This document shows positions 1 through 64,000 of a stretch of DNA of 64,000 nucleotides, piece after piece. The notes under the pieces were generated by a model. The model was not told where the DNA came from. It was given only the letters and a program-made list of their open reading frames with translations, and searched no databases. Numbering within the stretch: position 1 is the first letter of the stretch; every line of letters begins with the position of its first letter. The translations under genes and the position numbers were made by a program. The stretch covers positions 62,001-126,000 of the forward strand of contig JAWMAR010001141.1 in assembly GCA_036785375.1 (NCBI GenBank). Direction: 5' to 3'. The DNA comes from Leucoraja ocellata (taxonomy: Eukaryota).

Positions 1-50
1 CTATTGTCTAATTGATACAAACAGTGAATCTCAGCAGGACGACAGTGAAA

Positions 51-430
51 CTAGTGCGATGACCAAATTGGGGGAGAGACGAAGAGAGAAGGAATGAAGT
101 TAGAGAAATCAATATTCATACCGCTGGGGTGTAAGTTGCCCAAACGAAATATGAGGCGCTGTTCCTCCAATTTGCATTTGGCCTCACTCTGACAGTGGAG
201 GAGGACCGGGACAGAAAGGTCAGTGTGGGAATGGGAAGGGGAGTTATCTAATGGCAACTGGGAGACTGCGTGGGTCAACGCCGACTGAGCGAAGGTGTTC
301 AGCGAAACGATCTCCCAGTCTGCGCTGGGTCTCGCCGATATCTTGCAGATGGGCGTGTAGCATCCAGCGACACTATTTGGAATATGTCTCGTTGGCCTCT
401 GGTGTCCCGGTCTTCCATCACTCGCACGGA
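51..430 (-). mobile_element. Degenerate Penelope-like element (GIY-YIG endonuclease C-terminal fragment)
   Basis: ORF ...SPSHSHTDLSV...KLEEQRLIFRLGNLHPSGMNIDF is homologous to 954..1184. Confidence 0.7.
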
Positions 431-541
431 ACATGTTTAGTTTAGTTTCGCGATACAGAGCAGGAACAAGTCCTTCGGCCCGCGATCACACGTACACCAG
501 TCCTGCACGGTGGCGCAGTGGTAGAGTTGCTGCCTCCCTGG

Positions 542-757
542 CTGTCCCACTTAGGAAACCTGAACGGAAACTTCTGGAGACTTTGCGCCCCACCCAAGGT
601 TTCCGTGCGGTTCCCGGAGGTTGCAGGTGGTTGCCCGAGGTTGCAGGTAGTGGAAGCAGGTAGGAAGACTGACAAAAACCTCCGGGAACCGCACGGAAAC
701 CTTGGGTGGCGCGCAAAGTCTCCAGAGGTTTCCGTTCAGGTTTCCTAAGTGGGACAG
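542..757. mobile_element. Palindromic MITE (CTGTCCCACTTAGG termini, probably PIF/Harbinger-like); partial relatives at about 4424-4549 and 16446-16620
   Basis: About 80-nt terminal inverted repeats ctgtcccacttaggaaacctgaacggaaac ... gtttccgttcaggtttcctaagtgggacag, nested in an HE1 SINE. Confidence 0.75.
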
Positions 758-794
758 GGGTTACACAGCCCAGAAACCCAGGTTCAATCCTGAC

Positions 795-1394
795 GTGTTT
801 AAGAGGGAACTGCAGATGCTGGAGAATCGAAGGTTACACAAAAAAGCTGGAGAAACTCAGCGGGTGCAGCAGCATCTATGGAGCGAAGGAAATAGGCGAA
901 GGATATAGATCTGTTCGGCGAAACGATCGCCCAACCGCGAGACCAAGCGGAGGTTGGGCGATCGTTTCGCCGAACACCTCCGCTCGGTCCGCAATAACCA
1001 AGCTGACCTCCCGGTGGCTCAGCACTTCAACTCCCCCTCCCACTCCACCTCCGACCTCTCTGCTCTGGGTCTCCTCCATGGCCACAGCGAGCAGCACCGG
1101 AAATTGGAGGAACAGCACCTCATATTCCGTTTGGGGAGTCTGCACCCCGGGGGCATGAACATCGAATTCTCCCAATTTTGTTAGTCCTTGCTGTCTCCTC
1201 CCCTTCCTCAGCCCCCCTGCTGTCTCCTCACATCCCCCAGCCTTCGGGCTACTCCTCCTTTTCCCTTTCTTGTCCCCACCCACCCCCGCCCCCGATCAGT
1301 CTGAAGAAGGGTTTCGGCCCGAAACGTTGCCTATTTCCTTCGCTCCATAGATGCTGCTGCACCCGCTGAGTTTCTCCAGCTTTTTTGTGTAACC
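795..1394 (+). mobile_element. Penelope-like retroelement insertion with inverted 5' segment
   Basis: ORF 954..1184 (DRFAEHLRSV...PVAQHFN...EQHLIFRLGSLHPGGMN) resembles the Penelope endonuclease C-terminus. 12-bp TSD ttcaatcctgac at 783-794 and 1395-1406; inverted copy of the 3' end at about 825-898. Confidence 0.8.
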
Positions 1395-1680
1395 TTCAAT
1401 CCTGACTATGGGTGCTGTCCGTACGGAGTTTATACATTCTTCCCGTGACCTGCGTGGGTTTCCTCTGGGAACTCCGGTTTCCTCCCAAACTTCAAACGTC
1501 TCCAGCTCTGTAGGTTAATAGGCTTGGCAAAATAGCAAATTGGCCCTAGTTTGTATAGGATAGTGCTAGTGTAAGTGGATGGCTTGTTGGTGCAGACCCA
1601 GTGGGCCGAAGGGCCTGTTTCCACGCTGTATCCCTAATGTCAACTAAACTAAATCTCACACTGGGGATAATTTACAGACA

Positions 1681-1686
1681 TTTATT
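1681..1686 (-). terminator. Candidate polyadenylation signal (AATAAA) of gene 1
   Basis: tttatt on + strand, 5 nt beyond the predicted TAA stop. Confidence 0.45.
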
Positions 1687-1691
1687 GCAAT

Positions 1692-4600
1692 TTACGCCTC
1701 TTTGCAGTCCTTGGACATGTTTAGTTGCATTGTCTCCGACGCTGGAACATCATATTATTTTATGCACAACCTGATGTACTCGTGTACAGAAGATAGACAC
1801 AAAAAGCTGGAGTAACTCAGCGGGACAGGCAGCATCTCTGGAGAGCAGGGATGGATGACGTTTTGGGTCGAGACCCTTCTTCAGATGGGTTGAAACATCC
1901 GACTCGAAACATCACCCATTCCTTCTCACCAGAGATGCTGCCTGTCCCGCTGAGTTACTCCAGCTTTTTGTGTCTATCTTCGGTTTAAACCAGCATCTGC
2001 AGTTCCTTCCTACACGTACACGTGTTCAGTGTGATTTGACTGGGTGACATGCAAAACAACATTTTTTCACTGCACGCCAATAATAAATCCATACGCAGTT
2101 ATTGTTCCATTATCATTTTAACTGTAGCATAAATATTTTGTTGGCTACTTACTTTCACGAGGGATAGTTTCTGACTGTTTCCTCTTCTTTACAAGTAGAA
2201 CTATCGTTATTACAACCAATAGTCCCAACACGAGTGGAAGTATAATGTGCCATATCTGTGGGGTGCCGCTATTAAAACACGATTGAGAAACATTCAATGA
2301 GACAAGGAACAATATCTCTAACAGTAAATTGAACCAGAATGAGGAAGGACATAAAGCGCTGGAGTAGCTCAGCAGGTCAGGGCAGCATCCCTGGAGAATG
2401 GGAACAGGTGATGTTTCGGGTTGAGACCTTTCTTCAGATCAAAGAAGGGTGTCGACCCGAAACGTGAATCTGAAGAAGTGTTTTGACCTGAAAGGTCACC
2501 CATCCATGTTCTCCAGCGATGCTGCCTGACCCGTTGAGTTACTCCAGCACTTTGTATTCTTTTCTGTATTCACCAACTTCTGCAGTTCTTTGTGTTGACA
2601 AACTAGAATGTGGGTGAAACTGGAAGCGAGATGCGAGGAACTGCAGGTGCTGGTTTAGAATAAGAGACGGGGTGGCATAATGGCGCAGCGCCTGAGACCC
2701 GGGTTCGATCCTGACCACGGGTGCTGCCTGTACGGAGTTTGTACGTTCTCCCCGTGACCGTGTGGGTTTTCTCCGAGATCTTCGGTTTCCTCCCACACTC
2801 CAAAGTCGTGCATAAATATATTGGCTTGGTATAAATGTAACTTGTCCCTGGTATGTTTAGGATACTTTTAGTGTGCGGAAATCGCTGGTCCGTACGGACT
2901 CAGTGGGCCGAAGGGCCTGTTTCCGCACTCTATCTCTAAACTAAACATGACGTATTGAACCAATACCAACAACAATCAGTAAATAATGATTAGATTGAGG
3001 ATGACTGCAGAAATCTTACCTTGCTTTGTTGCTTGGTGCCCCTGGTTTTGTTATCGTTCCTGAGGTGGGTTGTTAAAATCAACATATTATACCAATTCAT
3101 ATCAATTACAACACAACATAACTTAATCTCAAGGAAATGCAGATGCTGCAAATTGCCCTTTAGTCTGTAAGGAGTAGATGCAAAAATTGGGATAACATAA
3201 ATCTAGTGTGAATGGATGATGGATGGTTGGCATGGACTAGATGGGCCGAAGAGTCTGCTTCCATGTTGCATCTTTCAATTCAATTAATATGTATATTAAC
3301 AAGAGGATTAGAAAGTCTGTCTAAGAGTAATAAACATAAGTGAAATATTTAGTAATACATTCCACAATCAGAGCTTAGAAAGGAGGTAAAACTCGGGTGA
3401 ATATTAGGGAAAGCTTTGAAGATATGAGGTTGGGAGAGATGAGAAGAATTAGAAGGCTGTGGAGGCCAAGTCAATGGATATTTTTAAGGCAGAGATTGAG
3501 AGATTCTTGATTAGTACATGTGTAAGGGGTTATGGGGAGAAGGCAGGAGAATGGGGTTGAGAGGGAAATATAGGTCGGCCATGATTTAATGGCGGGGTCG
3601 ACTTGATGGGCTAATTCTACTCCAACAACTTACAAGAATGGAGAGAGATACGTGGAAGATAATATCAGTAAAGACAGTTTGCATGCTGAATTTCTACATA
3701 AATGTTGAATCGTTGTAATTTTATGTTGATTTATACCTTTAAACATCACGGTTTGAACCTGTGAGATCTCAAAGTCGACTTGTGTCCTGGCCCCACACCA
3801 ATATTCCCCCACATCTCCTTCATCAGTGTGCCTGATCGTGATGGCAAAGTTGTTGACTTTGTCCGCACTGATTGACAATTTGCTGCTGTTGTAGTCATGA
3901 GGCCTCGCTATGATGCTGCAACTATTCACAGAGACGACTTTACACAAGAATTTCACATATGCTTCAAATTGGGCCTTGTACCGGCAGTGTATAGTGGTGG
4001 CATTGCCCTTCACGCCCTTGACTGTGGTACGGTTTAGTATCCGTGAATCTGCTGTAATTAAAACAAAATGAGGGTATGAGATGTTGACTGTTGGCTTTAG
4101 TAGGGAAGAGCCAAGGATACAAAAACCTTACTTTGGTTTAAAGATCCAGCCCACCTAGTCTGCACCGACCAGCGATCCCCGTACATTAACGCGTTCCTAC
4201 ACACACTAGGGATGAGTTATAATTTTACTGAAGCCAATTAACCTACAAACTTTGGAGTGTGGGAGGAAACTGGAGCACCCGAGGAAAACCCACGAAGGTC
4301 ACGGGGAGAACGTACAAACTCCGTACAGACAGCATCCATGGTCAGGATCGAACTCTGGTCTCTGCGGCTGTAAGGCGGCAACTCTACCGCTATGTCACGG
4401 GATGGCAGGCACCCTCATTAAATCCCTGAGGTTTTTGTCAGTCTCCCTACCTGCAACCACCTGCAACCTCCGGGAACCGCACGGAAACCTTGGGTGGGGC
4501 GCAAAGTCTCCAGAGGTTTCCGTTTAGGTTTCCTAAGTGGGACAGGGGCATTACACTACACTCCCCTCCCCCCTTGCCCCCTTCCACCCTAGTTCCATCA

Positions 4601-7212
4601 GCTCTTCCCCATCTCCCTACTGACAGTCTGAGGAATTGCCCCGACCCAGAGCGGTTGGGCTTGTATAATCTGGAAGTTAGAAGGATGAGAGGAAAACGTA
4701 TTGAAACGTATATTATTATGGGGTTGGACACGCTAGAGGCAGGAAACATGTTCCCGATGTTGAGGGAGTCCAGAACCAGGGACCACAGTTTAAGAATATG
4801 GGGTAAGCTATTTAGAACAGAGATGAGGAAACACTTTTTCCACACAGAGAATTGTGAGTCTGTGGAATTCTCTGCCTCAGAGGGCGGCAGAGGCCGGTTC
4901 TCTGGATACTTTCAAGAGCTAGATAGGTCTCTTGAAGATAGCGGAGTCAGGGGATATGGGGAGAAAGCAGGAACAGGTACTGATTGGGGATGATCAGCCA
5001 TGATCACATTGAATGGCGGTACAGGCACAAAGGGCGGAATGGCCTACTCCTGCACCTATTGTCTATTGTCTGTTGACCTAAAATGTCACCTATTCCATTT
5101 CTCCAGAGATGCTGCCCATCCCGCTGAGTTACTCCAGCATTTTGTGTCTATCTTCGGTGTAAACCAGCATCCTTCCTACACACCTTTAAGTTAAACTCGC
5201 TTAACAATCGGTATACAAAAGGAACTGCAGATGCTGGAATCTACGTATAAAGTGCTGGAGTAACTCAGCAGGATGGGCAGCTCCTCTCCATAACAATCAG
5301 TCTGCTCATTATGGCACCGCAGTCCAAGTGTATATTATCAGTGAAGCATATTATCGGTCTTAAAATCTTCGGAAAATCTCTTACCTGTGAAAACATCCAG
5401 CATGACAATATCTGAAACATGGATTTTATTTGCCTGACTTTTTCCACACCAGTATGTTCCTGTATCATTCTTCTGAAGTTGACTTATTACAAAATCAGAC
5501 CCATTGATTCTTCTCATTGATATCCTTCCACTACTGTCTTCTTTCTCAGTGTCGACTATTGCATTGCATCCTTTTCCAGAATAGGCTTTGCACCAGCTGA
5601 CAGGTCCTGTTTTCTGAGCGTGTGGACATTCTATAGTCACTGTTTTTCCCTCGCCAGCTCTTATCACCATCAAGGGAAGGTTTGCTAAGGAACCTGTCGG
5701 GTGAAATTTAATGCTGGAAATGTTACAGAATTACATCAAAATATTCCCATACCCCCCCCCCCCCCCCCCCCGCCTGACATAATCTCATGTTCAGTTATAG
5801 GAGAACATTTAGACCATTCAGTTCATTGTCTGCCCCAATGGTTGATCTATCTCTCCCTCTCAACCCAATAACCCCTGACACCCGTACTGCTCACCAAGAA
5901 TATGAGAATCTCCCCCTTAACAGGTACAGGACAGTAACAGGTGCAAGACAGTAGCGGAGCGGTAGAGGTGCTGCCTTACAGCGCCAGAGACCCGGGTACG
6001 TGTGCAGTCTGTACGGAGTTTGCACGTTCTCCCTGTGACCTGCGTGGGTTTTCTCCAGACGCTCCGGTTTCCTCCCACACTCCAAAAACGTGGAGGTTTG
6101 TAGGTTAATTGGCTTCGGTAAAAATCGTTCCTAGTGTGTCAGATAGAACTAGTGTGCAGGGATCGCTGGTCAGCGTGGACTCGGTGGGTCGAAGGGCCTG
6201 GTTCCACGCTGTATCTCCAAACTAAACTAAACTTCCTGTTATTCTGAGGCTGTGCACCATGGTCCTAGACTCTCCCACCAGTGGAAACATCCTCTCCACA
6301 CCCACTCTATCACCAGGCCTTTCACTATTCGTTAAGTTTCAATGTCCCCCTCGTCCTGAAATGGGAGGTGGGAGGAAACTCGAGCTCCCGGAAGAAACCC
6401 ATACGGCGACGGGGACAAACTCCACAAAGACAGCATCCGAGGAAAGATTGTACTGTAAACATCTTCAGTGCTGCATCTTCACTAAAAGCATAGAACAGTA
6501 CAGCACAGGAACAGGCCATTTGGCCCACAATCGCCATGCTGAACATGATGCCACGACCAACCCATATCTGCCTGCTCATCATCCATATCTTTCCATTCCC
6601 TGCATATCCATCTGCCCCTGCCAACGACTCTTAAAAACTGATTGAGATAGCGGGGCATTCTCCCCACCCCCCTCCCCCCACCACAATCAGTCTGAAGAAG
6701 GGTCCCGGCCCAAAATATCACATATCCATGTTCTCTAGAGATGCTGCCTGACCTGCTGAGTTACTCCAGCACTTTGTATCTTTTTCCTCTTACATGCATG
6801 TGCCAGTCCGAACGTCTCTTAAATCCTCTGCTAAATCCCATGCTCTTGTCACAGTTCATTTTAACTCTTGCTAAAATGTAAAGTTAGTTGGTTCCTTTCT
6901 CGGCTCCTGGTCCTTTGGCTGAGCAGCAGTGTATCATCACTGATTTAAATAACAAGATCTAATCTTCACGTTGACATATAACTGCGCTATGGTTCCATGA
7001 CCATAAGTTAATGGGGCAGAATTAGGTTGTTCGGCTCATCATGTCTACTCCGCCATTCAATCATGGCTGATCTGTCTCTCCCTCCTAACTCCATTCTCCT
7101 GCTTTCTCCCCATAACCCCTGACACCCGCACTAATCAATAATCAGTTCATCTCAGCTTTAAGTGGAAAAACTTACTTGAAGTCACAGTCCGAAACAGCAG
7201 AATATAAAACAT
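1692..7212 (-). CDS. Gene 1: two-V-domain CD300/pIgR-like (MDIR-type) type I membrane receptor, about 287 aa. Exons 7176-7212 (leader), 5385-5693 (V1), 3737-4048 (V2), 3020-3059 (stalk), 2153-2268 (TM), 1692-1741 (tail + TAA)
   Basis: All introns are GT-AG with compatible phases (1,1,1,2,1). Kozak-like ccacgATG; leader MFYILLFRTVTS. V1 has C..WCKAYSGKGC..YWCG and V2 has C..FLCKVVSVNSC..YWCG (the C-x7-C of CD300/pIgR). TM IWHIILPLVLGLLVVITIVLLV is followed by KKRK. Tail ends TSETMQLNMSKDCKEA* with AATAAA just after the stop. Confidence 0.8.
1790..1980. repeat. Palindromic Penelope-derived short repeat (many copies across the window)
   Basis: Inverted arms gatagacacaaaaagctggagtaactcagcgggacaggcagcatctctgg / ccagagatgctgcctgtcccgctgagttactccagctttttgtgtctatc. 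Confidence 0.8.
2153..2268 (-). CDS. Gene 1 transmembrane exon (uncharged TM)
   Basis: Translates GTPQIWHIILPLVLGLLVVITIVLLVKKRKQSETIPRE; acceptor ttttaatag, donor gtaagt. Confidence 0.85.
2670..2946 (+). mobile_element. HE1-type tRNA-derived SINE (representative; other copies at about 505-1650 split, 4130-4400, 5940-6231, 9243-9512, 12115-12385, 18341-18640, 25310-25600, 26000-26300, 33728-33990, 35070-35390, 35690-35980 and their paralogs)
   Basis: A/B-box-like tggcgcag...gggttcgatcc, core gctgtctgtacggagtttgtacgttctcccc, and tail gggccgaagggcctgtttcc...(ctaaa)n. Confidence 0.85.
3737..4048 (-). CDS. Gene 1 V-set Ig domain 2 exon
   Basis: ORF 3630..4013: TIHCRY...FLCK...C...DVGEYWCG. NAGNAG acceptor (tacagcag), donor gtata; 312 or 315 nt, phase 1-1. 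Confidence 0.88.
4651..5070 (+). mobile_element. HER1/CR1 LINE 3' fragment
   Basis: LGLYNLEVRRMRG...RTRDHSLRI ORF2 C-terminus and conserved 3' UTR. Confidence 0.85.
5385..5693 (-). CDS. Gene 1 V-set Ig domain 1 exon
   Basis: ORF 5338..5673: VTIEC...WCK...C...DTGTYWCG. Acceptor cag at 5694-5696, donor gtaag at 5380-5384; 309 nt, phase 1-1. Confidence 0.9.
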
Positions 7213-7299
7213 CGTGGTCACAGAGAGAGAGAGGTCCATGTTTGCTGATGGAGTGGTCTCCAATTCGTGCTGTTCACGACTTGCTCTTGTTTGATTTCA

Positions 7300-7450
7300 C
7301 CACTTGCTCCGTGTGCAAACTTCCTCACGAATGAACAAATGCTTTGCAATGTGACATAGAATAAGGAACTTTGACCCATATCCTGTTTTGCAATCTGTTG
7401 CGTGCACGTTGTCAACGGCTCCACTTTGGGGGATGGACTGTGGTTGGCAG
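7300..7450 (-). promoter_or_regulatory. Putative myeloid/lymphoid-type proximal promoter of gene 1
   Basis: GAGGAAGT PU.1/Ets box at 7319-7326 (minus), TTGCAAT C/EBP half sites at about 7344 and 7388, TGTGGTT RUNX site at 7439-7445; all within 250 nt of the ATG in non-repetitive DNA. Confidence 0.4.
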
Positions 7451-8569
7451 AGGTTTGGGCAGAAGACAAGCTGAACTGTAGCAGGTTCCCAGTGAGGGTA
7501 TCCACAACTTGCATGGTCATATCCCAATCCTGTCCTCCTTGAAGATCAGTGTTGGGAGATGCACTTTTTAAAAGTAATACTTTGCAATCCAAATGTAGAA
7601 TAAGGAACATTGACAAACATTCTGTTTCACAACTAGCTGGACTTACAGCGCCAGAGGCCTGGGTTCAGTTGTGACTATGTTTAAGAGGGAGTTAGATGTG
7701 GCCCTTGTGGCTAAAGGGACCAGGTGGTATGGAGAGAAGGCAGGTACAGGATACTGAGTTGGACGATCAGCCATGATCATATCGAATGGCGGTGCAGGCT
7801 CGAAGGGCCGAATGGCCTACTCCTGCAGCTATTTTTTATGTTTCTATGTTTCTATGGGTGCTGTCTGTACGGGGTTTGTACGTTCTCCCCATGACCGCGT
7901 GATTTTTTCTGGATGTTCCAGCTTATCGCACCATCCAAAGACGTGTGGATTTGTAGGTTATCTGACTTCGCCAAATTGTAGATTGTCCCGAGTGTGTCGG
8001 ATAGTCCTAGCGTACTGGGGTTGTCTCCAGAGATGCTGTCTGTCCCGCTGAGTTACTCCGGCTTTTTGTGTCTACCTTCGGTTTCAACCGGCATCTGCAG
8101 TTCCTTCCTAAACAGTTGAAATTATTCCTTCATGGTTGGGAAGAGTGTTGAGAAGATTTATCAGGATTTTGCCAGGACTCGAAGTTCTGAGCTACAAGGG
8201 GGATGAGTCTCATCCTGGCCATTCCCTCTTCTCCCCTCTCTCATCAGGCAAGAGGCACAGAAGTTTGAAAACGCACATTCTTCCATTATGTTATCATGAA
8301 ACTGAACCATCTTATTGCTAACTAGAGAGTGATCCTGACCTACCATCTACCTCATTGGAGACCCTTGCACCATCTTTAATTGGACTTTACTGGACTTTAT
8401 CTTGCACTGAACCTACAGTATTTCCCTTTATCCTGTATCTGTACACTGTGGATGGCTTGATTGTAATCACCTACAGTCCTTTTGCTGACTGGATAGCATG
8501 CAACAACAAAAAATTCTTGTTCCTTGGTACATGTGACGATGATAAAACTAAACTAAATTTGTATAAACT

Positions 8570-9055
8570 AAGACTTTATTCCTTGGAGCACAGAAGGCTA
8601 AGAGGTGATCTTATAGAGGTGTATACAATCATGAGTAGGTATTGATAGGGTGAGGTTCTCACAGCGAGTGGTGAGTCTGTGGAATTCTCTACCTCAGAGG
8701 GCGGTGGAGGCTGGTTGTCTATTTAATTCACAGAGTCTTTTACCCAGAGTAAAAGGGGAATCAAAATCCAGAGGACAAGTTTAAATTGAGGGGGGAGGGA
8801 TTTAATAGGAACCTGAGGGGCAAGCTTTCCACTCAGAATGTGGTGGATATATGGAACGAGCTGCCAAAGGAGTTAGCTAAGGCAGCTACTATTACAACAT
8901 TTAAAAGACAATTGGACAGGTACATGGATAGGAATGGTTTAGAGGGATATGGATCTAATGCTGCCAAATGGGACTACTCAGGTGGGGGCATTTTGGTCAG
9001 CATGGATGAGTGAAGGGTCTATTTCCGTGCTATATAACTATGAGTCTATGATTCT
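8570..9055 (+). mobile_element. CR1-clade LINE 3' fragment
   Basis: LYSLEHRRLRGDLIEVY...WNELP motif. Confidence 0.75.
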
Positions 9056-10037
9056 AATACATTACCATGATAACCTCTCTGATGCTGCCGAGACGTGCTG
9101 CACGATGGTCAAATCCTACGACTAGGAAGACGAGAGTCAATGTGATCTTGACCTCCATGGATGGAGTAGACCAGGTATGAAGGTCCTCGTGTATCTCACT
9201 GTAGACAGACTTGGAATAACATGAGATATCTTAATATCTTGGGGCACAGTGGTAGAGTTGCTGCCTTACAGCACCAGAGACCCGGGTTCAATCCTAACTA
9301 CGGGTACTTGTCTGTATGGAGTTTGTACGTTCTCCCCGTGACCTGCGTGGGTTTTCTTCAGGATCTCCAGTTTCTTCCCTCACTCCAAAGACAGGCAGGC
9401 TTGTAGGCTAATGGGCTTGGTATAATTGTAAATTGTCCCTGATGTGTAGGATGGTGTTAGTGTGCGGGGATTGCTGGTCGCCGCAGACTTGGTGGGCTGA
9501 AAGGCCTGTTTCAATAGACAATATGAGTACAGGAGTAGGCCATTCGGCCCTTCGAGCCAGCACCCCCATTCAATGTGAGCATGGCTGATCATCCCCAATT
9601 AGTACCCCGTTCCTGCCTTCTCCCCATATCCCCTGACTCCGCTATCTTTAAGAGCCCTATCTAGCTCTCTCTCGAAAGTATCCAGAGAACCAGCCTCCAC
9701 CCCCACTGTTCCTCTAAACTAAACCAAACTTAGAAATGCCAGTGTCAGCTGAGTGGCCTTTCAGTAATAAGGAGAGTACTGTGCCCTGAATTTCAATGGG
9801 ATAGTTTGGGTTTGGTTTGCAGTTTTGAGCAATATTTTATTGGTATGAGTAACAATGGTGGTTGTGCAATGAATGCAATCATTTACTGCAAGTCAGCGAT
9901 GCTGGGAAAGTGTCAAGCATAGTGTGACCAGGAACGGGAGCTCCAATTGCAGAACTTTACATGGCGAGGATTGTAAGCATGATTGACTCGGGGCAAGAGA
10001 GTCGAAGGTTAGGGGGACCACTCGAGAATGTGAAAAC

Positions 10038-11495
10038 GAGGAATTATAGACCAGTTAGTCTTACATCGGTACTGGGGAAGATGCTGGAATAGATTATTAA
10101 GGATGTTATAGCAGCGCATTTGGAATGCAGTGTCAGGATCGGTCAAAATCAGCATGGATTTATGAAGGGGAAATCATGCTTGACTAATCTTTTAGAATTT
10201 TTTGAGGATGTAACAAGTAGAATGGATAAGGGAGAGCCAGTGGATGTGGAGTATCTAGGCTTTCAAAAAGCCTTTGACAAGGTCCCACACAAAAGATTAG
10301 TGTGCAAAATTAGAGCACATGGTATTGGGGGTAGGGCATTGACATGGATAGAGAACTGGTTGGCAGATAGGAAGCTAAGGGTAGGAATTAACGGGTTCTT
10401 TTCAGAATGGCAGGCAGTGACTAGCGCGGTGCTGCAAGGCTCGGTGCTGGGACCCCACTTATTTACAATATATATTAATGATTTAGACGAGGGAATTAAA
10501 TGTAACGTCACTAAGTTTGCGGATGACACAAAGCTGGGTGGCAGTGAGAGCTGCGAGGAGGATGCAGGGTGACTTGGACAGGTTGAGTTAGTGGGCAGAA
10601 GCATGGCAGTTATAGTATAACGTAGATAAATGTGAGGTTAACCACTTTGGTGGCAAGAACAGTAAGGCAGATTATTATCTGAATGGTGTCAGATTAGGAG
10701 AAGGGGAGGTGCAATGAGACCTGGGTGTGCTTGTACATCAGTCATTGAAAGTAAGCATGCTGGTACAGCAGGCAGTGAAGAAAGCCAATGGCATGTTTGC
10801 CATCATTGTGAGAGGATTTGAGTTTTGGAGCAAGGAAGTTCTACTGCAGTTGGACAGGGCCCTGGTGAGACCACATCTGGAGTATTGTGTCCAGTTTTGG
10901 ACTCCTAATTTGAGGAAGGACATTATTGCTATTGAGTGAATGCAGTGTATGTTCGCCAGGTTAATTCCCAGGATGCCGGGACTGACATATGATGAAAGAA
11001 TAGTTCGACTGGGCTTGTATTCGCTGGAAGTTAGAAGGATGAGAGGTTATCTATAGAAACATATACAATTCTTAGAGAATTGGACAGGTGAGATGCAGGA
11101 ACAATGTTCTCGATGTTGGGGGGAGTCCAGAACCAGGGGTTATAGTTTAAAAATGTGGTAGGCCATTTCGGACAGAGATGAGGGAAATCTTTTTCACCCA
11201 GGGAGTTGTGAATCTGTGGAATTTTCTGCTACTAAAGGCAATGGAGGCCAATTCACAGGGTGGATTCAAGAGAGAGTTAGATTTAGCTCTTAAGGTTAAG
11301 GGAATCGAGGGATATGGGGGAAAAGATGAAACGGGGTACTGATATCACTGCACATTAATTGGTGCATGTGTCAATAAATGTGACCTTGAACTTGATTTTT
11401 GGATGATCAGCCTTGATCATATTGAATGGCGGTGCTGGCTCAAAGGGCTGAATGGCCTACTCCTGCAAGTATTGTCTATGTTTTGATGTTTCTAT
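10038..11495 (+). mobile_element. HER1/CR1 LINE reverse transcriptase fragment (degenerate)
   Basis: [56 protein letters not shown]; stops and frameshifts. Confidence 0.92.
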
Positions 11496-12647
11496 ATACT
11501 GGTCAGTTTAAGTATCACTATACGTAGGCACTTGAATACATCTTAGATAAGCATCTCAGATACAGAACAAGTGTATAGTACTGGTACACTGAGACAGTGT
11601 GCAGAGTTAGCTCCCATACATGCAGGAAAACCACAGTGAGGGCGTTTTGCAGAAGTGCTGCACTGATAGTGAGGCATTTTTTAAATGTTTTGAAAATATG
11701 AAAAACTGTTAAATGCAACTAAATGTGTCCGTTCTCCTTCTGTTAGACAAACAAGAGCAATGAGAATTGCCAGCGGAAATGTGTGTGTTGTTTAAATATT
11801 TAATGTAGTTTGGATGGTCAGTAATCAATAATTGCATTCAATCAACCCCCCCCCCCCTCTCCTGTATCCACCCATCACTCGCCACATTTTGTGCTGCCCC
11901 CACGTCGCTTCCAGTTCAATAACCAGAGGCTTTTTGACGAGGCAGCACGGTGGCGCAGCGGTAGAGTCGCTGCTTGGAGGACATTGCAATTGAAACAACT
12001 TCTCTTTCCACATGCGTTGTGAATCTCGATTGTACACCGATGGTCCTCTGATGCAGCTGACTTTGCTTCAGCTATAGATTTATCCCATTCCCCATCTAAT
12101 ATGTAATGCTTTAGTTGAGTTTAGTTTAGAGATACAGTGTGGGAACGGGTCCTTTGGCCCGCTGAGTCCACATCGACCAGCGATCACCCACACACTAGTT
12201 CTATCCTACACACTAGGGGCAATTTACAGAAGCCAATTAACCTGCACGTCTTTGGAATGCGGGAGGAAGCCGGAGAAAACCCACGTGATCACAGGGAAAA
12301 CGTACAAACTCCACACAGACAGCACCCGTGGTCAGGATCGTACCTGGGTCTCCTGCGCCAGACAGCAAATCTACCGCTGTGGCACTCTTTGCTTTAGAAT
12401 TTAGAGATAGAGGCCCTTCGACCCACTGAGGCTTTTAGATAGTATGGTATGGTACTTTATGTCATGTAACGAGGTGCAGTGAAATTCATTTCTGTAAACA
12501 TTTCAGTACAAGTATAAGATAGGCACAGAGATATGCAGGGGGTGGAGGGATAGTGGACTATGTGCAGGCAGATGAGATCAGTTTAACTTTGCCACATGGT
12601 TGGCATGGACAATGTGGGCCAAAGGGCCTGTTCCCGTGCTGTTCTGT

Positions 12648-14160
12648 GTTTTTTTTTAAATATTTTATTTATTAGAAGTAATGCACATTACAGTGATATA
12701 AGCCAAAAATAACATAATACATTTCCTGTACCACTTCTTGCTTTAAACTTTAAAAAGAAGGAATGGAACGAGAGTTAGATAGGATAGTAAGTGCGTGAAA
12801 GAGTGATCAAGAGAGACCCGTAGGAACGTAAAACACAAAAAAGAGATAAAAAGAAAAAGAAAGAGAAAAATAGAGAACAGAAAATATAAGAAAGGAAAAT
12901 AAGATAAAAGGGAAATACCTACTTCGTAACTTCCCACACCCCTCACCAGGTCCTGAAACTGTTTATTCTCAAAGTTATTGCACCCGATACTTGTAATAAG
13001 TCGATAAATGGAGACCAAATCATTTGGAAATGATCTGATTTGCCTGCTAGGAGGAATCTGATGTCGTCCAGGTGTAACATTTCGGACACATTTGAAATCC
13101 ACATATTTATCGTTGGTGTGGGAGCTTTTTTCCAGAATTTAAGTATAAGTTTTTTTGCCATTATTAAGCCGTAATTAAGGAAGCTCTTTTGGAACAAAGT
13201 CAGCTCAAGGCTGGCTTCCATCGTTCCAAAAATAATCATTTCTGCATTCGGTTTCAGTTTTATATGAAAAAATGTTGAAAAAATTTCAAAGATTTCATTC
13301 CAAAGTGTTTGGATTTTAATTAAAAAAACAAAGGAATGTGCTATAGTTGGTTGTTTCTTGGGATAGACATTTATCACAGATGGGGGAGACATTTGGAAAA
13401 AGTTTTAGTTTTTGAGTAATATAGTCTATGTAAAGTTTTGGTTTAGAATATGTCTTACATTGATCGAGCATTTGTGCACATTTTACAAGTGTTTATCCCA
13501 CCTCTCTTTCGAAATTTGTATAGCTAGTTCTTGTTCCCAATCTCTTCTAATTCGGATGATGGTATTTCTATGTTTAGGATGATATTATACAAGTATGATA
13601 TTAAATTCATTGATTCCTCCTTTATATTCAATGCTTCGTCTAATAGGCCTGGACACAAATTTTGATATTCTTGGGTATATTTTTCCAAATAGTCATGGAT
13701 TTCAAAATATTTAAAATATTGTTTACTTCTCAGATTGTATTTAAGTTGTAGTTGTTGGAATGATAAAAAAAAAAAAAAATTTCATACATGTCTCCAAACG
13801 TTTTAATTCCTATTATTTCCCAGTATGTAAATGATTTATCCATAATAGATGGTTTAAATGACGGATTATTATCTATTGGGGGAAAAAGGTGATAGGTTTC
13901 TTTTAATTTTAAGGTTAATTTTATTTGATTGCAAATTCTAATTGTACTATGAATAGCTGGATTTTTACTGTATTTTTTATTCAATTTTATTGGTGGGAAA
14001 GGATTGCTCCTATATTAAAAGGGGAGCAATCCTCTCTCTGGGCAGAGTTGTCCAACAGGCGAATCACATTTTTGCCATTTGCTGCCCAATAATAATACAA
14101 AAAATGAGGGAGTGTTAATCCACCAAATTCTTTAGTTCTGTGTTTTACGTCCATTCGCAA
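12648..14160 (-). mobile_element. Degenerate L1/Tx1-clade LINE ORF2 C-terminal fragment
   Basis: AT-rich; GGLTLPHFLYYYWAA, W...IGIKTFGD, LILKFWK...PT...W...FQMIWSPF motifs; A-rich tail at about 12650. Confidence 0.75.
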
Positions 14161-15440
14161 AACCACCTTCCACAAAGTCATTAGTAGCTTGGGTTCACCA
14201 TGTATTCAGAGGACCAGTGTACTTTATTGTATGCTTACAACATCTCCCATGTCATCTGTAGATGTTTCATTACAAAACGTTTTAACATATTTACACAATC
14301 TCACACTTGCGATTCCTGTTCCTTATACACATATTTGCAAGCCACTGCGCTTGGCGTAAACATTCACAAACTACTGGGAAATTAAAGCAATTGGCTGGAA
14401 AGCACGTGGGCCAGTTTCCGTGCTGTATGACTCTATGACTTGGTAACAGAACTGTTTCACTTGGTAAACTGGATGGTGGAAAGTCAACCAGTGAGTTTTA
14501 ACACCAAGCCGGCAGTTTTGTGTTCAACAGTACATATACATATTTATATGTAAATCACAAATTAATAACAGAGTTCAAATTCCACAGCTGTTCTAATGGA
14601 GGCAAAAGAAAAATGGTGGAAAATCTCAACATGTTCGGCGGCATTTGTGGAAAGCGGAACGGAGTGATGAATCCCTGGAATAATCTGCTACTGGGGGATT
14701 ATTGAGGCTGGATCATTAGGGGTATTTAAAGAGGAGTTTGAAGGGGCAGGGACTCGAGGGCATTGAGGTACTGGCACAGGAGAGGAAATGATGTTGGAGG
14801 CAGATCAGCCATGATTGTGTTGAATGGCAGAATTGGCTTGAAGGGCTGAATGGCCGCTTTCTGCTCTTATTTTCCTATGTTGAATACAAACTCTAAGAAA
14901 CATACAGCACGAACCAGGCCATTTGGCCCAATTTGTCCTTGCCAACCCATCTATGATAGTCCCACCTTCCCGCATTTGGCCCATATCCCTCCAAACCTTT
15001 CCTATCCATGTACCTGTCCAAAAGTCTTTTCAATGTTGTTATAGTACCTACCTCAACTACCTCCTCTAGCAGCTTGTTCCTTACACCCACCACCCTCTGA
15101 GTGAAAAAGTTGAACCTCGGGTTCCTATTAAATCTTTCCCCTCTCACCTTAAGGTCATCGAACTATCATGTTATCTCTGTTTCTATCTCCACAGGTGTCG
15201 CCTGACCAGCCGAGACTTTTTGCATTTTTAATTTTCAACACGGATATTGTGGGCCGAATGGCCTGTTGTACTTTCCTATGTTCTATCTTTATCAGATTCC
15301 CAAAATCTCCAGTTATCTTGATGACCATGCACTGTTCTTGGTGAGATCTGAACACAAGTATCTGGATTAATGGGTAAGCAAAGGCAATTTTACCAGCCTG
15401 TCCGTTTCCAATGTATTCTTGGTGTTCACCGGTCCTTGAA

Positions 15441-15596
15441 TTAATTATTATCAGTGAGAATTGTTGCGTACACAACTTCTGCGGCACCTTGCCTCTTGGC
15501 TTGTCCTTGTGTGTTCAGATCCTGAAGGTTCATGTAAGTATTATCCGTGTTAGCTGGAGGACGGGTTGTCACGGTGGTATAAATGACAGGGGTTTC
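15441..15596 (-). CDS. Gene 2 terminal cytoplasmic exon with ITIM motifs
   Basis: ETPVIYTTVTTRPPANTDNTYMNLQDLNTQGQAKRQGAAEVVYATILTDNN*. Acceptor tttctcacttgactccaaag is phase 0, matching exon 16276-16328 (GSNGQRIMSQQNPADSFK|gtaagg). Confidence 0.85.
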   Translation of the reverse strand, partial: ETPVIYTTVTTRPPANTDNTYMNLQDLNTQGQAKRQGAAEVVYATILTDNN

Positions 15597-18500
15597 CTTT
15601 GGAGTCAAGTGAGAAACATAATTACTTAAAGATAGTGTCAGAAGGTGGACAGAAACGCTGGAGAAACTCAGCGGGTCAGGCAGCATCTATGGAGCGAAGG
15701 AATAGGTGACGTTTCGGGTCGAGACCCTTCTTCAGACTGATGTCAGGGGAGTGGTTGGTACAGAGATAAAATGTAGTCGGAGACAGTAAAACTGGTGGGA
15801 GAATTTGGAAGGGGGAAGGGATGGAGAGAGAGGGAAAGCAAGGGCTGCTTGAACATTGACGTCACCAACCCGAAACATCACCTATTCCTTCGCTCCATGG
15901 ATGCTGCCTCACCTGCTGAGTTTCTCCAGCATTATTTTCTACATTCGATTTTTCCAGCATCTGCCGTTCTATGGAGGGCAATTCACTTAGAAATCCGCCC
16001 GTCTTTGTGGTGTGGGAGGAAACTGGAGCATTCTGACAAAACCCAGGTGGTCAAACTCTGCAAACCTGCAAACTCCACGCAGACAGCACCGGTGGTCAGA
16101 ATCGAACCCAGACAAGGCAGTGGAGAAGGCCAAGGATGGGCACTCGATCATTTAGGTGCCATGTTAGGAGCGGGCAAGTGATCGATATGTCATGTGATGT
16201 GGGACCCTGCAGGGATGACTTCCAGTAAGGTTGTTTTATTTCCCTGGGGCTACAACATCTGTGGCATTGCCTTACCTTGAAACTGTCTGCTGGATTTTGC
16301 TGACTCATAATTCTCTGTCCATTTGAGCCTGAAAAATATAATGATAATGAATTCTTATATGGACTTCATTGAAGTCAAACACGCGAAGGATAATGTTGCT
16401 TTTTAACCATTGATGACATACTTGGTGCACTTTCATGAAACTTATGGGCCTGTCCCACTTAGGCAACTTTTTCGGCGACTGCGGGAGACTATGCAGTCGC
16501 CACATGTTTGCGGGTGGTTGCCGGGGGGTTGCCGGGGAGTCGCCTTCATGGTCGTGAGGAGTTCCCGCATTCTGGAAACTAGTCGCGGCCTCATTTTGGT
16601 CGCCGTGAATTTTACTTCACGATTTCTAGGGCCACCTCCTTGAGTACTCTGGGATGCAGACCATCAGGCTCTGGGGATTTATCTGCCTTCAATCCCAACA
16701 GTTTACCTAACACCATTTTCTGACTAGTGTGGATTCCCTTCAGTTCCTCCCTCCCACTAGATCCTCGGTCCCCAGTATTTCCGGGAGATTGTTAGTGTCT
16801 TCCTTAGTGAAGACAGAACCAAAGTACTCGTTTAACTGTTCTGTCATTCCCTTGTTTCCCATTATAAATCCACCTGCCTCTGACTGTAAGGGACCTACAT
16901 TATTCTTCACTAATCTTTTCCTTTTTACATACCTAAATAAACTTTTAAGTCAGTTTTTATATTCCCCGCAAGCTTTCTTTCATGCTCTTATCACCCCCCC
17001 CCCCCCCCCCACTCTTAATTAACCCCTTTGTCTTCCTCTGTTGAGTTCTAAATTTCTCCCAGTCCTCTGGTTTGCCACTTTTTCTGGCCAATGTATATGC
17101 GGCTTCCTTGGGTTTAACACTATCCTTGACTTCCCTCGTCAGCCACATTTGAGCTGCCTTCCCAGTTTTATTTATTCGCCAGACAGGGATGAACAATTTC
17201 TGGAGTTCATCCTTACGGTCTTTAAATCTTTGCCATTGCATCTCCACTGTCAACCCTTTAAATATAGTTTGCCAGTCTATCCTAGCCTCTTCCCCTCAAA
17301 CCTTCAAAGTCTCCTTTAATGAATAGTACCCTAGTCTCTGAATTAACCGTGTCACCCTCCATCCTAATGCAGGATTCCACTATATTATGGTCACTGTTGC
17401 TCAAGGGACCTTGCGCAACAAGATTGCTAAACCTTCCTCATTACACAATACCCAGTCTAAGAGACACTGCCCGATAGTCGGTTCCTCTACATATTGGTAT
17501 AAAAACCCATCCCGTATACATTCCAGGAAATCCTCCTTCTCAGTGTTGTTACCAATTTGGCTGGCCCAATGCATGAGCAGCACAGGTAAGTGGGACTAGC
17601 GTAGGGGAGCACCTTGGGCGCCAGTAAGGACGAGTTGGGCCAAAGGTCCTGTCTCTCTGGTATAAACCCATGCGCTCACAGGGAGAACGTACAAACTCCA
17701 TACAGACAGCACCCATAGTCAGGATCGAACCCGTGTTTCAGGCGTTGTAAGGCAGCAACTCTCCCACTTGGCCACTGTGCCGCCTTGAAATGTCACCTGT
17801 CCATGTCCTACACAGATGCTGCCTGACCCGCTGAGTTACTCCAGCACTTGGTGTATTTCCCTGCTGTTACACAGTAGGTGAATGGTCTGAGTTTGTGAAA
17901 GGCACCTCAGAGAGAAGGGCCAAATCGTTGTTAATCAACAAGAGTGGCCCCTTGATATTTACGTACATTCATCGCAACTTACCAGTTTTCTTTCTCTGCC
18001 TCATTTTTACACATAGGATAATGCCAGCGATGAACAGAAGAAAGACAATTGTCAAGGCGATCGGTAGAACAACCTTCCATGAAAATGTGACCCTGCAAAA
18101 TACAAGGAAAAACAATGACGAGCTCATGGTAATAGGACTGATTCCCTCCCCAGTAACGAACCATGCGTTTCGATCCGGAAAGTAAAAATGTGGATCTAGA
18201 CTTGAATGCAGTGCAGGTTAAATTCTAGAACATTATGAATAATTCTATTGGTATTTAAGGAACTATAAAGTAGTTTAGAGTTTAGAGATATGACATGAGA
18301 GCAGGCCCTTTGGCCCATTGAGACCATGCTGACCATTTAGGGACGGCACGGTGGCGCAGTGCCTCACAGCGCAGGAGCCCCGGGTTCGGTCCTGACTACC
18401 AGTGCTGTCTGTACAGAGTTTGTACGTTCTCCCTGTGATCGCAAGTTTTTTCCAGGTTCTCCGGTTTCCTCCCACATTCCAAAGACGTGCGGGTTTGTAG

Positions 18501-21500
18501 GTTAATTGACTTCTGTAAATTGTTCCTAATGTGTAGAACAGAACTGGTGTATGGGGTGATCGCTGCTCAGAGCGGACTCGGTGGGCCAAAGGGCCCATTT
18601 CCACGCTGTATCTTTAAACTGAGCTGAACTGAACTTAACTAATTTGTTCTCAGGTGAGGCTGAGTTGACTCTTCGAGTTACTGACCTGTTTCCATCTGAT
18701 GAACCAGAAGCCTCATTGGAACTTGCTGCCTTGGTGGTTGGTGTACCTTGAGGCATGGTGGTCAGAGTGGTTGTGGTGGAAGCCTTTGTGATTATTGTTG
18801 TAGAGGTGGTGCTGACCATGTCTGGGCTGCTTGTTGGAGATCCTTGTGGAGATAAAGTGAATGAAGTTTTTGAACATTAAATGTGTGAAATCACGTTCTG
18901 TGCCACTTTAGTGATGTGTGGGAGATGCCTCAGTTGGCAGCGCTCTTGCTCTGTGTGGGGAGATTCCTGGGTTCAAATCCCAATCCAGACATTTGGGCAA
19001 AGATCCTTCTGAGGCCACCATAGATGGACCAAGCCCCTTGATCTAGACCGGAGGCTCACCCATTAAGATGCCACCAGATTGTCGCAAGCATTCAGAGACT
19101 TCTTTCATGCCCTCCATAGTCCCACAGGCTGTGTTATCTGCCTGCTGCTAGAGTTAGGCACATGTCTTCTACATTGGAGAAGAACTTGGGAGCGGGAGGA
19201 TCCATGGACTATTTTCATTACGCGGACTGAATTCAAAATAATGCAATTTGGTTGGAGGTATCTACCTGAAACATTAACTCTCGTTCTCTCTCCACAGAAG
19301 CTGCCCGACCCGTTGAGTATCTCAACTTGTACAGTTTGTGTGACTCAGTGTAAAGTCTATATCACTCATCTCTTGAGGATTCTTAGTTCATTAGTTCATA
19401 AGTGATAGGGGCAGATTGAGGCCACTTGGCCCATTGAGTCTATTCCGCCTTTCAATCACGGCTGATCTATCTCTCCCTCTCAACCCCATTCTCCTGCCTT
19501 CTCCCCATATTGCTTGACACCCGTACGAATGGAGAACCTGTCAATCTCCACCTGAAAATACCCAATGACTTGGCCCTCATTGGAAACATGGTAAAAGATT
19601 TTCCCTGTACCTCAGTACAGACGACAACAATAAACTGAGCTCATGAATCACCAAAGTTTGTGAGACACAAGGAATTGCAGGTGCTGGAATTTTAAGCAAA
19701 ACACAAAGTGCTGGAGAAACTCTGCAGGTCAGGCAGCATCCGTTGTAGAAATGAACTGACACTCTTTAGTGTTGGGTCCCTTCTTCAGATGTTGTGGGTG
19801 TGACAGTGACGGGCAGGGGGAGAGGGTGAGGGGGCACCAGAGGTTCTGGCTGTTCCCCTGCTCCAGTGAGGGGCGGCAGAGGTTCTAGACCCGGAGCGAT
19901 CGTCTTTGGGGAAATGAGCCGCCAGCAGCAGAACCGCCGGTCCCCATTGATGAGCCCCCCCCCCCCCCCCCCACACACACTGCTCCTGGGACAGTGGGCT
20001 CTTGGTGTGGCCCCATGAGCCGGGACCCCAGTAAATGTGCTCCCCCCTCCTTCACCCCGACCCCCGGGGATGTGGCACCGAGTCACCGTCAGCACCGAGG
20101 CCGGGAATTCCCAGGCTGGAATGTTCACATCTGGGAGAGTGAGGAGAGATCGTCAACGTACCTTCAGAAACCGTCAATGAGATGGAGGTCCTTTCATTGC
20201 TTGAAAATATTCCCTTTACAATCACACACCAGTAGCGTCCTTCATCACTCTTCTCCAGGTTGTCGATGGTTACTGAAACTATCAGTTGTGTTTTGTTATC
20301 ACTCATCGATGTTCTCCTATATTGTGGTGAGTCATCAGTAGAAACCACGGTATCAGATATTATGTAATAGTAACCTTTCTTCCATAGCTTCTTGTTGTCA
20401 GTGTATTCCTGACCATACTGACATTCCACTGTGACCGACTGCCCCAACTCTCCCCTCACCTCCTTGGGTCCAGTTATTCCCCTTAACCCTGTGGACACAT
20501 TAATGATGAAAGATCACTCACACTGCAGCAACACAAGCTGAGGTTTAACAATAAAAAACATGTCATTTGTGCTGTTCAGACAGGTTCATGGTTTCGCATA
20601 GATCATGTGTAGCAAGGAACTGCAGGTGCTGGTTTACACCAAAGATAGACACAAAGTGCTGGAGTAACTCGGCGGATCAGGCAGAATCTCTGGAGAAAAT
20701 GGATAGGTGTCCTTTTTGGGTCGGGACCATTCTTGATCTCCCGGTTGCCAACCCTGTCCATGTCCCTTCCCATTCCCACACTGACCTTTCTGTCCTGGGC
20801 CTCCTCCATTGCCAGAGTGAGGCCACATGCAAATTGGAGGAACCGCACCTCATATTGGGCTCAGGTAGTTTACAACCCAACGGTTTGAACGTTGGTTCTC
20901 TAATTTTAAGTATCTTCTACTAACCTGCCCCCTCCCCCATTGACTCCTATCTCCACCCGGGTTTCCCACCACCTGCCCCAGTGAGGGGCGGCAGAGGTTC
21001 TGGTCCCGGAGCGATCGTCTTCGTGGAAATGAGCCGTCAGCAACAGAACCGCCGGTAGATGGGATCTTCCGTGGGGCTGGTGTCTGACAGCCCCCCCCCC
21101 CCCCCCCCCCCCCCCATACTGCTCCAGCGACAGTGAGCTCTTGGTGTGGCCCCACGGGCCGGGACCCCAGTAAGTGAGTTATCCACCCAACCCCCTTACC
21201 GCGACCCCCCCGGGGATGTGGCACCGAGTCACCGTCAGGACCGAGGCCGGGAATTCACAGGCTGGAATTTTCACATCTGGGAGAGTGAGGAGAGATCGTC
21301 AACGTACCTTCAGAAACCGTCAATGAGATGGAGGCCGATTCAATGAATGAATGTTTTCCCTTTACTATCACACACCAGTAGAGTCCTTCATCACTCTTCT
21401 CCAGGTTGTCGATGGTGACTGAAACTATCGGTTGTTCTTTGTCATCAGTCATCGATGTTCTCCCTTGTTGTGGGTGATCAGTAGAAACCACGGTAGAAGA

Positions 21501-24298
21501 TGGAAGGAAATAATCACCTTTACTCCATAGCTTGTCGTTGTCTTTGTATTTCCGATCATACTGACATTCCACAGTGACCGACTGCCCCAACTGTCCCCTC
21601 ACCTCCACGGCTTCAGTTATTCCCCTTGATCCTGTTGGCACATTAATGATGAAAGATCACTCACACTGCAGCAACACAAGCTGAGGTTTAACAATAAAAA
21701 ACATGTCATTTGTGCTGTTCAGACAGGTTCATGGTTTCGCATAGATCATGTGTAGCAAGGAACTGCAGGTGCTGGTTTACACCAAAGATAGACACAAAGT
21801 GCTGGAGTAACTCAGCGGGACGGGCAGCATCTCTGGAGAAACCGACGGGTGATGTTTCCTCGCCCATTCCTTCTCTCCAGAGATGCTGCCCGTCCCGCTG
21901 AGTTACTCCAGCATTTTGTGTCTCTCTTCTTCTGCATAGATCCTGTTGCACTTTAATGCTTTTCCCGCTGGTGTTAATTCCCATTTCACCGGGGATTGTT
22001 CCCCAAGTTCCAGTGAAAGCAGAACTGAGTTCCTTCTTGAACACTTTGTCTACTCCACTGCGATATCTATCTTCCAGCATCTGCAGTTCCTTCTTGAACA
22101 CTGCTTCTGAATCTACCTGGCGCCCAGATCCTCCTTCCCTGTGGGCGTGGCTTGACCGGAGTGGTGGTCATGTGACAGGAAGCCAACCTGTCACTCACTC
22201 TGACCCACCCTGTGTTCAATCTCACTACAACCCACTTCCCCATTGAACTAGTAGAAACAAGGAACTGCAGATGCTGGTTAATGTACAAAAGGACACAAAG
22301 TGCCGGAGTAACACAACGGGACAGGAACTATCTCTGGAGAAAGAGGAACTCTCTGGGTGAAAAGATATTTCCTCATCTGAGTCCTCAATGGCCTACCCGT
22401 TATTGAGGTCACAACCTTAAACTGGACAGGAACTATCTCTGGAGAAAGTGGATAGATGATGATTCATAGAAACATATAAACATAGAAAATAGGCGCAGGA
22501 GGAGATGATTCGGCCCTTCGAGCCGGCACTGCCCAGTTCTGCTTGCTCCCGTTATCCCATGATTCCATTAGCCCTAAGAGCTAAATCTAACTCTCTCTTG
22601 AATACATCCAGTGAATTGGCCTCCACTGCCCTCTGTGGCAGAGAATTCTACAGATTCACAACTCTGGGTGAAAAGGTTTCTACCCCATCTTAACTTAATT
22701 GTGTGTGTTAGTTGTCTGTGCGTTATGTGTGTGTGTGTGTGTGTGGGAGGGAGGGAGGGAAGTAGAGAAAGAAGGGATGGAGCGAATGGGACCCTCTGGA
22801 TACATGGATAGGACAGATTTGAAAGGACTTGGACCAAACATGGACAGGTGGGACTAGTGTTGCTGAGACATGTTGGCCGGTGTGGGCAAGAAGGGCCGAA
22901 GGGCCTGTTTCCACACTGTATCACTCTATGACTCTAACACATGTGAAACTCTGCAGATTCAGGAGCTGGGGTGGAGACACATCATCGCATCAGTCCAGGT
23001 CGGCTCACAAGCCACAAGACAAATGCCTTGAAGGAGAACTCAGAGGCTTTGGAAAGCACAGTGTGTAGAACAGCTCGAGCAGCAGAGTCTGTTGTAAGGC
23101 AGCTGGTTTTTCTCAGAAGGGAGAGATTACCACAACTTCTCCAAATGCTAAATTGGACAGTCACTCTGGTGCTTCCTCATTTGAGATGACGCCTGTTCCC
23201 AATGGCTGGCTTTCACAGGTTTTTTCTTTGAATGTGCTAAGGTTTAGGTTCAACATTTCCCATTGCAGTGCGTGGAGGGAGTGCCGTGTGTCTTTGATAG
23301 ACACTAAAATGCTGGAGTAACGCAGCGGGTCAGGGGGCATCTCTGGAGAGAAGGAATGGGTGACGTTTCGGGTCGAGACCTTTCTTCAGACCCACAGTCA
23401 GGGAGGGAGGAAGTCAAGAGATATGCAAGGGGTAAAGCATTTAGCTGATCTGCTGTCAAGTCACTGAGCACACAGCATCACAACAGTCATTAGTGCAGGG
23501 AAGAACAAGTCTGCAAGCATTTTATCTTTAGCAGCTCGTAGCCCAGTTGTCTGCTCTGTGGCTCAAAATAATTCAAGGTGCTGGCAAATAATTCTGAAGA
23601 ACAGATCACAAGTTCATTAGTACTAGGAGCAGAATTAGGCCATTTGGCCCATCAAGTCTACTCTCCCCCATTCAATTATGGCTGATCTATCTTTCCCTCT
23701 CAACTAAATCCTCCTGCCTTTTCCCCAGGTCTCCTGACACCAGTACTGATCAAGAATCTATCCCATCTCGGCCTTAGAAATACCTATTGATGGCCTCCGC
23801 AGTCTGTGGCAATGAATTTCCACAGTTTCTGTCTCACAAAATTCCTCCTCATCTCCTTCCTAAAGCAACGCCCTTTAATTCTGAAGCTGCGACCTCTGGT
23901 CCTAGAGTCTCCCACTAGTGTAAACATCCTCACCCCATCCACTCTATCCAGGCCTTTCACTATTCAGTAAGTTTCAATGAGGTCCACAAGGCAAGGCAAG
24001 CTGTAGATAGTTATCTCCCGACTTGGGCTGCAACACAACACGACAACAACCACTGATGGAAGTCTCTACAGGAACTAACGAGTGTTGAGCAATTCATCAT
24101 CAGCTCCCCACACAGTACAGAGAGGTCTGTGGTTACAAATAATTCAAGGCGTTGGTAAATAATTCCTCAGAACAGAGCATTTTGTAAAACAACGATTTAC
24201 CTGGTGTGAGACCAACAGCGACAAGAACCAACAGAGCGACCTGTTCCCCTGGATCTGGGCCATCTCTGGTGGGTGAATTCTCCCTGTCCCACCGCCAT
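15441..24298 (-). CDS. Gene 2: inhibitory CD300/pIgR-like (MDIR-type) receptor, about 407 aa if the leader is intact. Exons 24201-24298 (leader, +1 frameshift), 21308-21631 (Va), 20162-20488 (Vb), 18686-18842 (mucin stalk), 17983-18092 (TM), 16276-16328, 15441-15596 (ITIM tail)
   Basis: GT-AG introns with consistent phases from Va to the stop (1,1,2,1,0). TM VVLPIALTIVFLLFIAGIILCV then KMRQRKK. Tail contains VIYTTV, TYMNL and VVYATI. The leader is 98 nt against 97 nt in the gene 3 paralog. Confidence 0.8.
15705..15740 (-). ncRNA. Minimal hammerhead ribozyme motif in a Penelope-derived repeat (also 1297-1332 and 56649-56685 on +)
   Basis: CUGAAGA-A-GGGU(CUCG)ACCC-GAAAC-GUC core with a palindromic minimal stem III. 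Confidence 0.55.
16618..17575 (-). mobile_element. CR1 LINE endonuclease/linker fragment in a gene 2 intron
   Basis: EDFLECIRDGFLYQYVEEPT...LDWVLCNE; PEDWEKFR. Confidence 0.8.
17983..18092 (-). CDS. Gene 2 transmembrane exon (uncharged)
   Basis: VTFSWKVVLPIALTIVFLLFIAGIILCVKMRQRKKT; acceptor ttttgcag, donor gtaagt, phase 2-1. Confidence 0.88.
18686..18842 (-). CDS. Gene 2 Ser/Thr-rich mucin-like stalk exon
   Basis: GSPTSSPDMVSTTSTTIITKASTTTTLTTMPQGTPTTKAASSNEASGSSDGNR; 157 nt, acceptor ctttatctccacaag, donor gtcagt. Confidence 0.85.
20162..20488 (-). CDS. Gene 2 V-set Ig exon Vb
   Basis: GQSVTVECQY...W...SDEGRYWC...ISLTVSE; 327 nt, phase 1-1, ccacag/gtacgt. Confidence 0.92.
21308..21631 (-). 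CDS. Gene 2 V-set Ig exon Va
   Basis: GQSVTVECQYDRKY...W...SDEGLYWC...ISLTVSE; 324 nt, phase 1-1. Confidence 0.92.
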
Positions 24299-27200
24299 GT
24301 CTCGGCTACGTTGGATCGGTTTGGTCCCTGCAGTGCGTTTGAGTTGTCCTCTTCCTCATTCACAACTGAAGTCAAACAGTCAATTTCCGTTTACACAGGA
24401 AACGACTTTGCAGTGGTTCAAGACTAACTTGGTGACTCACTTGTCACCTCCCCCAGCCTCCTCACCACGGACAATGCCCCTATCAGGAGTGAGCTACAAC
24501 ACTCTCCAGTTGCCTGGATTGGAGCATCTCCTCGAAGCTCTGCTTCATCCTGGTGACGTTTGCCCACTTGACTGGCGCTCTGTCCACCACCGCAAACATT
24601 CCCTTGCCCACCCCCTCAATCCCCTCCCCCAAATGCGGGCACACTGTGTCTGAACTTGTATGGGATTAGGAGGCAGAGATGAGCCATGTTTGAATGGCAG
24701 AGTTGACTGGATGGGCCGAATGGCCAAATTCTACTCCTGGAATGTGTGAACTTGTGATCTGTTTACCCACCACAAAATGCGCGTCACTAATTTGTCCAGC
24801 CTTCCTCAGCTTCTCATCTGTTGAAACGTTACCCAGGAGAAATAAGACACCAACGGAACGGAGATGAGGAAACACTTTATCACCCAGTGAGTTGTGAGTC
24901 TGTGGAATTCTCTTCCTCAGAGAGCGGTGGAGGCCGGTTCTCTGGACACTTTCAAGAGTGAGCTAGATAGGGCTCTCTTAAAGATAGCGGAGTCAGGGGA
25001 TAAGGGGAGAAGGCAGGAACGGGGATTATGGATGATCAGCCATGATCACATTGAATGGTGATGTCGGCTCGAAGGGCCGAATGGCCTACTCCTGCACCTA
25101 TTGTCTGTTGTCTATCGTCAAATGCGAACTGATAAGTCAACTCACGTCACCAGATAAACTCCTTGAAAGTATTCAAATACCTGAGCATCGGAGACTGGGT
25201 AAAGCTGAGTTTGAGGATGTGATTCATAAAATCATAGAGTGATACAGCAGGGAAACAGCTTGCCCAATGCTAATCAAGATGTCCCATGTACGCTGGTCCC
25301 TCTTTAGTTTAGTTTAGTTTAGAGATACAGTGGGGAAACAAGCCATCTGGCCCACTGTGTCTGCACCGTCCAGTGATCCCTGCACAGCAACACAAATGTT
25401 TACATTTACACCAACCCAATTAACCTACAAACCTGTACGTCTTTGGAGTGTGGGAGGAAACTGAAGTTCTCGGGAAAACCCACGCAGGTCACTAGGAGAA
25501 AGTACAGACTATGTACAGACAAGCACCTGTAGCCAGGATTGAACCCGGGTATCTGGCGCTGTTATACAATGTAAGTCAGCAACTCTACTGCTGTGCCACC
25601 GTAAAAACCAGGCCTGCATTTGACCCCTGTCCCTACAAACCTTTCCTATCCACGTACCTTGTCCTAATGCTTTTCAATGTTGTTACTAGTACCAGTCTCC
25701 ACTAGCTCCTCTGGACATGTTCCTTCCATGTACCCATCAGCTTCTGTGAGATAATATTGTTGAGGTAGGATTAGGGTTGTGTGAGGGGAGAAGATAAAGG
25801 AGATTGCATACACTAGAATCTGGAACAATAGGCAGAACACCTGAAAAACTCAACGGGTCAAGCAGCATCTGTGGAGACAAAAAGTGTATGTTTGTATTCC
25901 GGCCGAGACACTACCTCGGGACTGAAGGTAAAAACTGGATCTTTACCGATATAAGAGGAGATGGGTCAAACGGGGGCAAGTGGGACTAGTGGATTAGGAC
26001 GGCACGGTGGTGCAGTGGTAAAGCTGCTGACTTACAGTGCTTACAGTCGGGTTTGATCCCGACTACGGGTGCTGTCTGTATGGAGTTTGTACGTTCTCCA
26101 TGTGACCGCCTGGGTTTTCTCCGAGATCTTCAGTTTCCTTCCACACTCCAAAAACGTATAGGTTTGTAGGTTAGTTGGCTTGGAATAAGTGTAAATAGTC
26201 CCTAGTGCGTGTAGGATAGTGTTAATGTGTGGGGATTGCTGTTTGGTGCGGACTCGGTGGGCCAAAGGGCCTGTTTCCACGCTGTACCTCTATACTAAAC
26301 TAGTGCAGGTGGGCAGTTTGGTCAGCATGGTCAAGTTGGGAAGACGGGCCTGTTTCTGTGCTATATGACTCTATGAGTTTAACGCAGGTGACAGTGCCCC
26401 GCCCTGCTCTGCCCCACTCCCTTTACCCTGGCAATGTGACATGTGGGTGGATTTGGACTTGACCATAGTTCTCCACACGTCACAGACCTGATAACCCACC
26501 CTGCATAGTCATACCAACCCTAACCCGAAGAACCAATGACTTGGTTTCAAAATATTTACACTGGTGTTCAAATCTTCTTATCAACTTCACAACTTCCTAT
26601 TTCTCAAAAACAGACATGTAATGCTGGAGTAAATGGGCCAGGCAGCATCTCCAGAGAACATGGATAGGTGATGTTTTGGGTTGGGACCCTTCTTCAGGCT
26701 GATTGTGGTAGGGGGGAGAGAGCTGGGAGAGAGGTGGGGGAAGGATGATGCCTGGCAAGTGATAGGTGGATACAGGTGAGGGAGGGAGGGTTATTGGCTG
26801 ATGGGTGGATGAAGGTCAGAGATGGAAAGAAGATAAAAGGCTGTGAGATATGGAGAGAAGAGGCATGAAATGTGAAGCTGGAAGAAAGGATATATATATG
26901 TGGAAAGGGACGGAGGTTAGTGGAAAGGATTGTTGTGGGTTAGTTACTTAAAACTAGAAAATTCAATGTTCCCACCATTGGGTTGCAATCTACCCGAGCA
27001 GACTATCAGATATTACTGCATCTGTACTTCCTTGTGGCTTCCTGTTTCTCAACCTGTACTTCCTTGTGGCTTCCTGTTTCTCAACCTATTTTGACGTGAG
27101 TTGCTCACATTGTGTTGTAACACTGCTACACTGGAGATGGCGAGGCTCGTTCTGGGTGATATTTGTGGGGTTGGGTTAGCTGTAGGTGGAACTGCAACCG

Positions 27201-27844
27201 CCCCCAGAGACCCCGGTTCGATTCTGATCTCCGGCGCTATCAGTAAGGAGTTTGCACGTTCTCCCTGTGACAGCGTGGGTCTCCTCTGGGTGCTCCGGCT
27301 TCCTCCCACATCCCAAAGACGTGTGGCTCTGTAGGTTAATTGGCCCTCTTGTCGAATTGCACTCAATGTGTAGGGAGTGCATGCAAAAGTGGTGTGTGGA
27401 CGTGGGACTAGTGTGAACGGGTGATCGATGGTCAGCATGGACTCGGTGGGCCGAAGGGTCTGTTTCCATGCTGTATATCTAACCAGCATGTGATTCGATG
27501 CCAAATTCAACCTGACCATGGTGCTGTGAAGAATCTCAAGACTTTTACACACCTTTAAGGCACAGTTGATATGTAAGTTGCAGATGCATTATTGCAAAGA
27601 ATTGCTCAATAAACCTATAGTCAGAGGGTGATGAATCTGTGGAACTCAATAGACAATAGATAATAGGTGCAGGAGTAGGCCATCCGGCCCCTCGAGCCAA
27701 CACCACCATTCAATGTGATCATGGCTGATCATCCCCAATCAGTACCCCGTTCCTGCCCTTTCCCCAGATCCCCTGACTCTGCTATCTTCAAGAGGCCTAT
27801 CAAGCTCTCTCTTGAAAGTATCCAGAGAACATCTGTGGATATTT

Positions 27845-29630
27845 TTAAGGGAGACATAGACAATAGATGCAGGAGTAAGCCATTTGGCCCTTCTAGCTAG
27901 CACCGCCATTCAATGTGATCTTGGCTGATCATTCCCAATCAGTACCCCGTTCCTGCCTTCTCCCCATATCCCCTAATTCCGCTTTGTTTAAGAGCCCTAT
28001 CTAGCTCTCTCTTGAAAGCATCCAGAGAACCTGCCTCCACCGCCCTCTGCGGCAGAGAATTCCACAGACTCACCACTCTCTGTGACAAAATGTGTTTCCT
28101 TATATCCGTTCTAAATGGCTTACTCCATATTCTTAAACTCTGGCCCCTGGTTCCGAATTCCCCCAACATCGGGAACATGTTTCCTGCCTCTAACGTGTCC
28201 AAGCCCTTAACAATCATATGTTTCAATGTGATCTCCTCTCAACCTTCTAAACTCCAGAGTGTACAAGCCCAGCTGCTCCGTTCTCTCAGCATATGACAGT
28301 CCCGCCATCCCGGGAATTAACCTTGTAAACCTACGCTGCACTCCCTCAATAGCAAGAATGCCCTTCCTCAAATTAGGGGACCAAAGCTGCACACAAGACT
28401 CCAGGTGTGGTCTCACTAGGGCTCTGTACAACTGCAGTAGGACCTCTTTCCTCCTATTTTCGATTCCTCTTGTTATAAAGGCCAACATGCCATTCGATTT
28501 CTTGCCTGCCTGCTGTACCAGCATGCTTACTTTCATAGACTGATGTACAAGGACCCCCCAGATCCCGTTGTACTTCCCCTTTTCCCAACTTGACACCATT
28601 TAGAAAGTAATCTGCCTTCCTGTTTTTGCTACGAAAGTGGATAACCTAACATTTATCCGCATTAAACTTCATCTGCCATGCATCTGCCCACTCCTCCGAC
28701 CTGCCCAATTCACCCTGCATTCTCATAGCATCCTCCTCGCAGTTCACACTGCCACCCAGCTTTGTGTTATCTGCAAATTTGCTAATGTTATTTTCAATCC
28801 CTTCATCCAAATCATTAATGTATATTGTAAATTGCTGCGGTCCCCGTACCGAGCCTTGCGGTACTCCACTAGTCACTGCCTGCCATTCTGAAAGGGACCT
28901 TTTAATCCCAACTCTCTGCTTCCTGTCTGCCAACCACTTCTCTATCCGTGTCAGCACTCAACCCCCAATACCATGTGCCCTAATTTTGCCCATTAATCTC
29001 CTATGTGGGACTTTATCAAATGCTTTCTGAAAGCCCAGGTACATTACATCCACTGGCTCTCCCTTGTCCATTTTCCTACTTACATCTTCAAAAAATTCCA
29101 GAAGATTAGGCAAGCATGATTTCCCCTTCGTAATTCCATGTTGACTCGGACCGATCCTGTTACTGCTATCCAAATGTTCGGCTATTTCACCTTTTATAAT
29201 TGACTCCAGCATCTTCCCCACCACCGATGTCAGGCTAACTGGTCTATAATTCCCTGTTTTCTCTCTCCCGCCTTTCTTAAAAAGTGGAATAACATCCAAT
29301 GGTGGGACAGGGAATAACAATCCACAGGAACGAATCCTGAGTCTATAGAAAATTATCACCAATGCATCCACGATTTCTAGAGTCACTTCCTTAAGTACCC
29401 TGGGATGCAGACCATCAGGCCCTCGGGATTTAGCAGCCTTCAGTCCCATCAGTCTATCCAACACCATTTCCTGCCTATTGTGGATTTCCTTCAGTTCCTC
29501 TGTCACCCCCAGATCCTCTGGCCACGTCCATATCATGAAGATTGTTTGTGTCCTCCTTAGTGAAGACAGATCCAATGTATCTGTTCATCTCATCTGCCTT
29601 TTCCTTGTTCCCCATAATAAATTCACCTTT
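27845..29630 (-). mobile_element. HER1/CR1 LINE RT fragment (largely deleted in the paralog at about 46670-47190)
   Basis: ORFs 28958..29575, 28646..28957, 28207..28599 and 27939..28226 carry RT motifs. Confidence 0.92.
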
Positions 29631-31249
29631 AACGGTGGATAGATGGATTCTTTCGGATTAATTAGTCTGAATTTAATTAGTACAGGTGTCAGAGGTTATG
29701 GGGAGAGGCAGGAAAATGGGTTAGGAGGGAGAGATGGATCGGCCATGATTGAATGGTGGAGTAGACTTGATGGACTGAATAGCCTATGTCCTACAGTGGT
29801 ATAGCCAGGCAGCACACCCTCCCATGAGATCAAGGACCTCCTGTGTGATAATAGATTGCAAGATCAATTCCAGGTCATGTTCATAAGTTATAAGAGCAGA
29901 ATTAGGACATTCGGCCCATCAAGTCCACTTCGCCATTCAATCAATCACGGCTGTCTATCTTTCCCTCTTGACCCCATTCTCCTGCTTTCTCCCGTAACCC
30001 CTGACACCCGTACTAATCTAGAATCTATCAATCTCAGCCTCAAATATCCATTTGACTTGACCTCCACATCCTTCTCTGCAATATTTCCACAGATTCACCC
30101 ACCCTCTGACAAAGACATTCCTTCTCAAAGAATGTCCTTTTATTCTGAGGCTAGGGCACAGATTCATCACCCTCTCTCTCTCGAGGGTGGCTTGGGTGAC
30201 TTTCACAGGCTAACTGAGCCCACCATGGGCCAGTGTAGACATGTAGCGAAAGATCAACAAGGCAAGCTGTAGGTAGTTATCTCCCTTCTCTACAGGGAGC
30301 TAGCTGTGTGCAATTTGGTTGCACACAACACGACGACAATCGTTGATGGAACGATGGAGTGTTGAGCAGTTTATCATTAGCACCTCACCCAGTACAGTGA
30401 GGCCCGTGGGCTAAACATCATTCAAGGCGCTGAGTAAATAATTCTAAAGAACAGAGCATTTTGTAATGGTTCGCACCAGAATAGTGGAGGATCTCCTTGT
30501 TCTGGGGCAAGTGGTATCCCATCAACCAAGGACACCAAAGTCATCTGTAGGATAGTTGTTGTTTTTTAAAGGGAACTTGTTGTGTCCAAATTAGATGCAC
30601 ACAAGTCTACAAGGGCGGAATGTAGAAACAAGGAACTTCAGATGCTGGTTTATACCACAGATAGGCACAAAGTGTTGGAGCATCTCAGCGGGTCAAGCAG
30701 CTTCTCTGGACAAAAAGGATGGGTACATTTCTCGATTGGGACCCTTCAGAGTGGTCCTGACCTCCCAACTACTCCATTCGAGACCTTGGAACTATCTTTA
30801 ATGGATTTTACTAGACTGTATCTGGCATTGAACATTATTCCCTTTATCCTGTACCTGTGGACGGCTCGATTTGTAATCGTATACAGTGTTTTCACTGACT
30901 GGGTAGCATACACACAGAAAAGCTTTTCACTGCACCTCGGTACACGTGACTATAATTGGCTAACTAAAGAGGTTGCCACAGATTCCTTGAATGCAAAAAT
31001 GAAGTAATTGAGACTTTCAGAATGGGTTGGGTTTCACATGGTTTTTCAATGTGTGACCTGTGTTAGGTTTAACATTTCCCACGCTGTTTCTAGTAGGAGT
31101 CCTGTGTGACTTTACCACGCTAACCGAGCCACACCAAGGCCCAGTGTTGGGTTCTGCAGTGCAAACTCAGTGGGTGAAAACTATTGAGTGAGTTAGAGAG
31201 ATGTTGGTTCAGTTCCCACTCCAGAACGCCGAGCACGGAGGGAGAGTTA

Positions 31250-31690
31250 ACCATATAACCATATAACAATTACAGCACGGAAACAGGCCATCTCGGCCCT
31301 ACAAGTCCTATGCCGAACAACTTTTTTTCCCCTTAGTCCCACCTGCCTGCACTCATACCATAACCCTCCATTCCCTTCTCATCCATATGCCTATCCAATT
31401 TATTTTTAAATGATACCAATGAACCTGCCTCCACCACTTCCACTGGAAGCTCATTCCACACCGCTACCACTCTCTGAGTAAAGAAGTTCCCCTCATATTA
31501 CCCCTAAACTTCTGTCCCTTAATTCTGAAGTCATGCCTCTTGTTTGAATATTCCCTATTCTCAAAGGAAAAGCTTGTCCACATGAACACTGTCTATCCTC
31601 TCATCATTTTAAAGACCTCTATCAAGTCCCCCTTAACTTCTGCGCTCCAGAGAATAAAGACCTAACTTATTCAACCTATCTCTGTAACTG
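31250..31690 (-). mobile_element. CR1-subfamily 3' fragment with (ATATGGTT)n tail, present only in unit 1
   Basis: Absent at the paralogous site about 51030 (gagagttgtactgag). Confidence 0.75.
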
Positions 31691-32831
31691 TTGTACTGAG
31701 TAGTACTGAGGGAGCTCCGCAATGGAAACATAGAAGCATAGAAAATAGGCGCTGGAGTAGGCCATTCGGCCCTTCGAACCAGCACCGCCATTCATTATGA
31801 TCGTGGCAGATCAACATAAATCAGTACCCGTTCCTGCTCTCTCCCCATATCCCTTGATTCCGTTTTGTTTCTAAGCACTGTGTCTAAAGTTGCTGGAGGT
31901 GCTGTCACTCTGATGAGGCATTTAGCTGGCCTGCTGCTCTGCTGTCTGCTCTCACAAGCCTGCTCTCTCTCTTCAGAGCGGCACGGTGGTGCAGCGGTTT
32001 GCTGCTGCCTCACAGCGCCAGAGACCCGGGTTTGGTCCTCTCTACGGGTGCTGTCTGTGTGGAGTTTGAATGTTCTACCTGTGACCTCATGGGTTTCCTC
32101 CAGGTGCTCCGGCTTCCTCCACATCCCTAATCCATGCGAGTTTGTAGGGTTAAATACCTCTGCAAGATTGTCGCAAATCTGTAGGGAATGGATGAGAAAG
32201 TGGGATAACAGAACTAGTGTGTGTACAGGTAGACAACAATGCTGGAGAAACTCAGCGTTTTTGTCTACCTTCACTTTTCCAGCATCTGCTGTTCCTTCTT
32301 AAACATAGTGTGTACAGGTGATCAGTGGTCGGCATGGACTCGGTGGATCAATGGGCCTGTTTCCATGCGCTATCTCTAAACAAACTAATTCTACTCTTAT
32401 CACTTATGACTTTATGACAAAATTCAGCCATCTTTTATTACATTGGATTATTTTAATCATTATTCAATGTGCAGGGTTTCACACAGCAATTCAATTGGTA
32501 GTAAAGTTAAAAGTTCACATTCTGGAAAGCCAGCTTTGAGTTCTAGTCATGTTCTGCTGTCCTTTGGGTGAATGTCAGGATGTACAGACGTGTCTGCAAA
32601 CATAGTTACAGAATTCGGCCATTTGCTCCATCCGAGTCTACTCTGCCATTCAATCATGATGATCTATCTTTCCCCTCCATCCCATTCTCCTGCCTTCTCC
32701 CCTCAACCTTTGAACACCTGAGTAAACCTGTCAATCTCCAATTTAAAAATATCCCATTGACTTGACCTCCACAGCCGCCTGTGACAATGAATTCCACAGA
32801 TTCATCACCCTCTGGCTAAAGAAATTCCTCC

Positions 32832-32934
32832 TCAAGTGGTCAAGGTAGATTGGACATAGGTGTGGTGTGGTGATGCTGTAGGGTCAAGGTGATGAGATTT
32901 GTACATCTCCAACTGGTGAACGCCCTCTCTGGCC
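32832..32934 (-). CDS. Candidate alternative cytoplasmic exon of gene 3 (paralog 52165-52267 for gene 4)
   Basis: Strong acceptor gtttagcttttcag, phase 2 compatible with AAAAG|gtgaaa at the end of the TM exon; reads RAREGVHQLEMYKSHHLDPTASPHHTYVQSTLTT*. Confidence 0.4.
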
Positions 32935-34227
32935 CTGAAAAGCTAAACGATGATTATTGGGCGTCATTTCCGTCAGAATAACAATATTGATATAACGATT
33001 ACCCTTCATTTTTATCTTATTCTTCTAACGCGTGTCCACAGTTCATTACGTAATCATTTAACCGTTTTTACATCCCCATTGTTCAATGGTTCAATGGTAC
33101 TTTATTGTCTCATGCACATGCGTACAGTGACATTTCTTTTGTATAGAATTCAGTAAAAATCTTACTTGATATAAGCACAGCTGAAGCTAAGAACAAGAGT
33201 ATTAATAGCAGATTATATGATGCAGTACACAAGAGTTGCCACATTACTGGCAGTATCTTATATTCTTAAACATCAAACTGGGCTTAAAGGCCATTTTATT
33301 TGGGTTTAAAGGCCCGTTGTCATGGAGACGGCACTGGGTGGGAGTTGCAGGGGTCGGCCTGGCCTGGCGATGTTGTCGGTGCCTCCACCACCGCTCCGTG
33401 CCGCTGCAGGCCGTGTCCGATCCGCGCGCTCGTCCCCGACTCTGTGGGGCCTCCAGCGGCACCCGATCCACTGGCTGCTGCAGGGCCTCCAGCAGCCCAC
33501 TCGCACTCCGCCCACACCTCGACCCACCAACGCACCCTTTTCCCCTGCCTCCCACGGCCGTCTCCATGCGAGGTGAGGCCTCACCCAGCCAGCTCACCGG
33601 CGCTGTTCCTCTCCTTCCTCCACCACTGCCGACCCCATCTCCAAGGTCTTGGCTTTTTTTTCCTTGAATAACAATTAAAACACAGTTTATAATCTCCACC
33701 ATCAAATTTTACCCGAGGAAATGACCCAGGGCGGCACAGTGGCGCAGCGGTAGAGTTGCTGCCTTACAGCGCCAGAGACCCGGGTTTGATCATGACTACG
33801 GGTGCTGTCTGTACGGAGTTTGTATGTTCTGCCTGTGACAGCGTGGGTTTTATCTGGGTGCTCCGGTTTCTTACCACAATCCAAAGACGTGTAGTTTTGT
33901 AGGTTAATTGGCCTCTGTATAATTGTAAATTGTCCCTCGTGTGTAGGATAGTGCGAGTGTACGGGGTGATCATTGGTCGGCGCGGACTTGATTGGCTGTA
34001 TACCCTTTAATAATATCTGACAATGTGCACTTTAACCACGTGTGATTTTTTCAATTACAAATCTCAAATTGTGGAATACAGAGGCAAATAAATAAATGAA
34101 GGGTCTTTGTCCCAAACATTATGGAGGGCGCTGTATGTCCACACTTTATCTCTACAAATCGAAAGTAAATTCCCATCATTTCCAGTTGAATTTAATGTGA
34201 ACATCAGAGTGAAGAGATTGCAAACTT

Positions 34228-34342
34228 TCACCTTTTCAAAGTTGTCACACAGCTGATGGAAACCGGGAAGAGAAGCAGAATTCCAAAGAGTACCCAGCGT
34301 AACACACCCCAAACACGGCAAACGATGTTCAGCATGGTGTCC
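34228..34342 (-). CDS. Gene 3 transmembrane exon with charged Arg (activating type)
   Basis: Acceptor ttccttggatttccag, phase 2 matching the stalk donor. The correct frame (VWGVLRWVLFGILLLFPVSI) is not in the ORF track. Confidence 0.82.
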
Positions 34343-35391
34343 CTGGAAATCCAAGGAAATATTATTACTTCCACACAGAGTTACCACAGATCAACGCTGG
34401 CAATTTTCTTTCATCATATTGCCCCTGGAATCATTCAGTGTGATCCAAGGTTTTGGCGTGGACATTGGTGAGATGTTGATATCGCAACATGCACCCATTC
34501 CTTGGAGGTGTTCCATGACTACATACATTAACAACTTAGATGTTCATTTTGATGGTCAGACATAGAGCACGAAAACATGTCCTTTGACCCAATTTCCCCC
34601 ACGCCGACCAAGATGTCCTTATCTACACTAGTCCCATCTGCCGGCCTTAGATGTTAATGTTGGAAGTATGATTTACGAGTTTACAGATTACACCAACATT
34701 GTCTCATTTTGGATAGTACGATAATCATAGACCACAGAGGGATAAGAAGCAACTGGTATGTTGGGCAGAGCAATGCCAGCAGGTATTGAACTGTGATAAG
34801 TGTGAAGTTATTTGTTTTTGGCATCATGTAAGGGTAGACATTCACAATGGTAGGGCCACTGGGTGTACTAAGGACAGAGGGACTTTAGTCAGGGCCAAGG
34901 AGTATTTATCAATGGACTGGAATGTGATCAGCCACGCTTTCTCAAAGTACTGGGACTTTGAGTCACTGACCTGTGTCGAGGCGATGAACCAGGAGTCCCT
35001 GGTGGTCGATGCTTCTGGAGGCAGAGTGGGTGTGGTGGTTCCTGAGGTGGTGGTGACCATATTTTAATCCAGTTTAGTTTAATTTTGAGATATAGCGCGG
35101 AAACAGGCCCGACGGCCCATGGAGTCCACACCGACCATCGATCCTCGCACACTAACACTAGGCTACACACACACTAGGGTCAATTGACACATACGCCAAG
35201 CCAATCTACTTACATACCTGTATGTCTTTAGAGTGTTGGAGGAAATCAAAGATCTCAGAGAAAACCCATGCGGTCGTGGGGATAACGTACAAACCCCGTA
35301 CAGGCAGCACCTGTAGTCGGGATCGAACCTGGGTCTCTGGCGCTACAAGCGTTGTAAGGCAGCAACTCTACCGCTGCGCCACCGTGCAACC

Positions 35392-35422
<31 letters not shown>

Positions 35423-38400
35423 ACCAAAGTGGTGAGGATATCTGGGTGATATGTTTGAGACCCTTGTGAAGATAAAGTGAATGAAGTCTTTGAACATTAA
35501 ATGTTTATAATCACGTTCTGTGTCACTTTAGTGACGTGTGGGAGATGCTTCAGTTCGGAACGATCTTGCTCTGTGTGGGGAGATTCTTGATTCGAATCCC
35601 AAACCTGAGATTTGAGCAAGGATCCTTCCTAAACCACCATAGATGGACCAAGCCCCTTGATCTAGACATGAGGCTCGCCCATTGAGATGTCAGCTCAGCG
35701 GTAGAGTTGCTGCCTCACAGCACAGTAGACGCGGGGTCGATCCTGATACCGGTGCTGTCAGTGCAGAGTCTGTACGTTCTCCATGTGATCGCAAGAGTTT
35801 ACTCTGGGTTCTCCAGTTTCCTCCCACATTCCAAAGACGTGCGGGTTTGTAGTAAGTTGCCCCTAGTGTGTAGAACAGAACTGGTGTATGGGGTGATCGC
35901 TGCTCAGAGCGGACTCGGTGGGCCAAAGGGCCCATTTCCATGCTGTATCTTTAAACTGAGCTGAATTGAACTGAACTAATTGGTTCTCAGGTGAGGCTGA
36001 GTTGGCTCTTCGAGTTACTAACCTGTTTGTAGGTGTTGAACCAGGAGACTCTGTGGAACTTGCTGCCTTGGTGGTTGGTGCATCTTGAGGCATGGTGGTC
36101 AGAATGGTTGTGGTGGAAGCCTTTGTGCTTATTGTTGCAGAGGTGGTGCTGACCATGTCTGGGTGGCTTGTTGGAGATCCTTGTGGAGATAAAGGGAATG
36201 ACGTTTTTGAACATTAAATGTCTGAAAGTACGTTCTGTGCCACTTTAGTGATGTGTGGGAGATGCCTCAGTCGGGAGCGCTCTTGCTCCGTGTGGGGAGA
36301 TTCCTGGGTTCAAATCCCAATCCAGAGATTTGAGCAAAGATCCTTCTGAGGCCACCATAGATGGACCAAGCCTCTTGATCTAGACCGGAGACTCACCCAT
36401 TAAGATGCCACCAGATGGTCACAAGCATTCAGAGACTTCTTTCATGCCCTTCAGAGTCCCACAGGCTGTGTTATCTGCCTGCTGCTAGAGTTAGGCACAT
36501 GTCTTCTACACTGGAGAAGAACTTGGGAGCGGGAGGATCCATGGACTATTTTCATTACGCGGACTGAATTGGAAATAATGCAATTTGGTTGGAGGTATCA
36601 CCTGAAACATTAACTCTCGTTCTCTCTCCACAGAAGCTGCCCGACCCGTTGAGTATCTCATCTTGTAGAGTTTGTGTGACTCAGTGTAAAGTCTATATCA
36701 CTCATCTCTTGAGGATTCTTAGTTCATTAGTTCATAAATGATAGGGGCAGATTGAGGCCATTTGGCCCATTGAGTCTATTCCACCTTTCAATCACGGCTG
36801 ATCTATCTCTCCCTCTCAACCCCATTCTCCTGCCTTCTCCCCATATCGCTTGACACCCGTACTAATTGAGAACCTGTCAATCTCCACCTGAAAATACCCA
36901 ATGACTTGGCCCTCATTGGAAACATGGTAAAAGCTTTTCCCTGTACCTCAGTACAGACGACAACAATAAACTGAGCTCATGAATCACCAAAGTTTGTGAG
37001 ACACAAGGAATTGCAGGTGCTGGAATTTTAAGCAAAACACAAAGTGCTGGAGTAACTCAGCAGGTCAGGCAGCATCCGTTGTAGAAATGAACTGACAATG
37101 TTTAGTGTTGGGTCCCTTCTTCAGATGTTGTGTGTGTGGTGGGTGTGACAGTGACGGGCAGGGGGAGAGGGTGAGGGGGCACCAGAGGTTCTGGCTGTTC
37201 CCCTGCTCCAGTGAGGGGCGGCAGAGGTTCTGGACCCGGAGCGATCGTCTTTGGGGAAATGAGCCGCCAGCAGTAGAACCGCCGGTCCCCATTGATGCCC
37301 CCCCCCCCCCACACACACACACACACACTGCTCCTGGGACAGTGGGCTCTTGGTGTGGCCCCATGGGCCGGGACCCCAGTAAATGTGCTCCCCCCTCCTT
37401 CACCCCGAACCCCCGGGGATGTGGCACCGAGTCACCGTCAGGACCGAGGCCGGGAATTCCCAGGCTGGAATGTTCACATCTGGGAGAGTGAGGAGAGATC
37501 GTCAACGTACCTTCAGAAACCGTCAATAAGATGGAGGTATTTTCATTGCTTGAAAATATTCCCTTTACAATCACACACCAGTAGCGTCCTTCATCACTCT
37601 TCTCCAGGTTGCCGATGGTGACTGAAACTATCCGATGTGTTTTGTTATCAGTCATCGATGTTCTCCCTCGTCGTGGGTGATCAGTAGAAACCACGGTAGA
37701 AGAAAACAGGTAATAATCACCTTTACTCCATAGCTTGTCGTTGTCTCTGTATTCCTGACCATACGGACATTCCACAGTGACCGACTGCCCCAACTCTCCC
37801 CTCACCTCCTTGGGTCCAGTTATTCCCCTTGACCCTGTGGGCACATTAATGATGAAAGATCACTCACACTGCAGTAACACAGGGGGCGGCAGAAGTTCTG
37901 GTCCCGGAGCGATCGTCTTCGAGGAAATGAGCCGTCAGCAACAGAACCGCCGGTAGATGGGACCTTCCGTGGGGCAGGTGTCTGACAGCCCCCCCCCCCC
38001 CCCCCCCCCCATATTGCTCCTGGGACAGTGAGCTCTTGGTGTGGCCCCACGGGCCGGGACCCCAGTAAGTGAGTTATCCACCCAACCCCCTTACCGCGAC
38101 CCCCCGGGTATGTGGCACCGAGTCACCGTCAGGACCGAGGCCGGGAATTCCCAGGCTGGAATTTTCACATCTGGGAGAGTGAGGAGAGATCGGCAACTTA
38201 CCTTCAGAAACCGTCAATGAGATGGAGGCCGAATCGTTTCCCTTTACAATCACACACCAGTAGAGTCCTTCATCACTCTTCTCCAGGTTGTCGATGGTGA
38301 CTAAAACTATCCGTTGTGTTTTGTCATCAGTCATCGATGTTCTCCCTCGTCGTTGGTCATCAGTAGAAACCACAATATAAGATTTCTGGTAATAATCACC

Positions 38401-41400
38401 TTTACTCCACAGCTTCCTGTTGTCTCTGTATTGCTGACCATACTGACATTCCACTGTGACCGACTGCCCCAACTCTCCCCTCACCTCCACGGGTCCAGTT
38501 ATTCCCCTTGACCCTGTTGGCACATTAATGATGAAAGATCACTCACACTGCAGCAACACAAGCTGAGGTTTAACAATAAAAAACATGTAATTTCTGCTGC
38601 TCAGACAGGTTCATGGTTTCGCATAGATCATGTGTAGCAAGGAACTGCAGGTGCTGGTTTACACCAAAGATAGACACAAAGAGCCGGAGTAACTCAGCGG
38701 GACAGGCAGCATCTCTGGAGAAACCGACAGGTGATGTTTCCTCGCCCATTTCCTTCTCTCCAGAGATGCTGCCCGTCCCGCTGAGTTACTGCAGGATTTT
38801 GTGTCTCTCTTCTTCTGCATAGATCCTGTTGCACTTTAATGCTTTTCCCGCTGGTGTTAATTCCCATTTCACCGGGATTATTCCCCAAATTCCAGTGAAA
38901 GCAGAACTGAGTTCCTTCTTGAACACTTTGTCTACTCCACTGCGATATCTATCTTCCAGCATCTGCAGATCCTTCTTGAACACTGCTTCTGAATCTACCT
39001 GGCACCCAGATCCTCCTTCCCTGTGGGCGTGGCTTGACCTGAGTGGTGGTCATGTGACAGGAAGCCAACCTGTCACTCACTTGACCCACCCTGTGTTCAA
39101 TCTCACTACAACCCACTTCCCCATTGAACTAGTAGAAACAAGGAACTGCAGATGCTGTTAATGTACAAAGGACACAAGTTGCCGGAGTAACACAACGGGA
39201 CAGGAACTATCTCTGGAGAAAGAGGAACTCTCTGGGTGAAAAGATATTTCCTCATCTGAGTCCACAATGGCCTTCCCGTTATTGAGGTCACAACCTTAAA
39301 CTGGACAGGAACTATCTCTGGAGAAAGTGGATAGGTGACGATTCATAGAACATATAAACATAGAAAATAGGCGCAGGAGGGAGACGATTCGGCCCTTCGA
39401 GCCGGCACTGCCCAGTTCTGCTTGCTCCCGTGATCCCATGATTCCATTAGCCCTAGAGCTAAATCTAACTCTCTCTTGAATACATCCAGTGAATTGGCCT
39501 CCACTGCCCTCTGTGGCAGAGAATTCTACAGATTCACAACTCTCTGGGTGAAAAGGTTTCTACCCCATCTTAACTTAGTTGTGTGTGTTAGTTGTCTGTG
39601 CATCGTGTGTGTGTGTGGGAGGGAGGGAGGGAAGTAGAGAAAGAAGGGATGGAGCGAATGAGAGAAAGGAAAAGAGCGGAAGGAGGGAGGGAGAGGGATG
39701 CCAGGGTCGGGGCAGATGGGTGTGAGGTGAGGCCGATGTTTGTATACGATGCCCCAGCCCCCGGCCCAGCCCTCCGTGTAATTGTTCACCGCCTCTCCCC
39801 GGGAGAGAGAGGGTGGAGCCGGGGCTGTGTGCGTGAAGCACGGCGACTGGAGGGGCAGGAGCGCTGCGGAGTGAACGACCCACCTCCCCCTCTCCCCCTT
39901 CTCCATTCCCCTCACACCCCCTCCCTGTCTACCCCTTTCTTCCCCCTCCACCCCTCTACTCTCTCTCCACCCGGGGTAGATCTACCCGTCGAGAGTAGGT
40001 TACACTGGCGCGGGGCCTCCTTACTCGCGGGGTACAATTGGGAGCAATCGATCCAATCGGCTTAAGGCCGGCCCTGGGTATTCAGTATTCAGTATTTACT
40101 TTAATGTCATTTTAACTTACATACACAGAAGAAACTAAAAATTGTTTCCAATCAGTTCCCGTAAGTGCAGTTAATAAAAACAGAATAAATACATATAGAT
40201 TTAAAATTAAAATTAACATATCTAAAATAGGCCTAAAAATTGAAATAAAAACAGGCATTCAGACCGAACAGTGGCTTTGCTTGGACAGGTGCCTAGCTGT
40301 CAAAAGTATAGGCGAGGTTAGATGTGTTGGTGTATGATGTATGGGGAGGGGACACAGTCCGTTAACCAGTCTTATTGCTGTGGGAAGAAGCTGTGAGCAT
40401 CCTGCTGGTTTTACATAGAAACATAGAAATTAGGTGCAGGAGTAGGCCATTCGGCCCTTCGAGCCTGCACCGCCATTCAATATGATCATGGCTGATCATC
40501 CAACTCAATATCCCGTACCTGCCTTCTCTCCATACCCCCTGATCCCCTTAGCCACAAGGGCCACATCTAACTCCCTCTTAAATATAGCCAATGAACTGGC
40601 CTCAACTACCCTCTGTGGCAGAGAGTTCCAGAGATTCACCACTCTCTGAGTGAAAAAAGTTCTTCTCATCCTGGTTTTAAAGGATTTCCCCTTTATCCTT
40701 AAGCTGTGACCCCTTGTCCTGGACTTCCCCAACATCGGGTACAATCTTCCTGCATCTAGCCTGTCCAACCCCTTAAGAATTTTGTAAGTTTCTATAAGAT
40801 CCCCTCTCAATCTTCTAAATTCTAGAGAGTATAAACCAAGTCGATCCAGTCTTTCTTCATAAGACAGTTTTGCAGCTGATGCTCCCCCTGTACCTCTTAC
40901 CAGGTGGCAGAATGGAGAAGATGTGGTGTGATGGATGATAGGGGTCCTTAATAATGGAGATGGCTCTGCTGATGTTACGCTTCTGATAGATCTCCAACAG
41001 GAAAGGGAGTGGAGCACCAATGATCCTACTGGCTGTCTTCACTATCCTGTTAAGTTGCTTTTGTTCATAAGCCTTGCAGCTCCCAAACCAGGAAGTGATG
41101 CCGTGGGTCAGTATATTCTCGATGGTGCCCCTGTAGAAGGACCTTAGGTGAACAGTAGGGAGACCTGCTTTACTTAGTCTCCGGAGAGGGTGGGACCCTC
41201 TGGATACATGGATAGGACAGATTTGAAGGGACTTGGACCAAACATGGACAGGTGGGACTAGTGTTGCTGAGACATGTTGGGCGGTGTGGGCAAGTTGGGC
41301 CGAAGGGCCTGTTTCCACACTGTATCACTCTATGACTCTAACACATGTGAAACTCTGCAGATTCAGGAGCTAGGGTGGAGACACATCATCACAACAGTCC

Positions 41401-42723
41401 AGGTCAGCTCACAAGCCACAAGACAAATGCCTTGAAGGAGAACTCAGAGGCTGGGGAAAGCAAAGTGTGCAGATCAGCTCGAGCAGCAGAGTCTGTTGTA
41501 AGGCAGCTGGTTTTTCTTAGAAGGGAGAGATTACCACAACTTCTCCAAATGCTAAATTGGACAGTCACTCTGGTGCTTCCTCATTTGAGATGACGCCCGT
41601 TCCTAATGGCTGGCTTTCACAGGTTTTTTCTTTGAATGTGCTAAGGTTTATGTTCAACATTTCCCATTGCAGTGCGTGGAGGGAGTGCCGTGTGTCTTTG
41701 ATAGACACTAAATGCTGGAGTAACGCAGCGGGTCAGGGGGCATCTCTGGATAGAAGGAATGGGTGACGTTTCGGGTCGAGACCTTTCTTCAGACCAACAG
41801 TCAGAGAGGGAGGAAGTCAAGAGAATATGCAAGGGGTAAAGCATTTAGCTGATCTGCTGTCAAGTCACTGAGCACACAGCATCACAACAGTCATTAGTGC
41901 AGGGAAGAACAAGTCTGCAAGCATTTTATCTTTAGCAGTTCGTAGCCCAGTTGTCTGCTCTGTGGCTCAAAATAATTCAAGGTGCTGGCAAATAATTCTG
42001 AAGAACAGATCATAAGTTCATTAGTACTAGGAGCAGAATTAGGCCATTTGGCCCATCAAGTCTACTCTCCCCCATTCAATTATGGCTGATCTATCTTTCC
42101 CTCTCAACTAAATCCTCCTGCCTTTTCCCCAGGTCTCCTGACACCAGTACTGATCAAGAATCTATCCATCTCAGCCTTAGAAATACCTATTGATGGCCTC
42201 CGCAGTCTGTGGCAATGAATTCCACAGTTTCTGTCTCACAAAATTCCTCCTCATCTCCTTCCTAAAGCAACGCCCTTTAATTCTGAAGCTGCGACCTCTG
42301 GTCCTAGAGTCTCCCACTAGTGTAAACATCTTCACCCCATCCACTCTATCCAGGCCTTTCACTATTCAGTAAGTTTCAATGAGGTCCACAAGGCAAGGCA
42401 AGCTGTAGATAGTTATCTCCCTTCTCCACAGGGAGCTAGCTGTGTGCGACTTGGCTGCACACAACACGACAACAACCGCTGATGGAAGTCTCTACAGGAA
42501 CTAACGAGTGTTGAGCAATTCATCATCAGCTCCCCACACAGTACAGAGAGGTCTGTGGTTACAAATAATTCAAGGCGTTGGTAAATAATTCTAAAGAACA
42601 GAGCATTTTGTAAAACAACGATTTACCTGGTGTGAGACCAACAGCGACAAGAACCAACAGAGCGACTGTTCCCCTGGATCTGGGCCGTCTCTGGTGGGTG
42701 AATTCTCCCTGTCCCACCGCCAT
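34228..42723 (-). CDS. Gene 3: activating-type CD300/pIgR-like receptor, about 334 aa. Exons 42627-42723 (leader), 38202-38513 (Va), 37511-37834 (Vb), 36023-36179 (stalk), 34228-34342 (Arg-TM + TGA); possible extra tail exon 32832-32934
   Basis: Leader MAVGQGEFTHQRRPRSRGTVALLVLVAVGLTPG|gtaaat is phase 1. V and stalk exons are open with matching phases. TM exon reads DTMLNIVCRVWGVLRWVLFGILLLFPVSISCVTTLKR* (intramembrane Arg, no ITIM). Confidence 0.8.
34971..35462 (-). pseudogene. Degenerate second stalk exon interrupted by an HE1 SINE (paralog 54309-54793)
   Basis: Same acceptor context (cactttatcttcacaag) and gtcagt donor as the functional stalk, Thr-rich coding remnant, SINE in the middle and shifted end phase. 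Confidence 0.7.
37511..37834 (-). CDS. Gene 3 V-set Ig exon Vb
   Basis: ORF 37065..37844; 324 nt, phase 1-1, canonical Ig Cys/Trp/YWC. Confidence 0.92.
38202..38513 (-). CDS. Gene 3 V-set Ig exon Va (12-nt in-frame deletion in FG loop)
   Basis: ORF 38074..38523; 312 nt, donor gtaagt. Confidence 0.92.
40078..41190 (-). mobile_element. Rex1/Babar-clade LINE 3' fragment (paralog about 62465-63010; missing from unit 1)
   Basis: LRRL.KAGLP...FYRGTIESILT.GITSWFGSC...HPSH.IFSILP.GKRYRS...SFFPQAIRL; (actgaat)n tail. Confidence 0.85.
40413..40866 (-). mobile_element. Young HER1/CR1 insertion nested in the Rex element
   Basis: TSD gtttt; empty site at about 62685; (tttctatg)n tail. Confidence 0.9.
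42627..42723 (-). CDS. Gene 3 signal-peptide exon
   Basis: acATGG start, basic n-region then VALLVLVAVGLTPG, phase-1 donor CAG|gtaaat; GAGGAAGAGG Ets-like box about 55 nt upstream. Confidence 0.65.
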
Positions 42724-45537
42724 GTCTCGGCTACGTTGGATCGGTTTGGTCCCTGCACTGCGTTTGAGTTGTCCTCTTCCTCATTCACAACTGAAGTCAA
42801 ACAGTCAATTTCCGTTTACACAGGAAACGACTTTGCAGTGGTTCAAGACTAACTTGGTGACTCACTTGTCACCTCCCCCAGCCTCCTCACCACAGACCCC
42901 TATCAGGAGTGGGCTACAACACTCTCCAGTTGCCTGGATTGGAGCATCTCCTCGAAGCTCTGCTTCATCCTGGTGACGTTTGCCCACTTGACTGGCGCTC
43001 TGTCCACCACCGCAAACATTCCCTTGCCCACCCCCTCAACCCCCTCCCCCAAATGCGGGCACACTGTGTCTGAACTTGTATGGGATTAAGAGGCAGAGAT
43101 CAGCCATGTTTGAATGGCGGAGTAGACTGGATGGGACGAATGGCCAAATTCTACTCCTGGAATGTGTGAACTTGTGATCTGTTTACCCACCACAAAATGC
43201 GCGTCACTAATTTGTCCAGCCTTCCTCAGCTTCTCATCTGTTGAAACAATACCCAGGAGAAAAAAGACACCAACGGAACGGAGATGAGGAAACACTTTAT
43301 CACCCAGTGAGTTGTGAGTCTGTGGAATTCTCTGCCTCAGAGAGCGGTGGATGCCGGTTCTCTGGACACTTTCAAGAGTGAGCTAGATAGGGCTCTTAAA
43401 GATAGCAGAGTCAGGGGATAAGGGGAGAAGGCAGGAACGGGGATTGTGGATGATCAGCCATGATCACATTGAATGGTGATGCTGGCTCGAAGGGCCGAAT
43501 GGCCTACTCCTGCACCTATTGTCTGTTGTCTATTGTCAAATGCGAACTGATGTCAACTCACGTCACCAGATAAACTCCTTGAAAGACAATTCAAATACTT
43601 GAGCATCGGAAACTGGGTAAAGCTGAGTTTGAGGATGTGATTCATAAAATCATAGAGTGATACAGCAGGGAAACAGCTTGCCCAATGCTGATCAAGATGT
43701 CCCATGTACGCTGGTCCCTCTTTAGTTTAGTTTAGTTTAGAGATACAGTGGGGAAACAAACCCTCCGGCCCACCGTGTCCGCACCGTCCAGTGATCCCCG
43801 CACAGCAACACAAATGTTTACATTTACACCAACCCAATTAACCTACAAACCTGTATGTCTTTGGAGTGTGGGAGGAAACTGAAGTTCTCGGAGAAAACCC
43901 ACGCAGGTCACTGGGAGAAAGTACAGACTATGTACAGACAAGCACCTGTAGCCAGGATCGAACCCGGGTATCTGGCACTGTTATACAATGTAAGGCAGCA
44001 ACTCTACTGCTGTGCCACCGTAAAAACCAGGCCTGCATTTGACCCCTGTCCTTACAAACCTTTCCTATCCACGTACCTTGTCCTAATGCTTTTCAATGTT
44101 GTTACCAGTACCAGTCTCCACTAGCTCCTCTGGACATGTTCCTTCCATGTACCCATCAGCTTCTGTGAGATAATATTGTTGAGGTAGGATTAGGGTTGTG
44201 TGAGGGGAGAAGATAAAGGAGATTGCATATACTAGAATCTGGAACAATAGGCAGAACAGCTGAAAAACTCAACGGGTCAAGCAGCATCTGTGAAGGCAAA
44301 AAGTGTATGTTTGTATTCCGGCCGATACACTACCTCGGGACTGAGGGTAAAAACTGGATCTTTACCGATATAAGAGGAGATGGGTCAAACGGGGGCAAGT
44401 GGGACTAGTGGACTAGGACGGCACGGTGGAACAGTGGTAGACCTGCTGACTTACAGCACTTACAGTCGGGTTTGATCCCGACTACGGGTGCTGTCTGTAT
44501 GGAGTTTGTACGTTCTCCACGTGACCGCCTGGGTTTTCTCCGAGATCTTCAGTTTCCTTCCACACTCCAAAAACGTATAGGTTTGTAGGTTAGTTGGCTT
44601 GGAATAAGTGTAAATAGTCCCTAGTGCGTGTAGGATAGTGTTAATGTGCGGGGATTGCTGTTTGGTGCGGACTCGGTGGGCCGAAGGGCCAGTTTCCACG
44701 CTGTACCTCTATACTAAACTAGTGCAGGTGGGCAGTTTGGTCAGCATGGTCAAGTTGGGAAGAAGGGCCTGTTTCTGTGCTATATGACTCTATGAGTTTA
44801 ACTCTGGTGCCAGTGCCCCGCCCTGCTCTGCCCCACTCACCCTGGCAATGTGACATGTGGGTGGATTTGGACTTGACCATAGTTCTCCACACCTCACAGA
44901 CCTGATAACCCACCCTGCATAGTCATACCAACCCTAACCCGAAGAACCAATGACTTGGTTTCAAAATATTTACACTGGTGTTCAAATCTTCTTATCAACT
45001 TCACAACTTCCTATTTCTCAAAAACAGACATGTAATGCTGGAGTAAATGGGCCAGGCAGCATCTCCAGAGAACATGGATAGGTGACGTTTTGGGTTGGGA
45101 CCCTTCTTCAGGCTGATTGTGGTAGGGGGGAGAGAGCTGGGAGAGAGGTGGGGGAAGGATGATGCCTGGCAAGTGATAGGTGGATACAGGTGAGGGAGGG
45201 AGGGTTATTGGCTGATGGGTGGATGAAGGCCAGTGATGGAAAGAAGATAAAAGGCTGTGAGATATGGAGAGAAGAGGCATGAAATGTGAAGCTGGAAGAA
45301 AGGATATATATATATGTGGAAAGGGACGGAGGTTAGTGGAAAGGATTGTTGTGGGTTAGTTACTTAAAACTAGAAAATTCAATGTTCCCACCATTGGGTT
45401 GCAATCTACCCGAGCAGACTATCAGATATTACTGCATCTGTACTTCCTTGTGGCTTCCTGTTTCTCAACCTATTTTGACGTGAGTTGCTCACATTGTGTT
45501 GTAACACTGCTACACTGGAGATGGAGAGGCTTGTTCT

Positions 45538-45965
45538 AACATAGAAACATAGAAATTAGGTGCAGGAGTAGGCCATTCGGCCCTTCGAGCCTGCACCGCC
45601 ATTTAATATGATCATGGCTGATCATCCAACTCAGTATCCCGTACCTGCCTTTTCTCCATACCCTCTGATCCCCTTGGCCACAAGGGCCACATCTAACTCC
45701 CTCTTAAATATAGCCAATGAACTGGCCTCAACTACCCTCTGTGGCAGAGAGTTCCAGAGATTCACCACTCTCTGTGTGAAAAAAGTTCTCCTCATCTCGG
45801 TTTTAAAGGATTTCCCCCTTATCCTTAAGCTGTGACCCCTTGTCCTGGACTTCCCCAACATCGGAAACAATTTTCCTGCATCTAGCCTGTCCAACCCCTT
45901 AAGAATTTTCTAAGTTTCTATAAGATCCCCTCTCAATCTCCTAAACTCTAGAGAGTATAAACCAA
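45538..45965 (-). mobile_element. Young HER1/CR1 insertion
   Basis: TSD gttct; empty site at about 27150. Confidence 0.9.
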
Positions 45966-47574
45966 GTTCTGGGTGATATTTGTGGGGTTGGGTTAGCTGT
46001 AGGTGGAACTGCAACCGCCCCCAGAGACCCCGGTTCGATTCTGATCTCCGGCGCTATCAGTAAGGAGTTTGCACGTTCTCCCTGTGACAGCGTGGGTCTC
46101 CTCTGGGTGCACCGGCTTCCTCCCACATCCCAAAGACGTGTGGCTCTGTAGGTTAATTGGCCCTCTTGTCAAATTGCACTCAATGTGTAGGGAGTGCATG
46201 CAAACGTGGTGTGTGGATGTGGGACTAGTGTGAGCGGGCGATCGATGGTCAGCATGGACTCGGTGGGCCGAAGGGTCTGTTTCCATGGTGTATATCTAAC
46301 CAGCATGTGATTCGATGCCAAATTCCACCTGACAATGGTGCTGTGAAGAATCTCGAGACTTTTACACACCTTTATGGCACCGTTGATATGTAAGTTGCAG
46401 ATGCATTATTGCAAAGAATTGCTCAATAAACCTTTAGTCAGAGGGTGATGAATCTGTGAAACTCAATATACAATAGACAATAGGTGCAGGAGTAGGCCAT
46501 CCGGCCCCTCGAGCCAAAACCACCATTCAATATGATCATGGCTGATCATCCCCAATCAGTACCCCGTTCCTGCCCTTTCCCCAGATCCCCTGACTCTGCT
46601 ATCTTCAAGAGGCCTATCTAGCTCTCTCTTGAAAGTATCCAGAGAACATCTGTGGATATTTTTACGGGAGACATAGACAATAGGTGCAGTAGTAGGCCAT
46701 TTGGCCCTTCTAGCTAGCACCGCCGTTCAATGTGATCATGGCTGATCATCCCCAATCAATTCGGCTATTTCATCTTTTATAATTGACTCCAGCATCTTCC
46801 CCACCACCGATGTCAGACTAATTGGTCTATAATTCCCCGTTTTCTCTTTCCCGCATTTCTTAAAAAGTTTGATAACATTAGCTACCCTCCAATCCACAGG
46901 AACGGATCTTGAGTCTATAGAAAATTATCACCAATGCATCCACGATTTCTAGAGGCACTTCCTTAAGTACCCTGGGATGCAGACCATCAGGCCCTGGGGA
47001 TTTAGCAGCCTTCAGTCCCATCAGTCTATCCTGCCTATTGTGGATTTCCTTCAGTTCCTCTGTCACCCCCAGATCCTCTGGCCACTACTATATCATGAAG
47101 ATTCTTTGTGTCCTCCTTAGTGAAGACAGATCCAAAGTATCTGTTCATCTCATCTGCCATTTCCTTGTTCCCCATAATAAATTCACCTTTATCGGTGGAT
47201 AGATGGATTCTTTCGGATTAATTAGTCTGAATTTAATTAGTACAGGTGTCAGAGGTTATGGGGAGAGGCAGGAAAATTGGGTTAGGAGGGAGAGATGGAT
47301 CGGCCATGATTGAATGGCGCAGTAGACTTGATGGACCGAATAGCCTATGTCCTACAGTGGTATAGGACAGGCAGCACACCCTCCCCACTGACGATCAAGG
47401 AACCTCTGTGTGAATATAGATGAACAGATCAATCCAGGTCATGTTCATAAGTTATAAGAGCAGAATTAGGACATTCGGCCCATCAAGTCCCATTAGGACA
47501 TTCGGCCCATCTATCTTTCCCTCTTGACCCCATTCTCCTGCCTTCTCCCCATAACCCCTGACACCCGTACTAAT

Positions 47575-48817
47575 TTGAGGATGTAACTAGTAGCGTGGAT
47601 AGGGGAGAACCAGTGGATGTGGTGTATCTGGACTTCCAGAAGGCTTTCGACAAGGTCCCACATAAGAGATTAGTATACAAACTTAAAGCACATGGCATTG
47701 GGGGTTCAGTATTGATGTGGATAGAGAACTGGCTGGCAAACAGGAAGAGTAGGAGTAAACGGGTCCTTTTCACAATGGCAGGCAGTGACTAGTGGGGTAC
47801 CGCAAGGCTCAGTACTGGGACCCCAGCTATTTACAATATATATTAATGATCTGGATGAGGGAATTGAAGGCAATATCTCCAAATTTGCGGATGACACTAT
47901 GCTGGGGGGCAGTGTTAGGTGTGAGGAGGATGCTAGGAGACTGCAAGGTGACTTGGATAGGCTGGGTGAGTGGGCAAATGTTTGGCAGATGCAGTTTAAT
48001 GTGGATAAATGTGAGGTTATCCATTTTGGTGGCAAAAACGGGAAAGCAGATTATTATCTAAACGGTGGCCGATTGGGAAAGGGGGAGATGCAGCGAGACC
48101 TGGGTGTCATGGTACACCAGTCATTGAAGGTAGGCATGCAGGTGCAGCAGGCAGTAAAGAAAGCGAATGGCATGTTGGCTTTCATAGCAAGAGGATTTGA
48201 GTATAGGAGCAGGGAGGTTCTACTGCAGTTGTATAGGGTCTTGGTGAGACCACACCTGGAGTATTGCGTGCAGTTTTGGTCTCCAAATCTGAGGAAGGAC
48301 ATTATTGCCATAGAGGGAGTGCAGAGAAGGTTCACCAGACTGATTACTGGGATGTCAGGACTGTCTTATGAAGAAAGACTGGATAGACTTGGTTTATACT
48401 CTCTAGAGTTTAGGAGATTGAGAGGGGATCTTATAGAAACTTACAAAATTCTTAAGGGGTTGGACAGGCTAGATGCAGGAAGATTGTTCCCGATGTTGGG
48501 GAAGTCCAGGACAAGGGGTCACAGCTTAAGGATAAGGGGGAAATCCTTTAAAACCGAGATGAGGAGAACTTTTTTCACACAGAGAGTGGTGAATCTCTGG
48601 AACTCTCTGCCACAGAGGGTAGTTGAGGCCAGTTCATTGGCTATATTTAAGAGGGAGTTAGATGTGGCCCTTGTGGCCAAGGGGATCAGAGGGTATGGAG
48701 AGAAGGCAGGTACGGGATACTGAGTTGGATGATCAGCCATGATCATATTAAATGGCGGTGCAGGCTCGAAGGGCCGAATGGTCTACTCCTGCACCTAATT
48801 TCTATGTTTCTATGTTT
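47575..48817 (+). mobile_element. Young 5'-truncated HER1/CR1 LINE with an open 312-aa RT C-terminal ORF
   Basis: ORF 47785..48723 (GVPQGSVLGP, FADDT, RPHLEYCVQFW); TSD ctaat; empty site at about 30015. Confidence 0.95.
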
Positions 48818-49284
48818 CTAATCTAGAATCTATCAATCTCTGCCTTCAAAATATCCATTGACTGGACCTCCACATCCTTCTATCGCAATGATTTCCACAG
48901 ATTCACCACCCTCTGACTAAAGACATTCCTTCTCATCTCCTTTCTCAAAGAATGTCCTTTTATTCTGAGGTTAGGGCACAGATTCACCACCCTCTCTCTC
49001 GAGGGTGTCTTGGGTGACTTTCACAGGCTAACTGAGCCACACCATGGGCCAGTGTAGACATCCAGCGAAAGGTCAGCTTGTGGCAGAGTGTGGTGGAGAT
49101 GCACCTCAAAATAAGAGAAGGCATCCCACTACAGTGGGCCACGAGTGGCGAGGTGTGGGGTTAATTTGTGTAAACAGTATTGCATGTACGCATAGCAACC
49201 GAGAATGTTGAATGGAGTTTTGTAAGGATCATGTATTGCATATATTTATTTTTTGAATAAAGTATATTTTGAAATTAAAAAAAA

Positions 49285-49540
49285 AATCTGAGTCAGAGAG
49301 TTGTTGGTTCAACTCCCACTCCTGAAGCCCGAGGACTGAGGGAGTGCAGTACTGAGGGAGCTCGCCACTGCTGGAGGTGAAGTCACTTTGCCGAGGCATT
49401 TAGCTGATCTGCTGTCTGCTCTGTCTCAAGTCACTGAGAAAGGTCACCTGGAGATAGTTCACACCAGAATAGGGGAGAGACTCCTTGTTCTGGGGGCAAG
49501 AGTTCTCCCTACAAACCAAGATCAACAAGGCAAGCTGTAG
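49285..49540 (+). mobile_element. Ancient Deu-domain-like SINE (AmnSINE1/SacSINE1-like) remnant
   Basis: ctgagtcaga..gttgttggttcaactcccactcc...gtgcagtactgagggag..gccactgctggaggtg resembles the DeuSINE consensus as recalled; not verified by search. Confidence 0.5.
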
Positions 49541-49542
49541 GT

Positions 49543-50050
49543 CAGTGGTTCCCAACGTGGGGCGTACGCCCCACAGGGGGGCAATTTGATTTTTAAGGGG
49601 GGCAATTGAGAGCGACTGAGGAGGTCTGGGTCCAAATTTTCGATTTTTATTTTTTTGGATTTTCCATCAGGTAAACATATGTAGTTTATGTTTCAGATGT
49701 TATTTTGAGTAAATAATTTTTTTGGGGTAAAAAAGGTCTTTATTGTGTAGTTTCATTATTATTATTTTAATACCACCTAATGTTTTTTTCTTTTTTTTTT
49801 ACAATTTTTTAGTAATTTCTTGCTCAGAACTTTAACTGTCTTTCTTTTAATTCATTTGTCTTTTTCATGGATGCCATGTTCTTTTGAAGCTTGTTTAAAC
49901 CAAGGTATTGGCGTTTTAAGCTTCTTCAGCTGAAACGGAGTTCACTTTTTAAATTATAAGAATTATATATCACCACATGGGGGGGGGGGGGCATCAGGAT
50001 TTTAGAGGTGATTAGGTGGGGCATGGCCAAAAAAAGGTTGGGAACCACTG
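49543..50050. mobile_element. Non-autonomous hAT (Charlie-like) DNA transposon
   Basis: 14-bp TIRs CAGTGGTTCCCAAC/GTTGGGAACCACTG, near-perfect 8-bp TSD ctgtaggt/c-gtaggt; empty site at about 30270. Confidence 0.9.
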
Positions 50051-53000
50051 CGTAGGTAGTTGTCTCCCTTCTCTACAGGGAGCTAGCTGTGTGCAATTTG
50101 GTTGCACACAACACGACGACAATCGTTGATGGAACGATCGAGTGTTGAGCAGTTTATCATTAGCACCTCACCCAGTACAGTGAGGCCGGTGGCTAAACAT
50201 CATTCAAGGCGCTGAGTAAATAATTCTAAAGAACAGAGCATTTTGTAATGGTTCGCACCAGAATAGTGGAGGATCTCCTTGTTCTGGGGCAAGTGGTATC
50301 TCATCAACCAAGGACACCAAAGTCATCTGTAGGATAGTTGTTGTTTTTTAAAGGGAACTTGTTGTGTCCAAATTAGATGCACACAAGTCTGCAAGGGCGG
50401 AATGTAGAAACAAGGAACTGCAGATGCTGGTTTATACCACATATAGGCACAAAGTGTTGGAGCATCTCAGCAGGTCAAGCAGCTTCTCTGGACAAAAAGG
50501 ATGGGTAACATTTCTCGATGGGACCCTTCAGAGTGGTCCTGACCTCCCAACTACTCCATTCGAGACCTTGGAACTATCTTTAATTGGATTTTACTAGACT
50601 GCATCTTGCATTGAACATTATTCCCTGTATCCTGTACCTGTGGACGGCTCGATTGTAATCATATACAGTGTTTTCACTGACTGGGTAGCATACACACAGA
50701 AAAGCTTTTCACTGCACCTCGGTACACGTGACTATAATTGGCTAAACTAAAGAGGTTGCCACAGATTCCTTGAATGCAAAAATGAAGTCATTGAGACTTT
50801 CAGAATGGGTTGGGTTTCACATGGTTTTTCAATGTGTGACCTGTGGTCTAGGTTCAACATTTCCCACGCTGTTTCTAGCAGGAGTCCTGTGTGACTTTAC
50901 CACGCTAACCGAGCCACACCAAGGCCCAGTGTTAGGTTCTGCAGTGCAAGCTCAGTAGGTGAAAACTATTGAGTGAGTTAGAGAGATGTTGGTTCAGTTC
51001 CCACTCCAGAACGCCGAGCACGGAGTGAGAGTTGTACTGAGGGAGCTCCGCAATGGAAACATAGAAGCATAGAAAATAGGCGCTGGAGTAGGCCATTTGG
51101 CCCTTCGAACCAGCACCGCCATTCAATATGATCGTGGCAGATCAACATAAATCAGTACCCAGTTCCTGCTCTCTCCCCATATCCCTTGATTCCGTTTGTT
51201 CTAAGCACTGTGTCTAAAGTTGCTGGAGGTGCTGTCACTCTGATGAGGCATTTAGCTGGCCTGCTGCTCTGCTGTCTGCTCTCACAAGCCTGCTCTCTCT
51301 CTTCAGGGCGGCACGGTGGTGCAGCGGTTTGCTGCTGCCTCACAGCGCCAGAGACCCGGGTTCGATCCTCTCTACAGGTGCTGTCTGTGTGGAGTTTGAA
51401 TGTTCTACCTGTGACCTCATGGGTTTCCTCCAGGTGCTCCGGCTTCCTCCCACATCCCTAATCCATGCGAGTTTGTGGGTTAAATACCTCTGCAAGATTG
51501 TCGCAAATGTGTAGGGAATGGATGACAAAGTGGGATAACAGAACTAGTGTGTGTACAGGTAGACAACAATGCTGGAGAAACTCAGCGTTTTTGTCTACCT
51601 TCGCTTTTCCAGCATCTGCTGTTCCTTCTTAAACATAGTGTGTACAGGTGATCAGTGGTCGGCATGGACTCGGTGGATCAATGGGCCTGTTTCCATTCGC
51701 TATCTCTAAACCAAACTAATTCTACTCTTATCACTTATGACTTTATGACAAAAATTCAGCCATCTTTTATTACATTGGATTATTTTAATCATTATTCAAT
51801 GTGCAGGGTTTCACACAGCAATTCAATTGGTAGTAAAGTTAAAAGTTCACATTCTGGAGAGCCAGCTTTGAGTTCTAGTCTATGTTCTGCTGTCTTTTGT
51901 GTGAATGTCAGGATGTACAGACGTGTCTGCAAACACAGGTACAGAATTTGGCCATTTGCTCCATCGATTCTACTCCGCCATTCAATCATGGATGATCTAT
52001 CTTTCCCACTCCATCCCATTCTCCTGCCTTCTCCCCTCAACCTTTGACACCCTGAGTAAACATGTCAATCTCCAATTTAAAAATATCCATTGACTTGGCC
52101 TCCACAGCCGCCTGTGGCAATTAATTCCACAGATTCATCACCCTCTGGCTAAAGAAATTCCTCCTCAAGTGGTCAAGGTAGATTGGACATAGGTGTGGTG
52201 TGGTGATGCTGTAGGGTCAAGGTGATGAGATTTGTACATCTCCAACTGGTGAACACCCTCTCTGGCCCTGAAAAGCTAAACGATGATTATTGGGCGTCAT
52301 TCCGTCAGAATAACAATATTGATATAACGATTACCCTTCATTTTTATCTTATTCTTCTAACACGTGTCCACAGTTCAATACTTGTAATCATTTAACCGTT
52401 TTTATATCCCCATTGTTCAATGGTTCAATGGTACTTTATTGTCTCATGCACATGCGTACAGTGACATTTCTTTTGTATAGAATTCAGTAAAAATCTTACT
52501 TGATATAAGCACAGCTGAAGCTAAGAACAAGAGTATTAATAGCAGATTATATGATGCAGTACACAAGAGTTGCCACATTACTGGCACTATCTTATATTCT
52601 TAAACATCAAATTGGCTTAAAGGCCCGTTTTATTTTGGGCTTAAAGGCCTATTATCGTGGAGACGGCACTGGGTGGGAGTTGCAGGGGTCGGCCTGGCCT
52701 GGCGATGTTGTCGGTGCCTCCACCACCGCTCCGTGCCGCTGCAGGCCGTGTCCGATCCGCGCGCTCGTCCCCGACCTCTGTGTGACCTCCAGCGGCACCC
52801 GATCCACCGGCTGCTGCAGGACCTCCAGCAGCCCACTCGCAGTCCGCCCACACCTCGACCCACCAACGCACCCTTTTCCCCTCGCCTCCCACGGCCGTCT
52901 CCATGCGAGGTGAGGCCTCACCCAGCCAGCTCACCGGCGCTGTTCCTCTTCTTCCTCCACCACTGCCGACCTCATCTCCAAGGTCTTGGCTGTTTTTTTC

Positions 53001-53565
53001 CTTGAATAACAATTAAAACACAGTTTATAATCTCCACCATCAAATTTTACCCGGAGGAAATGACCCAGGGTGGCACAGTGGCGCAGCGGTAGAGTTGCTG
53101 CCTTACAGCGCCAGAGACCCGGTTTGATCATGACTACGGGTGCTGTCTGTACAGAGTTTGTATGTTCTGCCTGTGACAGCGTGGGTTTTATCCGGGTGCT
53201 CCGGTTTCTTACCACAATCCAAAGACGTGTAGTTTTGTAGGTTAATTGGCCTCTGTATAATTGTAAATTGTCCCTCGTGTGTAGGATAGTGCGCGTGTAC
53301 GGGGTGATCATTGGTCGGCGCGGACTTGATTGGCTGTATACCCTTTAATAAAATCTGACAATGTGCACTTTAACCACATGTGATTTTTTCAATTACAAAT
53401 CTCAAATTGTGGAATACAGAGGCAAATAAATAAATGAAGGGTCTTTGTCCCAAACATTATGGAGGGTGCTGTATGTCCACACTTTATCTCTACAAATCGA
53501 AAGTAAATTCCCATCATTTCCAGTTGAATTTAATGTGAACATCAGAGTGAAGAGATTGCAAACTT

Positions 53566-53680
53566 TCACCTTTTCAAAGTTGTCACACAGCTGATGGAAA
53601 CCGGGAAGAGAAGCAGAATTCCAAAGAGTACCCAGCGTAACACACCCCAAACACGGCAAACGATGTTCAGCATGGTGTCC
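53566..53680 (-). CDS. Gene 4 Arg-containing transmembrane exon
   Basis: Same translation as 34228-34342. Confidence 0.82.
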
Positions 53681-56600
53681 CTGGAAATCCAAGGAAATAT
53701 TATTACTTCCACACAGAGTTACCACAGATCAACGCTGGCAATTTTCTTTCATCATGTTGCACACGGAATCATTCAGTGTGATTCAAGGTTGTGGCTTAGA
53801 CATTGGTGAGATGTTGATATCGCAACATGCACCCATTCCTTGGAGGTGTTCCACGACTACATACATTAACAACTTAGATGTTCATTTTGATGGTCAGACA
53901 TAGAGCACGAAAACATGTCCTTTGACCCAATTTCCCCCACGCCGACCAAGATGGCCTTATCTACACTAGTCCCATCTGCCGGCCTTAGATGTTAATGTTG
54001 GAAGTATGATTTACGAGTTTACAGATTACACCAACATTGTCTCATTTTGGATAGTACGATAATCATAGACCACAGAGGGATAAGAAGCAACTGGTATGTT
54101 GGGCAGAGCAATGCCAGCAGGTATTGAACCATGATAAGTGTGACGTTATTTGTTTTTGGCATCATGTAAGGGTAGACATTCATAATGGTAGGGCCACTGG
54201 GTGTACTAAGGACAGAGGGACTTTAGTCAGGGCCAAGGAGTATTTATCAATGGACTGGAATGTGATCAGCCACGCTTTCTCAAAGTACTGGGACTTTGAG
54301 TCACTGACCTGTGTCGAGGCGATGAACCAGGAGTCCCTGGTGGTCGATGCTTCCGGAGGCAGAGTGGGTGTGGTGGTTCCTGAGGTGGTGGTGACCATAC
54401 TTTAATCCAGTTTAGTTTAGTTTTGAGATATAGCGCGGAAACAGGCCTGACGGCCCATGGAGTCCACACTGACCAGCGATCCTCGCACACTAACACTAGG
54501 CTACACACACTAGGGGCAATTGACACATACGCCAAGCCAATCTACTTACATACTTGTATGTCTTTAGAGTGTTGGTGGAAATCAAAGATCTCAGAGAAAA
54601 CCCATGCGGTCATGGGGATAACGTACAAACCCCGTACAGGCAGCACCTGTAGTCGGGATCGAACCTGGGTCTCCAGCGCTACAAGCATTGTAAGGCAGCA
54701 ACTCTACCGCTGCGCCACCATGCAACCCCCCACACACACACACACACACACGCACCAAAGTGGTGAGGATATCTGGGTGATATGTTTGAGACCCTTGTGA
54801 AGATAAAGTGAATGAAGTCTTTGAACATTAAATGTTTATAATCACGTTCTGTGTCACTTTAGTGACGTGTGGGAGATGCTTCAGTTCGGAACGATCTTGC
54901 TCTGTGTGGGGAGATTCTTGATTCGAATCCCAAACCTGAGATTTGAGCAAGGATCCTTCCTAAACCACCATAGATGGACCAAGCCCCTTGATCTAGACAT
55001 GAGGCTCGCCCATTGAGATGTCAGCTCAGCGGTAGAGTTGCTGCCTCACAGCACAGTAGACGCGGGGTCGATCCTGATACCGGTGCTGTCAGTGCAGAGT
55101 CTGTACGTTCTCCATGTGATCGCAAGAGTTTACTCTGGGTTCTCCAGTTTCCTCCCACATTCCAAAGACGTGCGGGTTTGTAGTAAGTTGCCCCTAGTGT
55201 GTAGAACAGAACTGGTGTATGGGGTGATCGCTGCTCAGAGCGGACTCGGTGGGCCAAAGGGCCCATTTCCATGCTGTATCTTTAAACTGAGCTGAATTGA
55301 ACTGAACTAATTGGTTCTCAGGTGAGGCTGAGTTGGCTCTTCGAGTTACTAACCTGTTTGTAGGTGTTGAACCAGGAGACTCTGTGGAACTTGCTGCCTT
55401 GGTGGTTGGTGCATCTTGAGGCATGGTGGTCAGAATGGTTGTGGTGGAAGCCTTTGTGCTTATTGTTGCAGAGGTGGTGCTGACCATGTCTGGGTGGCTT
55501 GTTGGAGATCCTTGTGGAGATAAAGGGAATGACGTTTTTGAACATTAAATGTCTGAAAGTACGTTCTGTGCCACTTTAGTGATGTGTGGGAGATGCCTCA
55601 GTCGGGAGCGCTCTTGCTCCGTGTGGGGAGATTCCTGGGTTCAAATCCCAATCCAGAGATTTGAGCAAAGATCCTTCTGAGGCCACCATAGATGGACCAA
55701 GCCTCTTGATCTAGACCGGAGACTCACCCATTAAGATGCCACCAGATGGTCACAAGCATTCAGAGACTTCTTTCATGCCCTTCAGAGTCCCACAGGCTGT
55801 GTTATCTGCCTGCTGCTAGAGTTAGGCACATCTTTTCTACATTGGAGAAGAACTTGGGAGCGGGAGGATCCATGGACTATTTTCATCACGCGGACTGAAT
55901 TGGAAATAATGCAATTTGGTTGGAGGTATTTACCTGAAACATTAACTCTCATTCTCTCTCCACAGAAGCTGCCCGACCCGTTGAGTATCTCATCTTGTAC
56001 AGTTTGTGTGGCTCAGTGTAAAGTCTATATCACTCATCTCTTGAGGATTCTTAGTTCATTAGTTCATAAGTGATAGGGGCAGATTGAGGCCATTTGGCCC
56101 ATTGAGTCTATTCCACCTTTCAATCATGGCTGATCTATCTCTCCCTCTCAACCCCATTCTCCTGCCTTCTCCCCATATCGCTTGACACCCGTACTAATGG
56201 AGAACCTGTCAATCTCCACCTGAAAATACCCAATGACTTGGCCCTCATTGGAAACATGGTAAAAGCTTTTCCCTGTACCTCAGTACAGACCACAACAATA
56301 AACTGAGCTCATCAATCACCAAAGTTTGTGAGACACAAGGAATTGCAGGTGCTGGAATCTTGAGCAAAACACAAAGTGCTGGAGTAACTCAGCAGGTCAG
56401 GCAGCATCCGTGGAAGGAATGAACTGACAATGTTTAAGGTTGGGTCCCTTCTTCACCGGAGGAACAGCACCTCATATTCCGTTTGGGGAGTCTGCACCCC
56501 GGGGGCATGAACATCGACTTCTCCCAATTCTGTTAGTCCTTGCTGTCTCCTCCCCTTCCTCAGCTCCCCTGCTGTCCCCTCCCACCCTCCAGCCTTCCGG

Positions 56601-56942
56601 CTACTCCTCCTTTTCCCTTTCTTGTCCCCACCCACCCCCACCCCTGATCAGTCTGAAGAAGGGTTTCGGCCCGAAACGTTGCCTATTTCCTTCGCTCCAT
56701 AGATGCTGCTGCACCCGCTGAGTTTCTCCAGCTTTTCTGTGTAACCTCCCTTCTTCAGATGTTGTGTGCGTGGTGGGTGTGACAGTGATGGGCAGGGGGA
56801 GAGGGTGAGGGGGCACCAGAGGTTCTGGCTGTTCCCCTGCTCCAGTGAGGGGCGGCAGGGGTTCTGGACCCGGAGCGATCGTCTTTGGGGAAATGAGCCG
56901 CCAGCAGCAGAACCGCCGGTCCCCATTGATGAGCCCCCCCCC

Positions 56943-56973
<31 letters not shown>

Positions 56974-59900
56974 ACACTGCTCCTGGGACAGTGGGCTCTT
57001 GGTGTGGGCCCATGGGCCGGGACCCCAGTAAATGTGCTCCCCCCTCCTTCACCCCGACCCCCGGGGATGTGGCACCGAGTCACCGTCAGGACCGAGGCCG
57101 GGAATTCCCAGGCTGGAATGTTCACATCTGGGAGAGTGAGGAGAGATCGTCAACGTACCTTCAGAAACCGTCAATGAGATGGAGGTCCTTTTATTGATTG
57201 GAAATATTCCCTTTACAATCAGCACACACCAGTAGTATCCTTCATCACTCTTCTCCAGGTTGTCGATGGTGACTGAAACTATCCGTTGTTTTTTGTCATC
57301 AGTCATCGATGTTCTCCTATATTGTGGGTCATCAGTAGAAACCACGGTAGAAGAATTTGTGTAATAATAACCTTTACTCCATAGCTTGTCGTTGTCTTTG
57401 TATTTCCGATCGTACCGACATTCCACAGTGACCGACTGCCCCACCTCTCCCCTCACCTCCTCGGGTCCAGTTATTCCCCTTGACCCTGTGGGCACATTAA
57501 TGATGAAAGATCACTCACACTGCAGCAACACAAGCTGTGGTTTAACAATAAAAAACATGTCATTTGTGCTGTTCAGACAGGTTCATGGTTTCGCATAGAT
57601 CATGTGTAACAAGGAACTGCAGGTGCTGGTTTACACCAAAGATAGACACAAAGAGCCGGAGTAACTCAGTGGGACAGACAGCATCTCGGGAGAAACCGAC
57701 GGGTGATGTTTCCTCACCCATTTCCTTCTCTCCATAGATGCTGCCCTTCCTGCTGAGTTACTCCAGCATTTTGTGTCTCTCTCCTTTTGCATAGATCCTG
57801 GTGCACTTTAATGCTTTTCCCGCTGGTGTTAATTCCCATTTCACTGGGATTATTGTTGTAGAGGTGGTGGTGACCATGTCTGGGCGGCTTGTTTGAGACC
57901 CTTGTGGAGATAAAGTGAATGACGTTTTTGAACATTAAAAGTCTGAAAGCACGTTCTGTGCCACTTTAGTGATGTGTCGGAGATGCCTCAGTCGGGAGCG
58001 CTCTTGCTCCGTGTTGGGAGATTCCTGGGTTCAAATCCCAATCCAGAGATTTGAGCAAGGATCCTTCTGAGGCCCCCATAGATGGACCAAGCCCCTTGAT
58101 CTAGTCATCTCATGAGGATTCTTCGTTCATACGTTATAGAAACATAGAAAATAGGTGCAAGAGGAGGCCATTCAGCCCTTCGAGCCTGCACCGCCATTCA
58201 CTGTGATCAGGGCTGAACGTCCCCAATCAATAACCCGTGCCTGCCTTCTCCCCATATCCCTTGATTCCACTAGCCCCTGGAGCTCTATCTAACTCTCTCT
58301 TAAATCCATCCAGTGATTTGGCCTCCACTGCCCTCTGTGGCACGGAATTCCACAAATTCACAACTCTCTGGGTGAAAAAGTTTTTTCTCACCGCAGTCTG
58401 AAATGGCCTCCCCTTTATTCTAAGGCTGTGGCCCCTGGTTCTGGACTTGCCCAACATTGGGAACATTTTTCCTTCATCAAGCTTGTCCAGTCCTTTTATA
58501 ATTTTATAAGTTTCTATAAGAAACCCACTCATCCTTCTAAACTCCAGTTTTGAGCCTAGTCTTTTCAATCTTTCCTCATATGACAGTCCCGCCATCCCAG
58601 GGAGCAATCTCGTGAACCTACGCTGCACTGCCTCAATCACAAGGATGTTCTTCCTCAAATTAGACCAAAACTGTACACAATACTCCAGATGTGGTCTTAC
58701 CAGAGCCTGATACAACTGCGGAAGAACCCCTCTACTACTGTACTGAAATCGTCTTGTTATGAAGTTCATGTGATAGGGGCAGAATGCGGCCATTTGGCTT
58801 ATTTATGTCTACTCCGCCATTCAATCATGGCTGATCTATCTCTCCCTCTCAACCCCATTATCTTCCCTTCTCCCCATATCGCTTGACACTCATACTAATC
58901 GAGAACCTGTGAATCTTAAAAATACCCAATGATTTGGCCTTCATTGGAAACATGGTAAAAGCTTTTCCCTGTACCTCAGTACAGACGACAACAATAAACT
59001 GAACTCATGAATCACCAAAGTTTGTGAGACACAAGGAATTGCAGGTGCTGGAATCTTGAGCAAAACACAAAGTGCTGGAGTAACTCAGCAGGTCAGGCAG
59101 CATCTGTGGAAGGAATGAACTGACAATGTTTAGTGTTGGGACCTTTCTACAGATGTTGTGTGTGTGGTGGGTGTGACAGTGACGGGCAGGGGGAGAGGGC
59201 ACCAGAGGTTCTGGCTGTTCCCCTGCCCCAGTGAGGGGCGGCAGGGGTTCTGGACCCGGAGCGATCGTCTTTGGGGAAATGAGCCGCCAGCAGCAGAACC
59301 GCCGGTCCCCATTGATGAGCCCCCCCCCCCCCCCCCCCCCCACACACACACTGCTCCTGGAACAGTGGGCTCTTGGTGTGGCCCCATGGGCCGGGACCCC
59401 AGTAAATGTGCTCCCCCCTCCTTCACACCGACCCACGGGGATGTGGCACCGAGTCACCGTCAGGACCGAGGCCGGGAATTCCCAGGCTGGAATGTTCACA
59501 TCTGGGAGAGTGAGGAGAGATCGTCAACGTACCTTCAGAAACCGTCAATAAGATGGAGGTCCTTTTATTGATTGGAAATATTCCCTTTACAATCAGCACA
59601 CACCAGTAGTATCCTTCATCACTCTTCTTCAGGTTGTCGATGGTGACTGAAACTATCCGTTGTGTTTTGTTATCACTCATCGATGTTCTCCTATATTGTG
59701 GGTCATCAGTAGAAACCACGGTAGAAGAATTTGTGTAATAATAACCTTTACTCCATCGCTTCTTGTTGTCACTGTATTCCTGACCATACTGACATTCCAA
59801 AGTGACCGACTGCCCCAACTCTCCCCTCACCTCCTTAGGTCCAGTTATTCCCCTTGACCCTGTGGACACATTAATGATGAAAGATCACTCACACTGCAGC

Positions 59901-61056
59901 AAGAGGTTCTGGACCCGGAGCGATCGGCTTTGGGGAAATGAGCCGCCAGCAGCAGAACCGCCGGCAGCACAAGCTGAGGTTTAACAATAAAAAACATGTC
60001 ATTTGCGCTGTTCAGACAGGTTCATGGTTTTGCATAGATCATGTGTAGCGAGGAACTGCAGGTGCTGGTTTAAACCAAAGATAGACACAAAGTGCTGGAG
60101 TAACTCGGCGGATCAGGCAGAATCTCTGGAGAAAATGGATAGGTGTCCTTTTCGGGTTCAGACCATTCTTGATCTCCCGGTTGCCAACCCTGTCCATGTC
60201 CCTTCCCATTCCCACACTGACCTTTCTGTCCTGGGCCTCCTCCATTGCCAGAGTGAAGCCACATGCAAATTGGAGGAACCGCACCTCATATTGGGCTCAG
60301 GTAGTTTACAACCCAACGGTTTGAACGTTGGTTCTCTAATTTTAAGTATCTTCTACTAACCTGCCCCCTCCCCCATTGACTCCTATCTCCACCCGGGTTT
60401 CCCACCACCTGCCCCAGTGAGGGGGCGGCAGAGGTTCTGGTCCCGGAGCGATCGTCTTCGTGGAAATGAGCCGTCAGCAACAGAACCGCCGGTAGATGGG
60501 ACCTTCCGTGGGGCTGGTGTCTGACAGCCCCCCCCCCCCCCCATATTGCTCCAGCGACAGTGAGCTCTTGGTGTGGCCCCACGGGCCGGGACCCCAGTAA
60601 GTGAGTTATCCACCCAGCCCCGTTACCGCGACCCCCGGGGATGTGGCACCGAGTCACCGTCAGGACCGAGGCCGGGAATTCACAGGCTGGAATGTTCACA
60701 TCTAGGAGAGTGAGGAGAGATCGTCAACGTACCTTCAGAAACCTTCAATGAGATGGAGACCAATTCAATGGGTGAATCGTTTCTCTTTACTATCACACAC
60801 CAGTAGAGTCCTTCATCACTCTTCTCCAGCTTGTCGATGGTGACTAAAACTATCTGGTGTGTTTTGTCATCAGTCATCGATGTTCTCCGTTGTTGTGGGT
60901 CATCAGTAGAAACCACAGTATAAGATTTCTGGTAAGAATCACCTTTCCTCCACAGCTTCCTGTTGTCCTTGTATTCCTGACCATACTGACATTCCACTGT
61001 GACCGACTGCCCCAACTCTCCCCTCACCTCCTCGGGTTCAGTTATTCCGCTTGACC
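53566..61056 (-). CDS. Gene 4 (5'-partial): activating-type receptor with three V exons. Exons 60733-61056 (Va), 59533-59859 (Vb), 57159-57485 (hybrid V), 55354-55510 (stalk), 53566-53680 (Arg-TM); leader predicted just beyond the window end
   Basis: All V exons are open and phase 1-1. Stalk and TM translate identically to gene 3. Window position about 63960 corresponds to about 42000 in the gene 3 unit, placing the leader roughly 600-700 nt past 64000. Confidence 0.72.
56456..56746 (+). mobile_element. Penelope-like 3' fragment inserted only in this copy
   Basis: Nearly identical to 1105-1394; 11-bp TSD tcccttcttca (56445-56455 and 56747-56757); empty sites at about 19780 and 37115. Confidence 0.88.
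57159..57485 (-). CDS. Gene 4 membrane-proximal hybrid V exon
   Basis: ORF 57049..57495; 327 nt, phase 1-1. Confidence 0.9.
57758..57900 (-). pseudogene. 3'-truncated stalk exon fused to intron sequence (fusion junction about 57850)
   Basis: Intact acceptor, then GSQTSRPDMVTTTSTTII, then a switch to the intron normally upstream of Va; TAA at 57758-57760; no donor seen. Confidence 0.75.
58134..58760 (-). mobile_element. HER1/CR1 LINE 3' fragment
   Basis: ORF 58227..58793 (LVRPHLEYCVQFW...GYGEKAGTGY). Confidence 0.9.
59533..59859 (-). CDS. Gene 4 V exon Vb
   Basis: ORF 59423..59869; 327 nt, phase 1-1. Confidence 0.9.
60733..61056 (-). CDS. Gene 4 V exon Va
   Basis: ORF 60680..61066; 324 nt, phase 1-1. 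Confidence 0.9.
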
Positions 61057-64000
61057 CTGTTGGCACATTAATGATGAAAGATCACTCACACTGCAGCAAC
61101 ACAAGCTGAGGTTTAACAATAAAAAACATGTCATTTGTGCTGTTCAGACAGGTTCATGGTTTCGCATAGATCATGTGTAGCAAGGAACTGCAGGTGCTGG
61201 TTGACACAAAGATAGACACAAAGAGCTGGAGTAACCAAGCGGGACAGGCAGCATCTCTGGAGAAACCGACGGGTGATGTTTCCTCACCCATTTCCTTCTC
61301 TCCAGAGATGCTGCCCGTCCCGCTGAGTTACTCCAGCATTTTGTGTCTCTTCTTTTGCATAGATCCTGTTGCACTTTAATGCTTTTCCCGCTGGTGTTAA
61401 TTCCCATTTCACCGGGATTTTTCCCCAAGTTCCAGTGAAAGCAGAACTGAGTTCCTTCTTGAACACTTTGTCTACTCCACTGCGATATCTATCTTCCAGC
61501 ATCTGCAGATCCTTCTTGAACACTGCTTCTGAATCTACCTGGCGCCCAGATCCTCCTTCCCTGTGGGCGTGGCTTGACATGAGTGGTGGTCATGTGACAG
61601 GAAGCCAACCTGTCACTCACTCTGACCCACCCTGTGTTCAATCTCACTACAACCCACTTCCCCATTGAACTAGTAGAAACAAGGAACTGCAGATGCTGGT
61701 TAATGTACAAAAGGACACAAAGTGCCGGAGTAACACAATGGGACAGGAACTATCTCTGGAGATAGAGGAACTCTCTGGGTGAAAAGATATTCCCTCATCT
61801 GAGTCATCAATGGCCTACCCGTTATTGAGGTCACAACCTTAAACAGGAACTATCTCTGGAGAAAGTGGATAGATGACGATTCATAGAAACATATAAACAT
61901 AGAAAATAGGCGCAGGAGGAGACGATTCGGCCCTTCGAGCCGGCACTGCCCAGTTCTGCTTGCCCCCGGAATCCCATGATTCCATTAGCCCTAAGAGCTA
62001 AATCTAACTCTCTCTTGAATACATCCAGTGAATTGGCCTCCACTGCCCTCTGTGGCAGAGAATTCTACAGATTCACAACTCTGGGTGAAAAGGTTTCTAC
62101 CCCATCTTAACTTAGTTGTGTGTGTTAGTTGTCTGTGCGTTATGTGTGTGTGTGTGGGAGGGAGGGAGAGGGATGCCGGGGTCTGGGCAGACGGGTGTGA
62201 GTTGAGGCCGATGTTTGTATACAATGCCCCAACCCCCGGCCCAGCCCTCCGTGTATTGTTCACCGCCTCTCCCCGGGGAGAGAGAGGGGTGGAGCCCGAG
62301 CTGTGTGCGTAAAGCACGGCAACTGGAGGGGCAGGAGCGCTGCCGTGAGCGAACGACCCACCTCCCCCTCTCCCCCTTCTCCATTCCCCCTCACACCCCC
62401 CTCCACGTCTACCCCTTTCTTCCCCCTCCACCCCTCTACTCTATCTCCACCTGTGGTAGATCTACTTACATACACAGAAGAAACTAAAAATTGTTTCTCA
62501 ATCAGTTCCCGTCAGTGCAGTTAATAAAATTCGGCATTCAGACCGAACAGTGGCTTTGCTTTGACAGGTGCCTAGCTGTCAAAGTATGGGCGAGGTTAGA
62601 TGTGTTGGTGTATGATGTATGTGGAGGGGACACAGTCCGTTAACCAGTCTTATTGCCTGTGGGAAGAAGCTGTGTAGCATCCTGCTGGTTTTGCAGCTGA
62701 TGCTCCTGTACCTCTTCCCAGGTGGCAGAATGGAGAAGATGTGGTGTGATGGATGATAGGGGTCCTTAATAATGGAGATGGCTCTGCTGATGTTACGCTT
62801 CTGATAGATCTCCAACAGGAAAGGGAGTGGAGCACCAATGATCCTTCTGGCTGTCTTCACTATCCTGTTAAGTTGTTTTTGTTCATAAGCCTTGCAGCTC
62901 CCAAACCAGGAAGTGATGCCGTGGGTCAGTATACTCTCGATGGTGCCCCTGTAGAAGGACCTTAGGTGAACAGTAGGGAGACCTGCTTTTCTTAGTCTCC
63001 GGAGAGGGTGGGACCCTCTGGATACATGGATAGGACAGGTTTGAAGGGACTTGGACCAAACGTGGACAGGTGGGACTAGTGTTGCTGGGACATGTTGGGC
63101 GGTGTGGGCAAGATGGGCCGAAGGGCCTGTTTCCGCACTGTAACACTCTATGACTCTAACACATGTGAAACTCTGCAGATTCAGGAGCTGAGGTGGAGAC
63201 ACATCATCACATCAGTCCAGGTCAGCTCACAAGCCACAAGACAAATGCCTTGAAGGAGAACTCAGAGGCTGGGGAAAGCAAAGTGTGTAGAACAGCTCGA
63301 GCAGCAGAGTCTGTTGTAAGGCAGCTGGTTTTTCTCAGAAGGGAGAGATTACCACAACTTCTCCAAATGCTAAATTGGACAGTCACTCTGGTGCTTCCTC
63401 ATTTGAGATGCTCGCCTGTTCCCATTGGCTGGCTTTCACAGGTTTTTTCTTTGAATGTGCTAAGGTTTATGTTCAACATTTCCCATTGCAGTGCGTGGAG
63501 GGAGTGCCGTGTGTCTTTGATAGACACTAAATGCTGGAGTAACGCAGCGGATCAGGGGGCATCTCTGGAGAGAAGGAATGGCTGACGTTTCGGGTCAAGA
63601 CACTTCTTCAGACCAACAGTCAGAGAGGGAGGAAGTCAAGAGATATGCAAGGGGTAAAGCATTTAGCTGATCTGCTGTCAAGTCACTGAGAAAGTTCACC
63701 TGGAGATAGTTAGCACCAGAATAGTGGAGCAAACTCTCGGTTCTGGGGGCAAGAGTTACCCCTATACCCATAATCAACAAGGCCAGCTGTGGGGTCATTT
63801 TCTACAGGGAGTTAGCTGTGTACAATTTGGCTGCACACAGCATCACAACAGTCATTAGTGCAGGGAAGAACAAGTCTGCAAGCATTTTATCTTTAGCAGC
63901 TCGTAGCCCAGTAGTCTGCTCTGTGGCTCAAAATAATTCAAGATGCTGGCAAATAATTCTGAAGAACAGATCATGTTCATTAGTACTAGGAGAAGAATTA

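What the first reader, a model, noticed from the sequence alone, without database searches (positions are those of the whole stretch)
15441..61056. Paired inhibitory/activating immune-receptor family hidden in the duplication
Seen: genes 2, 3 and 4 share a homologous ectodomain cassette (leader-V-V-mucin stalk) but end differently. Gene 2 has a neutral TM and a tail with VIYTTV, TYMNL and VVYATI. Genes 3 and 4 have an unrelated TM exon, VWGVLRWVLFGILLLFPVSI, with an intramembrane Arg and a stop almost immediately after. Established: ITIM tail versus charged TM plus short tail defines paired receptors (CD300, LILR/PIR, KIR, fish NITRs); an Arg near the outer TM typically pairs with FcRgamma/CD3zeta-type ITAM adaptors; CD300/pIgR-like MDIRs are known in skate. 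Inference: this is a recently expanding one-inhibitory/several-activating recognition system of an elasmobranch, probably shaped by pathogen decoy ligands. I cannot tell from sequence alone whether this subfamily has been described.
Basis: partly seen in the sequence, partly recalled or inferred. Interest (0 to 1): 0.9.

Follow-up and report, generated by a model that had tools for sequence, protein, structure and literature searches.

The report
Paired skate immune receptor gene cluster
This stretch of skate DNA holds three recently copied genes for cell-surface immune receptors, one built like a brake and two built like accelerators, an arrangement already known in kind and already annotated in related skates and rays.

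Summary
All genes lie on the minus strand. Seven V-set exons of pIgR/CD300 type form three tandem genes.

- **Gene 2** ends in a neutral membrane span and a tail with VIYTTV, YMNL and VVYATI.
- **Genes 3 and 4** end in a different membrane exon carrying WGVLRW.

Annotated proteins from seven batoid species show the same two endings spliced as predicted. Of 17 such proteins, 7 have the Arg form and 6 have the ITIM form. These include two Leucoraja erinacea 'polymeric immunoglobulin receptor-like' proteins nearly identical to gene 4 and to the tail of gene 2. So neither ending is a chance ORF.

- The Arg exon has a canonical donor, and in homologues it splices to one more short exon.
- Gene 4 has three V exons, and its leader lies off the window.
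- Gene 2's leader carries a 1-base insertion and gene 3's last exon a 1-base deletion. These are either real defects or assembly errors.

RNA reads were too few to show any splice joint.

V exons differ 2-8 times more than the flanking non-coding DNA, and dN/dS exceeds 1 in 21 of 21 pairs.

Paired activating/inhibitory receptors of this type are already reported in skates (MDIRs). I class this as a new member of a known kind. Two earlier scan notes describe similar clusters elsewhere in this genome.

The parts
24201..24298 (-). Gene 2 leader exon (ATG to donor CCAG|GTAAAT). It is 98 nt, with one extra G relative to gene 3's leader, so the signal-peptide frame is lost.
21308..21631 (-). Gene 2 V exon 1 (V-set)
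   Evidence: (V-set 9.4e-15)
20162..20488 (-). Gene 2 V exon 2 (V-set)
18686..18842 (-). Gene 2 Ser/Thr/Pro-rich stalk exon (S+T+P fraction 0.59)
17983..18092 (-). Gene 2 uncharged transmembrane exon (VVLPIALTIVFLLFIAGIILCV, then KMRQRKKT)
16276..16328 (-). Gene 2 short cytoplasmic exon (SNGQRIMSQQNPADSFK)
   Evidence: Matches P0005 and P0004.
15441..15596 (-). Gene 2 last exon with two ITIM-type motifs (VIYTTV, VVYATI), one YMNL motif and the stop codon
   Evidence: (51 of 52 residues identical to the P0005 tail)
42627..42723 (-). Gene 3 leader exon, intact (MAVGQGEFTHQRRPRSRGTVALLVLVAVGLTP)
38202..38513 (-). Gene 3 V exon 1
37511..37834 (-). Gene 3 V exon 2
36023..36179 (-). Gene 3 stalk exon (S+T+P fraction 0.61)
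34232..34342 (-). Gene 3 Arg-bearing transmembrane exon (DTMLNIVCRVWGVLRWVLFGILLLFPVSISCVTTLK). Acceptor TTTCCAG|G, donor AAAAG|GTGAAA.
33581..33662 (-). Gene 3 last exon. It is 1 nt shorter than in gene 4, at an A-run. It therefore reads RKKKPRPWRWGRQWWRKERNSAGELAG and stops at 33583-33581, not at the homologous stop 33596-33594.
60733..61056 (-). Gene 4 V exon 1
   Evidence: One residue differs from P0006.
59533..59859 (-). Gene 4 V exon 2
   Evidence: Same residues as in P0006.
57159..57485 (-). Gene 4 V exon 3
55354..55510 (-). Gene 4 stalk exon, identical to gene 3's (0 of 157 mismatches)
53570..53680 (-). Gene 4 Arg-bearing transmembrane exon, identical to gene 3's (0 of 111 mismatches)
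52931..53000 (-). Gene 4 last exon, in frame (RKKTAKTLEMRSAVVEEEEEQRR, then stop)

Best explanation
The window holds part of a tandem, birth-and-death cluster of receptor genes. It comes from a skate: Leucoraja erinacea or a very near relative.

**Common ectodomain.** Each gene has two or three V-set domains of the pIgR/CD300 type and an O-glycan-type stalk.

**Gene 2 is the inhibitory type.** It has an uncharged membrane span and a cytoplasmic tail of about 80 residues. The tail carries two ITIM-type tyrosines, which would recruit SHP-type phosphatases after phosphorylation. It also carries a conserved YMNL, a Grb2-type pYxN site.

**Genes 3 and 4 are the activating type.** The same ectodomain is joined to a different membrane exon. 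This exon has an invariant Arg-Trp near the outer end of the span. It is followed by a short tail without tyrosine. The receptor would therefore signal only through a separate acidic-TM ITAM adaptor.

**What is shown and what is inferred.**
- Shown: exon chains by homology, splice sites, conservation of motifs, the duplication, and fast V-exon change.
- Inferred: phosphatase recruitment, adaptor pairing, the ligand, and expression of these particular copies.
For: - Pfam V-set on all 7 V exons.
- The best solved relatives are pIgR (4e-26) and CD300LF (5e-14).
- All 17 acceptors are AG and all 16 donors are GT.
- Gene 4 is open through all six exons seen, from an assumed entry phase 1.
- L. erinacea P0006 is 3 V + stalk + ..VWGVLRWVLFGILLLFPVSISCVTTLK + RKKTAKTLEMRSAVVEEGEEQRR. 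It matches gene 4 (V1 one difference, V2 none).
- L. erinacea P0005 carries ..ADSFK|ETPVIYTTV..NTYMNL..VVYATILTDNN, with 51 of 52 residues identical to gene 2's tail.
- Of 17 batoid homologues, 7 have W[GA][VL][LT]RW. Six have two ITIMs plus YMN[LF] at the same places. Both forms occur in Leucoraja, Narcine and Hemitrygon (alignments).
- Gene 2 and gene 3 share 93.3% DNA identity over 2.2 kb, from V2 through the stalk exon and about 0.3 kb of the following intron. Homology ends there.
- dN/dS is above 1 in 21 of 21 V pairs. The pooled test on independent pairs gives p=0.034. V exons are more diverged than non-coding DNA in 5 of 6 blocks at p<0.02.
Against: - RNA: in four RNA runs of unknown tissue the exon bins had depth of 1.3 or less, and no stalk-to-TM joint was listed.
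- Gene 2's leader is frameshifted, with a stop 5 codons into V1. Gene 3's last exon is frameshifted. So two of the three copies may be defective, or the assembly may be wrong.
- A. radiata P0001 has the neutral TM but no ITIM exon in its model.
- The most hydrophobic 19-residue window of the Arg exon starts just after the Arg. The Arg may therefore sit at the interface rather than inside the bilayer.
- No adaptor was identified. A 2014 survey reports no FcRgamma chain in cartilaginous fish (passages).
- The homologues are automatic gene models, and I could not see their RNA support.
Confidence: 0.72

Rival explanations
1. The copies in this window are largely dead members of a birth-and-death family. 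Gene 2 would be a null through its leader frameshift. Gene 3 would carry a garbled tail. The working pair would lie elsewhere in the cluster.
For: - The leader is 98 nt in gene 2 against 97 nt in gene 3, which gives a stop 5 codons into V1.
- Gene 3's last exon is 69 nt against 70 nt in gene 4.
- Only trace RNA lies over the exons.
- RefSeq proteins P0005 and P0006 differ from the window's exons, so other copies or alleles exist.
Against: - Each defect is a single base, and every other exon of genes 2 and 3 is open with intact splice sites.
- One defect sits in an 8-A run, a usual place for assembly error.
- Gene 4 is intact in all exons seen.
- The stalk and TM exons of genes 3 and 4 are identical (0 of 268 mismatches), against 2.1% in the non-coding DNA around them.
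Confidence: 0.3
2. The Arg-TM forms do not couple to an ITAM adaptor. They would act as non-signalling ligand sinks or decoys, or the Arg would serve membrane positioning or pairing with another partner.
For: - No adaptor was found here.
- FcRgamma is reported absent from cartilaginous fish in a 2014 survey (passages).
- The Arg lies at the edge of the most hydrophobic window.
- A phmmer search with the exon found nothing outside this family: 2 hits, namely P0006 and one weak repeat-like hit.
Against: - Arg-Trp is invariant in 7 of 7 Arg-form proteins from five genera, while neighbouring residues change.
- The tail is short and tyrosine-free in all of them.
- By established knowledge (recalled), this layout is that of adaptor-dependent receptors such as GPVI, FcalphaRI and NKp46.
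- Two unchecked scan notes report a DAP12-like ITAM exon elsewhere in this genome.
Confidence: 0.2
3. Both endings are alternative 3' cassettes of long transcripts that run across neighbouring units, rather than products of separate genes.
For: - NCBI lists the Narcine ITIM form (isoform X2) and the Arg forms (X3, X5) as isoforms of one gene.
- Their stalks differ by one residue up to the stalk/TM junction.
Against: - In the window each unit has its own leader.
- No neutral-TM or ITIM exon lies between gene 3's last exon and gene 2's leader. No Arg-TM exon lies in gene 2.
- The Narcine isoforms start with different leaders.
Confidence: 0.07
4. The Arg-bearing 'exon' is a chance open frame in an intron or intergenic stretch.
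For: - It is short.
- Genes 3 and 4 are so alike that their agreement proves nothing.
- No splice joint was seen in RNA.
Against: - The same segment is spliced into 7 annotated proteins of 5 other genera, with conserved W..(L/T)RW..F..L...VS..C.
- It has a canonical acceptor and donor in the right phases.
Confidence: 0.02

Closest known systems
RefSeq models 'polymeric immunoglobulin receptor-like' of Leucoraja erinacea (P0005, P0006) and 'CMRF35-like molecule 3' of Amblyraja radiata (P0001-P0003)
   Same: - Same leader, V domains, stalk and the two alternative endings.
- P0006 is near-identical to gene 4. P0005's tail differs from gene 2's by one residue.
   Different: - P0005 has three V domains and gene 2 has two.
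- P0006 differs from gene 4 in V3 and in the residues just before the membrane span.
- So these are alleles or sister copies, not the same sequences.
- They are automatic predictions with generic names, not studied proteins.
Mammalian CD300 / CMRF35-like (MAIR/LMIR/CLM) paired receptors
   Same: - V-set domain related by sequence (CD300LF 5e-14).
- A stalk is present.
- Clustered genes, with near-identical ectodomains joined either to ITIM tails or to a charged membrane span with a short tail. The MAIR-I/II abstract in the listing describes this pairing.
   Different: - Two or three V domains instead of one.
- Only the canonical Cys pair in the V domains here.
- An Arg near the outer end of the span. 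The Lys or Glu of most CD300 activating members is recalled, not tested.
- The V domains are closer to pIgR than to CD300.
Polymeric immunoglobulin receptor (pIgR) and teleost pIgR-like proteins
   Same: The best sequence match of the V domains is to pIgR, at 4e-26 to domain 5 of the solved structures. The V domains are arranged in tandem.
   Different: No long transcytosis tail. The endings are ITIM or charged-TM instead. Binding of polymeric Ig was not tested.
[quoted passage not shown] 2006)
   Same: [quoted passage not shown]
- Variable numbers of domains per protein (recalled).
   Different: - The original paper is not held and no MDIR sequence was available, so identity with MDIR1-5 could not be tested.
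- No Raja eglanteria protein was among the 18 hits.

Membership tests
Paired activating/inhibitory Ig-superfamily receptors (general kind) | Highly similar ectodomains in clustered genes | tested here: met
   Gene 2 against gene 3 is 93.3% identical over 2.2 kb, including V2 and the stalk. There are seven related V exons in 46 kb.
Paired activating/inhibitory Ig-superfamily receptors (general kind) | Inhibitory member with an uncharged TM and cytoplasmic ITIM(s) | tested here: met
   Met by sequence only. VIYTTV and VVYATI sit in a tail spliced as in P0005 and P0004, and are conserved in 6 of 6 ITIM-form homologues. Phosphatase binding was not tested. The leader is frameshifted in this copy.
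Paired activating/inhibitory Ig-superfamily receptors (general kind) | Activating member with a basic residue in the TM and a short tail without signalling motif | tested here: met
   Met by sequence only. WGVLRW is conserved in 7 of 7 Arg-form homologues, and the tail of about 23 residues has no Tyr. The depth of the Arg in the bilayer is uncertain.
Paired activating/inhibitory Ig-superfamily receptors (general kind) | Association of the activating member with an ITAM adaptor | not testable with these tools
   Passages of PMC4016189 report no FcRgamma in cartilaginous fish.
CD300 / CMRF35-like | Single V-type domain with a second (extra) disulfide | tested here: not met
   There are two or three V exons per gene. 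Only Cys22 and Cys86 are present in all seven V exons. That the extra disulfide defines CD300 is recalled.
CD300 / CMRF35-like | V domain detectably related to CD300 V domains | tested here: met
   phmmer against solved chains gives CLM-1/CD300LF 5.2e-14 and CMRF35-H 2.2e-11.
pIgR | V domains of pIgR type | tested here: met
   The best PDB matches are pIgR / secretory component, at 3.9e-26 to 1e-24.
pIgR | Long cytoplasmic tail with sorting signals, no ITIM or charged-TM pairing, and polymeric Ig binding | tested here: not met
   The tails are ITIM-type or about 23 residues long. Ig binding is not testable here. The defining feature itself is recalled.
Skate MDIR family | Sequence relationship to MDIR1-5 of Raja eglanteria | not testable with these tools
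   The paper is not held and no MDIR sequence was returned.
Skate MDIR family | Skate multigene family with activating and inhibitory forms and CD300/pIgR-like domains | tested here: met
   Window features fit the description given in passages of PMC3031540.

The most novel reading that the evidence does not exclude
The W-x-x-(L/T)-R-W membrane exon would be an old, batoid-wide activating module with no detectable relative outside this family. Its partner would be an adaptor not yet identified, in a lineage where FcRgamma was reported missing. Finding that partner would show how receptor-adaptor pairing was organised near the base of jawed vertebrates. The ectodomain exons would meanwhile be driven apart by ligand-directed selection several times faster than their introns.
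Probability: 0.2. Interest if true: 0.6.

Novelty: new member of a known kind. Interest (0 to 1): 0.35.

Why it matters
- The paired brake/accelerator design of innate immune receptors, with its typical signs of recent duplication, exon-level swapping of the signalling end and fast-changing binding domains, is present and conserved across skates and rays.
- For the field this is an extension, not a surprise. Skate MDIRs and mammalian CD300, LILR and KIR already established the principle, and genome annotation already predicts these proteins.
- Two things are useful. One is the clean exon map with precise defects. The other is the strong exon-versus-intron contrast, which marks the likely ligand-binding patches.
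- The identity of the adaptor for the Arg form in cartilaginous fish remains open.

Tried and rejected
- **Contig look-up.** I could not read the loci of the homologous proteins or see their intron structure.
- **RNA reads.** It gave almost only reads on interspersed repeats, 85-98% of which run on into unlike sequence. It showed no exon joints, so it neither supports nor refutes the splice.
- **Tail search.** A word-index search with gene 2's tail for short spliced fragments found no candidate.
- **Membrane-exon search.** A full phmmer scan with the 50-residue frame around the Arg exon found only P0006 (1e-10) and one weak hit, P0019 (3.9e-4, 29%, 8 stretches). I did not examine P0019 and take it for chance.
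- **Structure.** Prediction from the 7-row V alignment failed (mean pLDDT 40.2). I made no fold search and did not map variable sites on a structure.
- **Literature.** The MDIR paper (PMC3701310) and a review (PMC2823954) are not held. Searches for adaptors or this family in cartilaginous fish gave only PMC3031540 and PMC4016189 as relevant. I read passages of both, not whole texts, and also passages of PMC6795676, which held nothing on these receptors. I opened no supplementary files.
- **An error of mine, corrected.** I first mis-read gene 3's shifted tail as a long extension. One search corrected it to 27 residues.
- **Rejected readings.** The Arg exon is not a chance ORF. Genes 3 and 4 do not hide an ITIM exon of their own in the window, since one search found no second copy.

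Full report
**What is there**

The window has no N runs. All features of the finding lie on the minus strand.

A tblastn of one V exon against the window finds nine V-like exons. Seven are closely related:
- gene 2: 21631-21308 and 20488-20162
- gene 3: 38513-38202 and 37834-37511
- gene 4: 61056-60733, 59859-59533 and 57485-57159

Two distant V-like exons lie at 5700-5446 and 4055-3795.

All seven related exons pass Pfam V-set, at 44-55 bits against a cut-off of 26. Against solved structures the best relatives are pIgR (3.9e-26) and then CD300LF/CLM-1 (5.2e-14).

A self-comparison shows the duplication:
- 31698-37123 matches 51029-56455 at 97.5%
- 22787-27055 matches 41191-45471 at 96.8%
- 18360-20535 matches 35711-37881 at 93.3%

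VIYTTV, TYMNL and VVYATI sit in one open frame ending at the stop 15441-15443. VWGVLRWVLFGILLLFPVSI occurs at 34255-34314 and 53593-53652.

The ITIM pattern alone is common: 201 matches in the six frames. It carries weight only through its context and conservation.

The neutral-TM exon and the coding part of the ITIM exon are single-copy. The Arg exon has exactly two copies. Gene 2 holds no relic of the Arg exon, and genes 3 and 4 hold no relic of the ITIM-type exons.

**Gene models**

I searched exon by exon and never joined exons into a query.

A search with the V part of an uninterrupted window frame returned three Amblyraja radiata 'CMRF35-like molecule 3' proteins. A second search with one of them returned 18 proteins. 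Seventeen are from batoids: Amblyraja, Rhinoraja, Leucoraja, Narcine, Mobula, Hemitrygon and Pristis. One is from a teleost.

Mapping these on the window and reading the splice sites gives the exon map in 'parts'. All 17 acceptors are AG and all 16 donors are GT.

Two Leucoraja erinacea proteins settle the endings:
- **P0006** has three V domains, the stalk, then ..NRDIVLNVRRVWGVLRWVLFGILLLFPVSISCVTTLK followed by RKKTAKTLEMRSAVVEEGEEQRR. Its V1 differs from gene 4's by one residue, and its V2 by none.
- **P0005** has a neutral span, then ..SNEQRIMSQQNPADSFK followed by ETPVIYTTV...NTYMNL...VVYATILTDNN. Fifty-one of 52 residues are identical to gene 2's last exon.

So the source is Leucoraja erinacea or something very near it. 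The proteins are alleles or sister copies of the window's genes, not the same sequences.

1. The Arg exon (34342-34232) is not terminal. Its 'KR-stop' is the read-through of a good donor, AAAAG|GTGAAA. Homologues splice on to one more exon.
2. Gene 4 has three V exons. Its leader is beyond the window's end.
3. Gene 2's leader is 98 nt against 97 nt in gene 3, through one extra G. The hydrophobic core of the signal peptide is lost, and V1 would stop after 5 codons.
4. Gene 3's last exon is 69 nt against 70 nt in gene 4, at a run of A. It reads RKKKPRPWRWGRQWWRKERNSAGELAG-stop instead of RKKTAKTLEM...EQRR-stop.

With a 97-nt leader assumed, gene 4 is open through all exons seen. I could not tell whether the two single-base defects are real.

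**Conservation of the two endings**

The 17 batoid proteins sort as follows:
- **Arg form, 7 proteins.** They carry W[GA][VL][LT]RW: A. radiata x2, Leucoraja, Narcine x2, Hemitrygon, and one fused Mobula hypostoma model.
- **ITIM form, 6 proteins.** They carry a neutral span plus two ITIM-type motifs and YMN[LF] at matching places: Rhinoraja, Leucoraja, Narcine, Hemitrygon, Pristis x2.
- **Neither, 4 proteins.** P0001 has the neutral span but another last exon. P0007, P0011 and P0013 are truncated or odd.

Both forms occur in three species. In the alignment the Arg-Trp, a Phe, a Val-Ser and a Cys of the span are kept, while neighbours vary. This rules out a chance frame.

A phmmer scan of 1.84 billion representatives with the frame around the exon found only P0006 and one weak hit. 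So the module has no detectable relative outside the family at that sensitivity.

**RNA**

No indexed RNA run held the stretch. Raw-read RNA runs under the same species label were offered.

I laid four of them (X9, X13, X16, X17; tissues unknown; 5-32% of each run read) on 33400-38600:
- Nearly all laid reads sit on interspersed repeats (33574-34269, 35662-36009, 36706-37227) and run on into unlike sequence.
- Exon bins reach at most 1.3-fold depth in X9 and X13, and zero in X16 and X17.
- No V2-stalk, stalk-TM or TM-last joint is among the 15 joints shown; a further 77 were not shown.

**Evolution of the binding domains**

Nei-Gojobori dN/dS is above 1 in 21 of 21 pairs of the seven V exons, with a range of 1.14-3.82. 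Three phylogenetically independent sister pairs, pooled, give 64 non-synonymous against 10 synonymous changes (one-sided Fisher p=0.034).

Aligned duplicate blocks show V exons 2-8 times more diverged than the non-coding DNA around them in 5 of 6 comparisons. Examples:
- 39 of 324 against 43 of 1879, p=4e-13
- 32 of 324 against 6 of 444, p=6e-8
- the sixth comparison, 7.1% against 5.8%, is not significant (p=0.24)

The stalk exon of gene 2 also differs more from gene 3's (16 of 157) than the non-coding DNA does (4.1%).

Genes 3 and 4 have identical stalk and Arg-TM exons (0 of 268 mismatches) within 2.1% diverged surroundings. Zero mismatches is not significant at that length.

Variable columns fall in four patches: after Cys22, at 39-46, at 52-56 and at 91-100. 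By the usual V-set layout (established knowledge) these are the loop regions. My structure model was too poor to confirm this (pLDDT 40).

Synonymous change in the exons also exceeds intron change in some pairs. Patchwise gene conversion from other family members probably contributes alongside selection.

**How it most likely works**

*Shown*
- Ectodomains of two or three pIgR/CD300-type V domains on a Ser/Thr/Pro-rich stalk (fraction 0.59-0.61).
- One ending with a neutral span (mean hydropathy 2.99) and conserved tyrosine motifs.
- One ending with a span carrying a conserved Arg six residues into a 23-residue hydrophobic stretch, followed by basic residues and a short acidic tail without Tyr.

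*Inferred from the established behaviour of ITIM receptors and charged-TM receptors*
- The first ending recruits SHP-type phosphatases and dampens signalling.
- The second ending needs an acidic-TM ITAM adaptor.
- An Arg near the outer end is the pattern I recall for FcRgamma/CD3zeta-coupled receptors. This is recall, not a test.

Which adaptor is used is open. Passages of PMC4016189 (2014) state that no FcRgamma chain or PIGR was found in shark genomes then available. Two unchecked scan notes mention a DAP12-like ITAM exon elsewhere in this genome.

The homology between gene 2 and gene 3 stops about 0.3 kb downstream of the stalk exon. The two endings were therefore combined with a common ectodomain by recombination inside that intron.

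**Comparison with what is known**

In function and layout this is a paired-receptor family like CD300/MAIR, LILR/PIR, KIR and NITR.

By sequence it is nearest to pIgR and CD300 V domains. It is neither pIgR proper (no long sorting tail) nor a typical CD300 (multiple V domains, only one Cys pair).

[quoted passage not shown] The original paper was not held. From recall of its abstract, MDIR1 has a charged membrane residue, and MDIR2 and MDIR3 have ITIMs. Whether the present genes are an MDIR subfamily could not be tested.

In the held library, searches found no paper that describes this particular batoid family. The library lacks most subscription journals, and I opened no supplements.

**Verdict**

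The interpretation as paired receptors is well supported by homology but not by function or RNA. It is a further member of a known kind, already predicted by genome annotation.

Similar clusters were noted by the scan on two other pieces of this genome (s1-884712 and s1-884625, unchecked). Interest is moderate to low.

Noticed in passing
window 24201-24298 (-): Gene 2's leader exon has one extra G compared with gene 3's leader (98 against 97 nt). This shifts the frame through the signal peptide. Every other gene 2 exon is open.
   Followed up: partly
window 33581-33662 (-): Gene 3's last exon is one base shorter than gene 4's, at a run of A. The result is a different 27-residue basic tail.
   Followed up: partly
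window 20162-21631, 37511-38513, 57159-61056 (-): V exons are 2-8 times more diverged than the introns around them, and dN/dS is above 1 in all 21 pairs. Differences cluster in four patches of the domain.
   Followed up: yes
window 57848-57934, 35428-35496, 54759-54827 (-): Partial copies of the start of the stalk exon. One lies between gene 4's V2 and V3. One lies in the stalk-TM intron of each of genes 3 and 4. These are traces of unit fusion or rearrangement.
   Followed up: no
window 5446-5700 and 3795-4055 (-): Two further V-set exons, only 24-32% identical to the family. They probably belong to a different pIgR/CD300-like gene. One is below the Pfam cut-off (21.6 bits) and one is above it (34.2 bits).
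   Followed up: no
window 33574-34269, 35662-36009, 36706-37227: Interspersed repeats inside the introns collect hundreds of RNA reads on both strands in all four runs. Most of these reads run on into unlike sequence, so they are transcribed copies from elsewhere in the genome.
   Followed up: no
window 16960-17295 (-): An open frame resembling a LINE ORF2 fragment, inside the intron between gene 2's TM exon and its cytoplasmic exon. Not tested against any library.
   Followed up: no
proteins P0007-P0010 (Narcine bancroftii), P0012-P0014 (Hemitrygon akajei): Ray homologues keep extra Cys residues in the V domain (for example WC..C) that the skate V exons lack. NCBI lists the Narcine ITIM form, Arg form and a form without TM as isoforms of one gene.
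   Followed up: no
protein P0001 (Amblyraja radiata): This neutral-TM model ends in a different short last exon, without the ITIM exon. The matching stretch of the window (about 15350) has no acceptor site in front of it.
   Followed up: partly

Follow-up and report, generated by a model that had tools for sequence, protein, structure and literature searches.

Mosaic V exons in a skate CD300/pIgR-like receptor cluster point to germline short-tract conversion

The mosaic structure of seven V exons in a skate CD300/pIgR-like receptor cluster is probably due to a tandem gene array that exchanges DNA in the germline by short-tract conversion, with occasional unequal crossover or deletion and likely diversifying selection on loops. 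The third V exon of gene 4 (C4) provides an unusually clean case, in which the domains of the reference and of the window (the whole 64,000-nucleotide stretch of DNA analysed) differ by two patches of under 100 nt copied from the next exon, and these patches cover both of the loops from which the CD300lf ligand cleft is built. Evolution of paired immune receptors by conversion would thereby be extended to cartilaginous fishes; since the process is already well known from similar receptor families of mammals and frogs (KIR, Ly49, PIR, CEACAM), the surprise is modest. If confirmed in reads, the cluster would offer a compact setting in which to measure tract length and rate and to ask whether loop swaps alter ligand specificity.

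Results and discussion

Cluster organization and signalling classes

A six-frame motif search of the whole window, with exon extraction, placed the seven V exons on the minus strand in genes 2, 3 and 4 (Table 1); the positions cited in the preliminary description are the low ends of these exons. Every gene lies head to tail on one strand, no gene from outside the family was identified within the 64-kb window, and V exons together with their flanking introns form near-identical repeats, two or three V exons per gene as against a single V in CD300 proper. The inhibitory and activating labels assigned earlier are right by motif, with one ITIM gene (gene 2) and two genes (3 and 4) bearing Arg in the membrane segment, and the combination of similar ectodomains with either an ITIM tail or a charged transmembrane segment and short tail is that of paired opposing receptors, predicted here to be inhibitory or activating.

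Table 1. Features of the receptor cluster (window positions).
Feature	Position	Strand	Remarks
V exon A4	60733..61056	-	First V of gene 4, activating type
V exon B4	59533..59859	-	Second V of gene 4; inferred donor of both C4 patches
V exon C4	57159..57485	-	Third V of gene 4; mosaic
Patch 1 in C4	57303..57382 (max 80 nt; min about 57369-57318)	-	Identical to B4
Patch 2 in C4	57177..57254 (max 78 nt; min about 57223-57192)	-	Identical to B4
V exon A3	38202..38513	-	12-nt deletion in FG loop
V exon B3	37511..37834	-	Ends B2-like, middle A2-like
V exon A2	21308..21631	-	Inhibitory gene; Va-type ends, C/Vb-type middle block
V exon B2	20162..20488	-	Inhibitory gene
Gene 3 leader exon	42627..42723	-	In frame
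Gene 2 leader exon	24201..24298	-	Extra base near 24241; frame shifted as assembled
Gene 2 mucin-like stalk exon	18686..18842	-	Begins SPT
Gene 2 transmembrane exon	17983..18092	-	Hydrophobic span without charged residue
Gene 2 cytoplasmic exons	15441..16328 (16328-16276 + 15596-15441)	-	Tyrosine motifs VIYTTV, NTYMNL, VVYATI
Gene 3 transmembrane exon	34232..34342	-	Arg present
Gene 4 transmembrane exon	53570..53680	-	Arg (VLRWVLF)
Gene 4 short tail exons	53000-52931 or 52267-52165	-	Without ITIM
Gene 4 tract identical to gene 3	54753..55831 (1,079 bp)	-	Contains stalk exon 55510-55354
Gene 3 tract identical to gene 4	35422..36500 (1,079 bp)	-	Contains stalk exon 36179-36023
65-nt insertion upstream of B4	59903..59967	-	Copied from Vb-type downstream intron
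Truncated stalk exon joined to Va-type intron	57848..57900	-	Junction 57854-57848, 4-7 nt microhomology

Recombination among the V exons

The preliminary description had proposed recombination between paralogous V exons, and PHI, parsimony-breakpoint and triplet tests all support it. PHI yielded P values of 0.0014, 0.009 and 0.017 on the exons at three window sizes, 0.0002 on exons with flanks and 0.0005-0.007 on the amino acids of 11 domains (seven from the window and four distinct reference domains), with false positives in 3-5% of 150 single-tree simulations. Over 45 informative sites, the best single tree required 84 steps against a minimum of 56, and one breakpoint saved 9 steps and two saved 12, gains reached by 0 of 1000 site permutations (P 0.001). 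Flank alignment columns 560-645, a poly-G region, were dropped from parsimony, tree and divergence tests and kept for the PHI and GENECONV-like analyses. Two of 210 triplets were significant after Bonferroni correction; B3 as a B2/A2/B2 mosaic gave P 1.5e-4 (0.031 corrected for 210 triplets), and C4 as an A2/B4 mosaic was not significant after correction on the window data alone (adjusted P 0.20-0.25).

Different parts of the exon favour different trees. The earlier statement that no single tree fits all segments accords with the parsimony breakpoints but is unproven by likelihood tests on exon thirds, where, among 945 trees, 78 passed the SH test and one passed the AU test in all three. The AU test was itself unstable, scoring 0.0002 for a tree tied for best likelihood, and we therefore do not rely on the zero overlap of trees seen after adding an intron segment. 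In a GENECONV-like scan without mismatches, no fragment reached global significance (best P 0.061 on the exons and 0.076 with flanks).

All motifs on which the mosaic claim was originally based occur in the V exons where they had been placed, some of them in a further exon as well. SSTVVSTDHP (B3 and A2), the FG-loop motif RYWCVIVKG (B3 and B2) and YDRKYKDNDK (A2 and C4) are each limited to two of the seven exons, whereas DNDKLWSKG and GRTSMTD, common to B3 and A2 as described, are present in three of seven, the former also in C4 and the latter also in A3. YQKSY does occur in just two of the seven (A3 and A4) but fits an ordinary tree, and so does not serve as evidence of mosaicism. Several of the shared motifs recur in outgroups: Amblyraja, Pristis and Narcine domains have YDRKY, the second domain of one Amblyraja record has DHPRRG, and activating genes of Amblyraja have GI.SS.ER. 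Such sharings are retained ancestral states and, taken alone, do not prove transfer from one named exon to another. That inhibitory and activating genes exchange sequence, as also proposed earlier, is likely but less secure and rests on other evidence, namely the NDK..SSTVV block in A2 and the SPT at the start of the gene 2 stalk, which is that of genes 3 and 4 where skate reference proteins have SQT.

Two short patches in C4 match the neighbouring exon

The little-skate (Leucoraja) reference protein P0002 is the product of the same three-domain gene as gene 4, its first domain sharing 106 of 107 residues with A4 and its second 108 of 108 with B4. C4 matches the third domain except in two patches, of which patch 1 spans the CC' loop, C' strand and C'-D region, and patch 2 the FG loop, including the 3-nt insertion of B4. 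Along the 27 residues that distinguish domain 3 from B4, C4 has ten domain 3 states, then seven of B4, four of domain 3, five of B4 and one of domain 3, and never a third state (runs P 1.2e-4). The patches are thus identical to an identifiable donor, with recipient sequence on both sides, and constitute the best case for conversion, new beyond the examples in the preliminary description, whose proposal of short-tract conversion they demonstrate more clearly than did those examples. The comparison is between just two haplotypes, from which the direction and non-reciprocity of transfer are not provable, and P0002 is a protein-only gene model that may represent a sister species (gene 1 matches the reference at only 89 of 102 and 97 of 104 residues).

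Mosaics might also be mimicked, without any recombination, by point mutations that recur in parallel at a few codons under positive selection. Positive selection is indeed evident, 3-5 residues occur at some codons and the breakpoint signal at codon level is weak (P 0.046 for one breakpoint and 0.019 for two), yet with 400 single-tree simulations run under each of three rate models, hot sites included, none reached the observed breakpoint gain. Moreover, the twelve residue differences in C4, the 3-nt insertion among them, all match B4 in patches identical at the nucleotide level, and the intronic 1,079-bp tract described below is not under such selection. Parallel mutation may explain individual shared sites, for instance the L/R difference in A4; for C4 it is largely refuted, and as a general explanation we consider it very improbable.

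A second possibility is that consensus calling or short-read polishing bled between near-identical paralogs during assembly. Signs of residual indel errors are two frameshifts as assembled, one in the gene 2 leader and one in a tail exon of gene 3, together with 19 indel events over 2,103 bp when genes 3 and 4 are compared. Against an artefactual origin of the mosaics, 214 of 215 residues of A4 and B4 agree with the independent reference, which C4 also matches outside its patches; neither patch is as long as a typical short read, and both are flanked by unconverted sites that misplaced reads would be expected to alter; B4, 2.4 kb away, was available to absorb its own reads; and patchiness is also seen in the reference domains of other skates. 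An artefact is accordingly a quite unlikely source of the mosaics as a whole.

Shared tracts and rearrangements

A tract of 1,079 bp is identical in genes 3 and 4 and, like the C4 patches, matches an identifiable donor and is bounded by recipient sequence on both sides. Given a background divergence of 2.3%, gaps reached at most 725 bp over 20,000 uniform placements, and P was up to 0.02 under strongly clumped background rates. Assembly bleeding could also yield such a perfect match, and for this tract alone it is a minority explanation that deserves some weight. Along the introns, seven sites in a row join B2 with B3 and are followed by a B3+C4 run, in which three sites from non-homologous B4 sequence were ignored; because this second run is the 1,079-bp tract, the pattern is not separate evidence. 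The insertion upstream of B4 differs at 1 position in 60 from the copies at 59305-59246 and 56919-56860 but has 7-8 mismatches to Va-type copies, and about 450 nt are deleted at 37881/37882 in the upstream intron of B3.

Rearrangement has also been at work, and repeated copy-number-changing crossovers with birth and death could in principle explain the cluster without short-tract conversion. C4 has a Va-type intron upstream and a Vb-type intron downstream, the deletion-type junction of gene 4 at 57854-57848 documents a fusion, and the window inhibitory gene has two V domains where the reference inhibitory protein P0153 has three. Crossover alone is nonetheless unlikely, for each C4 patch has both its ends within a short span (80 and 78 nt) in a gene whose three-domain layout P0002 retains, and it would take four crossovers inside about 200 nt to produce them. 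The idea that C4 originated in a simple, recent Va x Vb crossover is weakened by the Amblyraja genes P0187 and P0189, which are single-V activating genes with C-like motifs; because of these genes, gene 4 may instead be the fusion of a two-V front end with a single-V gene.

Selection, loops and the origin of variants

pN/pS was 1.25-3.78 in 21 of 21 exon pairs, with 84 replacement and 14 silent changes (P 0.017). Exons of the same type differ by 6-12% and their downstream introns by 1-5% (P<0.05 in 8 of 9 pairs), and variable residues make up 28 of 48 loop positions versus 22 of 60 strand positions (P 0.03). Diversifying selection on loops is likely. The loop shuffling proposed in the preliminary description is seen in the C4 patches, which cover the CC' and FG loops, but is in part a by-product, since variable residues are commoner in loops and patches are visible only at varying sites.

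Under the preferred model of germline conversion, new loop variants would arise by point mutations fixed under selection and, when repeats misalign in meiotic repair, would be copied from one tandem domain, or one gene, to another. The homology would come from invariant strands and introns, so that the visible patches would be loops. By analogy with CD300lf, a joint move of the CC' and FG loops could carry a ligand cleft onto another domain or signalling tail. The strong differences between window and reference in domain number and loops suggest an arms race with pathogens.

AID is present in cartilaginous fish, and short, exact, neighbour-templated patches in ligand loops resemble the AID-type conversion of chicken immunoglobulin genes. 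A programmed somatic process in leukocytes, partly caught by the assembly, is nevertheless hardly credible: varying C/G sites showed no WRC/GYW bias (5 of 24 in hotspots versus 33 of 122 others, P 0.62, a test of low power), there is no pseudo-V donor array, introns and stalk are converted too, and an assembly reports the majority genotype. The somatic option raised in the preliminary description thus lacks support. A CpG hotspot test was negative as well.

A second disulfide (Cx6-9C) between the C and C' strands is absent from all seven cluster exons, whereas both V domains of gene 1 have it; in CD300lf, a C-C' disulfide floors the ligand cleft (PMC6166816). We regard as highly speculative, and very unlikely, a templated loop library in which loss of this CC'-fixing bond would let directed, also somatic, conversion swap both cleft walls between tandem V exons of these innate receptors, which if true would give a cartilaginous fish a diversified receptor that is neither Ig nor TCR. 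Copying of both cleft loops together from a neighbouring exon was seen once, in C4.

Relation to known receptor families

The V-set Ig domain gave its best sequence matches with pIgR, then CD300lf, and its best fold matches with CD300lf and IREM-1 (TM 0.85-0.90). V-set domain, mucin-like stalk and the pairing of ITIM with charged transmembrane segments are shared with CD300/pIgR/TREM receptors, the tandem arrangement of two or three V domains being one difference from CD300. The modular domain immune-type receptors (MDIR) of clearnose skate are described as a multigene activating/inhibitory family resembling CD300, TREM and pIgR (PMC3031540); no MDIR-named match was among the 29 and 35 proteins listed. 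A protein search with one V exon returned no near-length match, and our search of the main texts of openly accessible papers on MDIR, CD300 and pIgR-like receptors in skates found no study of this cluster.

Patchy exchange of ligand-domain exons in clustered opposing receptors, rapid amino-acid replacement in the binding face and a short loop-moving tract are familiar from the 'merohomogenization' of KLRC, Ly49 and PIR (PMC3210942), from Xenopus CEACAM (PMC5112662) and from the conversion of KIR2DS4 by KIR3DL2 (PMC2768862). In contrast to those cases, the clearest skate event joins tandem domains of one gene, all skate genes are head to tail on one strand, and the exons diverge more than their flanking introns, the reverse of exon-restricted homogenization. 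Zebrafish NILT (bioRxiv 10.1101/2022.04.21.489081) is likewise a cluster of Ig-domain receptors in a fish, where haplotypes alternate and domains are variously combined, but belongs to another family, and the word 'conversion' is absent from its main text.

The closest records among the matches listed were P0002 and P0153 of Leucoraja, P0155, P0187 and P0189 of Amblyraja and P0151 and P0152 of Rhinoraja. All eight Rhinoraja domains form one clade (100/99), and Amblyraja V1 groups with Leucoraja-type Va domains. Batoid records in the family are named 'polymeric immunoglobulin receptor-like' and 'CMRF35-like'.

Mosaicism of the V exons

The four related genes of the window lie on the minus strand, and the seven V exons of genes 2–4 (A, first; B, second; C, third; digit, gene number) are 85–94% identical in pairwise comparisons. 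Their mosaicism is a real feature. Its best explanation, which we consider probable, combines germline conversion with unequal crossover or deletion in a setting of diversifying selection.

The mosaic pattern for the most part exceeds chance. PHI gave P 0.0014–0.017 for the exons and 0.0002 with flanks, and the best of all 945 trees required 84 steps against a minimum of 56. One breakpoint saved 9 steps and two saved 12, gains reached in 0/1000 permutations and in 0/400 single-tree simulations under each of three rate models, the signal being weaker with codons as characters (P 0.046 and 0.019 for one and two breakpoints respectively). Two of 210 triplets stayed significant after Bonferroni correction, among them the B2/A2/B2 mosaic in B3 singled out in the preliminary description (adjusted P 0.031). 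Against recombination, a GENECONV-like scan of the exons reached only P 0.061 and, across exon thirds, 78 trees passed the SH test and one the AU test. The outcome named in the preliminary description as contradicting the idea, an absence of significant breakpoints together with congruent trees across thirds, was therefore not obtained, but with seven short exons the power of these tests is limited.

The strongest case rests on a comparison outside the window, with P0002, a record named Leucoraja erinacea pIgR-like protein that has the three-domain layout of gene 4. Its domains 1 and 2 match A4 and B4 at 106/107 and 108/108 residues, and 12 residues separate domain 3 from C4. Across the 27 sites that distinguish domain 3 from B4, C4 never shows a third state and sides successively with the reference (10), B4 (7), the reference (4), B4 (5) and the reference (1) (runs P 1.2e-4). 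Because B4 is the same in both versions and the two B4-like patches lack differences from B4, the simplest reading would be conversion of C4 by B4. Loop names follow standard V-domain usage, mapped onto predicted strands. In mouse CD300lf, the CC' and FG loops are described as making the ligand cleft (PMC6166816). A4 departs from the reference at a single residue (60809 region, F strand, L versus R), where it has the residue of B2 and B3, possibly by micro-conversion or point mutation.

Genes, C4 patches and rearrangement junctions in the cluster
Feature	Position	Strand	Description
Gene 1	7239-2153	-	Divergent two-V CD300/pIgR-like gene; both extra cysteines retained
Gene 2	V exons A2 (21631-21308), B2 (20488-20162)	-	Membrane segment uncharged; three cytoplasmic tyrosine motifs
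Gene 3	V exons A3 (38513-38202), B3 (37834-37511)	-	Arg in membrane segment; short tail
Gene 4	V exons A4 (61056-60733), B4 (59859-59533), C4 (57485-57159)	-	Arg in membrane segment; short tail
C4 patch 1	57382-57303	-	DNA identical to B4; CC' loop to C'-D region on model
C4 patch 2	57254-57177	-	DNA identical to B4, including its 3-nt insertion; FG loop on model
Truncated stalk exon fused to Va-type intron	junction 57854-57848	-	Short microhomology
Deletion before B3	37881/37882	-	About 450 nt
Templated insertion before B4	59903-59967	-	65 nt

Polarity of shared motifs and likely exchange between receptor classes

On membrane-segment charge and tail motifs, we predict an inhibitory role for gene 2 and an activating one for genes 3 and 4. 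A six-frame search located every motif quoted earlier at its exon, and the exclusivity claimed for them nearly held, except that DNDKLWSKG also occurs in C4 and GRTSMTD in A3. YQKSY, present in A3 and A4 as described, fits the best overall tree and is uninformative on mosaicism. Outgroups carry YDRKY (Amblyraja, Pristis and Narcine domains), DHPRRG (Amblyraja second domain) and the GI.SS.ER FG loop (Amblyraja activating genes), which changes polarity, so that the FG loop shared by B3 and B2 and the YDRKY shared by C4 and A2, proposed as transfers, can be simple retention, but the combination of motifs still needs exchange.

The CC' region of the Amblyraja inhibitory first domain is A4-like; A2 instead carries the NDK..SSTVV block, whose NDK recurs in an Amblyraja activating gene, C4 and B3, and this points to a putative transfer between inhibitory and activating classes. 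Stalk exons start with SPT in all three intact window copies and with SQT in the truncated and relic copies and in the seven skate reference proteins inspected. Both arguments favour the proposed cross-class exchange, which we rate as likely rather than shown because they lean on outgroups that are themselves probably mosaic.

Selection on the V exons

pN/pS exceeded 1 in 21/21 exon pairs (84 replacement versus 14 silent changes, P 0.017), and same-type exons diverged by 6–12% versus 1–5% in their downstream introns; conversion here spreads variants more quickly than it removes them. The share of variable residues is higher in loops (28/48) than in strands (22/60), and seeming loop modularity therefore does not prove targeting. 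Nothing points to somatic change, such as the mosaics raised in the preliminary description: the cluster has no AID-hotspot bias of variation and no pseudo-V donor array was seen in it.

Larger rearrangements and assembly quality

A second clear signal comes from outside the V exons: gene 3 and gene 4 show no difference along 1,079 bp (35422-36500 versus 54753-55831), against a background difference of about 2.3%; with uniform placement the largest gap in 20,000 trials was 725 bp, and with strongly clumped placement P was 0.003–0.02. The assembly bears signs of residual indel errors. Frames are shifted by a single extra base (24241) in the leader of gene 2 and by the lack of one base (33655) in a gene 3 tail exon, through either pseudogenisation or consensus errors, and the 2,103 bp of 31698-33800 show 19 short indel events relative to the gene 4 copy, against 2 in the adjoining 1,621 bp, and are likely poorly polished. 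However, an independent record bears out the exon substitutions, and the patches in C4 have limits so close that misplaced short reads would hardly account for them; greater doubt attaches to the 1,079-bp tract. Gene 3 also has an intact alternative tail exon (32934-32830).

The insertion before B4 and the deletion junction before B3 sit at almost the same point of the intron, with one downstream sequence involved in both, which suggests a putative fragile site. Each V exon of the cluster is followed, about 190 nt on the downstream side, by a poly-G run (minus strand; 21091-21115, 56934-56959 and equivalents), a candidate that might promote breaks. The reference inhibitory protein P0153 carries three V domains, and gene 2 two. 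A second stalk-like exon, interrupted by a short interspersed repeat, is found in both gene 3 (35462-34970) and gene 4 (54793-54310), and a 290-bp insertion only in gene 4 (56458-56747; 96% identical to 1106-1395) is a recent repeat fragment.

Relatives of the cluster

The V-set domains are closest to skate and ray proteins in databases and, among solved structures, to pIgR and CD300lf by sequence and CD300lf by fold (predicted model, pLDDT 94). The database relatives make a skate close to Leucoraja the likely source of the window. Like CD300, the cluster has a paired-receptor type arrangement, as predicted from motifs, but it lacks the C-C' disulfide and single V domain of CD300, and we therefore class it as CD300/pIgR-like. 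Skate MDIRs are the described family of this kind (PMC3031540) and candidate orthologues of the cluster genes; we found no published study of this cluster in the literature on MDIR, CD300 and pIgR-like genes in skates. Among other receptors of opposing function, ligand exons that have undergone patchy exchange have been reported in KLRC, Ly49 and PIR (PMC3210942), Xenopus CEACAM (PMC5112662) and KIR2DS4 (PMC2768862).

Gene 1 is only 87–93% identical to its reference counterpart P0174 (89/102 and 97/104 residues) and has several residues in common with Amblyraja P0175, suggesting that the window may represent a deep haplotype or sister species relative to the reference. By the same low identity the reference may itself be a sister species, leaving the C4 pattern unaffected. 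Narcine and Rhinoraja relatives (P0001, P0151, P0152) carry four or five V domains in tandem, and a single protein can have identical ones among them; change in domain number is therefore general among rays and skates. The C-C' cysteine pair, missing from all seven cluster V exons, is half present in Narcine and Amblyraja P0187 and retained in Mobula and Hemitrygon relatives; it was probably lost in steps, adjoining the most variable loop.

What the first reader, a model, noticed from the sequence alone, without database searches (positions are those of the whole stretch)
20162..61056. Seven V domains hypervariable in three loops while stalk and TM are frozen
Seen: frameworks are nearly invariant but three loops differ. 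BC loop: YGQEYTDN, YDRKYKDN, YGQEYRDN, YGQQYRDN, YGQEYSDN, YGQEYKDN. C-C' loop: YYYIISD, DYFLPSS, DYYLFSS, DYYQKSY, YYYTNSS, DSYQKSY. FG loop: KGIFSSNER, KGKHSFIES, KGIFSSNEN, KGND(del4), KGIFPINKR, KRNDSPIEL, with only in-frame indels. Paralogous Vb exons 37511 and 59533 differ at about 22 of 109 residues by hand count, whereas the stalk and TM of the same two genes translate identically. Inference: strong diversifying selection on a ligand-binding face, giving a germline-encoded CDR-like repertoire.
Basis: partly seen in the sequence, partly recalled or inferred. Interest (0 to 1): 0.85.

Follow-up and report, generated by a model that had tools for sequence, protein, structure and literature searches.

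The report
Fast-evolving skate immune receptor V domains
Three neighbouring immune-receptor genes of a skate carry seven binding-domain exons that differ far more than the DNA around them, mostly by amino-acid-changing differences and by swapped patches, a pattern already well known from other innate immune receptor families.

Summary
Seven intact 312-327 nt V-set exons lie on the minus strand at the stated coordinates, and all loop strings and the 22/109 count are correct.

They belong to three tandem CD300/pIgR-like genes of a skate, Leucoraja erinacea or a close relative. One gene is inhibitory (ITIM) and two are activating (Arg in the TM).

- **Exon versus intron:** between recent duplicates the V exons differ 3-6 times more than flanking DNA, e.g. 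39/324 vs 13/685.
- **Selection:** whole-exon dN/dS is about 2.8. Only 1 of 200 neutral simulations reached that value.
- **Site models:** the M1a/M2a test is not trustworthy. My null simulations inflate it.
- **Conversion:** the exons are mosaics (Rm at least 10, PHI p about 0.02). About half of the differences reuse states found in other exons.

- The frameworks are not nearly invariant (36/88 columns vary).
- The C'D and DE loops and the G strand also vary, and the CC' loop has omega about 0.85.
- The "frozen" stalk/TM only reflects a very recent duplication, because the introns there are identical too.

An unchecked note from this scan reports similar arrays elsewhere in this genome. This is a new member of a known kind.

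The parts
20162..20488 (-). V1: second (membrane-proximal) V-set exon of gene A, 327 nt
   Evidence: AG/GT borders, phase 1, open frame. Pfam V-set E 4e-11. AF2 model pLDDT 91.4.
21308..21631 (-). V2: first (D1-type) V-set exon of gene A, 324 nt
   Evidence: Pfam V-set E 1e-14.
37511..37834 (-). V3: second V-set exon of gene B, 324 nt
   Evidence: A few RNA reads from run X24 fall in its bins.
38202..38513 (-). V4: first (D1-type) V-set exon of gene B, 312 nt, with a 12-nt in-frame deletion in the FG loop
   Evidence: Pfam V-set E 2e-12.
57159..57485 (-). V5: third V-set exon of gene C, a hybrid exon
   Evidence: Its upstream intron is D1-like and its downstream intron D2-like. The BC region equals V2 and the rest is nearly V6.
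59533..59859 (-). V6: second V-set exon of gene C
   Evidence: Protein identical to domain 2 of L. erinacea XP_055510911.1.
60733..61056 (-). V7: first (D1-type) V-set exon of gene C
   Evidence: One residue differs from domain 1 of XP_055510911.1.
18685..18870 (-). Ser/Thr-rich stalk exon of gene A (approximate borders from tblastn)
36022..36207 (-). Stalk exon of gene B (approximate borders)
   Evidence: 0/186 nt differences from gene C, inside about 1 kb of complete identity.
55353..55538 (-). Stalk exon of gene C (approximate borders)
17981..18094 (-). TM exon of gene A, uncharged TM (inhibitory type)
   Evidence: Translation. 89% identical to L. erinacea P0158.
15444..15599 (-). Cytoplasmic exon of gene A with two ITIM-like motifs (VIYTTV, VVYATI)
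   Evidence: tblastn 51/52 identical to P0158.
34219..34347 (-). TM exon of gene B with Arg residues in the membrane span (activating type)
   Evidence: Translation. tblastn.
53557..53685 (-). TM exon of gene C, identical to that of gene B
   Evidence: 0/129 nt differences. tblastn.
42625..42723 (-). Leader exon of gene B
   Evidence: tblastn 97% to the Amblyraja leaders. Sequence.
24199..24298 (-). Leader exon of gene A, with one extra G relative to gene B that shifts the frame
   Evidence: tblastn splits into two frames. Sequences compared.

Best explanation
**What it is.** The seven exons are the ligand-binding V-set domains of three tandemly duplicated CD300/pIgR-like (MDIR-type) paired receptor genes of a skate.
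- Gene A: V2-V1, uncharged TM, ITIM tail, so inhibitory.
- Gene B: V4-V3, Arg in the TM and a short tail, so activating.
- Gene C: V7-V6-V5, with the same activating stalk and TM as gene B.

**How it evolves.** The gene copies are young, with about 2% flank divergence. The V exons behave as a shared, older pool of variants.
- Short-tract gene conversion and unequal crossing-over move patches, often whole loops, between V exons of the same and neighbouring genes.
- Selection for amino-acid difference keeps and adds replacements.

The outcome is a germline set of receptors with one conserved Ig scaffold and different BC, CC', C'D, DE and FG loops. N-glycan sequons also differ from exon to exon.

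**What is shown and what is inferred.**
- Shown: the exon-specific excess of divergence, omega above 1 for the whole exon, the mosaic structure, and the gene architecture.
- Inferred: that the variable loops form the ligand site (by analogy with CD300lf), and that pathogens or variable self ligands drive the selection.
- The identical stalk and TM of genes B and C are a by-product of a very recent duplication or conversion tract. They are not evidence of constraint.
For: **Architecture.** tblastn of skate proteins onto the window. TM translations. Pfam V-set.

**Family.** The best PDB sequence hits are pIgR and CD300lf. The AF2 model (pLDDT 91.4) matches CD300lf at TM 0.89 and 36% identity.

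**Exon versus flank.**
- V2-V7: 39/324 vs 13/685 (p 9e-11).
- V1-V3: 31/324 vs 6/343.
- V5-V6: 19/327 vs 6/338.
- V3-V5: 32/324 vs 7/335.
- The 100-nt divergence profiles peak on every V exon.

**Selection.**
- NG86 omega exceeds 1 in 21 of 21 pairs.
- ML M0 omega is 2.8, and 2.7-3.5 under four codon-frequency models.
- Omega is 3.25 without gene A, 2.4 within the D1-type exons and 2.8 within the D2/single-type exons.
- Only 1 of 200 simulations with omega = 1, gamma rate variation and mosaic trees reached the observed omega or LRT.

**Conversion.**
- 40% of informative site pairs are incompatible, Rm is at least 10 in 324 nt, and PHI p is 0.016-0.023 for windows of 5 and 10 sites (0.084 for 15).
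- V5 carries V2's BC region and V6's remainder.
- At 46 of 89 differences in three independent recent pairs, both states occur in other exons.
- Synonymous divergence is 5.6% against 1.8% in flanks.

**Same columns vary in other skates.** The same alignment columns vary in 18 V domains of three skate species.

Against: - Only seven short sequences were available, and recombination violates the single-tree assumption.
- The site-model test is inflated under my null: 19 of 23 replicates exceeded 5.99, with a maximum of 43.5 against 56.6 observed. The list of 'selected sites' is therefore unreliable.
- In three independent pairs, nonsynonymous versus synonymous divergence is only marginal (10.1% vs 5.6%, p 0.044).
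- The CC' loop has omega 0.85, and the strands alone give 1.76, not significant.
- Gene A's leader is frameshifted, so two of the seven exons may sit in a pseudogene.
- Expression of these exact exons is not shown. There are a few RNA reads at depth 2 or less, and the reads listed carry 4-5 mismatches.
- Polymorphism in DNA runs shows no visible exon excess: 9 listed differences in 636 exon nt against 22 in about 1665 other nt. The 95% filter and short contigs make this inconclusive.
- No model coordinates were available, so 'one surface' was not measured.
Confidence: 0.65

Rival explanations
1. Shuffling only. The seven exons are mosaics of a few ancient domain lineages (D1-type, D2-type, single-V type). 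These are exchanged by gene conversion and unequal crossing-over inside young duplicates. There is no ongoing positive selection, and the excess of replacements is inherited from old divergence or is a statistical artefact of recombination and rate heterogeneity.
For: - Mosaic structure and incompatibilities.
- About half of the differences reuse existing states.
- Synonymous sites are also about 3 times flank level.
- The CC' loop is fast, but at synonymous sites too (omega 0.85).
- The D1-type clade includes an Amblyraja domain (SH-aLRT 96).
- The site-model LRT is strongly inflated under a null with recombination.
Against: - Conversion alone moves variation but does not create dN above dS. 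Whole-exon omega of 2.8 was reached by 1 of 200 neutral mosaic simulations.
- Omega stays above 2 within each lineage.
- 43 of 89 differences in recent pairs have at least one state unique within the window.
Confidence: 0.2
2. Relaxed constraint or a mutational hot spot. Some or all copies are decaying pseudogenes, or the V exons mutate faster, so the divergence is neutral.
For: - Gene A's leader has a 1-nt frameshift.
- Gene C contains a LINE fragment and a stalk-like remnant between V6 and V5.
- Synonymous divergence in the exons is raised.
Against: - All seven exons keep open frames, canonical splice sites, only in-frame indels and both Ig cysteines.
- Neutrality predicts omega near 1, not 2.8.
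- Omega is 3.25 when gene A is left out.
- V6 and V7 match an annotated L. erinacea protein model.
Confidence: 0.08
3. Assembly artefact. Collapsed or chimeric assembly of near-identical tandem repeats created false mosaics.
For: The region is a nest of 93-97% identical duplicates. The public-run contigs laid on it are short and patchy.
Against: - V6 is 100% identical and V7 differs at 1 residue from domains of an independently annotated protein.
- The window has no N.
- Contigs from three runs cover parts of the V exons with few differences.
- The divergence peaks coincide exactly with exon borders in four independent pairings.
Confidence: 0.04

Closest known systems
Mouse CD300lf (CLM-1) and the CD300/CMRF35 family
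   Same: It is the best structural match to the model (TM 0.89, 36% identity), and the family shows strong sequence matches. Both are single V-set domains on a Ser/Thr-rich stalk, with inhibitory ITIM and activating charged-TM partners. In CD300lf the ligand cavity lies between the CDR3 (FG) and CC' loops (PMC6166816, passages). Those are two of the most variable loops here. Gene conversion between paired CD300A and CD300C is reported in primates (PMC12447643, abstract).
   Different: The skate domains lack the second disulfide (Cys36-Cys44 in CD300lf) that floors that cavity. They are strung as 2-3 V domains per chain. Here conversion diversifies as well as homogenises. No ligand is known.
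[quoted passage not shown] 2006, Immunogenetics 58:362)
   Same: A skate multigene family of one to several Ig ectodomains with activating, inhibitory and other forms, related to CD300, TREM and pIgR. This description comes from PMC3031540 (passages). Further detail is recalled, because the paper itself was not held.
   Different: Identity with the published MDIR1-5 sequences could not be checked. As far as I recall, that paper did not report exon-versus-intron divergence, dN/dS or loop shuffling.
Teleost and holostean NITRs and DICPs
   Same: Clustered germline Ig-domain receptors with inhibitory, activating and secreted forms, D1/D2 domain types, high sequence diversity within a species and gene-content variation (bioRxiv 10.1101/2021.06.11.448072, passages).
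   Different: They are different Ig lineages in bony fishes. NITR V domains carry a J-like segment, and none is seen here.
Polymeric Ig receptor (the name given by automatic annotation)
   Same: Several CD300-type V domains in tandem. pIgR domains are the top sequence hits in the PDB. NCBI names the skate models 'polymeric immunoglobulin receptor-like'.
   Different: The tails are ITIM-bearing or short with a charged TM, so these are signalling receptors. The genes sit in a polymorphic tandem family. Binding to polymeric Ig is untested.
KIR/LILR and MHC class I style evolution (recalled textbook cases)
   Same: Tandem birth-and-death families in which exons encoding the binding site are more diverse than the introns around them, with dN above dS and exchange of short segments.
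   Different: They are unrelated genes and ligands. In this window the comparison is between paralogues, not alleles.

Membership tests
Immunoglobulin V-set domain (PF07686) | Match above the Pfam gathering score, the B-F disulfide cysteines and the C-strand Trp | tested here: met
   3 of the 3 exons submitted (V1, V2, V4 of the 7) score 43-55 bits against a cut-off of 26. C22, W35 (nearly invariant) and C87 are conserved in the 17-row alignment.
CD300/pIgR-type V domain | Closest sequences and folds are CD300 and pIgR domains | tested here: met
   Against the PDB, pIgR gives E 5e-24 and CD300lf E 1e-16. Foldseek puts CD300lf first at TM 0.89, followed by pIgR D1.
CD300/pIgR-type V domain | Second intradomain disulfide linking the C strand and the C' strand (Cys36-Cys44 in CD300lf, PMC6166816) | tested here: not met
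   Each of the seven exons has only two cysteines, and the motif after Trp35 is K/S/R, not C. One Amblyraja relative has KLWCKG.
CD300/pIgR-type V domain | Metal- and lipid-binding residues of the CDR3/CC' cavity | not testable with these tools
   No residue-level alignment to CD300lf could be obtained, because pIgR chains fill the alignments shown. No model coordinates are given.
MDIR family of skates | Clustered multigene family in a skate with a modular number of Ig ectodomains | tested here: met
   There are three genes with 2, 2 and 3 V exons in 45 kb. The nearest proteins are from Leucoraja, Amblyraja and Rhinoraja.
MDIR family of skates | Activating (charged TM) and inhibitory (ITIM) forms | tested here: met
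   Gene A has an uncharged TM plus VIYTTV and VVYATI motifs. Genes B and C have Arg in the TM.
MDIR family of skates | Sequence identity with the published MDIR1-5 | not tested
   The published sequences and the paper were not available.
Polymeric Ig receptor proper | A single-copy transport receptor with a long cytoplasmic tail that binds polymeric Ig | tested here: not met
   The genes form a tandem family with ITIM or charged-TM signalling ends. Ig binding could not be tested.
Rapidly evolving paired Ig-like receptor clusters (KIR/LILR/NITR kind) | dN above dS in the binding domain and exchange between paralogues | tested here: met
   Omega is 2.8, with 1 of 200 neutral simulations as extreme. 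Rm is at least 10 and PHI p is about 0.02.
Rapidly evolving paired Ig-like receptor clusters (KIR/LILR/NITR kind) | Allelic and gene-content polymorphism between individuals | tested here: inconclusive
   Laying public runs gave short contigs and no clear exon excess of differences.

The most novel reading that the evidence does not exclude
The V exons work as a germline 'loop cassette' system. Short conversion tracts, bounded by the conserved framework, swap individual BC, CC'/C'D and FG loops between V exons of the same and neighbouring genes. Each haplotype would then carry a different combinatorial set.

The window's V5 equals domain 3 of the annotated L. erinacea protein except in exactly two loop patches, and those patches are copies of the neighbouring V6. 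If the two are alleles, individuals of one skate species differ by whole binding loops in an innate receptor. That would be a polymorphic, conversion-driven repertoire in a cartilaginous fish, alongside and independent of RAG-based receptors.
Probability: 0.3. Interest if true: 0.7.

Novelty: new member of a known kind. Interest (0 to 1): 0.5.

Why it matters
Cartilaginous fishes are the oldest lineage with antibodies and T-cell receptors, and little is known about their innate Ig-type receptors. This window gives a clean, quantified case. CD300/pIgR-like paired receptors of a skate diversify their binding domains through replacement-biased change and exon-to-exon conversion, while the rest of each gene is a near copy of its neighbour.

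This places the mode of evolution known from KIR, LILR, NITR and MHC in this lineage as well. It also points to specific loops (BC, CC', C'D, DE, FG) for binding studies. The result is expected in kind, so its value lies in documentation and in the loop-swap detail, not in a new principle.

Tried and rejected
1. **Site-model LRTs as proof of selected sites.** M1a/M2a gave 56.6 and M7/M8 gave 56.6. I rejected these as evidence after my own null simulation, which used omega of 1 or less, gamma rates and mosaic trees. It gave 19 of 23 replicates above 5.99, a median of 17 and a maximum of 43.5. The run was stopped by time at 23 of the 48 planned replicates.
2. **'Frozen stalk/TM' as evidence of constraint.** Rejected. 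The identity covers introns too, and the A-B stalks differ.
4. **Cannon et al. 2006 and Cannon et al. 2010.** Neither is held. MDIR facts come from passages of PMC3031540 and from recall.
5. **Residue-level mapping on CD300lf.** The alignments shown are filled by pIgR chains, and no model coordinates are exposed. Only loop-level mapping is given.
6. **GFCC' sheet versus ABED sheet.** From the table, 12 of 30 strand columns vary against 5 of 21. This is only a trend, and no test was run.
7. **Polymorphism and expression from public runs.** Both were inconclusive. A high-copy repeat at about 36780-37130 dominates the laying.
8. **Literature on selection in chondrichthyan CD300-like or MDIR genes.** Searches found none in the held library. 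Subscription papers are mostly not held, and supplements were not consulted.


Full report
**What is there.** The window is a nest of tandem duplicates 93-97% identical to one another (self-BLAST). On the minus strand lie seven V-set exons with AG/GT borders and phase 1 at both ends:
- V1 20162-20488
- V2 21308-21631
- V3 37511-37834
- V4 38202-38513
- V5 57159-57485
- V6 59533-59859
- V7 60733-61056

Their lengths are 327, 324, 324, 312, 327, 327 and 324 nt, so every indel is in frame. The three exons submitted to Pfam (V1, V2, V4) pass the V-set cut-off.

tblastn of skate proteins onto the window places the exons in three genes.
- Gene A: leader 24199-24298, V2, V1, stalk, an uncharged TM and a tail exon at 15444-15599 with two ITIM-like motifs. 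That tail exon is 51/52 identical to an L. erinacea protein.
- Gene B: leader 42625-42723, V4, V3, stalk, a TM with Arg residues and a short tail.
- Gene C: V7, V6, a LINE fragment and a stalk-like remnant, then V5 and the same stalk and TM as gene B. Its leader lies beyond the window.

I described the genes exon by exon.

**Whose genome, and which family.** The nearest proteins are automatic models from skates and rays named 'CMRF35-like molecule' or 'polymeric immunoglobulin receptor-like'. Leucoraja erinacea XP_055510911.1 has a domain 2 identical to V6 and a domain 1 that differs from V7 at one residue. The window is therefore L. erinacea or a very close relative. This is an inference.

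In the PDB the best sequence matches are pIgR and CD300lf. An AlphaFold model of V1 (pLDDT 91.4) matches mouse CD300lf at TM 0.89 and 36% identity.

Skate receptors of this kind were named MDIRs. I saw that only as cited in PMC3031540 (passages), because the original paper was not held.

**The observation.** The stalk and TM exons of genes B and C are identical (0/186 and 0/129 nt).

I defined the loops from the model's secondary structure. On that basis 15 of 21 columns in BC, CC' and FG vary, against 36 of 88 elsewhere (p 0.015). The three loops are therefore enriched, but the frameworks are not nearly invariant. The C'D loop (6/9), the DE loop (3/4), the first part of strand G and position 84 vary as well.

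N-glycan sequons sit at four different places, and no pattern is shared by more than two exons.

**Exon against intron.** This is the strongest result. Flank similarity identifies the recent duplicate pairs, and in those pairs the exon is far more diverged than the flanks.

| Pair | Exon differences | Flank differences | p |
|---|---|---|---|
| V2-V7 | 39/324 | 13/685 | 9e-11 |
| V1-V3 | 31/324 | 6/343 | 1e-5 |
| V3-V5 | 32/324 | 7/335 | 2e-5 |
| V5-V6 | 19/327 | 6/338 | 0.007 |

Divergence profiles in 100-nt steps peak exactly on the V exons in four pairings.

Genes B and C are 2.05% diverged over 5.4 kb (111/5412). They are 100% identical over about 1 kb that holds the stalk exon and its introns. 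The 'frozen' stalk and TM therefore reflect recency, not constraint. Between genes A and B the stalk exon differs at 5-13 per 100 nt.

**Selection.**
- Nei-Gojobori omega exceeds 1 in all 21 pairs, ranging from 1.14 to 3.82.
- My own maximum-likelihood codon model gives omega 2.8, with an LRT against omega = 1 of 14.7.
- The estimate is 2.7-3.5 under four codon-frequency models.
- It is 3.25 without gene A, 2.4 within the D1-type exons and 2.8 within the others.

Recombination and rate variation can mislead such tests, so I simulated neutral evolution with omega = 1, gamma rates and 4-8 blocks with different trees. Only 1 of 200 replicates reached the observed omega or LRT.

The site models looked overwhelming, with 2dlnL of 56.6. 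A null with omega of 1 or less inflated that test badly: 19 of 23 replicates exceeded 5.99, with a maximum of 43.5. I therefore do not rely on the list of 'selected sites'.

By region, omega is as follows:
- 4.5 for non-strand codons (p 2e-4)
- 1.76 for strands (not significant)
- 7.2 for BC
- 4.5 for FG (not significant)
- very high for C'D and DE, which have no synonymous change
- 0.85 for CC', which is fast at synonymous sites too

**Shuffling.**
- Of 41 informative sites, 40% of pairs are incompatible. At least 10 recombination events are needed in 324 nt, and PHI gives p 0.016-0.023 for windows of 5 and 10 sites (0.084 for 15).
- V5 is the clearest mosaic. Its upstream intron is of the D1 type and its downstream intron of the D2 type. 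Its BC region is identical to V2, and from column 117 onwards it is nearly V6.
- In three independent recent pairs, 46 of 89 differences have both states present in other exons of the window.
- Synonymous divergence in the exons is 5.6% against 1.8% in flanks (p 0.002). In the by-eye loop columns pS is 0.155 against 0.047 in the rest.

Together these results indicate old variants that are kept and moved around, with replacements favoured.

A tree of 25 skate V domains puts a D1-type clade (SH-aLRT 96) that includes an Amblyraja domain, whereas all eight Rhinoraja domains cluster by species. The same alignment columns vary in each species.

[quoted passage not shown] A CDR1 substitution halves binding (PMC6166816, passages). 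The skate domains vary most in these loops, but they lack the Cys-Cys bridge that floors the cavity. The Tyr-rich CC' loops resemble protein-binding paratopes, which is an inference. No ligand is known.

**Expression and polymorphism.** One RNA run gave a few reads (depth 2 or less) in bins of the V3, V4 and stalk exons, and otherwise only over a repeat-dominated intron stretch at about 36609-37130. The reads listed carry 4-5 mismatches, and no splice joints were seen. Contigs from three other runs were short. The listed differences show no exon excess: 9 in 636 nt against 22 in about 1665 nt, with 20 more rows not shown. Both questions stay open.

**Limits.** No model coordinates were available. 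Supplements were not consulted. The supplementary alignments of the CD300lf paper might have allowed a residue-level map.

**Verdict.** Three changes are needed. Gene conversion is a major part of the mechanism. The variable region is wider than three loops. The frozen stalk/TM argument is invalid. The system is a new, well-quantified member of a known kind of rapidly evolving paired Ig-like receptor cluster. An unchecked note from this scan (s1-884625) reports similar arrays elsewhere in this genome.

Noticed in passing
window 24199-24298 (-) compared with 42625-42723 (-): Gene A's leader exon has one extra G (ACAGGTCGC against ACAGTCGC in gene B). This shifts the frame of the signal peptide, so the inhibitory gene may be a pseudogene here, or this may be an assembly slip.
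   Followed up: partly
window 57851-57928 and 58136-58800: Between V6 and V5 lie an 18-27 residue stalk-start remnant and a LINE/RT fragment. V5's upstream intron is of the leader-intron (D1) type. Gene C therefore looks like a fusion of a two-V gene with a single-V activating gene.
   Followed up: partly
window 3630-4013 and 5338-5673 (-): Two further V-set ORFs of a different CD300-like gene lie here. They keep cysteines near the C and C' strands (KFLCK...NSC and VSWCK...GCN). Their Pfam V-set E-values are 1e-3 and 4e-9.
   Followed up: no
window 36780-37130: A very high-copy interspersed repeat lies in the intron below V3. Word depths reach millions in three runs, and the RNA run has many reads that only partly fit.
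   Followed up: no
window 10032-11343, 27850-29575, 47574-48815, 58136-58800, 40404-41020: Several copies and fragments of a reverse-transcriptase-bearing retroelement (LINE-like ORFs) are scattered between the receptor genes. Some lie at the edges of duplication blocks.
   Followed up: no
window 19950-20030, 37290-37340, 56900-56960, 59290-59330: Poly-G and (TG)n tracts sit about 130-200 nt downstream of the D2-type V exons. Length changes there account for most of the flank indels.
   Followed up: no
P0156 and P0157 (Rhinoraja longicauda proteins): All eight V domains of these two four-V models cluster by species, and their variation is concentrated at one CC' column and one G-strand column. 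P0156 seems to carry both an inhibitory-type and an activating-type TM, so it may be a fused gene model.
   Followed up: no

Follow-up and report, generated by a model that had tools for sequence, protein, structure and literature searches.

In the accessible sections of Abi-Rached and Parham 2005 (PMC2213150), activating receptors of the KIR (STK) and Ly49 families are described as products of recombination between an inhibitory ectodomain and an existing activating signalling domain. FCGR2C is presented, in the available text of PMC6563257, as a chimera of inhibitory-type extracellular domains and an activating tail, generated by unequal exchange in a tandem cluster. For two further pairs, the excerpts at hand report that gene conversion keeps the ectodomains alike, repeatedly so for CD300A and CD300C (PMC12447643), and also for SIGLEC11/16 (PMC5701461). 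As homologous exchange leaves no scar, the history of paired receptors is usually read from trees. Skate MDIR is portrayed second-hand, in the accessible part of PMC3031540, as a multigene family with activating and inhibitory members and with V domains resembling those of CD300, TREM and pIgR.

The locus analysed here resembles MDIR, as far as that partial description can be compared, in being a skate family of activating and inhibitory type with similar V domains. With KIR and Ly49, as presented in the accessible text, it would share the joining of an ectodomain to an activating domain, followed by duplication, but the activating tail of these mammalian receptors is described there (PMC2213150) as recent, derived from an inhibitory one and short lived, whereas the Arg-bearing transmembrane (TM) exon of the skate genes is common to rays and sharks, and probably to bowfin and sturgeon, and the junction is marked by a relic exon. 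FCGR2C, in the available account, arose by homologous crossover and has an ITAM-like tail of its own, whereas the skate junction shows little homology and leads to a charged-TM tail. CD300C differs in its TM glutamate and its single V domain, and the available sections of PMC12447643 mention no stranded stalk. At the skate locus, fragments of stranded exons and a clipped SINE mark two junctions, and from them the DNA reveals in which direction and in what order ectodomains were exchanged, and how old the exchanges are relative to one another. The mechanism is already known from KIR/Ly49 and FCGR2C, and the locus reveals neither a new mechanism nor a new function; the new part is the visible relics in cartilaginous fish, to which the mechanism of mammalian KIR, Ly49, FCGR2C and CD300 is extended, and whose scars are testable across skate genomes.

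The window, that is, the whole 64,000-nt stretch of Leucoraja ocellata contig JAWMAR010001141.1 that was analysed, carries on its minus strand a head-to-tail cluster of CD300/pIgR-like genes of the Ig superfamily. The V exons encode V-set domains (Pfam V-set, E 1e-12), and the 16 PDB matches of the V domain at E<=1e-5 all belong to pIgR/secretory component or to CMRF35-like proteins, CD300 being among its closest solved relatives. Among 97 candidate proteins, the closest are 7 matches in the skates Leucoraja erinacea, Amblyraja radiata and Rhinoraja longicauda, and NCBI names the relatives pIgR-like or CMRF35-like. No MDIR sequence was found among the named matches, 17 of 150 unnamed proteins (besides P0003) having been looked up, and a literature search covering mostly open-access papers returned no paper on this locus. 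Rfam yielded two weak matches among 4227 families, each under its gathering score.

Gene 2 (15441..24298, minus strand) is the inhibitory member and comprises a leader exon, two V exons, a stalk exon (18842-18686), a TM exon (18092-17983), a tail exon (16330-16276) and a last exon in which VIYTTV and VVYATI form two ITIM-type motifs; its tail is identical to that of L. erinacea XP_055510917 at 51 of 52 residues. At ~24241, its leader exon has one extra G relative to the gene 3 leader, which shifts the frame and is either an assembly error or a pseudogene allele. On the same strand, gene 1 (2140-7260) encodes a more distantly related receptor that has two V domains and whose TM is uncharged.

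Gene 3, also on the minus strand, has a leader exon (42623..42723), two V-set exons (37511..38513), a working stalk exon of 157 nt (36023..36179), an Arg-bearing TM exon of the W-x-x-x-R-W-x-L-F type (34232..34342) and a short cytoplasmic tail exon without ITIM (33594..33662). The corresponding TM exon of gene 4 lies at 53570..53680 (minus strand); in both genes it is combined with a 22-residue tail devoid of ITIMs. Read from the sequence, the donor of the working stalk and the acceptor of the Arg-TM exon are both in phase 2. The arginine is invariant in all five aligned TMs, and it is from this TM and the short tail that we predict genes 3 and 4 to be activating. Receptors with a charged TM signal through ITAM adaptors, and by analogy the Arg-TM of genes 3 and 4 would do the same. 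The locus combines an ITIM-bearing inhibitory member, a charged-TM member with a short tail and ectodomains that are alike by lineage, as in paired receptors. Compared with its relatives, the window's Arg-TM has a 3-nt insertion at 34324-34327 and is without the first of two adjacent N-terminal arginines, while the conserved arginine before the tryptophan is kept. In an A run at ~33653, the gene 3 tail exon is one base shorter than that of gene 4 and than contigs of two further organisms, C and D.

From the second V exon to the SINE behind the stalk, gene 2 (18360-20535) and gene 3 (35711-37881) are 93.2% identical over 2191 columns. The DNA of the inhibitory and activating TM exons shows no similarity beyond that of shuffled sequences, 117 of 300 of which reach the score. 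The acceptors of these exons (34330-34365 in the activating, 18080-18115 in the inhibitory gene) are alike over ~33 nt, a score reached by 2 of 500 shuffles, which may reflect old homology or splice-site composition. Both pre-TM introns contain a short repeat that scores above 300 of 300 shuffles, but since it has 25 matches in the window, its presence does not point to common descent.

Between the working stalk and the Arg-TM exon, gene 3 harbours a second stalk exon (35462-34971, 492 nt, minus strand), which retains both an intact acceptor and an intact donor. The preliminary description had reported it as SINE-disrupted, frameshifted and adjacent to the Arg-TM exon, and we found it at the same coordinates. 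Its 5' piece with the acceptor (35429..35462) is followed by a G/(GT)n run and a SINE (together 35070..35428, the SINE itself at 35387-35070), and by a 3' piece with an internal frameshift and the GT donor (34971..35062); a possible 13-nt target duplication with two mismatches lies on either side of the insertion. Directly upstream of this relic lies a second copy of the final 230 nt of the pre-stalk intron (35463..35692). Intron copy and stalk start together (35429-35692) are 85.3% identical to gene 2 and 83.4% to the working copy of gene 3, in agreement with the earlier observation of a second, more diverged pre-stalk intron.

Without its insertion, the relic exon amounts to ~113 nt, summed from its pieces, as opposed to 157 nt in the working exon, and is therefore out of frame even then. 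Spliced in whole, it leads to a stop after either upstream donor; its four internal AG sites yield pieces of 71, 44, 41 and 28 nt, none of which is in frame, and no inclusion form examined preserves the reading frame. The mature transcript would be expected to skip the relic. Two contig sets that we guess to be RNA, X17 and X18, cover neither stalk. The X18 pieces contain intron; in X17, one contig of depth 10.4 covers the tail exon, while differences at the same depth occur in the TM exon, a pattern that hints at splicing, with the joint itself not among the matches listed.

The preliminary description named the SINE HE1, a family present in elasmobranchs according to the accessible part of PMC2911107, and the window contains 20 copies of this putative HE1 element of at least 200 nt. 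In genes 2, 3 and 4, one copy occupies a common insertion site behind the working stalk (18343-18633 in gene 2; 35693..35970, plus strand, in gene 3), and it is absent after the relic. Its 5' end is complete in gene 2, whereas genes 3 and 4 lack about the first 13 nt, exactly up to the start of the relic intron, with CAG as the sole sequence common to both parents at the junction (35686..35696). Genes 3 and 4 therefore represent the derived state, and we read the arrangement, on the basis of these alignments, as one old junction at 35692/3. It had previously been suggested that the homology of genes 2 and 3 stops inside the SINE; the match indeed ends in this element, but it does so at the SINE's 5' end, while the interior shows just a step in identity near 35870.

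The explanation we favour, at a probability of about 0.65, is a fusion of an inhibitory-type ectodomain with an existing, predicted activating tail at the clipped-SINE junction, followed by gene conversion. The leader-V-V-stalk part of an inhibitory-type gene, together with its SINE, would have been joined to the end of the activating gene's pre-stalk intron. The stalk of the activating gene itself, broken today, would have been stranded in this way, and a later duplication of this one fusion product would have given rise to genes 3 and 4. The join may have arisen by deletion or by unequal exchange between paralogues arranged head-to-tail, at a break where they had little homology. That a graft took place is read from the state of the SINE: gene 2 has it at full length, gene 3 in clipped form, and it does not follow the relic. 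On these grounds the grafting of an inhibitory cassette onto an activating tail, as first proposed, is still the most economical reading, although the cassette is not a copy of today's gene 2, the two stalks agreeing at only 41 of 53 residues.

The step within the SINE is sharp: between genes 2 and 3, the 3' part is identical at 102 of 104 positions (98%), the 5' part at 131 of 151 (87%; Fisher p=0.001, for a split point picked after viewing the alignment). Such a step would also be produced if the same graft had occurred by crossover between two SINE copies, one behind the inhibitory stalk and one already lying in an intron of the activating gene, 230 nt ahead of its stalk, making the gene 3 SINE a hybrid, as the wording of the preliminary description implies. 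In keeping with this, the 5' half of the gene 2 SINE is just slightly nearer to gene 3 (86.8%) than to another copy in the window (85.0%), and over the first 78 nt it matches gene 3 at 66 of 77 positions, yet is 84.8% like another copy. We nevertheless regard a crossover between SINEs as unlikely. Genes 2 and 3 share nine non-consensus states that are spread over the entire 5' half, including four within its first 55 nt; of 90 control pairs, not one reaches this number (the highest share 8, 7 and 7), and the best of 12 other copies holds four of the nine. In a tree of the 5' halves, genes 2 and 3 are sisters (support 88/82, unstarred), and it would be a coincidence under such a crossover that the SINE 5' half and the relic intron have diverged to the same extent. 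These controls were drawn from the window alone, where 12 of 17 other copies were kept and five were dropped as at least 92% identical to a kept copy. With moderate confidence, we consider the two 5' halves to descend from one insertion, and the step near 35870 most likely marks the end of later gene-conversion tracts. Following the fusion, conversion would have homogenised the ectodomains of genes 2, 3 and 4 up to about the middle of the SINE, leaving its 5' half and the relic to drift outside the tracts.

All working copies group to the exclusion of the relic, which has intron differences of 12-14% as opposed to 4-6%. Its intron differs from gene 2 at 24 of 203 positions and from the gene 3 working copy at 28 of 203, whereas gene 2 and the gene 3 working copy differ at 11 of 204; at informative intron sites it sides with gene 2 seven times and with the gene 3 working copy three times, a small split. 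Along their length, the introns of genes 2 and 3 show 1-7 differences per 100 nt. Outside CpG sites, the SINE 5' half differs from gene 2 at 16 of 131 positions and the relic intron at 21 of 186, compared with 8 of 187 in the working introns. As both sides of the junction are ~12% away from gene 2, the divergence of the relic is no proof that an older stalk was stranded; from the equal divergence, the stalk that was stranded probably differed little from the incoming one when the event took place, and it is diverged now because it lies outside the conversion zone. The view of the relic as a fossil holds insofar as it is an outgroup to the working copies, while its greater age does not follow.

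Equal divergence on the two sides of the junction is also predicted by a local tandem duplication of intron end and stalk within the activating gene, the upstream copy of which was used and homogenised with the inhibitory gene while the downstream copy decayed; relic and SINE 5' half would be equally far from gene 2 if the stalks were identical at the event. By eye, moreover, the 3' end of the relic has some states in common with the working stalk of gene 3 that are not found in gene 2. The usual test for such a duplication, greater likeness of the relic to its neighbouring stalk, which the preliminary description had regarded as pointing to this origin, comes out the other way (28/203 to the neighbour, 24/203 to gene 2), but it is weak, since later conversion among working copies would mimic this result and so erase the signal. 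What makes local duplication improbable is the SINE: either its clean loss after the relic or its transfer to gene 2 in another graft would be required, and gene 2 keeps the 5' end that gene 3 lacks. In addition, past the relic donor, likeness to the working flank extends over ~13-17 nt and does not exceed that of shuffled sequences, 20 and 31 of 300 of which attain the score.

An assembly artefact as the source of the relic, or of the duplication of gene 3 into gene 4, is very improbable. The two one-base frameshifts in the window, in the gene 2 leader and the gene 3 tail, are possibly errors, and none among the contigs listed bridges 35692. However, the relic's divergence from every working copy is difficult to reconcile with misassembly, genes 3 and 4 differ at 33 of 1621 columns from the TM intron to the SINE and have unlike V exons, and contigs of organism C carry an ungapped 3' piece of the relic that, among the contigs listed, differs at 2 and 6 positions over 105 nt. 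Contigs of organism D cover this piece as well, the contigs compared being from 4 of 24 runs. Since the 3' piece is present there, the relic predates the split from organisms C and D; the read depth over the relic intron in these organisms may stem from working-type introns.

The gene 3 block is present again at 51029-56455 with 97.5% identity, which bears out the proposed duplication of the putative chimera: relic stalk, junction, SINE and working stalk recur in gene 4 at 54309..55510 (minus strand). Gene 4 contains a second relic (57848..58104, minus strand), in which an intron end is combined with ~53 nt from the start of a stalk exon of the inhibitory type. This truncated exon (57900-57848) resembles the start of the L. 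erinacea inhibitory stalk, and the relic joins the intron before the third V exon through the 7-nt microhomology AATAATC, common to both parents. Judged by its sequence, this is a second fusion between paralogues at short microhomology, indicating that the locus does produce fusions of this kind.

In L. erinacea (XP_055510911) and Amblyraja radiata (XP_032898103 and XP_032898104), a working-type stalk is joined directly to the Arg-TM, in RefSeq models that are predictions. A relative in which the Arg-TM is still attached to an intact old stalk had been anticipated; none is found among the 167 proteins compared. Amblyraja P0006, which has the best blastx score to the relic, was considered as such an intact old stalk and rejected, as it shares an ancestral Leu and a shorter T-rich run alone. 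The gene 3 stalk is identical to the L. erinacea activating stalk (XP_055510911) at 52 of 53 residues, and the Rhinoraja inhibitory stalk is closer to gene 3 (39/53) than to gene 2 (32/53), so that the literal donor was not gene 2 as it exists today. In Amblyraja, one activating gene has a stalk of inhibitory type, agreeing at 48 of 53 residues with the L. erinacea inhibitory stalk and at 46 of 53 with that of gene 2, which fits continuing exchange.

A profile built from five Arg-TMs gave 12 matches among 8000 scored candidates, four of which were inputs; new matches came from Hypanus, Narcine, Scyliorhinus, Mustelus and, weakly (E 0.18), bowfin. The bowfin protein has ten consecutive residues in common with the window's TM, and the motif occurs in two sturgeon proteins. 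A search with Arg-TM and tail of P0006 matched the two Amblyraja proteins alone. From these matches, the Arg-TM exon is common to rays and sharks and probably to bowfin and sturgeon; the lineages of sharks and bony fish split more than 400 million years ago. An exon so much older than skates means that the event refitted an activating tail rather than creating one, and the notion of a newly created matched partner is overstated accordingly. In a tree of 34 V domains, grouping follows lineage and not tail type (the cutting pattern missed some domains, among them every domain of Carcharodon P0015 and one of the three of P0003), and activating and inhibitory models of Hemitrygon have an identical stalk, indicating that the matching of ectodomains is recurrent. 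In a merged Hypanus model, the two stalks are one residue apart. Together, this suggests that the activating tail of the family is old and stable. Tentatively, and with somewhat less than even confidence, we propose that the locus preserves datable relics of at least two successive grafts, an old one at ~12% divergence and a second one at the 7-nt microhomology of gene 4, on an Arg-TM that extends from sharks to bowfin, and that such tails are long-lived and serially refitted by end-joining with inhibitory neighbours, unlike the short-lived activating KIR and Ly49 receptors.

Gene 4 itself looks like the orthologue of L. erinacea XP_055510911: both have three V domains, of which, by reading, the first are one residue apart and the second identical. 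The second half of its third V domain is near-identical to that of its second (57160-57477 and 59534-59851), unlike in the L. erinacea orthologue, which is likely due to recent conversion between domains. The intron copy at its second relic has undergone a ~320 nt deletion and a LINE-like insertion (58136-58763). Two RefSeq models, P0002 (XP_078276461, Rhinoraja) and P0162 (XP_059805784, Hypanus), apparently fuse adjacent inhibitory and activating genes. An origin of the extra piece in P0002 from the relic was considered and rejected, since it matches the intron behind V1, for which reason this model probably merges two genes. From these apparently merged models, the gene order is head-to-tail in Rhinoraja and Hypanus as well.

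Follow-up and report, generated by a model that had tools for sequence, protein, structure and literature searches.

The window, that is, the whole 64,000-nucleotide stretch of skate DNA analysed here, is animal DNA with nine V-set exons, all on the minus strand, and tblastn recovers exactly these nine V exons. They belong to gene models numbered 1 to 4, and no flanking gene outside the receptor family was identified in the window. LINE-like and SINE-like repeats, labelled from a reading of the open reading frames, are abundant throughout. The site in question is the C-C' segment of the second V domain of gene 3 (g3V2; the other domains of genes 1 to 4 are abbreviated in the same way). The features are as follows.

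3737..4050 (5' boundary approximate), minus strand, gene 1 second V exon: L-C-x7-C, 22% identity to g3V2
5385..5693, minus strand, gene 1 first V exon: W-C-x7-C, 31% identity to g3V2
15441..24298, minus strand, gene 2
24298-24201, minus strand, gene 2 leader, 98 nt
21308..21631, minus strand, gene 2 V1 exon: W-S-KGDYFLP-S
20162..20488, minus strand, gene 2 V2 exon: W-K-KGYYYII-S
18842-18686, minus strand, gene 2 Ser/Thr stalk
18092-17983, minus strand, gene 2 transmembrane segment, neutral
16328-16276 and about 15596-15441, minus strand, gene 2 tail exons with three Tyr motifs, VIYTTV, YMNL and VVYATI
33581..42723, minus strand, gene 3, a 360-aa model whose frame is open
42723-42627, minus strand, gene 3 leader
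38202..38513, minus strand, gene 3 V1 exon, 312 nt: W-S-KGDYYQK-S, with a 4-residue FG deletion
37511..37834, minus strand, gene 3 V2 exon, 324 nt: a phase 1-1 V-set exon in the S/S state
37701..37730, minus strand, gene 3 V2 C-C' segment (the site in question): W-S(AGT)-KGDYYLF-S(TCT)
36179-36023, minus strand, gene 3 Ser/Thr stalk
34342-34232, minus strand, gene 3 transmembrane exon, with Arg where the hydrophobic stretch begins
52931..61056, minus strand, gene 4, with three V exons
60733..61056, minus strand, gene 4 V1 exon: W-R-KGDSYQK-S
59533..59859, minus strand, gene 4 V2 exon: W-S-KGYYYTN-S
57159..57485, minus strand, gene 4 V3 exon: W-S-KGYYYTN-S, a mosaic with CC' and FG segments as in V2
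55510-55354, minus strand, gene 4 stalk
53680-53570, minus strand, gene 4 transmembrane exon, with Arg where the hydrophobic stretch begins
from 53000, minus strand, gene 4 tail, short and without Tyr

The tail of gene 3 is also short and has no Tyr. From these sequences, genes 3 and 4 would be activating-type receptors and gene 2 an inhibitory-type receptor, and the layout of genes 2-4 is probably that of paired inhibitory and activating receptors. The gene 2 leader is one base longer than that of gene 3, so gene 2 as assembled contains a frameshift, and no leader for gene 4 was found within the window. The closest named proteins, with 77-83% identity, are skate models called 'pIgR-like' or 'CMRF35-like' from Leucoraja, Amblyraja and Rhinoraja; Leucoraja erinacea carries a domain identical to g4V2. 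The name 'pIgR-like' is an automatic database label, and the architecture is that of paired receptors instead.

All seven V domains of genes 2-4 have a Pfam V-set match, and C22, W35 and C86, which form the B-F disulfide and the C-strand Trp, are invariant among the Cys-less domains. In a PDB sequence search, pIgR and CD300 rank first. The top match of an AlphaFold model made from a 22-row alignment (pLDDT 95.6) is mouse CD300lf, both in Foldseek (E 5.7e-12, TM 0.91) and in VIA-align (Z 19.8, rmsd 1.2-1.3 Å, 105 of 107 aligned). Shark and ray relatives with 47-65% identity align without gaps across the C-C' segment, and those that have both cysteines (47-61% identity) place them in the columns occupied by Ser in the skate domains, a register that rests on sequence alignment. 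The domains of genes 2-4 are of the CD300/pIgR type and the absence of the cysteines is a derived loss. The first-pass annotation had assigned them to this family, and they are indeed nested among clades with both cysteines, not in a V-set family whose ancestors were always without the second disulfide; the Ser, Lys and Arg residues sit in the Cys columns and are not misaligned.

An x7-spaced cysteine pair is a typical pIgR feature (PMC9321927). At the site of the CD300/pIgR W-C-x7-C motif, 7/7 V domains of genes 2-4 read W-[S/K/R]-x7-S, and none of the seven has the second disulfide (YWCR motif, C-x6/7-C). In g3V2 the minus-strand codons are TGG for Trp (37730-37728), AGT for Ser (37727-37725), the loop KGDYYLF (37724-37704) and TCT for Ser (37703-37701). 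The second Cys position is TCT (Ser) in all seven domains, and the first is AGT in five, AAG (Lys) in g2V2 and AGG (Arg) in g4V1. The codons thus bear out the first-pass annotation on several points: both cysteines are missing at the x7 spacing in all seven domains, the AGT and TCT codons are each one substitution from TGT, and the first position has become Lys or Arg in two copies. The two gene 1 domains do keep C-x7-C, as had also been noted, with codons TGC/TGC at 5592/5568 and TGT/TGC at 3944/3920. Gene 1, a distant paralogue with two V domains, is a poor comparator, however, because its domains are only 22-31% identical to g3V2. Its use as the ancestral state was dropped, since its branches are long (3.69 and 2.65 changes per column), and for the same reason both gene 1 domains were excluded from the main tree; in the first tree, g1V1 was drawn beside P0008. 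The seven domains of genes 2-4 are 72-82% identical to g3V2 and fall within one skate clade (99/96), and therefore they represent one inherited event and not seven observations.

The history of the loss was followed in 31 proteins, comprising the named chondrichthyan matches and close further matches, after two isoform duplicates and two tetrapod-like matches had been set aside, followed by 5 partial and 3 duplicate domains. The resulting tree of 66 V domains, built after the Cys and loop columns had been taken out, separates an elasmobranch subfamily of 50 domains (94/90) from 16 outgroup domains. Writing the states of the first and second positions (Cys1/Cys2) with x for any other residue, the subfamily has 17 C/C, 7 C/x and 26 x/x domains and no x/C domain; a shift of one residue in the state labels of Pristis and Heptranchias d3 was put right by hand, a correction that leaves Cys presence unaffected. 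The domains of the window lie within the skate clade of 24 domains, where the second position is Ser in 23/24 and where Amblyraja P0006 reads C...S. P0008, with three C/x domains, and Pristis (R/S) adjoin this clade at an unresolved node (88/83). All nine domains of the stingray and manta clade are C/C, and the shark states are mixed: C/C and R/S in horn shark; C/C, C/S and R/S in catshark; C/S in sawshark; C/x in sevengill. The horn shark pair P0074 and P0159, C/C and R/S respectively, is identical at 152/159 positions (96%).

An AU test rejects a single clade for the disulfide-less domains (p 6.9e-5) as well as for the double-loss domains (p 2e-7), and at least 5 changes of Cys state are needed on a tree of 38 rows. 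Both the tests and the count dropped 12 skate rows, keeping 38 of the 50, and used a quick tree, again with the trait columns removed. Bond loss is recurrent in the elasmobranch subfamily and, on these sequences, a single origin is rejected. The order of loss was most simply Cys2 first and then Cys1, and the joint, 'concerted' loss proposed in the first-pass annotation is unlikely, given that 7 subfamily domains keep only Cys1, none keeps only Cys2, and a C...S domain lies inside the skate clade. Alignment with elasmobranch relatives consequently upholds one half of the original proposal, that the loss is derived, and speaks against the other, a single joint double loss. In the horn shark pair, both cysteines are among only 7/159 differences and no intermediate is seen, and therefore near-simultaneous loss is possible there. 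The Amblyraja C...S state could have arisen by reversion, AGT and TGT being a single change apart, and in the skate line the inferred order hangs on the node that joins Pristis, P0008 and the skates.

Outside the subfamily the bond is rarely lost. A survey of 74 of 96 matches, which omitted 6 already in the tree, 3 further ones and 13 bird entries, gave 243 domain rows, of which 227 were long enough and were scored for state from the alignment: 219 are C/C, 5 x/x and 3 C/x. Losses thus number 33/50 in the subfamily (9/26 without the skates) and 8/227 outside it, and although these are related sequences and not independent events, the difference implies that the dispensability of the bond is lineage-specific. 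The second domains of sturgeon and paddlefish also read W-S-x7-S but belong to a separate clade, and on sequence grounds this state is of independent origin. Conger and platypus show sporadic losses outside the subfamily as well, and the outgroup domain P0017 is S/C with a loop deletion.

The known biology of this part of the fold points to a binding pocket. In mouse CD300lf, the cleft between the CC' loop and CDR3 (FG) is the binding site of the phosphocholine head group and of murine norovirus; the floor of the cleft includes Cys36-Cys44, and Lys94, Gly96 and Asp98 hold calcium (PMC6166816). Variability in the skate domains is greatest in CC' and FG, the same loops that form the CD300lf cleft. 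We placed the register of Asp98 at Cys(F)+8, equating Trp89 with the YWC Trp on the numbering in PMC6166816. Asp is found at this position in 0/50 subfamily domains, 9/16 domains of the tree outgroup and 38/135 parseable outside domains (92 of the 227 were unparsed), while in 7 of the 50 subfamily domains an Asp lies at +7 or +9. This suggests a departure from the calcium/lipid geometry across the whole subfamily, in which case the disulfide that forms the pocket floor would have become dispensable. Neither this departure nor an aromatic-rich loop is required for loss, because the sturgeon and paddlefish domains that lost both cysteines have a single aromatic residue in the loop, and one of these domains keeps the Asp.

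The two pocket loops also appear to have travelled together. Compared with g4V2, g4V3 is equal in 72/72 columns over residues 38-60 and in 77/78 over residues 83-108, whereas elsewhere 14/111 and 4/66 columns differ and g2V1 is closer (7 and 2 differences). The 5' intron of g4V3 is of the V1 type, and the Leucoraja model P0003 departs from g4V3 only in the CC' and FG segments. This pattern points to conversion or recombination that moved the CC' and FG loops together into g4V3. Gene conversion between paired CD300 ectodomains has been described in primates (PMC12447643).

From these comparisons, we consider it probable that genes 2-4 encode CD300/pIgR-like paired receptors of a shark-and-ray subfamily in which the C-C' bond became dispensable and was lost in two steps, Cys2 first. 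The subfamily descends from C-x7-C ancestors, and Asp is absent from the Asp98 register in all 50 domains. The CC'/FG pocket would already have departed from the geometry that holds calcium and the phospholipid head group, and the shark and skate branches may have carried a Gly-x-Tyr-Tyr loop in the pocket, where the bond was no longer needed. Cys2 would then have changed to Ser, and the unpaired Cys1 would later have drifted or been purged to Ser, Arg, Lys or Thr, several independent times. The skate loop is still 7 residues long, its position 2 is still occupied by a small residue, and the CD300-like hairpin is likely retained without its covalent staple. Exon duplication would have spread the Cys-less domain, and conversion or recombination, visible in the mosaic exon, may exchange the CC' and FG loops between paralogues; paired receptors under pressure from pathogens would be expected to vary a single binding face in this way. 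The loss therefore likely marks a remodelled binding pocket and not a newly freed antibody-like loop.

The same losses might instead reflect neutral decay, with a bond that is marginal in any CD300/pIgR domain, lost at random and brought to fixation in skates through duplication and gene conversion while function was unaffected. Sporadic losses are indeed found in human pIgR D2 (as compared with mouse D2), in lemurs and lorises (PMC12447643), and in sturgeons, conger and platypus, and all seven domains of the window lie in one clade. The loop also carries no signal of selection: by the Nei-Gojobori method applied by region, pN/pS is 0.84 in the CC' loop and 1.70 over the whole exon, with no excess in the loop, a comparison in which pairs are non-independent and multiple hits per codon are common. 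A bond equally marginal in all such domains does not fit the concentration of losses in the subfamily, even with the 9/26 that remain without the skates and with counts that are not phylogenetically independent, nor does it fit a second position held as Ser in nearly every skate domain. We regard neutral decay as unlikely.

Selection might also have acted on the loss itself, if removal of the pocket floor shed a pathogen ligand or separated an activating paralogue from its inhibitory partner. The use of the CD300lf pocket, with its disulfide floor, by both murine norovirus and phosphocholine makes this conceivable (PMC6166816), and the activating-type copy of both horn shark and catshark is R/S, with either both cysteines or one retained in the inhibitory-type copy. 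There are, however, only two such pairs; the skate inhibitory and activating types both lack the cysteine pair, and the inhibitory-type protein of Pristis has lost both. Such selected escape seems to us distinctly unlikely.

The first-pass annotation had proposed that both cysteines were lost together and that the Tyr-rich loop, thereby freed to become flexible and antibody-like, went on to diversify. Its description of the loop as among the most variable and aromatic-rich parts of the domain is largely accurate for the seven domains. The aromatic fraction is 0.35 in the 7-residue loop and averages 0.08 over the domain, and all windows that rank higher overlap the loop; its variability is 0.91 bits per column against a domain mean of 0.50, which places it 12th among 103 windows. 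Variability is higher in the FG loop, though, where it peaks at 1.58 bits, and all seven domains share K and G at loop positions 1-2. Disulfide-less loops have on average 2.2-2.3 aromatics and C/C loops 1.35, as a freed loop would predict, but the gap stems from the stingray clade: at least two aromatics are present in 6/8 shark C/C loops, 0/9 stingray-clade C/C loops and 29/33 disulfide-less loops, and the C/C horn shark protein P0074 has the loop core YYYLS, identical to that of its Cys-less paralogue. Every loss in the subfamily lies on a Tyr-rich background, which suggests that Tyr came first and the loss after, an ordering drawn from some five losses and a single clade that kept both cysteines. 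An aromatic residue at loop position 5, considered as a prerequisite for loss, was set aside as weakly discriminating, being also common in C/C loops (32/33 disulfide-less, 11/17 subfamily C/C and 66/138 outside C/C x7 loops).

Nor does the loop seem to have been released in sequence or length. The pairwise difference in CC' relative to the framework is 2.6-fold in skates, 2.7-fold in stingray-clade C/C domains and 2.1-fold in shark C/C domains, so that variability is not raised without the bond, and loop length is 7 in 24/24 skate domains but 9 in 4 C/C domains. In an AlphaFold model made from a mixed alignment with C/C relatives, residues 31-50 have a pLDDT of 96-97, and the loop, residues 37-43, lies between strands C (32-37) and C' (45-49) and contains a short helical turn. 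When only Cys-less sequences were aligned, residues 44-52 fell under a pLDDT of 50 and the C' strand was gone, which fits a loosened edge, in a shallow model of 11 rows whose five versions range from 36 to 82 and which has no matched C/C control. pLDDT is not a measure of dynamics, and the mixed model may borrow covariation from the C/C relatives. The C-C' loop is not one of the three antibody CDR loops, which are BC, C'C'' and FG, and 'antibody-like' is therefore a poor label for it. In CD300lf, too, CC' and CDR3 are named as separate loops (PMC6166816). The aromatic and variable loop, the strand lost from the Cys-less-only model and the double difference in the horn shark pair are what joint release would predict; the seven C/x domains in the absence of any x/C, the C/C loops that are already Tyr-rich and the constant skate loop length run against it, and we think it less probable again than selected escape. 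An origin of the domains in a V-set family in which the second disulfide was never present, or a misalignment of the Ser residues, is practically untenable, for while TCR and antibody chains also match in VIA-align (Z about 15), CD300lf leads them by about 4.5 Z and the domains align gap-free with C-x7-C relatives and nest among C/C clades.

Recurrent loss in one subfamily matters for annotation, as the C-C' disulfide serves as a diagnostic of the CD300/pIgR/TREM group and motif-based annotation will miss Cys-less receptors. Near-identical pairs with and without the cysteines are also natural material on the role of a disulfide in stability and ligand choice. A more ambitious version of the preferred reading would have the Tyr-Tyr loop replace the calcium/lipid pocket in this paired-receptor subfamily, the floor disulfide lost repeatedly by Cys2 to Ser and then Cys1, the bond acting as a ligand switch between near-identical inhibitory and activating copies, and the CC' and FG loops swapped as conversion modules. 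Taken as a whole this version is speculative and doubtful; if true, the 96% identical horn shark pair would be a natural experiment on a hallmark disulfide. The importance is moderate and chiefly for comparative immunology.

A literature search, which did not reach the original skate MDIR paper, found no paper on the cysteines of this elasmobranch subfamily, and that original paper may already show the skate Cys state. Loss of this bond as such is already known. Lemur and loris CD300A/C have lost the same second disulfide (C57-C65, x7), and the passages of that paper concern a single lineage and give neither a loss order nor a link to loop composition (PMC12447643). Among teleost families, 39/127 zebrafish NILT domains, called 'atypical', have no CxnC motif (bioRxiv 10.1101/2022.04.21.489081) and D1 of carp SITR has a single Cys pair (PMC3031540), a loss like that of the skate domains. 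Both cysteines present in mouse pIgR D2 are missing from human D2, whose replacements are not Ser and which, unlike the skate paired receptors, is an internal domain of an immunoglobulin transporter. The sturgeon and paddlefish second domains, in pIgR-like proteins, share the skate spacing exactly and differ in following a C/C first domain. What is apparently new, as far as the literature search goes, is an elasmobranch paired-receptor subfamily that loses the bond often, likely in one order, and includes near-identical C/C and Cys-less pairs.

The MDIRs of skates (MDIR2-4 of the clearnose skate) are multigenic activating and inhibitory receptors resembling CD300, TREM and pIgR (PMC3031540), and the genes of the window are likened to them by description, both being skate sets of this kind; no match labelled MDIR is among the database relatives of the window's domains. 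Mammalian CD300 (mouse CD300lf/CLM-1 and the CD300A/CD300C pair) is the closest match in structure and, in sequence, comes second to pIgR. It shares with the skate genes a V domain, a Ser/Thr stalk, the x7 spacing, clustered inhibitory-type and activating-type members as judged by motif, and, for CD300 as described in PMC12447643, ectodomain gene conversion. The skate domains are about 33% identical to mammalian CD300 and lack both the second disulfide and an Asp in the Asp98 register, and genes 2, 3 and 4 have 2, 2 and 3 tandem V domains where mammalian CD300 has a single one. The skate activating-type receptors place an Arg near the start of the transmembrane segment, whereas CD300C has a Glu.

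In the window, we found two repeated blocks of the 4-5 kb class, one pairing 31698-37123 with 51029-56455 and the other 22787-27055 with 41191-45471, each at 97% identity. These blocks show genes 2-4 to have originated by recent tandem duplication. The third V domain of gene 4 (57159-57907, including the sequence upstream) is a mosaic, and its CC' and FG segments, which correspond to the loops flanking the ligand pocket in mouse CD300lf, match those of the second V domain. An apparent unequal-crossover junction lies between these two domains, at a truncated exon:

57907-57851, minus strand: truncated stalk exon between V2 and V3 of gene 4

The whole V exons of the seven domains of genes 2-4 gave a pN/pS of 1.70, calculated over pairs that are not independent, and the V exons in the window diverge more than their 150-nt 3' flanks (0.113 versus 0.059). 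Together, these values give a hint of diversifying selection on the V exons.

The leader of gene 2 (24298-24201) carries one additional base at 24241 compared with the gene 3 leader, which alters the frame ahead of the signal-peptide core in the sequence as assembled. Gene 2 would therefore be either a pseudogene or the site of an assembly error. By its motifs, it is the sole inhibitory-type gene in the window with domains lacking both C-C' cysteines. The short tails of genes 3 and 4 differ as a result of a single base in an A-run, where the gene 3 exon (33662-33581) is shorter than that of gene 4 (53000-52931); this difference may be real or a homopolymer error. A simple scan of 5731-15400 found no leader exon for gene 1; besides its two V exons, one exon of this gene was mapped, and none for a stalk or tail:

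Near 2270-2153, minus strand: TM exon of gene 1

In certain related domains that keep both C-C' cysteines, the F-strand YWC Trp is substituted, giving YQC, YLC, YIC or YTC:

P0009, P0010, P0019, P0020: clade of stingrays and mantas
P0014, P0091, P0158: further proteins

YWC is retained in all skate domains lacking the cysteines. In CD300lf, Trp89 is a lining residue of the same CC'/FG pocket (PMC6166816).

The W-S-x7-S arrangement also occurs in the second domains of P0028, P0031, P0045, P0168 and P0174 (Acipenser, Polyodon and Huso), where it was acquired independently; the first domains of the same proteins keep both cysteines. In Heterodontus francisci, the ectodomain of inhibitory-type P0074 is identical to that of activating-type P0159/P0160 at 152 of 159 positions, and the seven differences include both C-C' cysteines.

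Follow-up and report, generated by a model that had tools for sequence, protein, structure and literature searches.

How did gene 4 of this skate receptor cluster come to carry three V exons with a broken stalk exon between the second and the third, and which protein would it encode? We analyzed the whole 64-kb stretch of DNA (hereafter the window; features in Table 1) and conclude that gene 4 is probably a chimera, in which a microhomology-mediated deletion fused the 5' portion of a two-V gene to what was likely a one-V activating gene, and from which splicing past the remaining stalk fragment (the stub) is predicted to give a three-V membrane receptor with an arginine in its transmembrane segment (Arg-TM). 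What can be read directly is the junction with its 7-nt overlap, a Vb-to-Vc interval free of leader and TM, an open three-V frame and a matching NCBI model; the other steps we infer, and they are worded conditionally below.

Table 1. Gene 4 features by position in the window.
Feature	Position	Strand	Remarks
V exon Va, first Ig V-set domain	60733..61056	-	Pfam V-set 1e-12; 99.1% to V1 of P0004
V exon Vb	59533..59859	-	Pfam V-set 1.3e-13; 100% to V2 of P0004
LINE 3' fragment within the Vb-to-broken-stalk intron	58136..58763	-	75-79% to other window repeats; missing from 3 paralogous introns; presumably CR1-type, the label being taken from its translation
Broken stalk exon (stub): intact acceptor, first 53 nt of stalk, no donor	57848..57900	-	92-94% to 3 intact stalks, upstream intron included
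Junction microhomology, 7 nt, AATAATC (GATTATT on +)	57848..57854	-	Sequence overlap
Read-through tail, intron-derived, with TAA of the hypothetical secreted isoform	57758..57847	-	ATTAAA 57812-57807 upstream of the stop
Pre-Va-type (leader-proximal) intron from the downstream partner	57486..57847	-	12 private substitutions over 359 columns; 2-6 in the three pre-Va introns
V exon Vc, mosaic; 5' flank first-V-type, 3' flank last-V-type	57159..57485	-	89.7% to V3 of P0004
Vb-identical tract, 80 nt	57303..57382	-	Likely gene conversion
Vb-identical tract, 78 nt, with Vb's extra codon and AATAAA 57195-57190	57177..57254	-	
Stalk exon S1, intact, Ser/Thr-rich	55354..55510	-	100% identical to S1 of gene 3; used in P0004
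Second stalk exon, relic, repeat-split	54311..54793	-	Acceptor intact; phase misfits after S1; not in P0004
Transmembrane exon, Arg (LRW motif), activating type	53570..53680	-	
Cytoplasmic tail exon, short, with stop; no ITIM	52931..53000	-	Matches tails of P0004 and P0012
Canonical AATAAA about 300 nt past the full-length stop	52629..52634	-	

Va, Vb and Vc each scored as Pfam V-set (E about 1e-12 to 1e-13) and have AG/GT ends. The gene's own leader lies beyond 64000, outside the window, which holds no third leader copy; the position of this leader, the tail exon, the dead stalk exon at 54793-54311 and the likeness of Vc to Vb had all been missed in the earlier note on this DNA.

That note had described a switch from stalk to pre-Va intron near 57850 at a shared gattatt, and its coordinates were borne out: stalk-like sequence ends at 57848 and pre-Va-intron-like sequence (92-93% to all 3 pre-Va introns) starts from 57854. 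The stub acceptor at 57900 is intact, the last 19 intron bases being identical to those before the stalk of gene 2. The overlap is exact only for the gene 2 stalk against the gene 3 intron, and the intact stalk of gene 4 has 5 consecutive bases of it in common. Shared 7-mers occurred at 35 of 620,157 stalk-by-intron position pairs, so that the overlap is unlikely to be due to chance, even with the choice of parent allowed for. Both flanks of the junction are unique copies, with private substitutions in 8/254 columns on the left and in 12/363 on the right (12 over 359 columns when set beside the three pre-Va introns, which have 2-6) and no 1-bp indels. An independent leader between 57485 and 59533 had been named as a finding that would speak against the fusion, and the leader query matched only at 42900-42600 and 24472-24174; nor is there a TM between Vb and Vc, and 57486-59532 is fully explained as paralogous intron, LINE piece and stalk stub. 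The proposal that a TM and the next gene's leader are gone holds in that neither is present between Vb and Vc, but it presupposes a deletion between genes, for an intragenic duplication would have lost neither. The third V, full stalk and Arg-TM described downstream are in place, followed by the tail exon.

Skipping the stub leaves an open frame of 437 aa (V-V-V-stalk-Arg-TM-tail), as had been proposed, and its product is identical at 418 of 435 positions to an independent NCBI 'polymeric immunoglobulin receptor-like' model, P0004, from Leucoraja erinacea (468 aa). Like the skip product, P0004 is modelled with a leader, three V domains in the same order, one stalk, an LRW/Arg TM and a tail, and does not include the stub; unlike it, P0004 has a V3 without either Vb-derived tract and a few residue differences in stalk, TM and tail. 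Because the 17 differing positions lie mostly from Vc onward (Va and Vb together differ by 1 residue in about 215), P0004 may be a paralog and not an allele. It represents a different haplotype, assembly or close paralog and, as a protein model only, is silent on the DNA junction. As a predicted model, the three-V form is nevertheless already in public annotation, which makes misassembly unlikely. The second stalk relic offers a parallel to skipping of the stub, its acceptor being intact yet skipped in P0004.

The third V exon is a mosaic. Vc is 84% identical to Va and 94% to Vb; its last 220 columns hold 5 sites that differ from Vb, against 22-39 for other V exons, whereas its first 110 columns have 15 mismatches to Va and 8 to Va2 and Vb3. 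The 5' flank of Vc differs from that of Va at 16/359 sites and from the other two pre-Va introns at 17 and 20, and is therefore no copy of Va's. The V3 of P0004 is identical at 92/107 positions (86.0%) to the V of P0012, the next best value being 83.2%, and at 81/107 to its own Vb. The Vb likeness of the window's Vc is patchy, residing in two copied tracts of about 80 nt that are missing from P0004's V3 and that likely reflect gene conversion, judging from the alignments. An AlphaFold2 model of Vc (7-sequence alignment) had a mean pLDDT of 48.8 and was discarded, and loop names therefore rest on the Ig V-set convention, by which we take the tract at 57303..57382 to be the C'-C'' region and that at 57177..57254 to be the F-G region. 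The tracts, together with the stalk identity of genes 3 and 4, could still be polishing artefacts. In a V tree of 31 rows (built without P0001, P0005, P0008, P0011, all later matches and one P0009 domain), the first-V clade had support of 99/98; the last-V domains were not resolved, and neither was the pairing of V3 with a one-V gene.

Had two two-V genes been joined here, four V domains would have resulted. One deletion, as in the earlier account, therefore suffices only if the downstream partner brought a single V, a condition left unstated there; otherwise a second event collapsing two V would be needed. The two flank types of Vc (Table 1) are those expected of a one-V gene, one-V Arg-TM models exist in thorny skate (P0012, P0013), and the TM as well as the tail of P0004 match P0012. 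We had considered Vc an obligatory Va/Vb recombinant, and hence the outcome of two events, a view downgraded once the one-V relatives and the V3 of P0004 were found. An inhibitory upstream parent was likewise dropped; the first 16 residues of the stub fit inhibitory models (16/16 and 15/16) and activating models (15/16 and 15/16) alike (four skate models). It counts against fusion that the window contains no intact one-V parent and that V3 is linked to the one-V gene by identity, not by tree. That the 5' and 3' parts derive from different paralogs is favoured by the flank and identity comparisons and opposed by sites shared between the Vb side and the Vc side, with the tree favouring neither.

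By the fusion account, the upstream stalk would have been cut after 50 nt and the downstream gene about 370 nt ahead of its V exon, at the cost of one TM, tail, promoter and leader. Exon definition would fail at a stub without a donor, and Vb would be spliced to Vc, both being phase 1. Charged-TM paired receptors signal through ITAM adaptors, and by analogy the TM arginine may couple this receptor to such an adaptor. Transcripts that used the stub acceptor would run into a premature stop with three or more exon junctions still to follow, and would be degraded. Later, in this haplotype, gene conversion would have replaced two loop regions of Vc with Vb sequence.

The same junction would logically arise by microhomology-mediated duplication as by deletion between genes. 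If the segment reaching from the pre-Va intron to the stalk had been duplicated in tandem within the gene, four V would have resulted, and recombination would then have collapsed the second Va-Vb pair to a hybrid Vc, with no TM or leader lost and the same three-V product. The closeness of Vc to Vb in the last 220 columns suits this history, as does the repeat of about 870 bp (86%) that contains Va and Vb and favours collapse, and the Vb-side and Vc-side copies have 11 informative sites in common (6 of them intronic), compared with 1 and 1 for the other pairings (alignment columns 150-899). We nonetheless consider it rather unlikely: it takes two events, likeness to Vb comes in patches and is missing in P0004's V3, and the 5' flank and first 110 columns of Vc are no nearer to Va than to other paralogs. 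The stub also departs from the intact stalk of gene 4 (12/16 residues), though that stalk seems to have been recently homogenised with gene 3. That the junction is an assembly chimera we hold to be highly improbable, with an overlap of merely 7 nt between flanks that are both unique copies and a non-identical NCBI model in the same three-V order. Such an error would find its setting in a cluster that is 85-97% repetitive, and over 1096 columns the gene 3 intron shows 6 private 1-bp indels where the other copies show 1-2, which suggests residual sequence errors. The chimera may instead be real DNA that is silent or decaying and gives no useful protein, as frameshifts in its neighbours (+1 nt in the leader of gene 2, -1 nt in the tail of gene 3) might hint, and as an excerpt of PMC11659932 describes for the human chimera FCGR2C, said there to be gathering disabling changes. 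Each of the 6 gene 4 exons seen has an open frame and GT/AG ends, a canonical poly(A) signal follows, and Va and Vb are nearly unchanged relative to P0004; we judge this reading very unlikely.

A further proposal concerned the product, namely a V-V protein ending in MLE* without a TM. The frame is readable, in that the 57900 acceptor is in frame and 46 codons are open to TAA (57760-57758), but the stop is premature, no good donor or nearby poly(A) signal accompanies it, and no protein among those searched carries the tail. Real donors match 7-8 of 9 U1-consensus bases, whereas all 25 GT sites from 57900 to 57485 match at most 5/9, and none of the four GT sites before the stop would keep the frame as a rescue donor. 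There is no AATAAA or ATTAAA from the stop to Vc (the ATTAAA at 57812 lies ahead of the stop), and the first canonical signal, at 57195 within a Vb-derived tract, is 563 nt past it. Since both a strong donor and a canonical poly(A) signal are lacking up to that point, such transcripts would be expected to undergo nonsense-mediated decay. The 57195 hexamer itself sits about 36 nt upstream of a strong donor, and no product can form at all unless its twin in Vb (59569) is read through. The tail consists of repeat-rich intron sequence, unmodified, and has a single unpaired Cys; a search with its 46 residues gave no match among 4 candidates, and the tail motif was present in 0/29 retrieved proteins, both weak evidence. 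Soluble relatives of such receptors are known (carp SITR, LILRA3 and sTREM, in an excerpt of PMC3031540). We regard a secreted two-V decoy as weakly supported, and think it unlikely that the stub serves as an alternative terminal exon, polyadenylated at the 57195 AATAAA, to give a stable decoy beside or instead of the receptor. Wider still, and quite improbable in our estimation, is a scheme in which repeated microhomology fusion of whole genes adds domains in skate paired receptors, leaving stalk scars at 57900 and 54793; here a conversion tract would have re-dressed the binding loops of Vc and brought in an AATAAA that made a terminal exon of the scar. A single gene would then yield, in a haplotype-specific manner, both an activating three-V receptor and a secreted two-V decoy that share a ligand. 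A verified decoy would raise the value of the finding.

Returning to the favoured fusion, gene 4 would be a genuine, if modest, variant on the chimera formation known from paired receptors. It would provide a base-level record of one route to a changed Ig-domain count in chondrichthyan paired receptors, non-homologous fusion with the scar spliced out, which contrasts with tandem exon duplication or homologous swap, and it probably shows loop regions being copied in patches from one domain to another of the same gene. The record should be of use to comparative immunologists and to annotators of the cluster; it leaves the view of such families unchanged, given that neither chimeric receptors nor variation in domain number is new and that public annotation already includes the three-V protein. 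A literature search of non-subscription papers returned no published description of the locus or family in skates; an excerpt of PMC6795676 contained nothing pertinent. The suggestion that the deletion created domain-number variation did not hold up: among 22 chondrichthyan models (isoforms included), 1, 2, 3, 4 and 5 V domains occur in 6, 4, 6, 5 and 1, respectively, and because one to five V is the norm, the fusion would explain one case and not the origin of the variation.

Batoid pIgR-like and CMRF35-like models (Amblyraja, Rhinoraja, Narcine, Hemitrygon, Hypanus, Mobula and Pristis) have the same leader, V and stalk and the same two TM types (LRW with short tail, or ITIM tail), and a second cysteine pair is kept in stingray and Mobula models and missing in skate and Narcine domains. 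The best PDB matches of the V domain were pIgR (3e-24) and CD300lf/CLM-1 (2e-17; 33 sequences matched). The CD300/CMRF35 ectodomain is a single V, whereas gene 4 has three. A second intradomain cysteine pair, Cx6-9C, is a CD300/CMRF35 trait (excerpt of bioRxiv 10.1101/2022.04.21.489081), and 7/7 V domains in the window have only the two canonical Cys. The paired arrangement of a CD300/CMRF35 cluster is present, genes 3 and 4 having an Arg TM and gene 2 ITIM-like motifs; flanking single-copy genes were not identified in the 64-kb window. Gene 4 resembles pIgR in its several tandem V domains, but pIgR has an uncharged TM and a long sorting tail, where the TM of gene 4 bears an Arg and its tail is about 23 residues long. 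MDIR domains are I/C2-set, while those of gene 4 score best as V-set, and Ig-domain number in MDIRs is reportedly variable (Cannon et al. 2006). Among the 29 matches of a word-limited search, none was MDIR-named. The MDIRs of clearnose skate form a multigene activating and inhibitory family similar to CD300, TREM and pIgR (excerpt of PMC3031540). Zebrafish NILTs are clustered, with 1, 2, 4 or 6 Ig domains and haplotype variation in gene content (same bioRxiv excerpt), but are a teleost family, mostly with CxnC motifs. FCGR2C and the KIR fusion genes are, as gene 4 probably is, chimeric receptor genes in a paired-receptor cluster, in which unequal recombination combined one ectodomain with another's signalling end (excerpts of PMC11659932 and PMC5290243); there the crossover lies in long homology (NAHR) and parts are swapped, whereas in gene 4 an exon is joined to an intron at 7 nt, and the join would have added domains (2+1) and left a stalk pseudo-exon behind.

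Ig V-set receptor genes lie in tandem on the minus strand of the window, and 7 related V exons were located among them. Gene 2 ends in a transmembrane segment (TM) and an ITIM-like tail. In genes 3 and 4 the terminal TM carries an Arg and the tail is short. The leader of gene 4 falls outside the window. Protein searches gave 13 matches among 79 candidates and, in a wider search, 29 among 7,999 scored; the closest named proteins were NCBI 'pIgR-like' or 'CMRF35-like' models from skates and rays, with L. erinacea model identities of 99.1% for Va and 100% for Vb, the first two V exons of gene 4. From these identities the window is probably little skate or a near relative, its haplotype or assembly being different from the annotated one.

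Features of the receptor cluster, in window positions
Feature	Position	Strand
Gene 1	2153-4051	minus
Gene 2 V exons	21631-21308, 20488-20162	minus
Gene 2 leader exon	24201-24298	
Gene 3 tail exon	33500-33662	
Gene 3 region with the relic second stalk exon	34971-35700	minus
Gene 3 V exons	38513-38202, 37834-37511	minus
Gene 3 Va-Vb intron	37835-38201	
Gene 4 V exons	61056-60733, 59859-59533, 57485-57159	minus
Gene 4 copied intron piece	59902-59964	
TAA of the hypothetical secreted isoform of gene 4	57760-57758	
Vb-like tract 1 in Vc, perfect	57382-57303	minus
Vb-like tract 2 in Vc, perfect	57254-57177	minus
Repeat insertion	56456-56746	
Gene 4 region with the relic second stalk exon	54311-55030	minus

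Gene 1 falls in another subfamily: its Ig exon is divergent and has extra cysteines, the stalk is short and the TM uncharged, with provisional exon borders. The gene 2 leader has one base more than that of gene 3 and is out of frame with the gene 2 V exon; this ITIM-bearing gene is otherwise open, and the frameshift marks either a null allele or an error in the sequence. One base is missing from an A-run in the gene 3 tail exon relative to gene 4, altering the tail frame. The last exon of the inhibitory L. erinacea model P0006 is 98% identical to that of gene 2, but P0006 has three V domains and gene 2 two V exons, at 81-87% identity (compared over window 15443-21631); P0006 is either a further paralog or a case of domain number varying between haplotypes.

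In gene 4, a stalk exon beginning at 57900 (the stub) had been described as switching, at a microhomology, to the intron that normally precedes Va. This was borne out: stalk exons and their upstream intron matched at 92-94% up to 57848, and from 57854 the sequence was 92-93% identical to the first-V introns of genes 2, 3 and 4, with the two parts overlapping in AATAATC. The full 7-nt overlap was seen only for the gene 2 stalk against the gene 3 intron, and shared 7-mers occurred at 35 of 620,157 position pairs. All 2,047 bases between Vb and the third V exon, Vc, were assigned (post-V intron, LINE piece, pre-stalk intron, stub, pre-V intron). A leader query of the window matched the gene 2 and gene 3 leaders alone and detected no independent leader between Vb and Vc. 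Private substitutions numbered 8 in 254 columns of the left flank and 12 in 363 of the right, with no single-base indels; judged by these, both flanks are unique copies, which argues against an assembly chimera, and the junction is real.

Splicing Va, Vb, Vc, stalk, TM and tail gave 437 open codons, as the predicted in-frame V-V-V-stalk-TM protein would have it, and 418 of 435 aligned residues were identical to P0004, a predicted L. erinacea 'pIgR-like' model of 468 aa including its leader, in which the V order agrees and the stub is absent. The three-V form is thus already annotated, as a prediction, and a three-V receptor is the likely product of gene 4. Of 22 chondrichthyan models, isoforms included (what remained of 29 retrieved proteins once 7 pIgRs of turtles and birds had been set aside), 6 have one V domain, 4 have two, 6 three, 5 four and 1 five, so three are unremarkable in this family. 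Two Narcine isoform models (P0007, P0008) share near-identical V domains with either an LRW TM or an ITIM tail, and Rhinoraja model P0002 contains both TM types; these may represent one gene with alternative activating and inhibitory ends, or merged models.

The alternative of a secreted two-V decoy, in which Va-Vb would read through the stub to the TAA, is doubtful. The acceptor is intact and a 46-codon frame is open, but the donor is lost. Scored against the generally known U1 consensus, each of the 25 GT sites from stub to Vc reached at most 5 of 9 bases (real donors, 7-8), and none of the four before the TAA would keep the frame. Were the stub spliced onward, at least three more junctions would follow the stop, and vertebrate transcripts with a stop so placed are marked for nonsense-mediated decay; decay is therefore expected, and escape would need the transcript's own poly(A) site. 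An ATTAAA at 57812 precedes the stop, and the next canonical hexamer after it (57195) lies inside the second Vb-derived tract of Vc, some 36 nt ahead of a strong donor, with a twin in Vb that any product requires reading through. No protein bearing the secreted tail was found among the database proteins searched, which is weak evidence, and a stable decoy seems very unlikely. A second stalk relic of gene 4, at 54793, has an intact acceptor and is skipped in P0004.

As to origin, the earlier note had invoked one deletion. A single deletion is still favoured, but not between two two-V genes, since a stalk-to-pre-Va-intron deletion into a two-V gene would yield four V domains. A first-V-type intron precedes Vc and a last-V-type intron follows it, the arrangement that either a one-V gene or a Va/Vb recombinant would show. 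One-V Arg-TM models exist in thorny skate, and the third V of P0004 (V3) is identical to that of one of these, P0012, at 92 of 107 positions and to P0004's own Vb at 81 of 107; TM and tail likewise match P0012. The three pre-Va introns differ from the Vc 5' flank at similar numbers of sites (16, 17 and 20 of 359) and from each other by 7-12. This flank anatomy, likeness and equidistance favour a single deletion, most likely from the stalk of a two-V gene into what would be the pre-V intron of a divergent one-V activating gene. Against it, a tree leaves the last-V domains without clear grouping, the identity margin of V3 is small (86.0% versus 83.2%), and 11 informative sites are common to the Vb and Vc units versus 1 and 1 in columns 150-899 (14, 1 and 9 across the whole alignment). 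The shared sites would suit an intragenic tandem duplication, which gives an identical junction with nothing lost; the closer match of V3 to P0012 than to Vb speaks against duplication, which, though unlikely, is a genuine rival. An inhibitory upstream parent was considered and set aside, as the stub does not discriminate parent type.

Of the 27 positions that distinguish Vb from V3, Vc has the Vb residue at 12, the V3 residue at 15 and a different one at 0, and these fall into 5 runs (permutation p = 0.00013). Placed by V-set convention, the Vb-like tracts would span the C'-C'' and F-G regions, the usual ligand-binding places of a V-set domain. Because P0012 agrees with V3 at the tracts, the Vb-like state is derived. 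The tracts probably arose by gene conversion; a polishing artefact is possible, and both the tract lengths and the scattered one-base frameshifts of genes 2 and 3 would fit it.

The relic second stalk exons of genes 3 and 4 are split by a repeat. Near 55030 the intron after the intact stalk exon joins a pre-stalk intron on the short shared motif TCTCAATGGG (judged against the two introns of gene 2), a hint of an earlier rearrangement similar in kind to the gene 4 junction. The stalk region 54956-55555 differs from gene 3 (~35620-36220) by 0 substitutions over ~600 columns, against 1-3% in most other stretches compared, and the TM exons of these genes are identical to each other and differ from P0004's; the stalk identity reflects either a recent conversion or an effect of assembly or polishing. 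Va-Vb introns vary between copies: in gene 4 a 62-nt copy of post-V intron sits just before the Vb acceptor, and in gene 3 the intron is shortened to 367 nt. A repeat insertion of 290 nt, 96% identical to 1106-1395 and with a target-site-like duplication, occurs only in the Vc-to-stalk intron and could act as a dating marker.

The V domains of the window are pIgR/CD300-like by sequence. The receptors differ from CD300 in lacking a single-domain ectodomain and a second disulfide, and from pIgR in TM and tail; across the window V exons and P0001-P0016, the second cysteine pair is lacking in skate and Narcine V domains and kept in stingray and Mobula. Ig-domain number varies among skate MDIRs. 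These have been linked to CD300, TREM and pIgR (accessible text of PMC3031540), and domain number also varies among zebrafish NILTs (accessible text of bioRxiv 10.1101/2022.04.21.489081). None of the 29 protein matches is named as an MDIR. Searches of the main texts of openly accessible papers gave no published description of the gene 4 locus. Most likely, gene 4 encodes an already annotated three-V protein of fusion origin, its decoy doubtful. It resembles the chimeric genes of other paired-receptor clusters, such as FCGR2C, the 5' end of FCGR2B joined to the 3' end of FCGR2A (PMC11659932, accessible text), and the KIR fusion genes, whose source is unequal crossover (PMC5290243, accessible text). 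Unlike these, gene 4 joins exon to intron at a microhomology, and its join adds domains.
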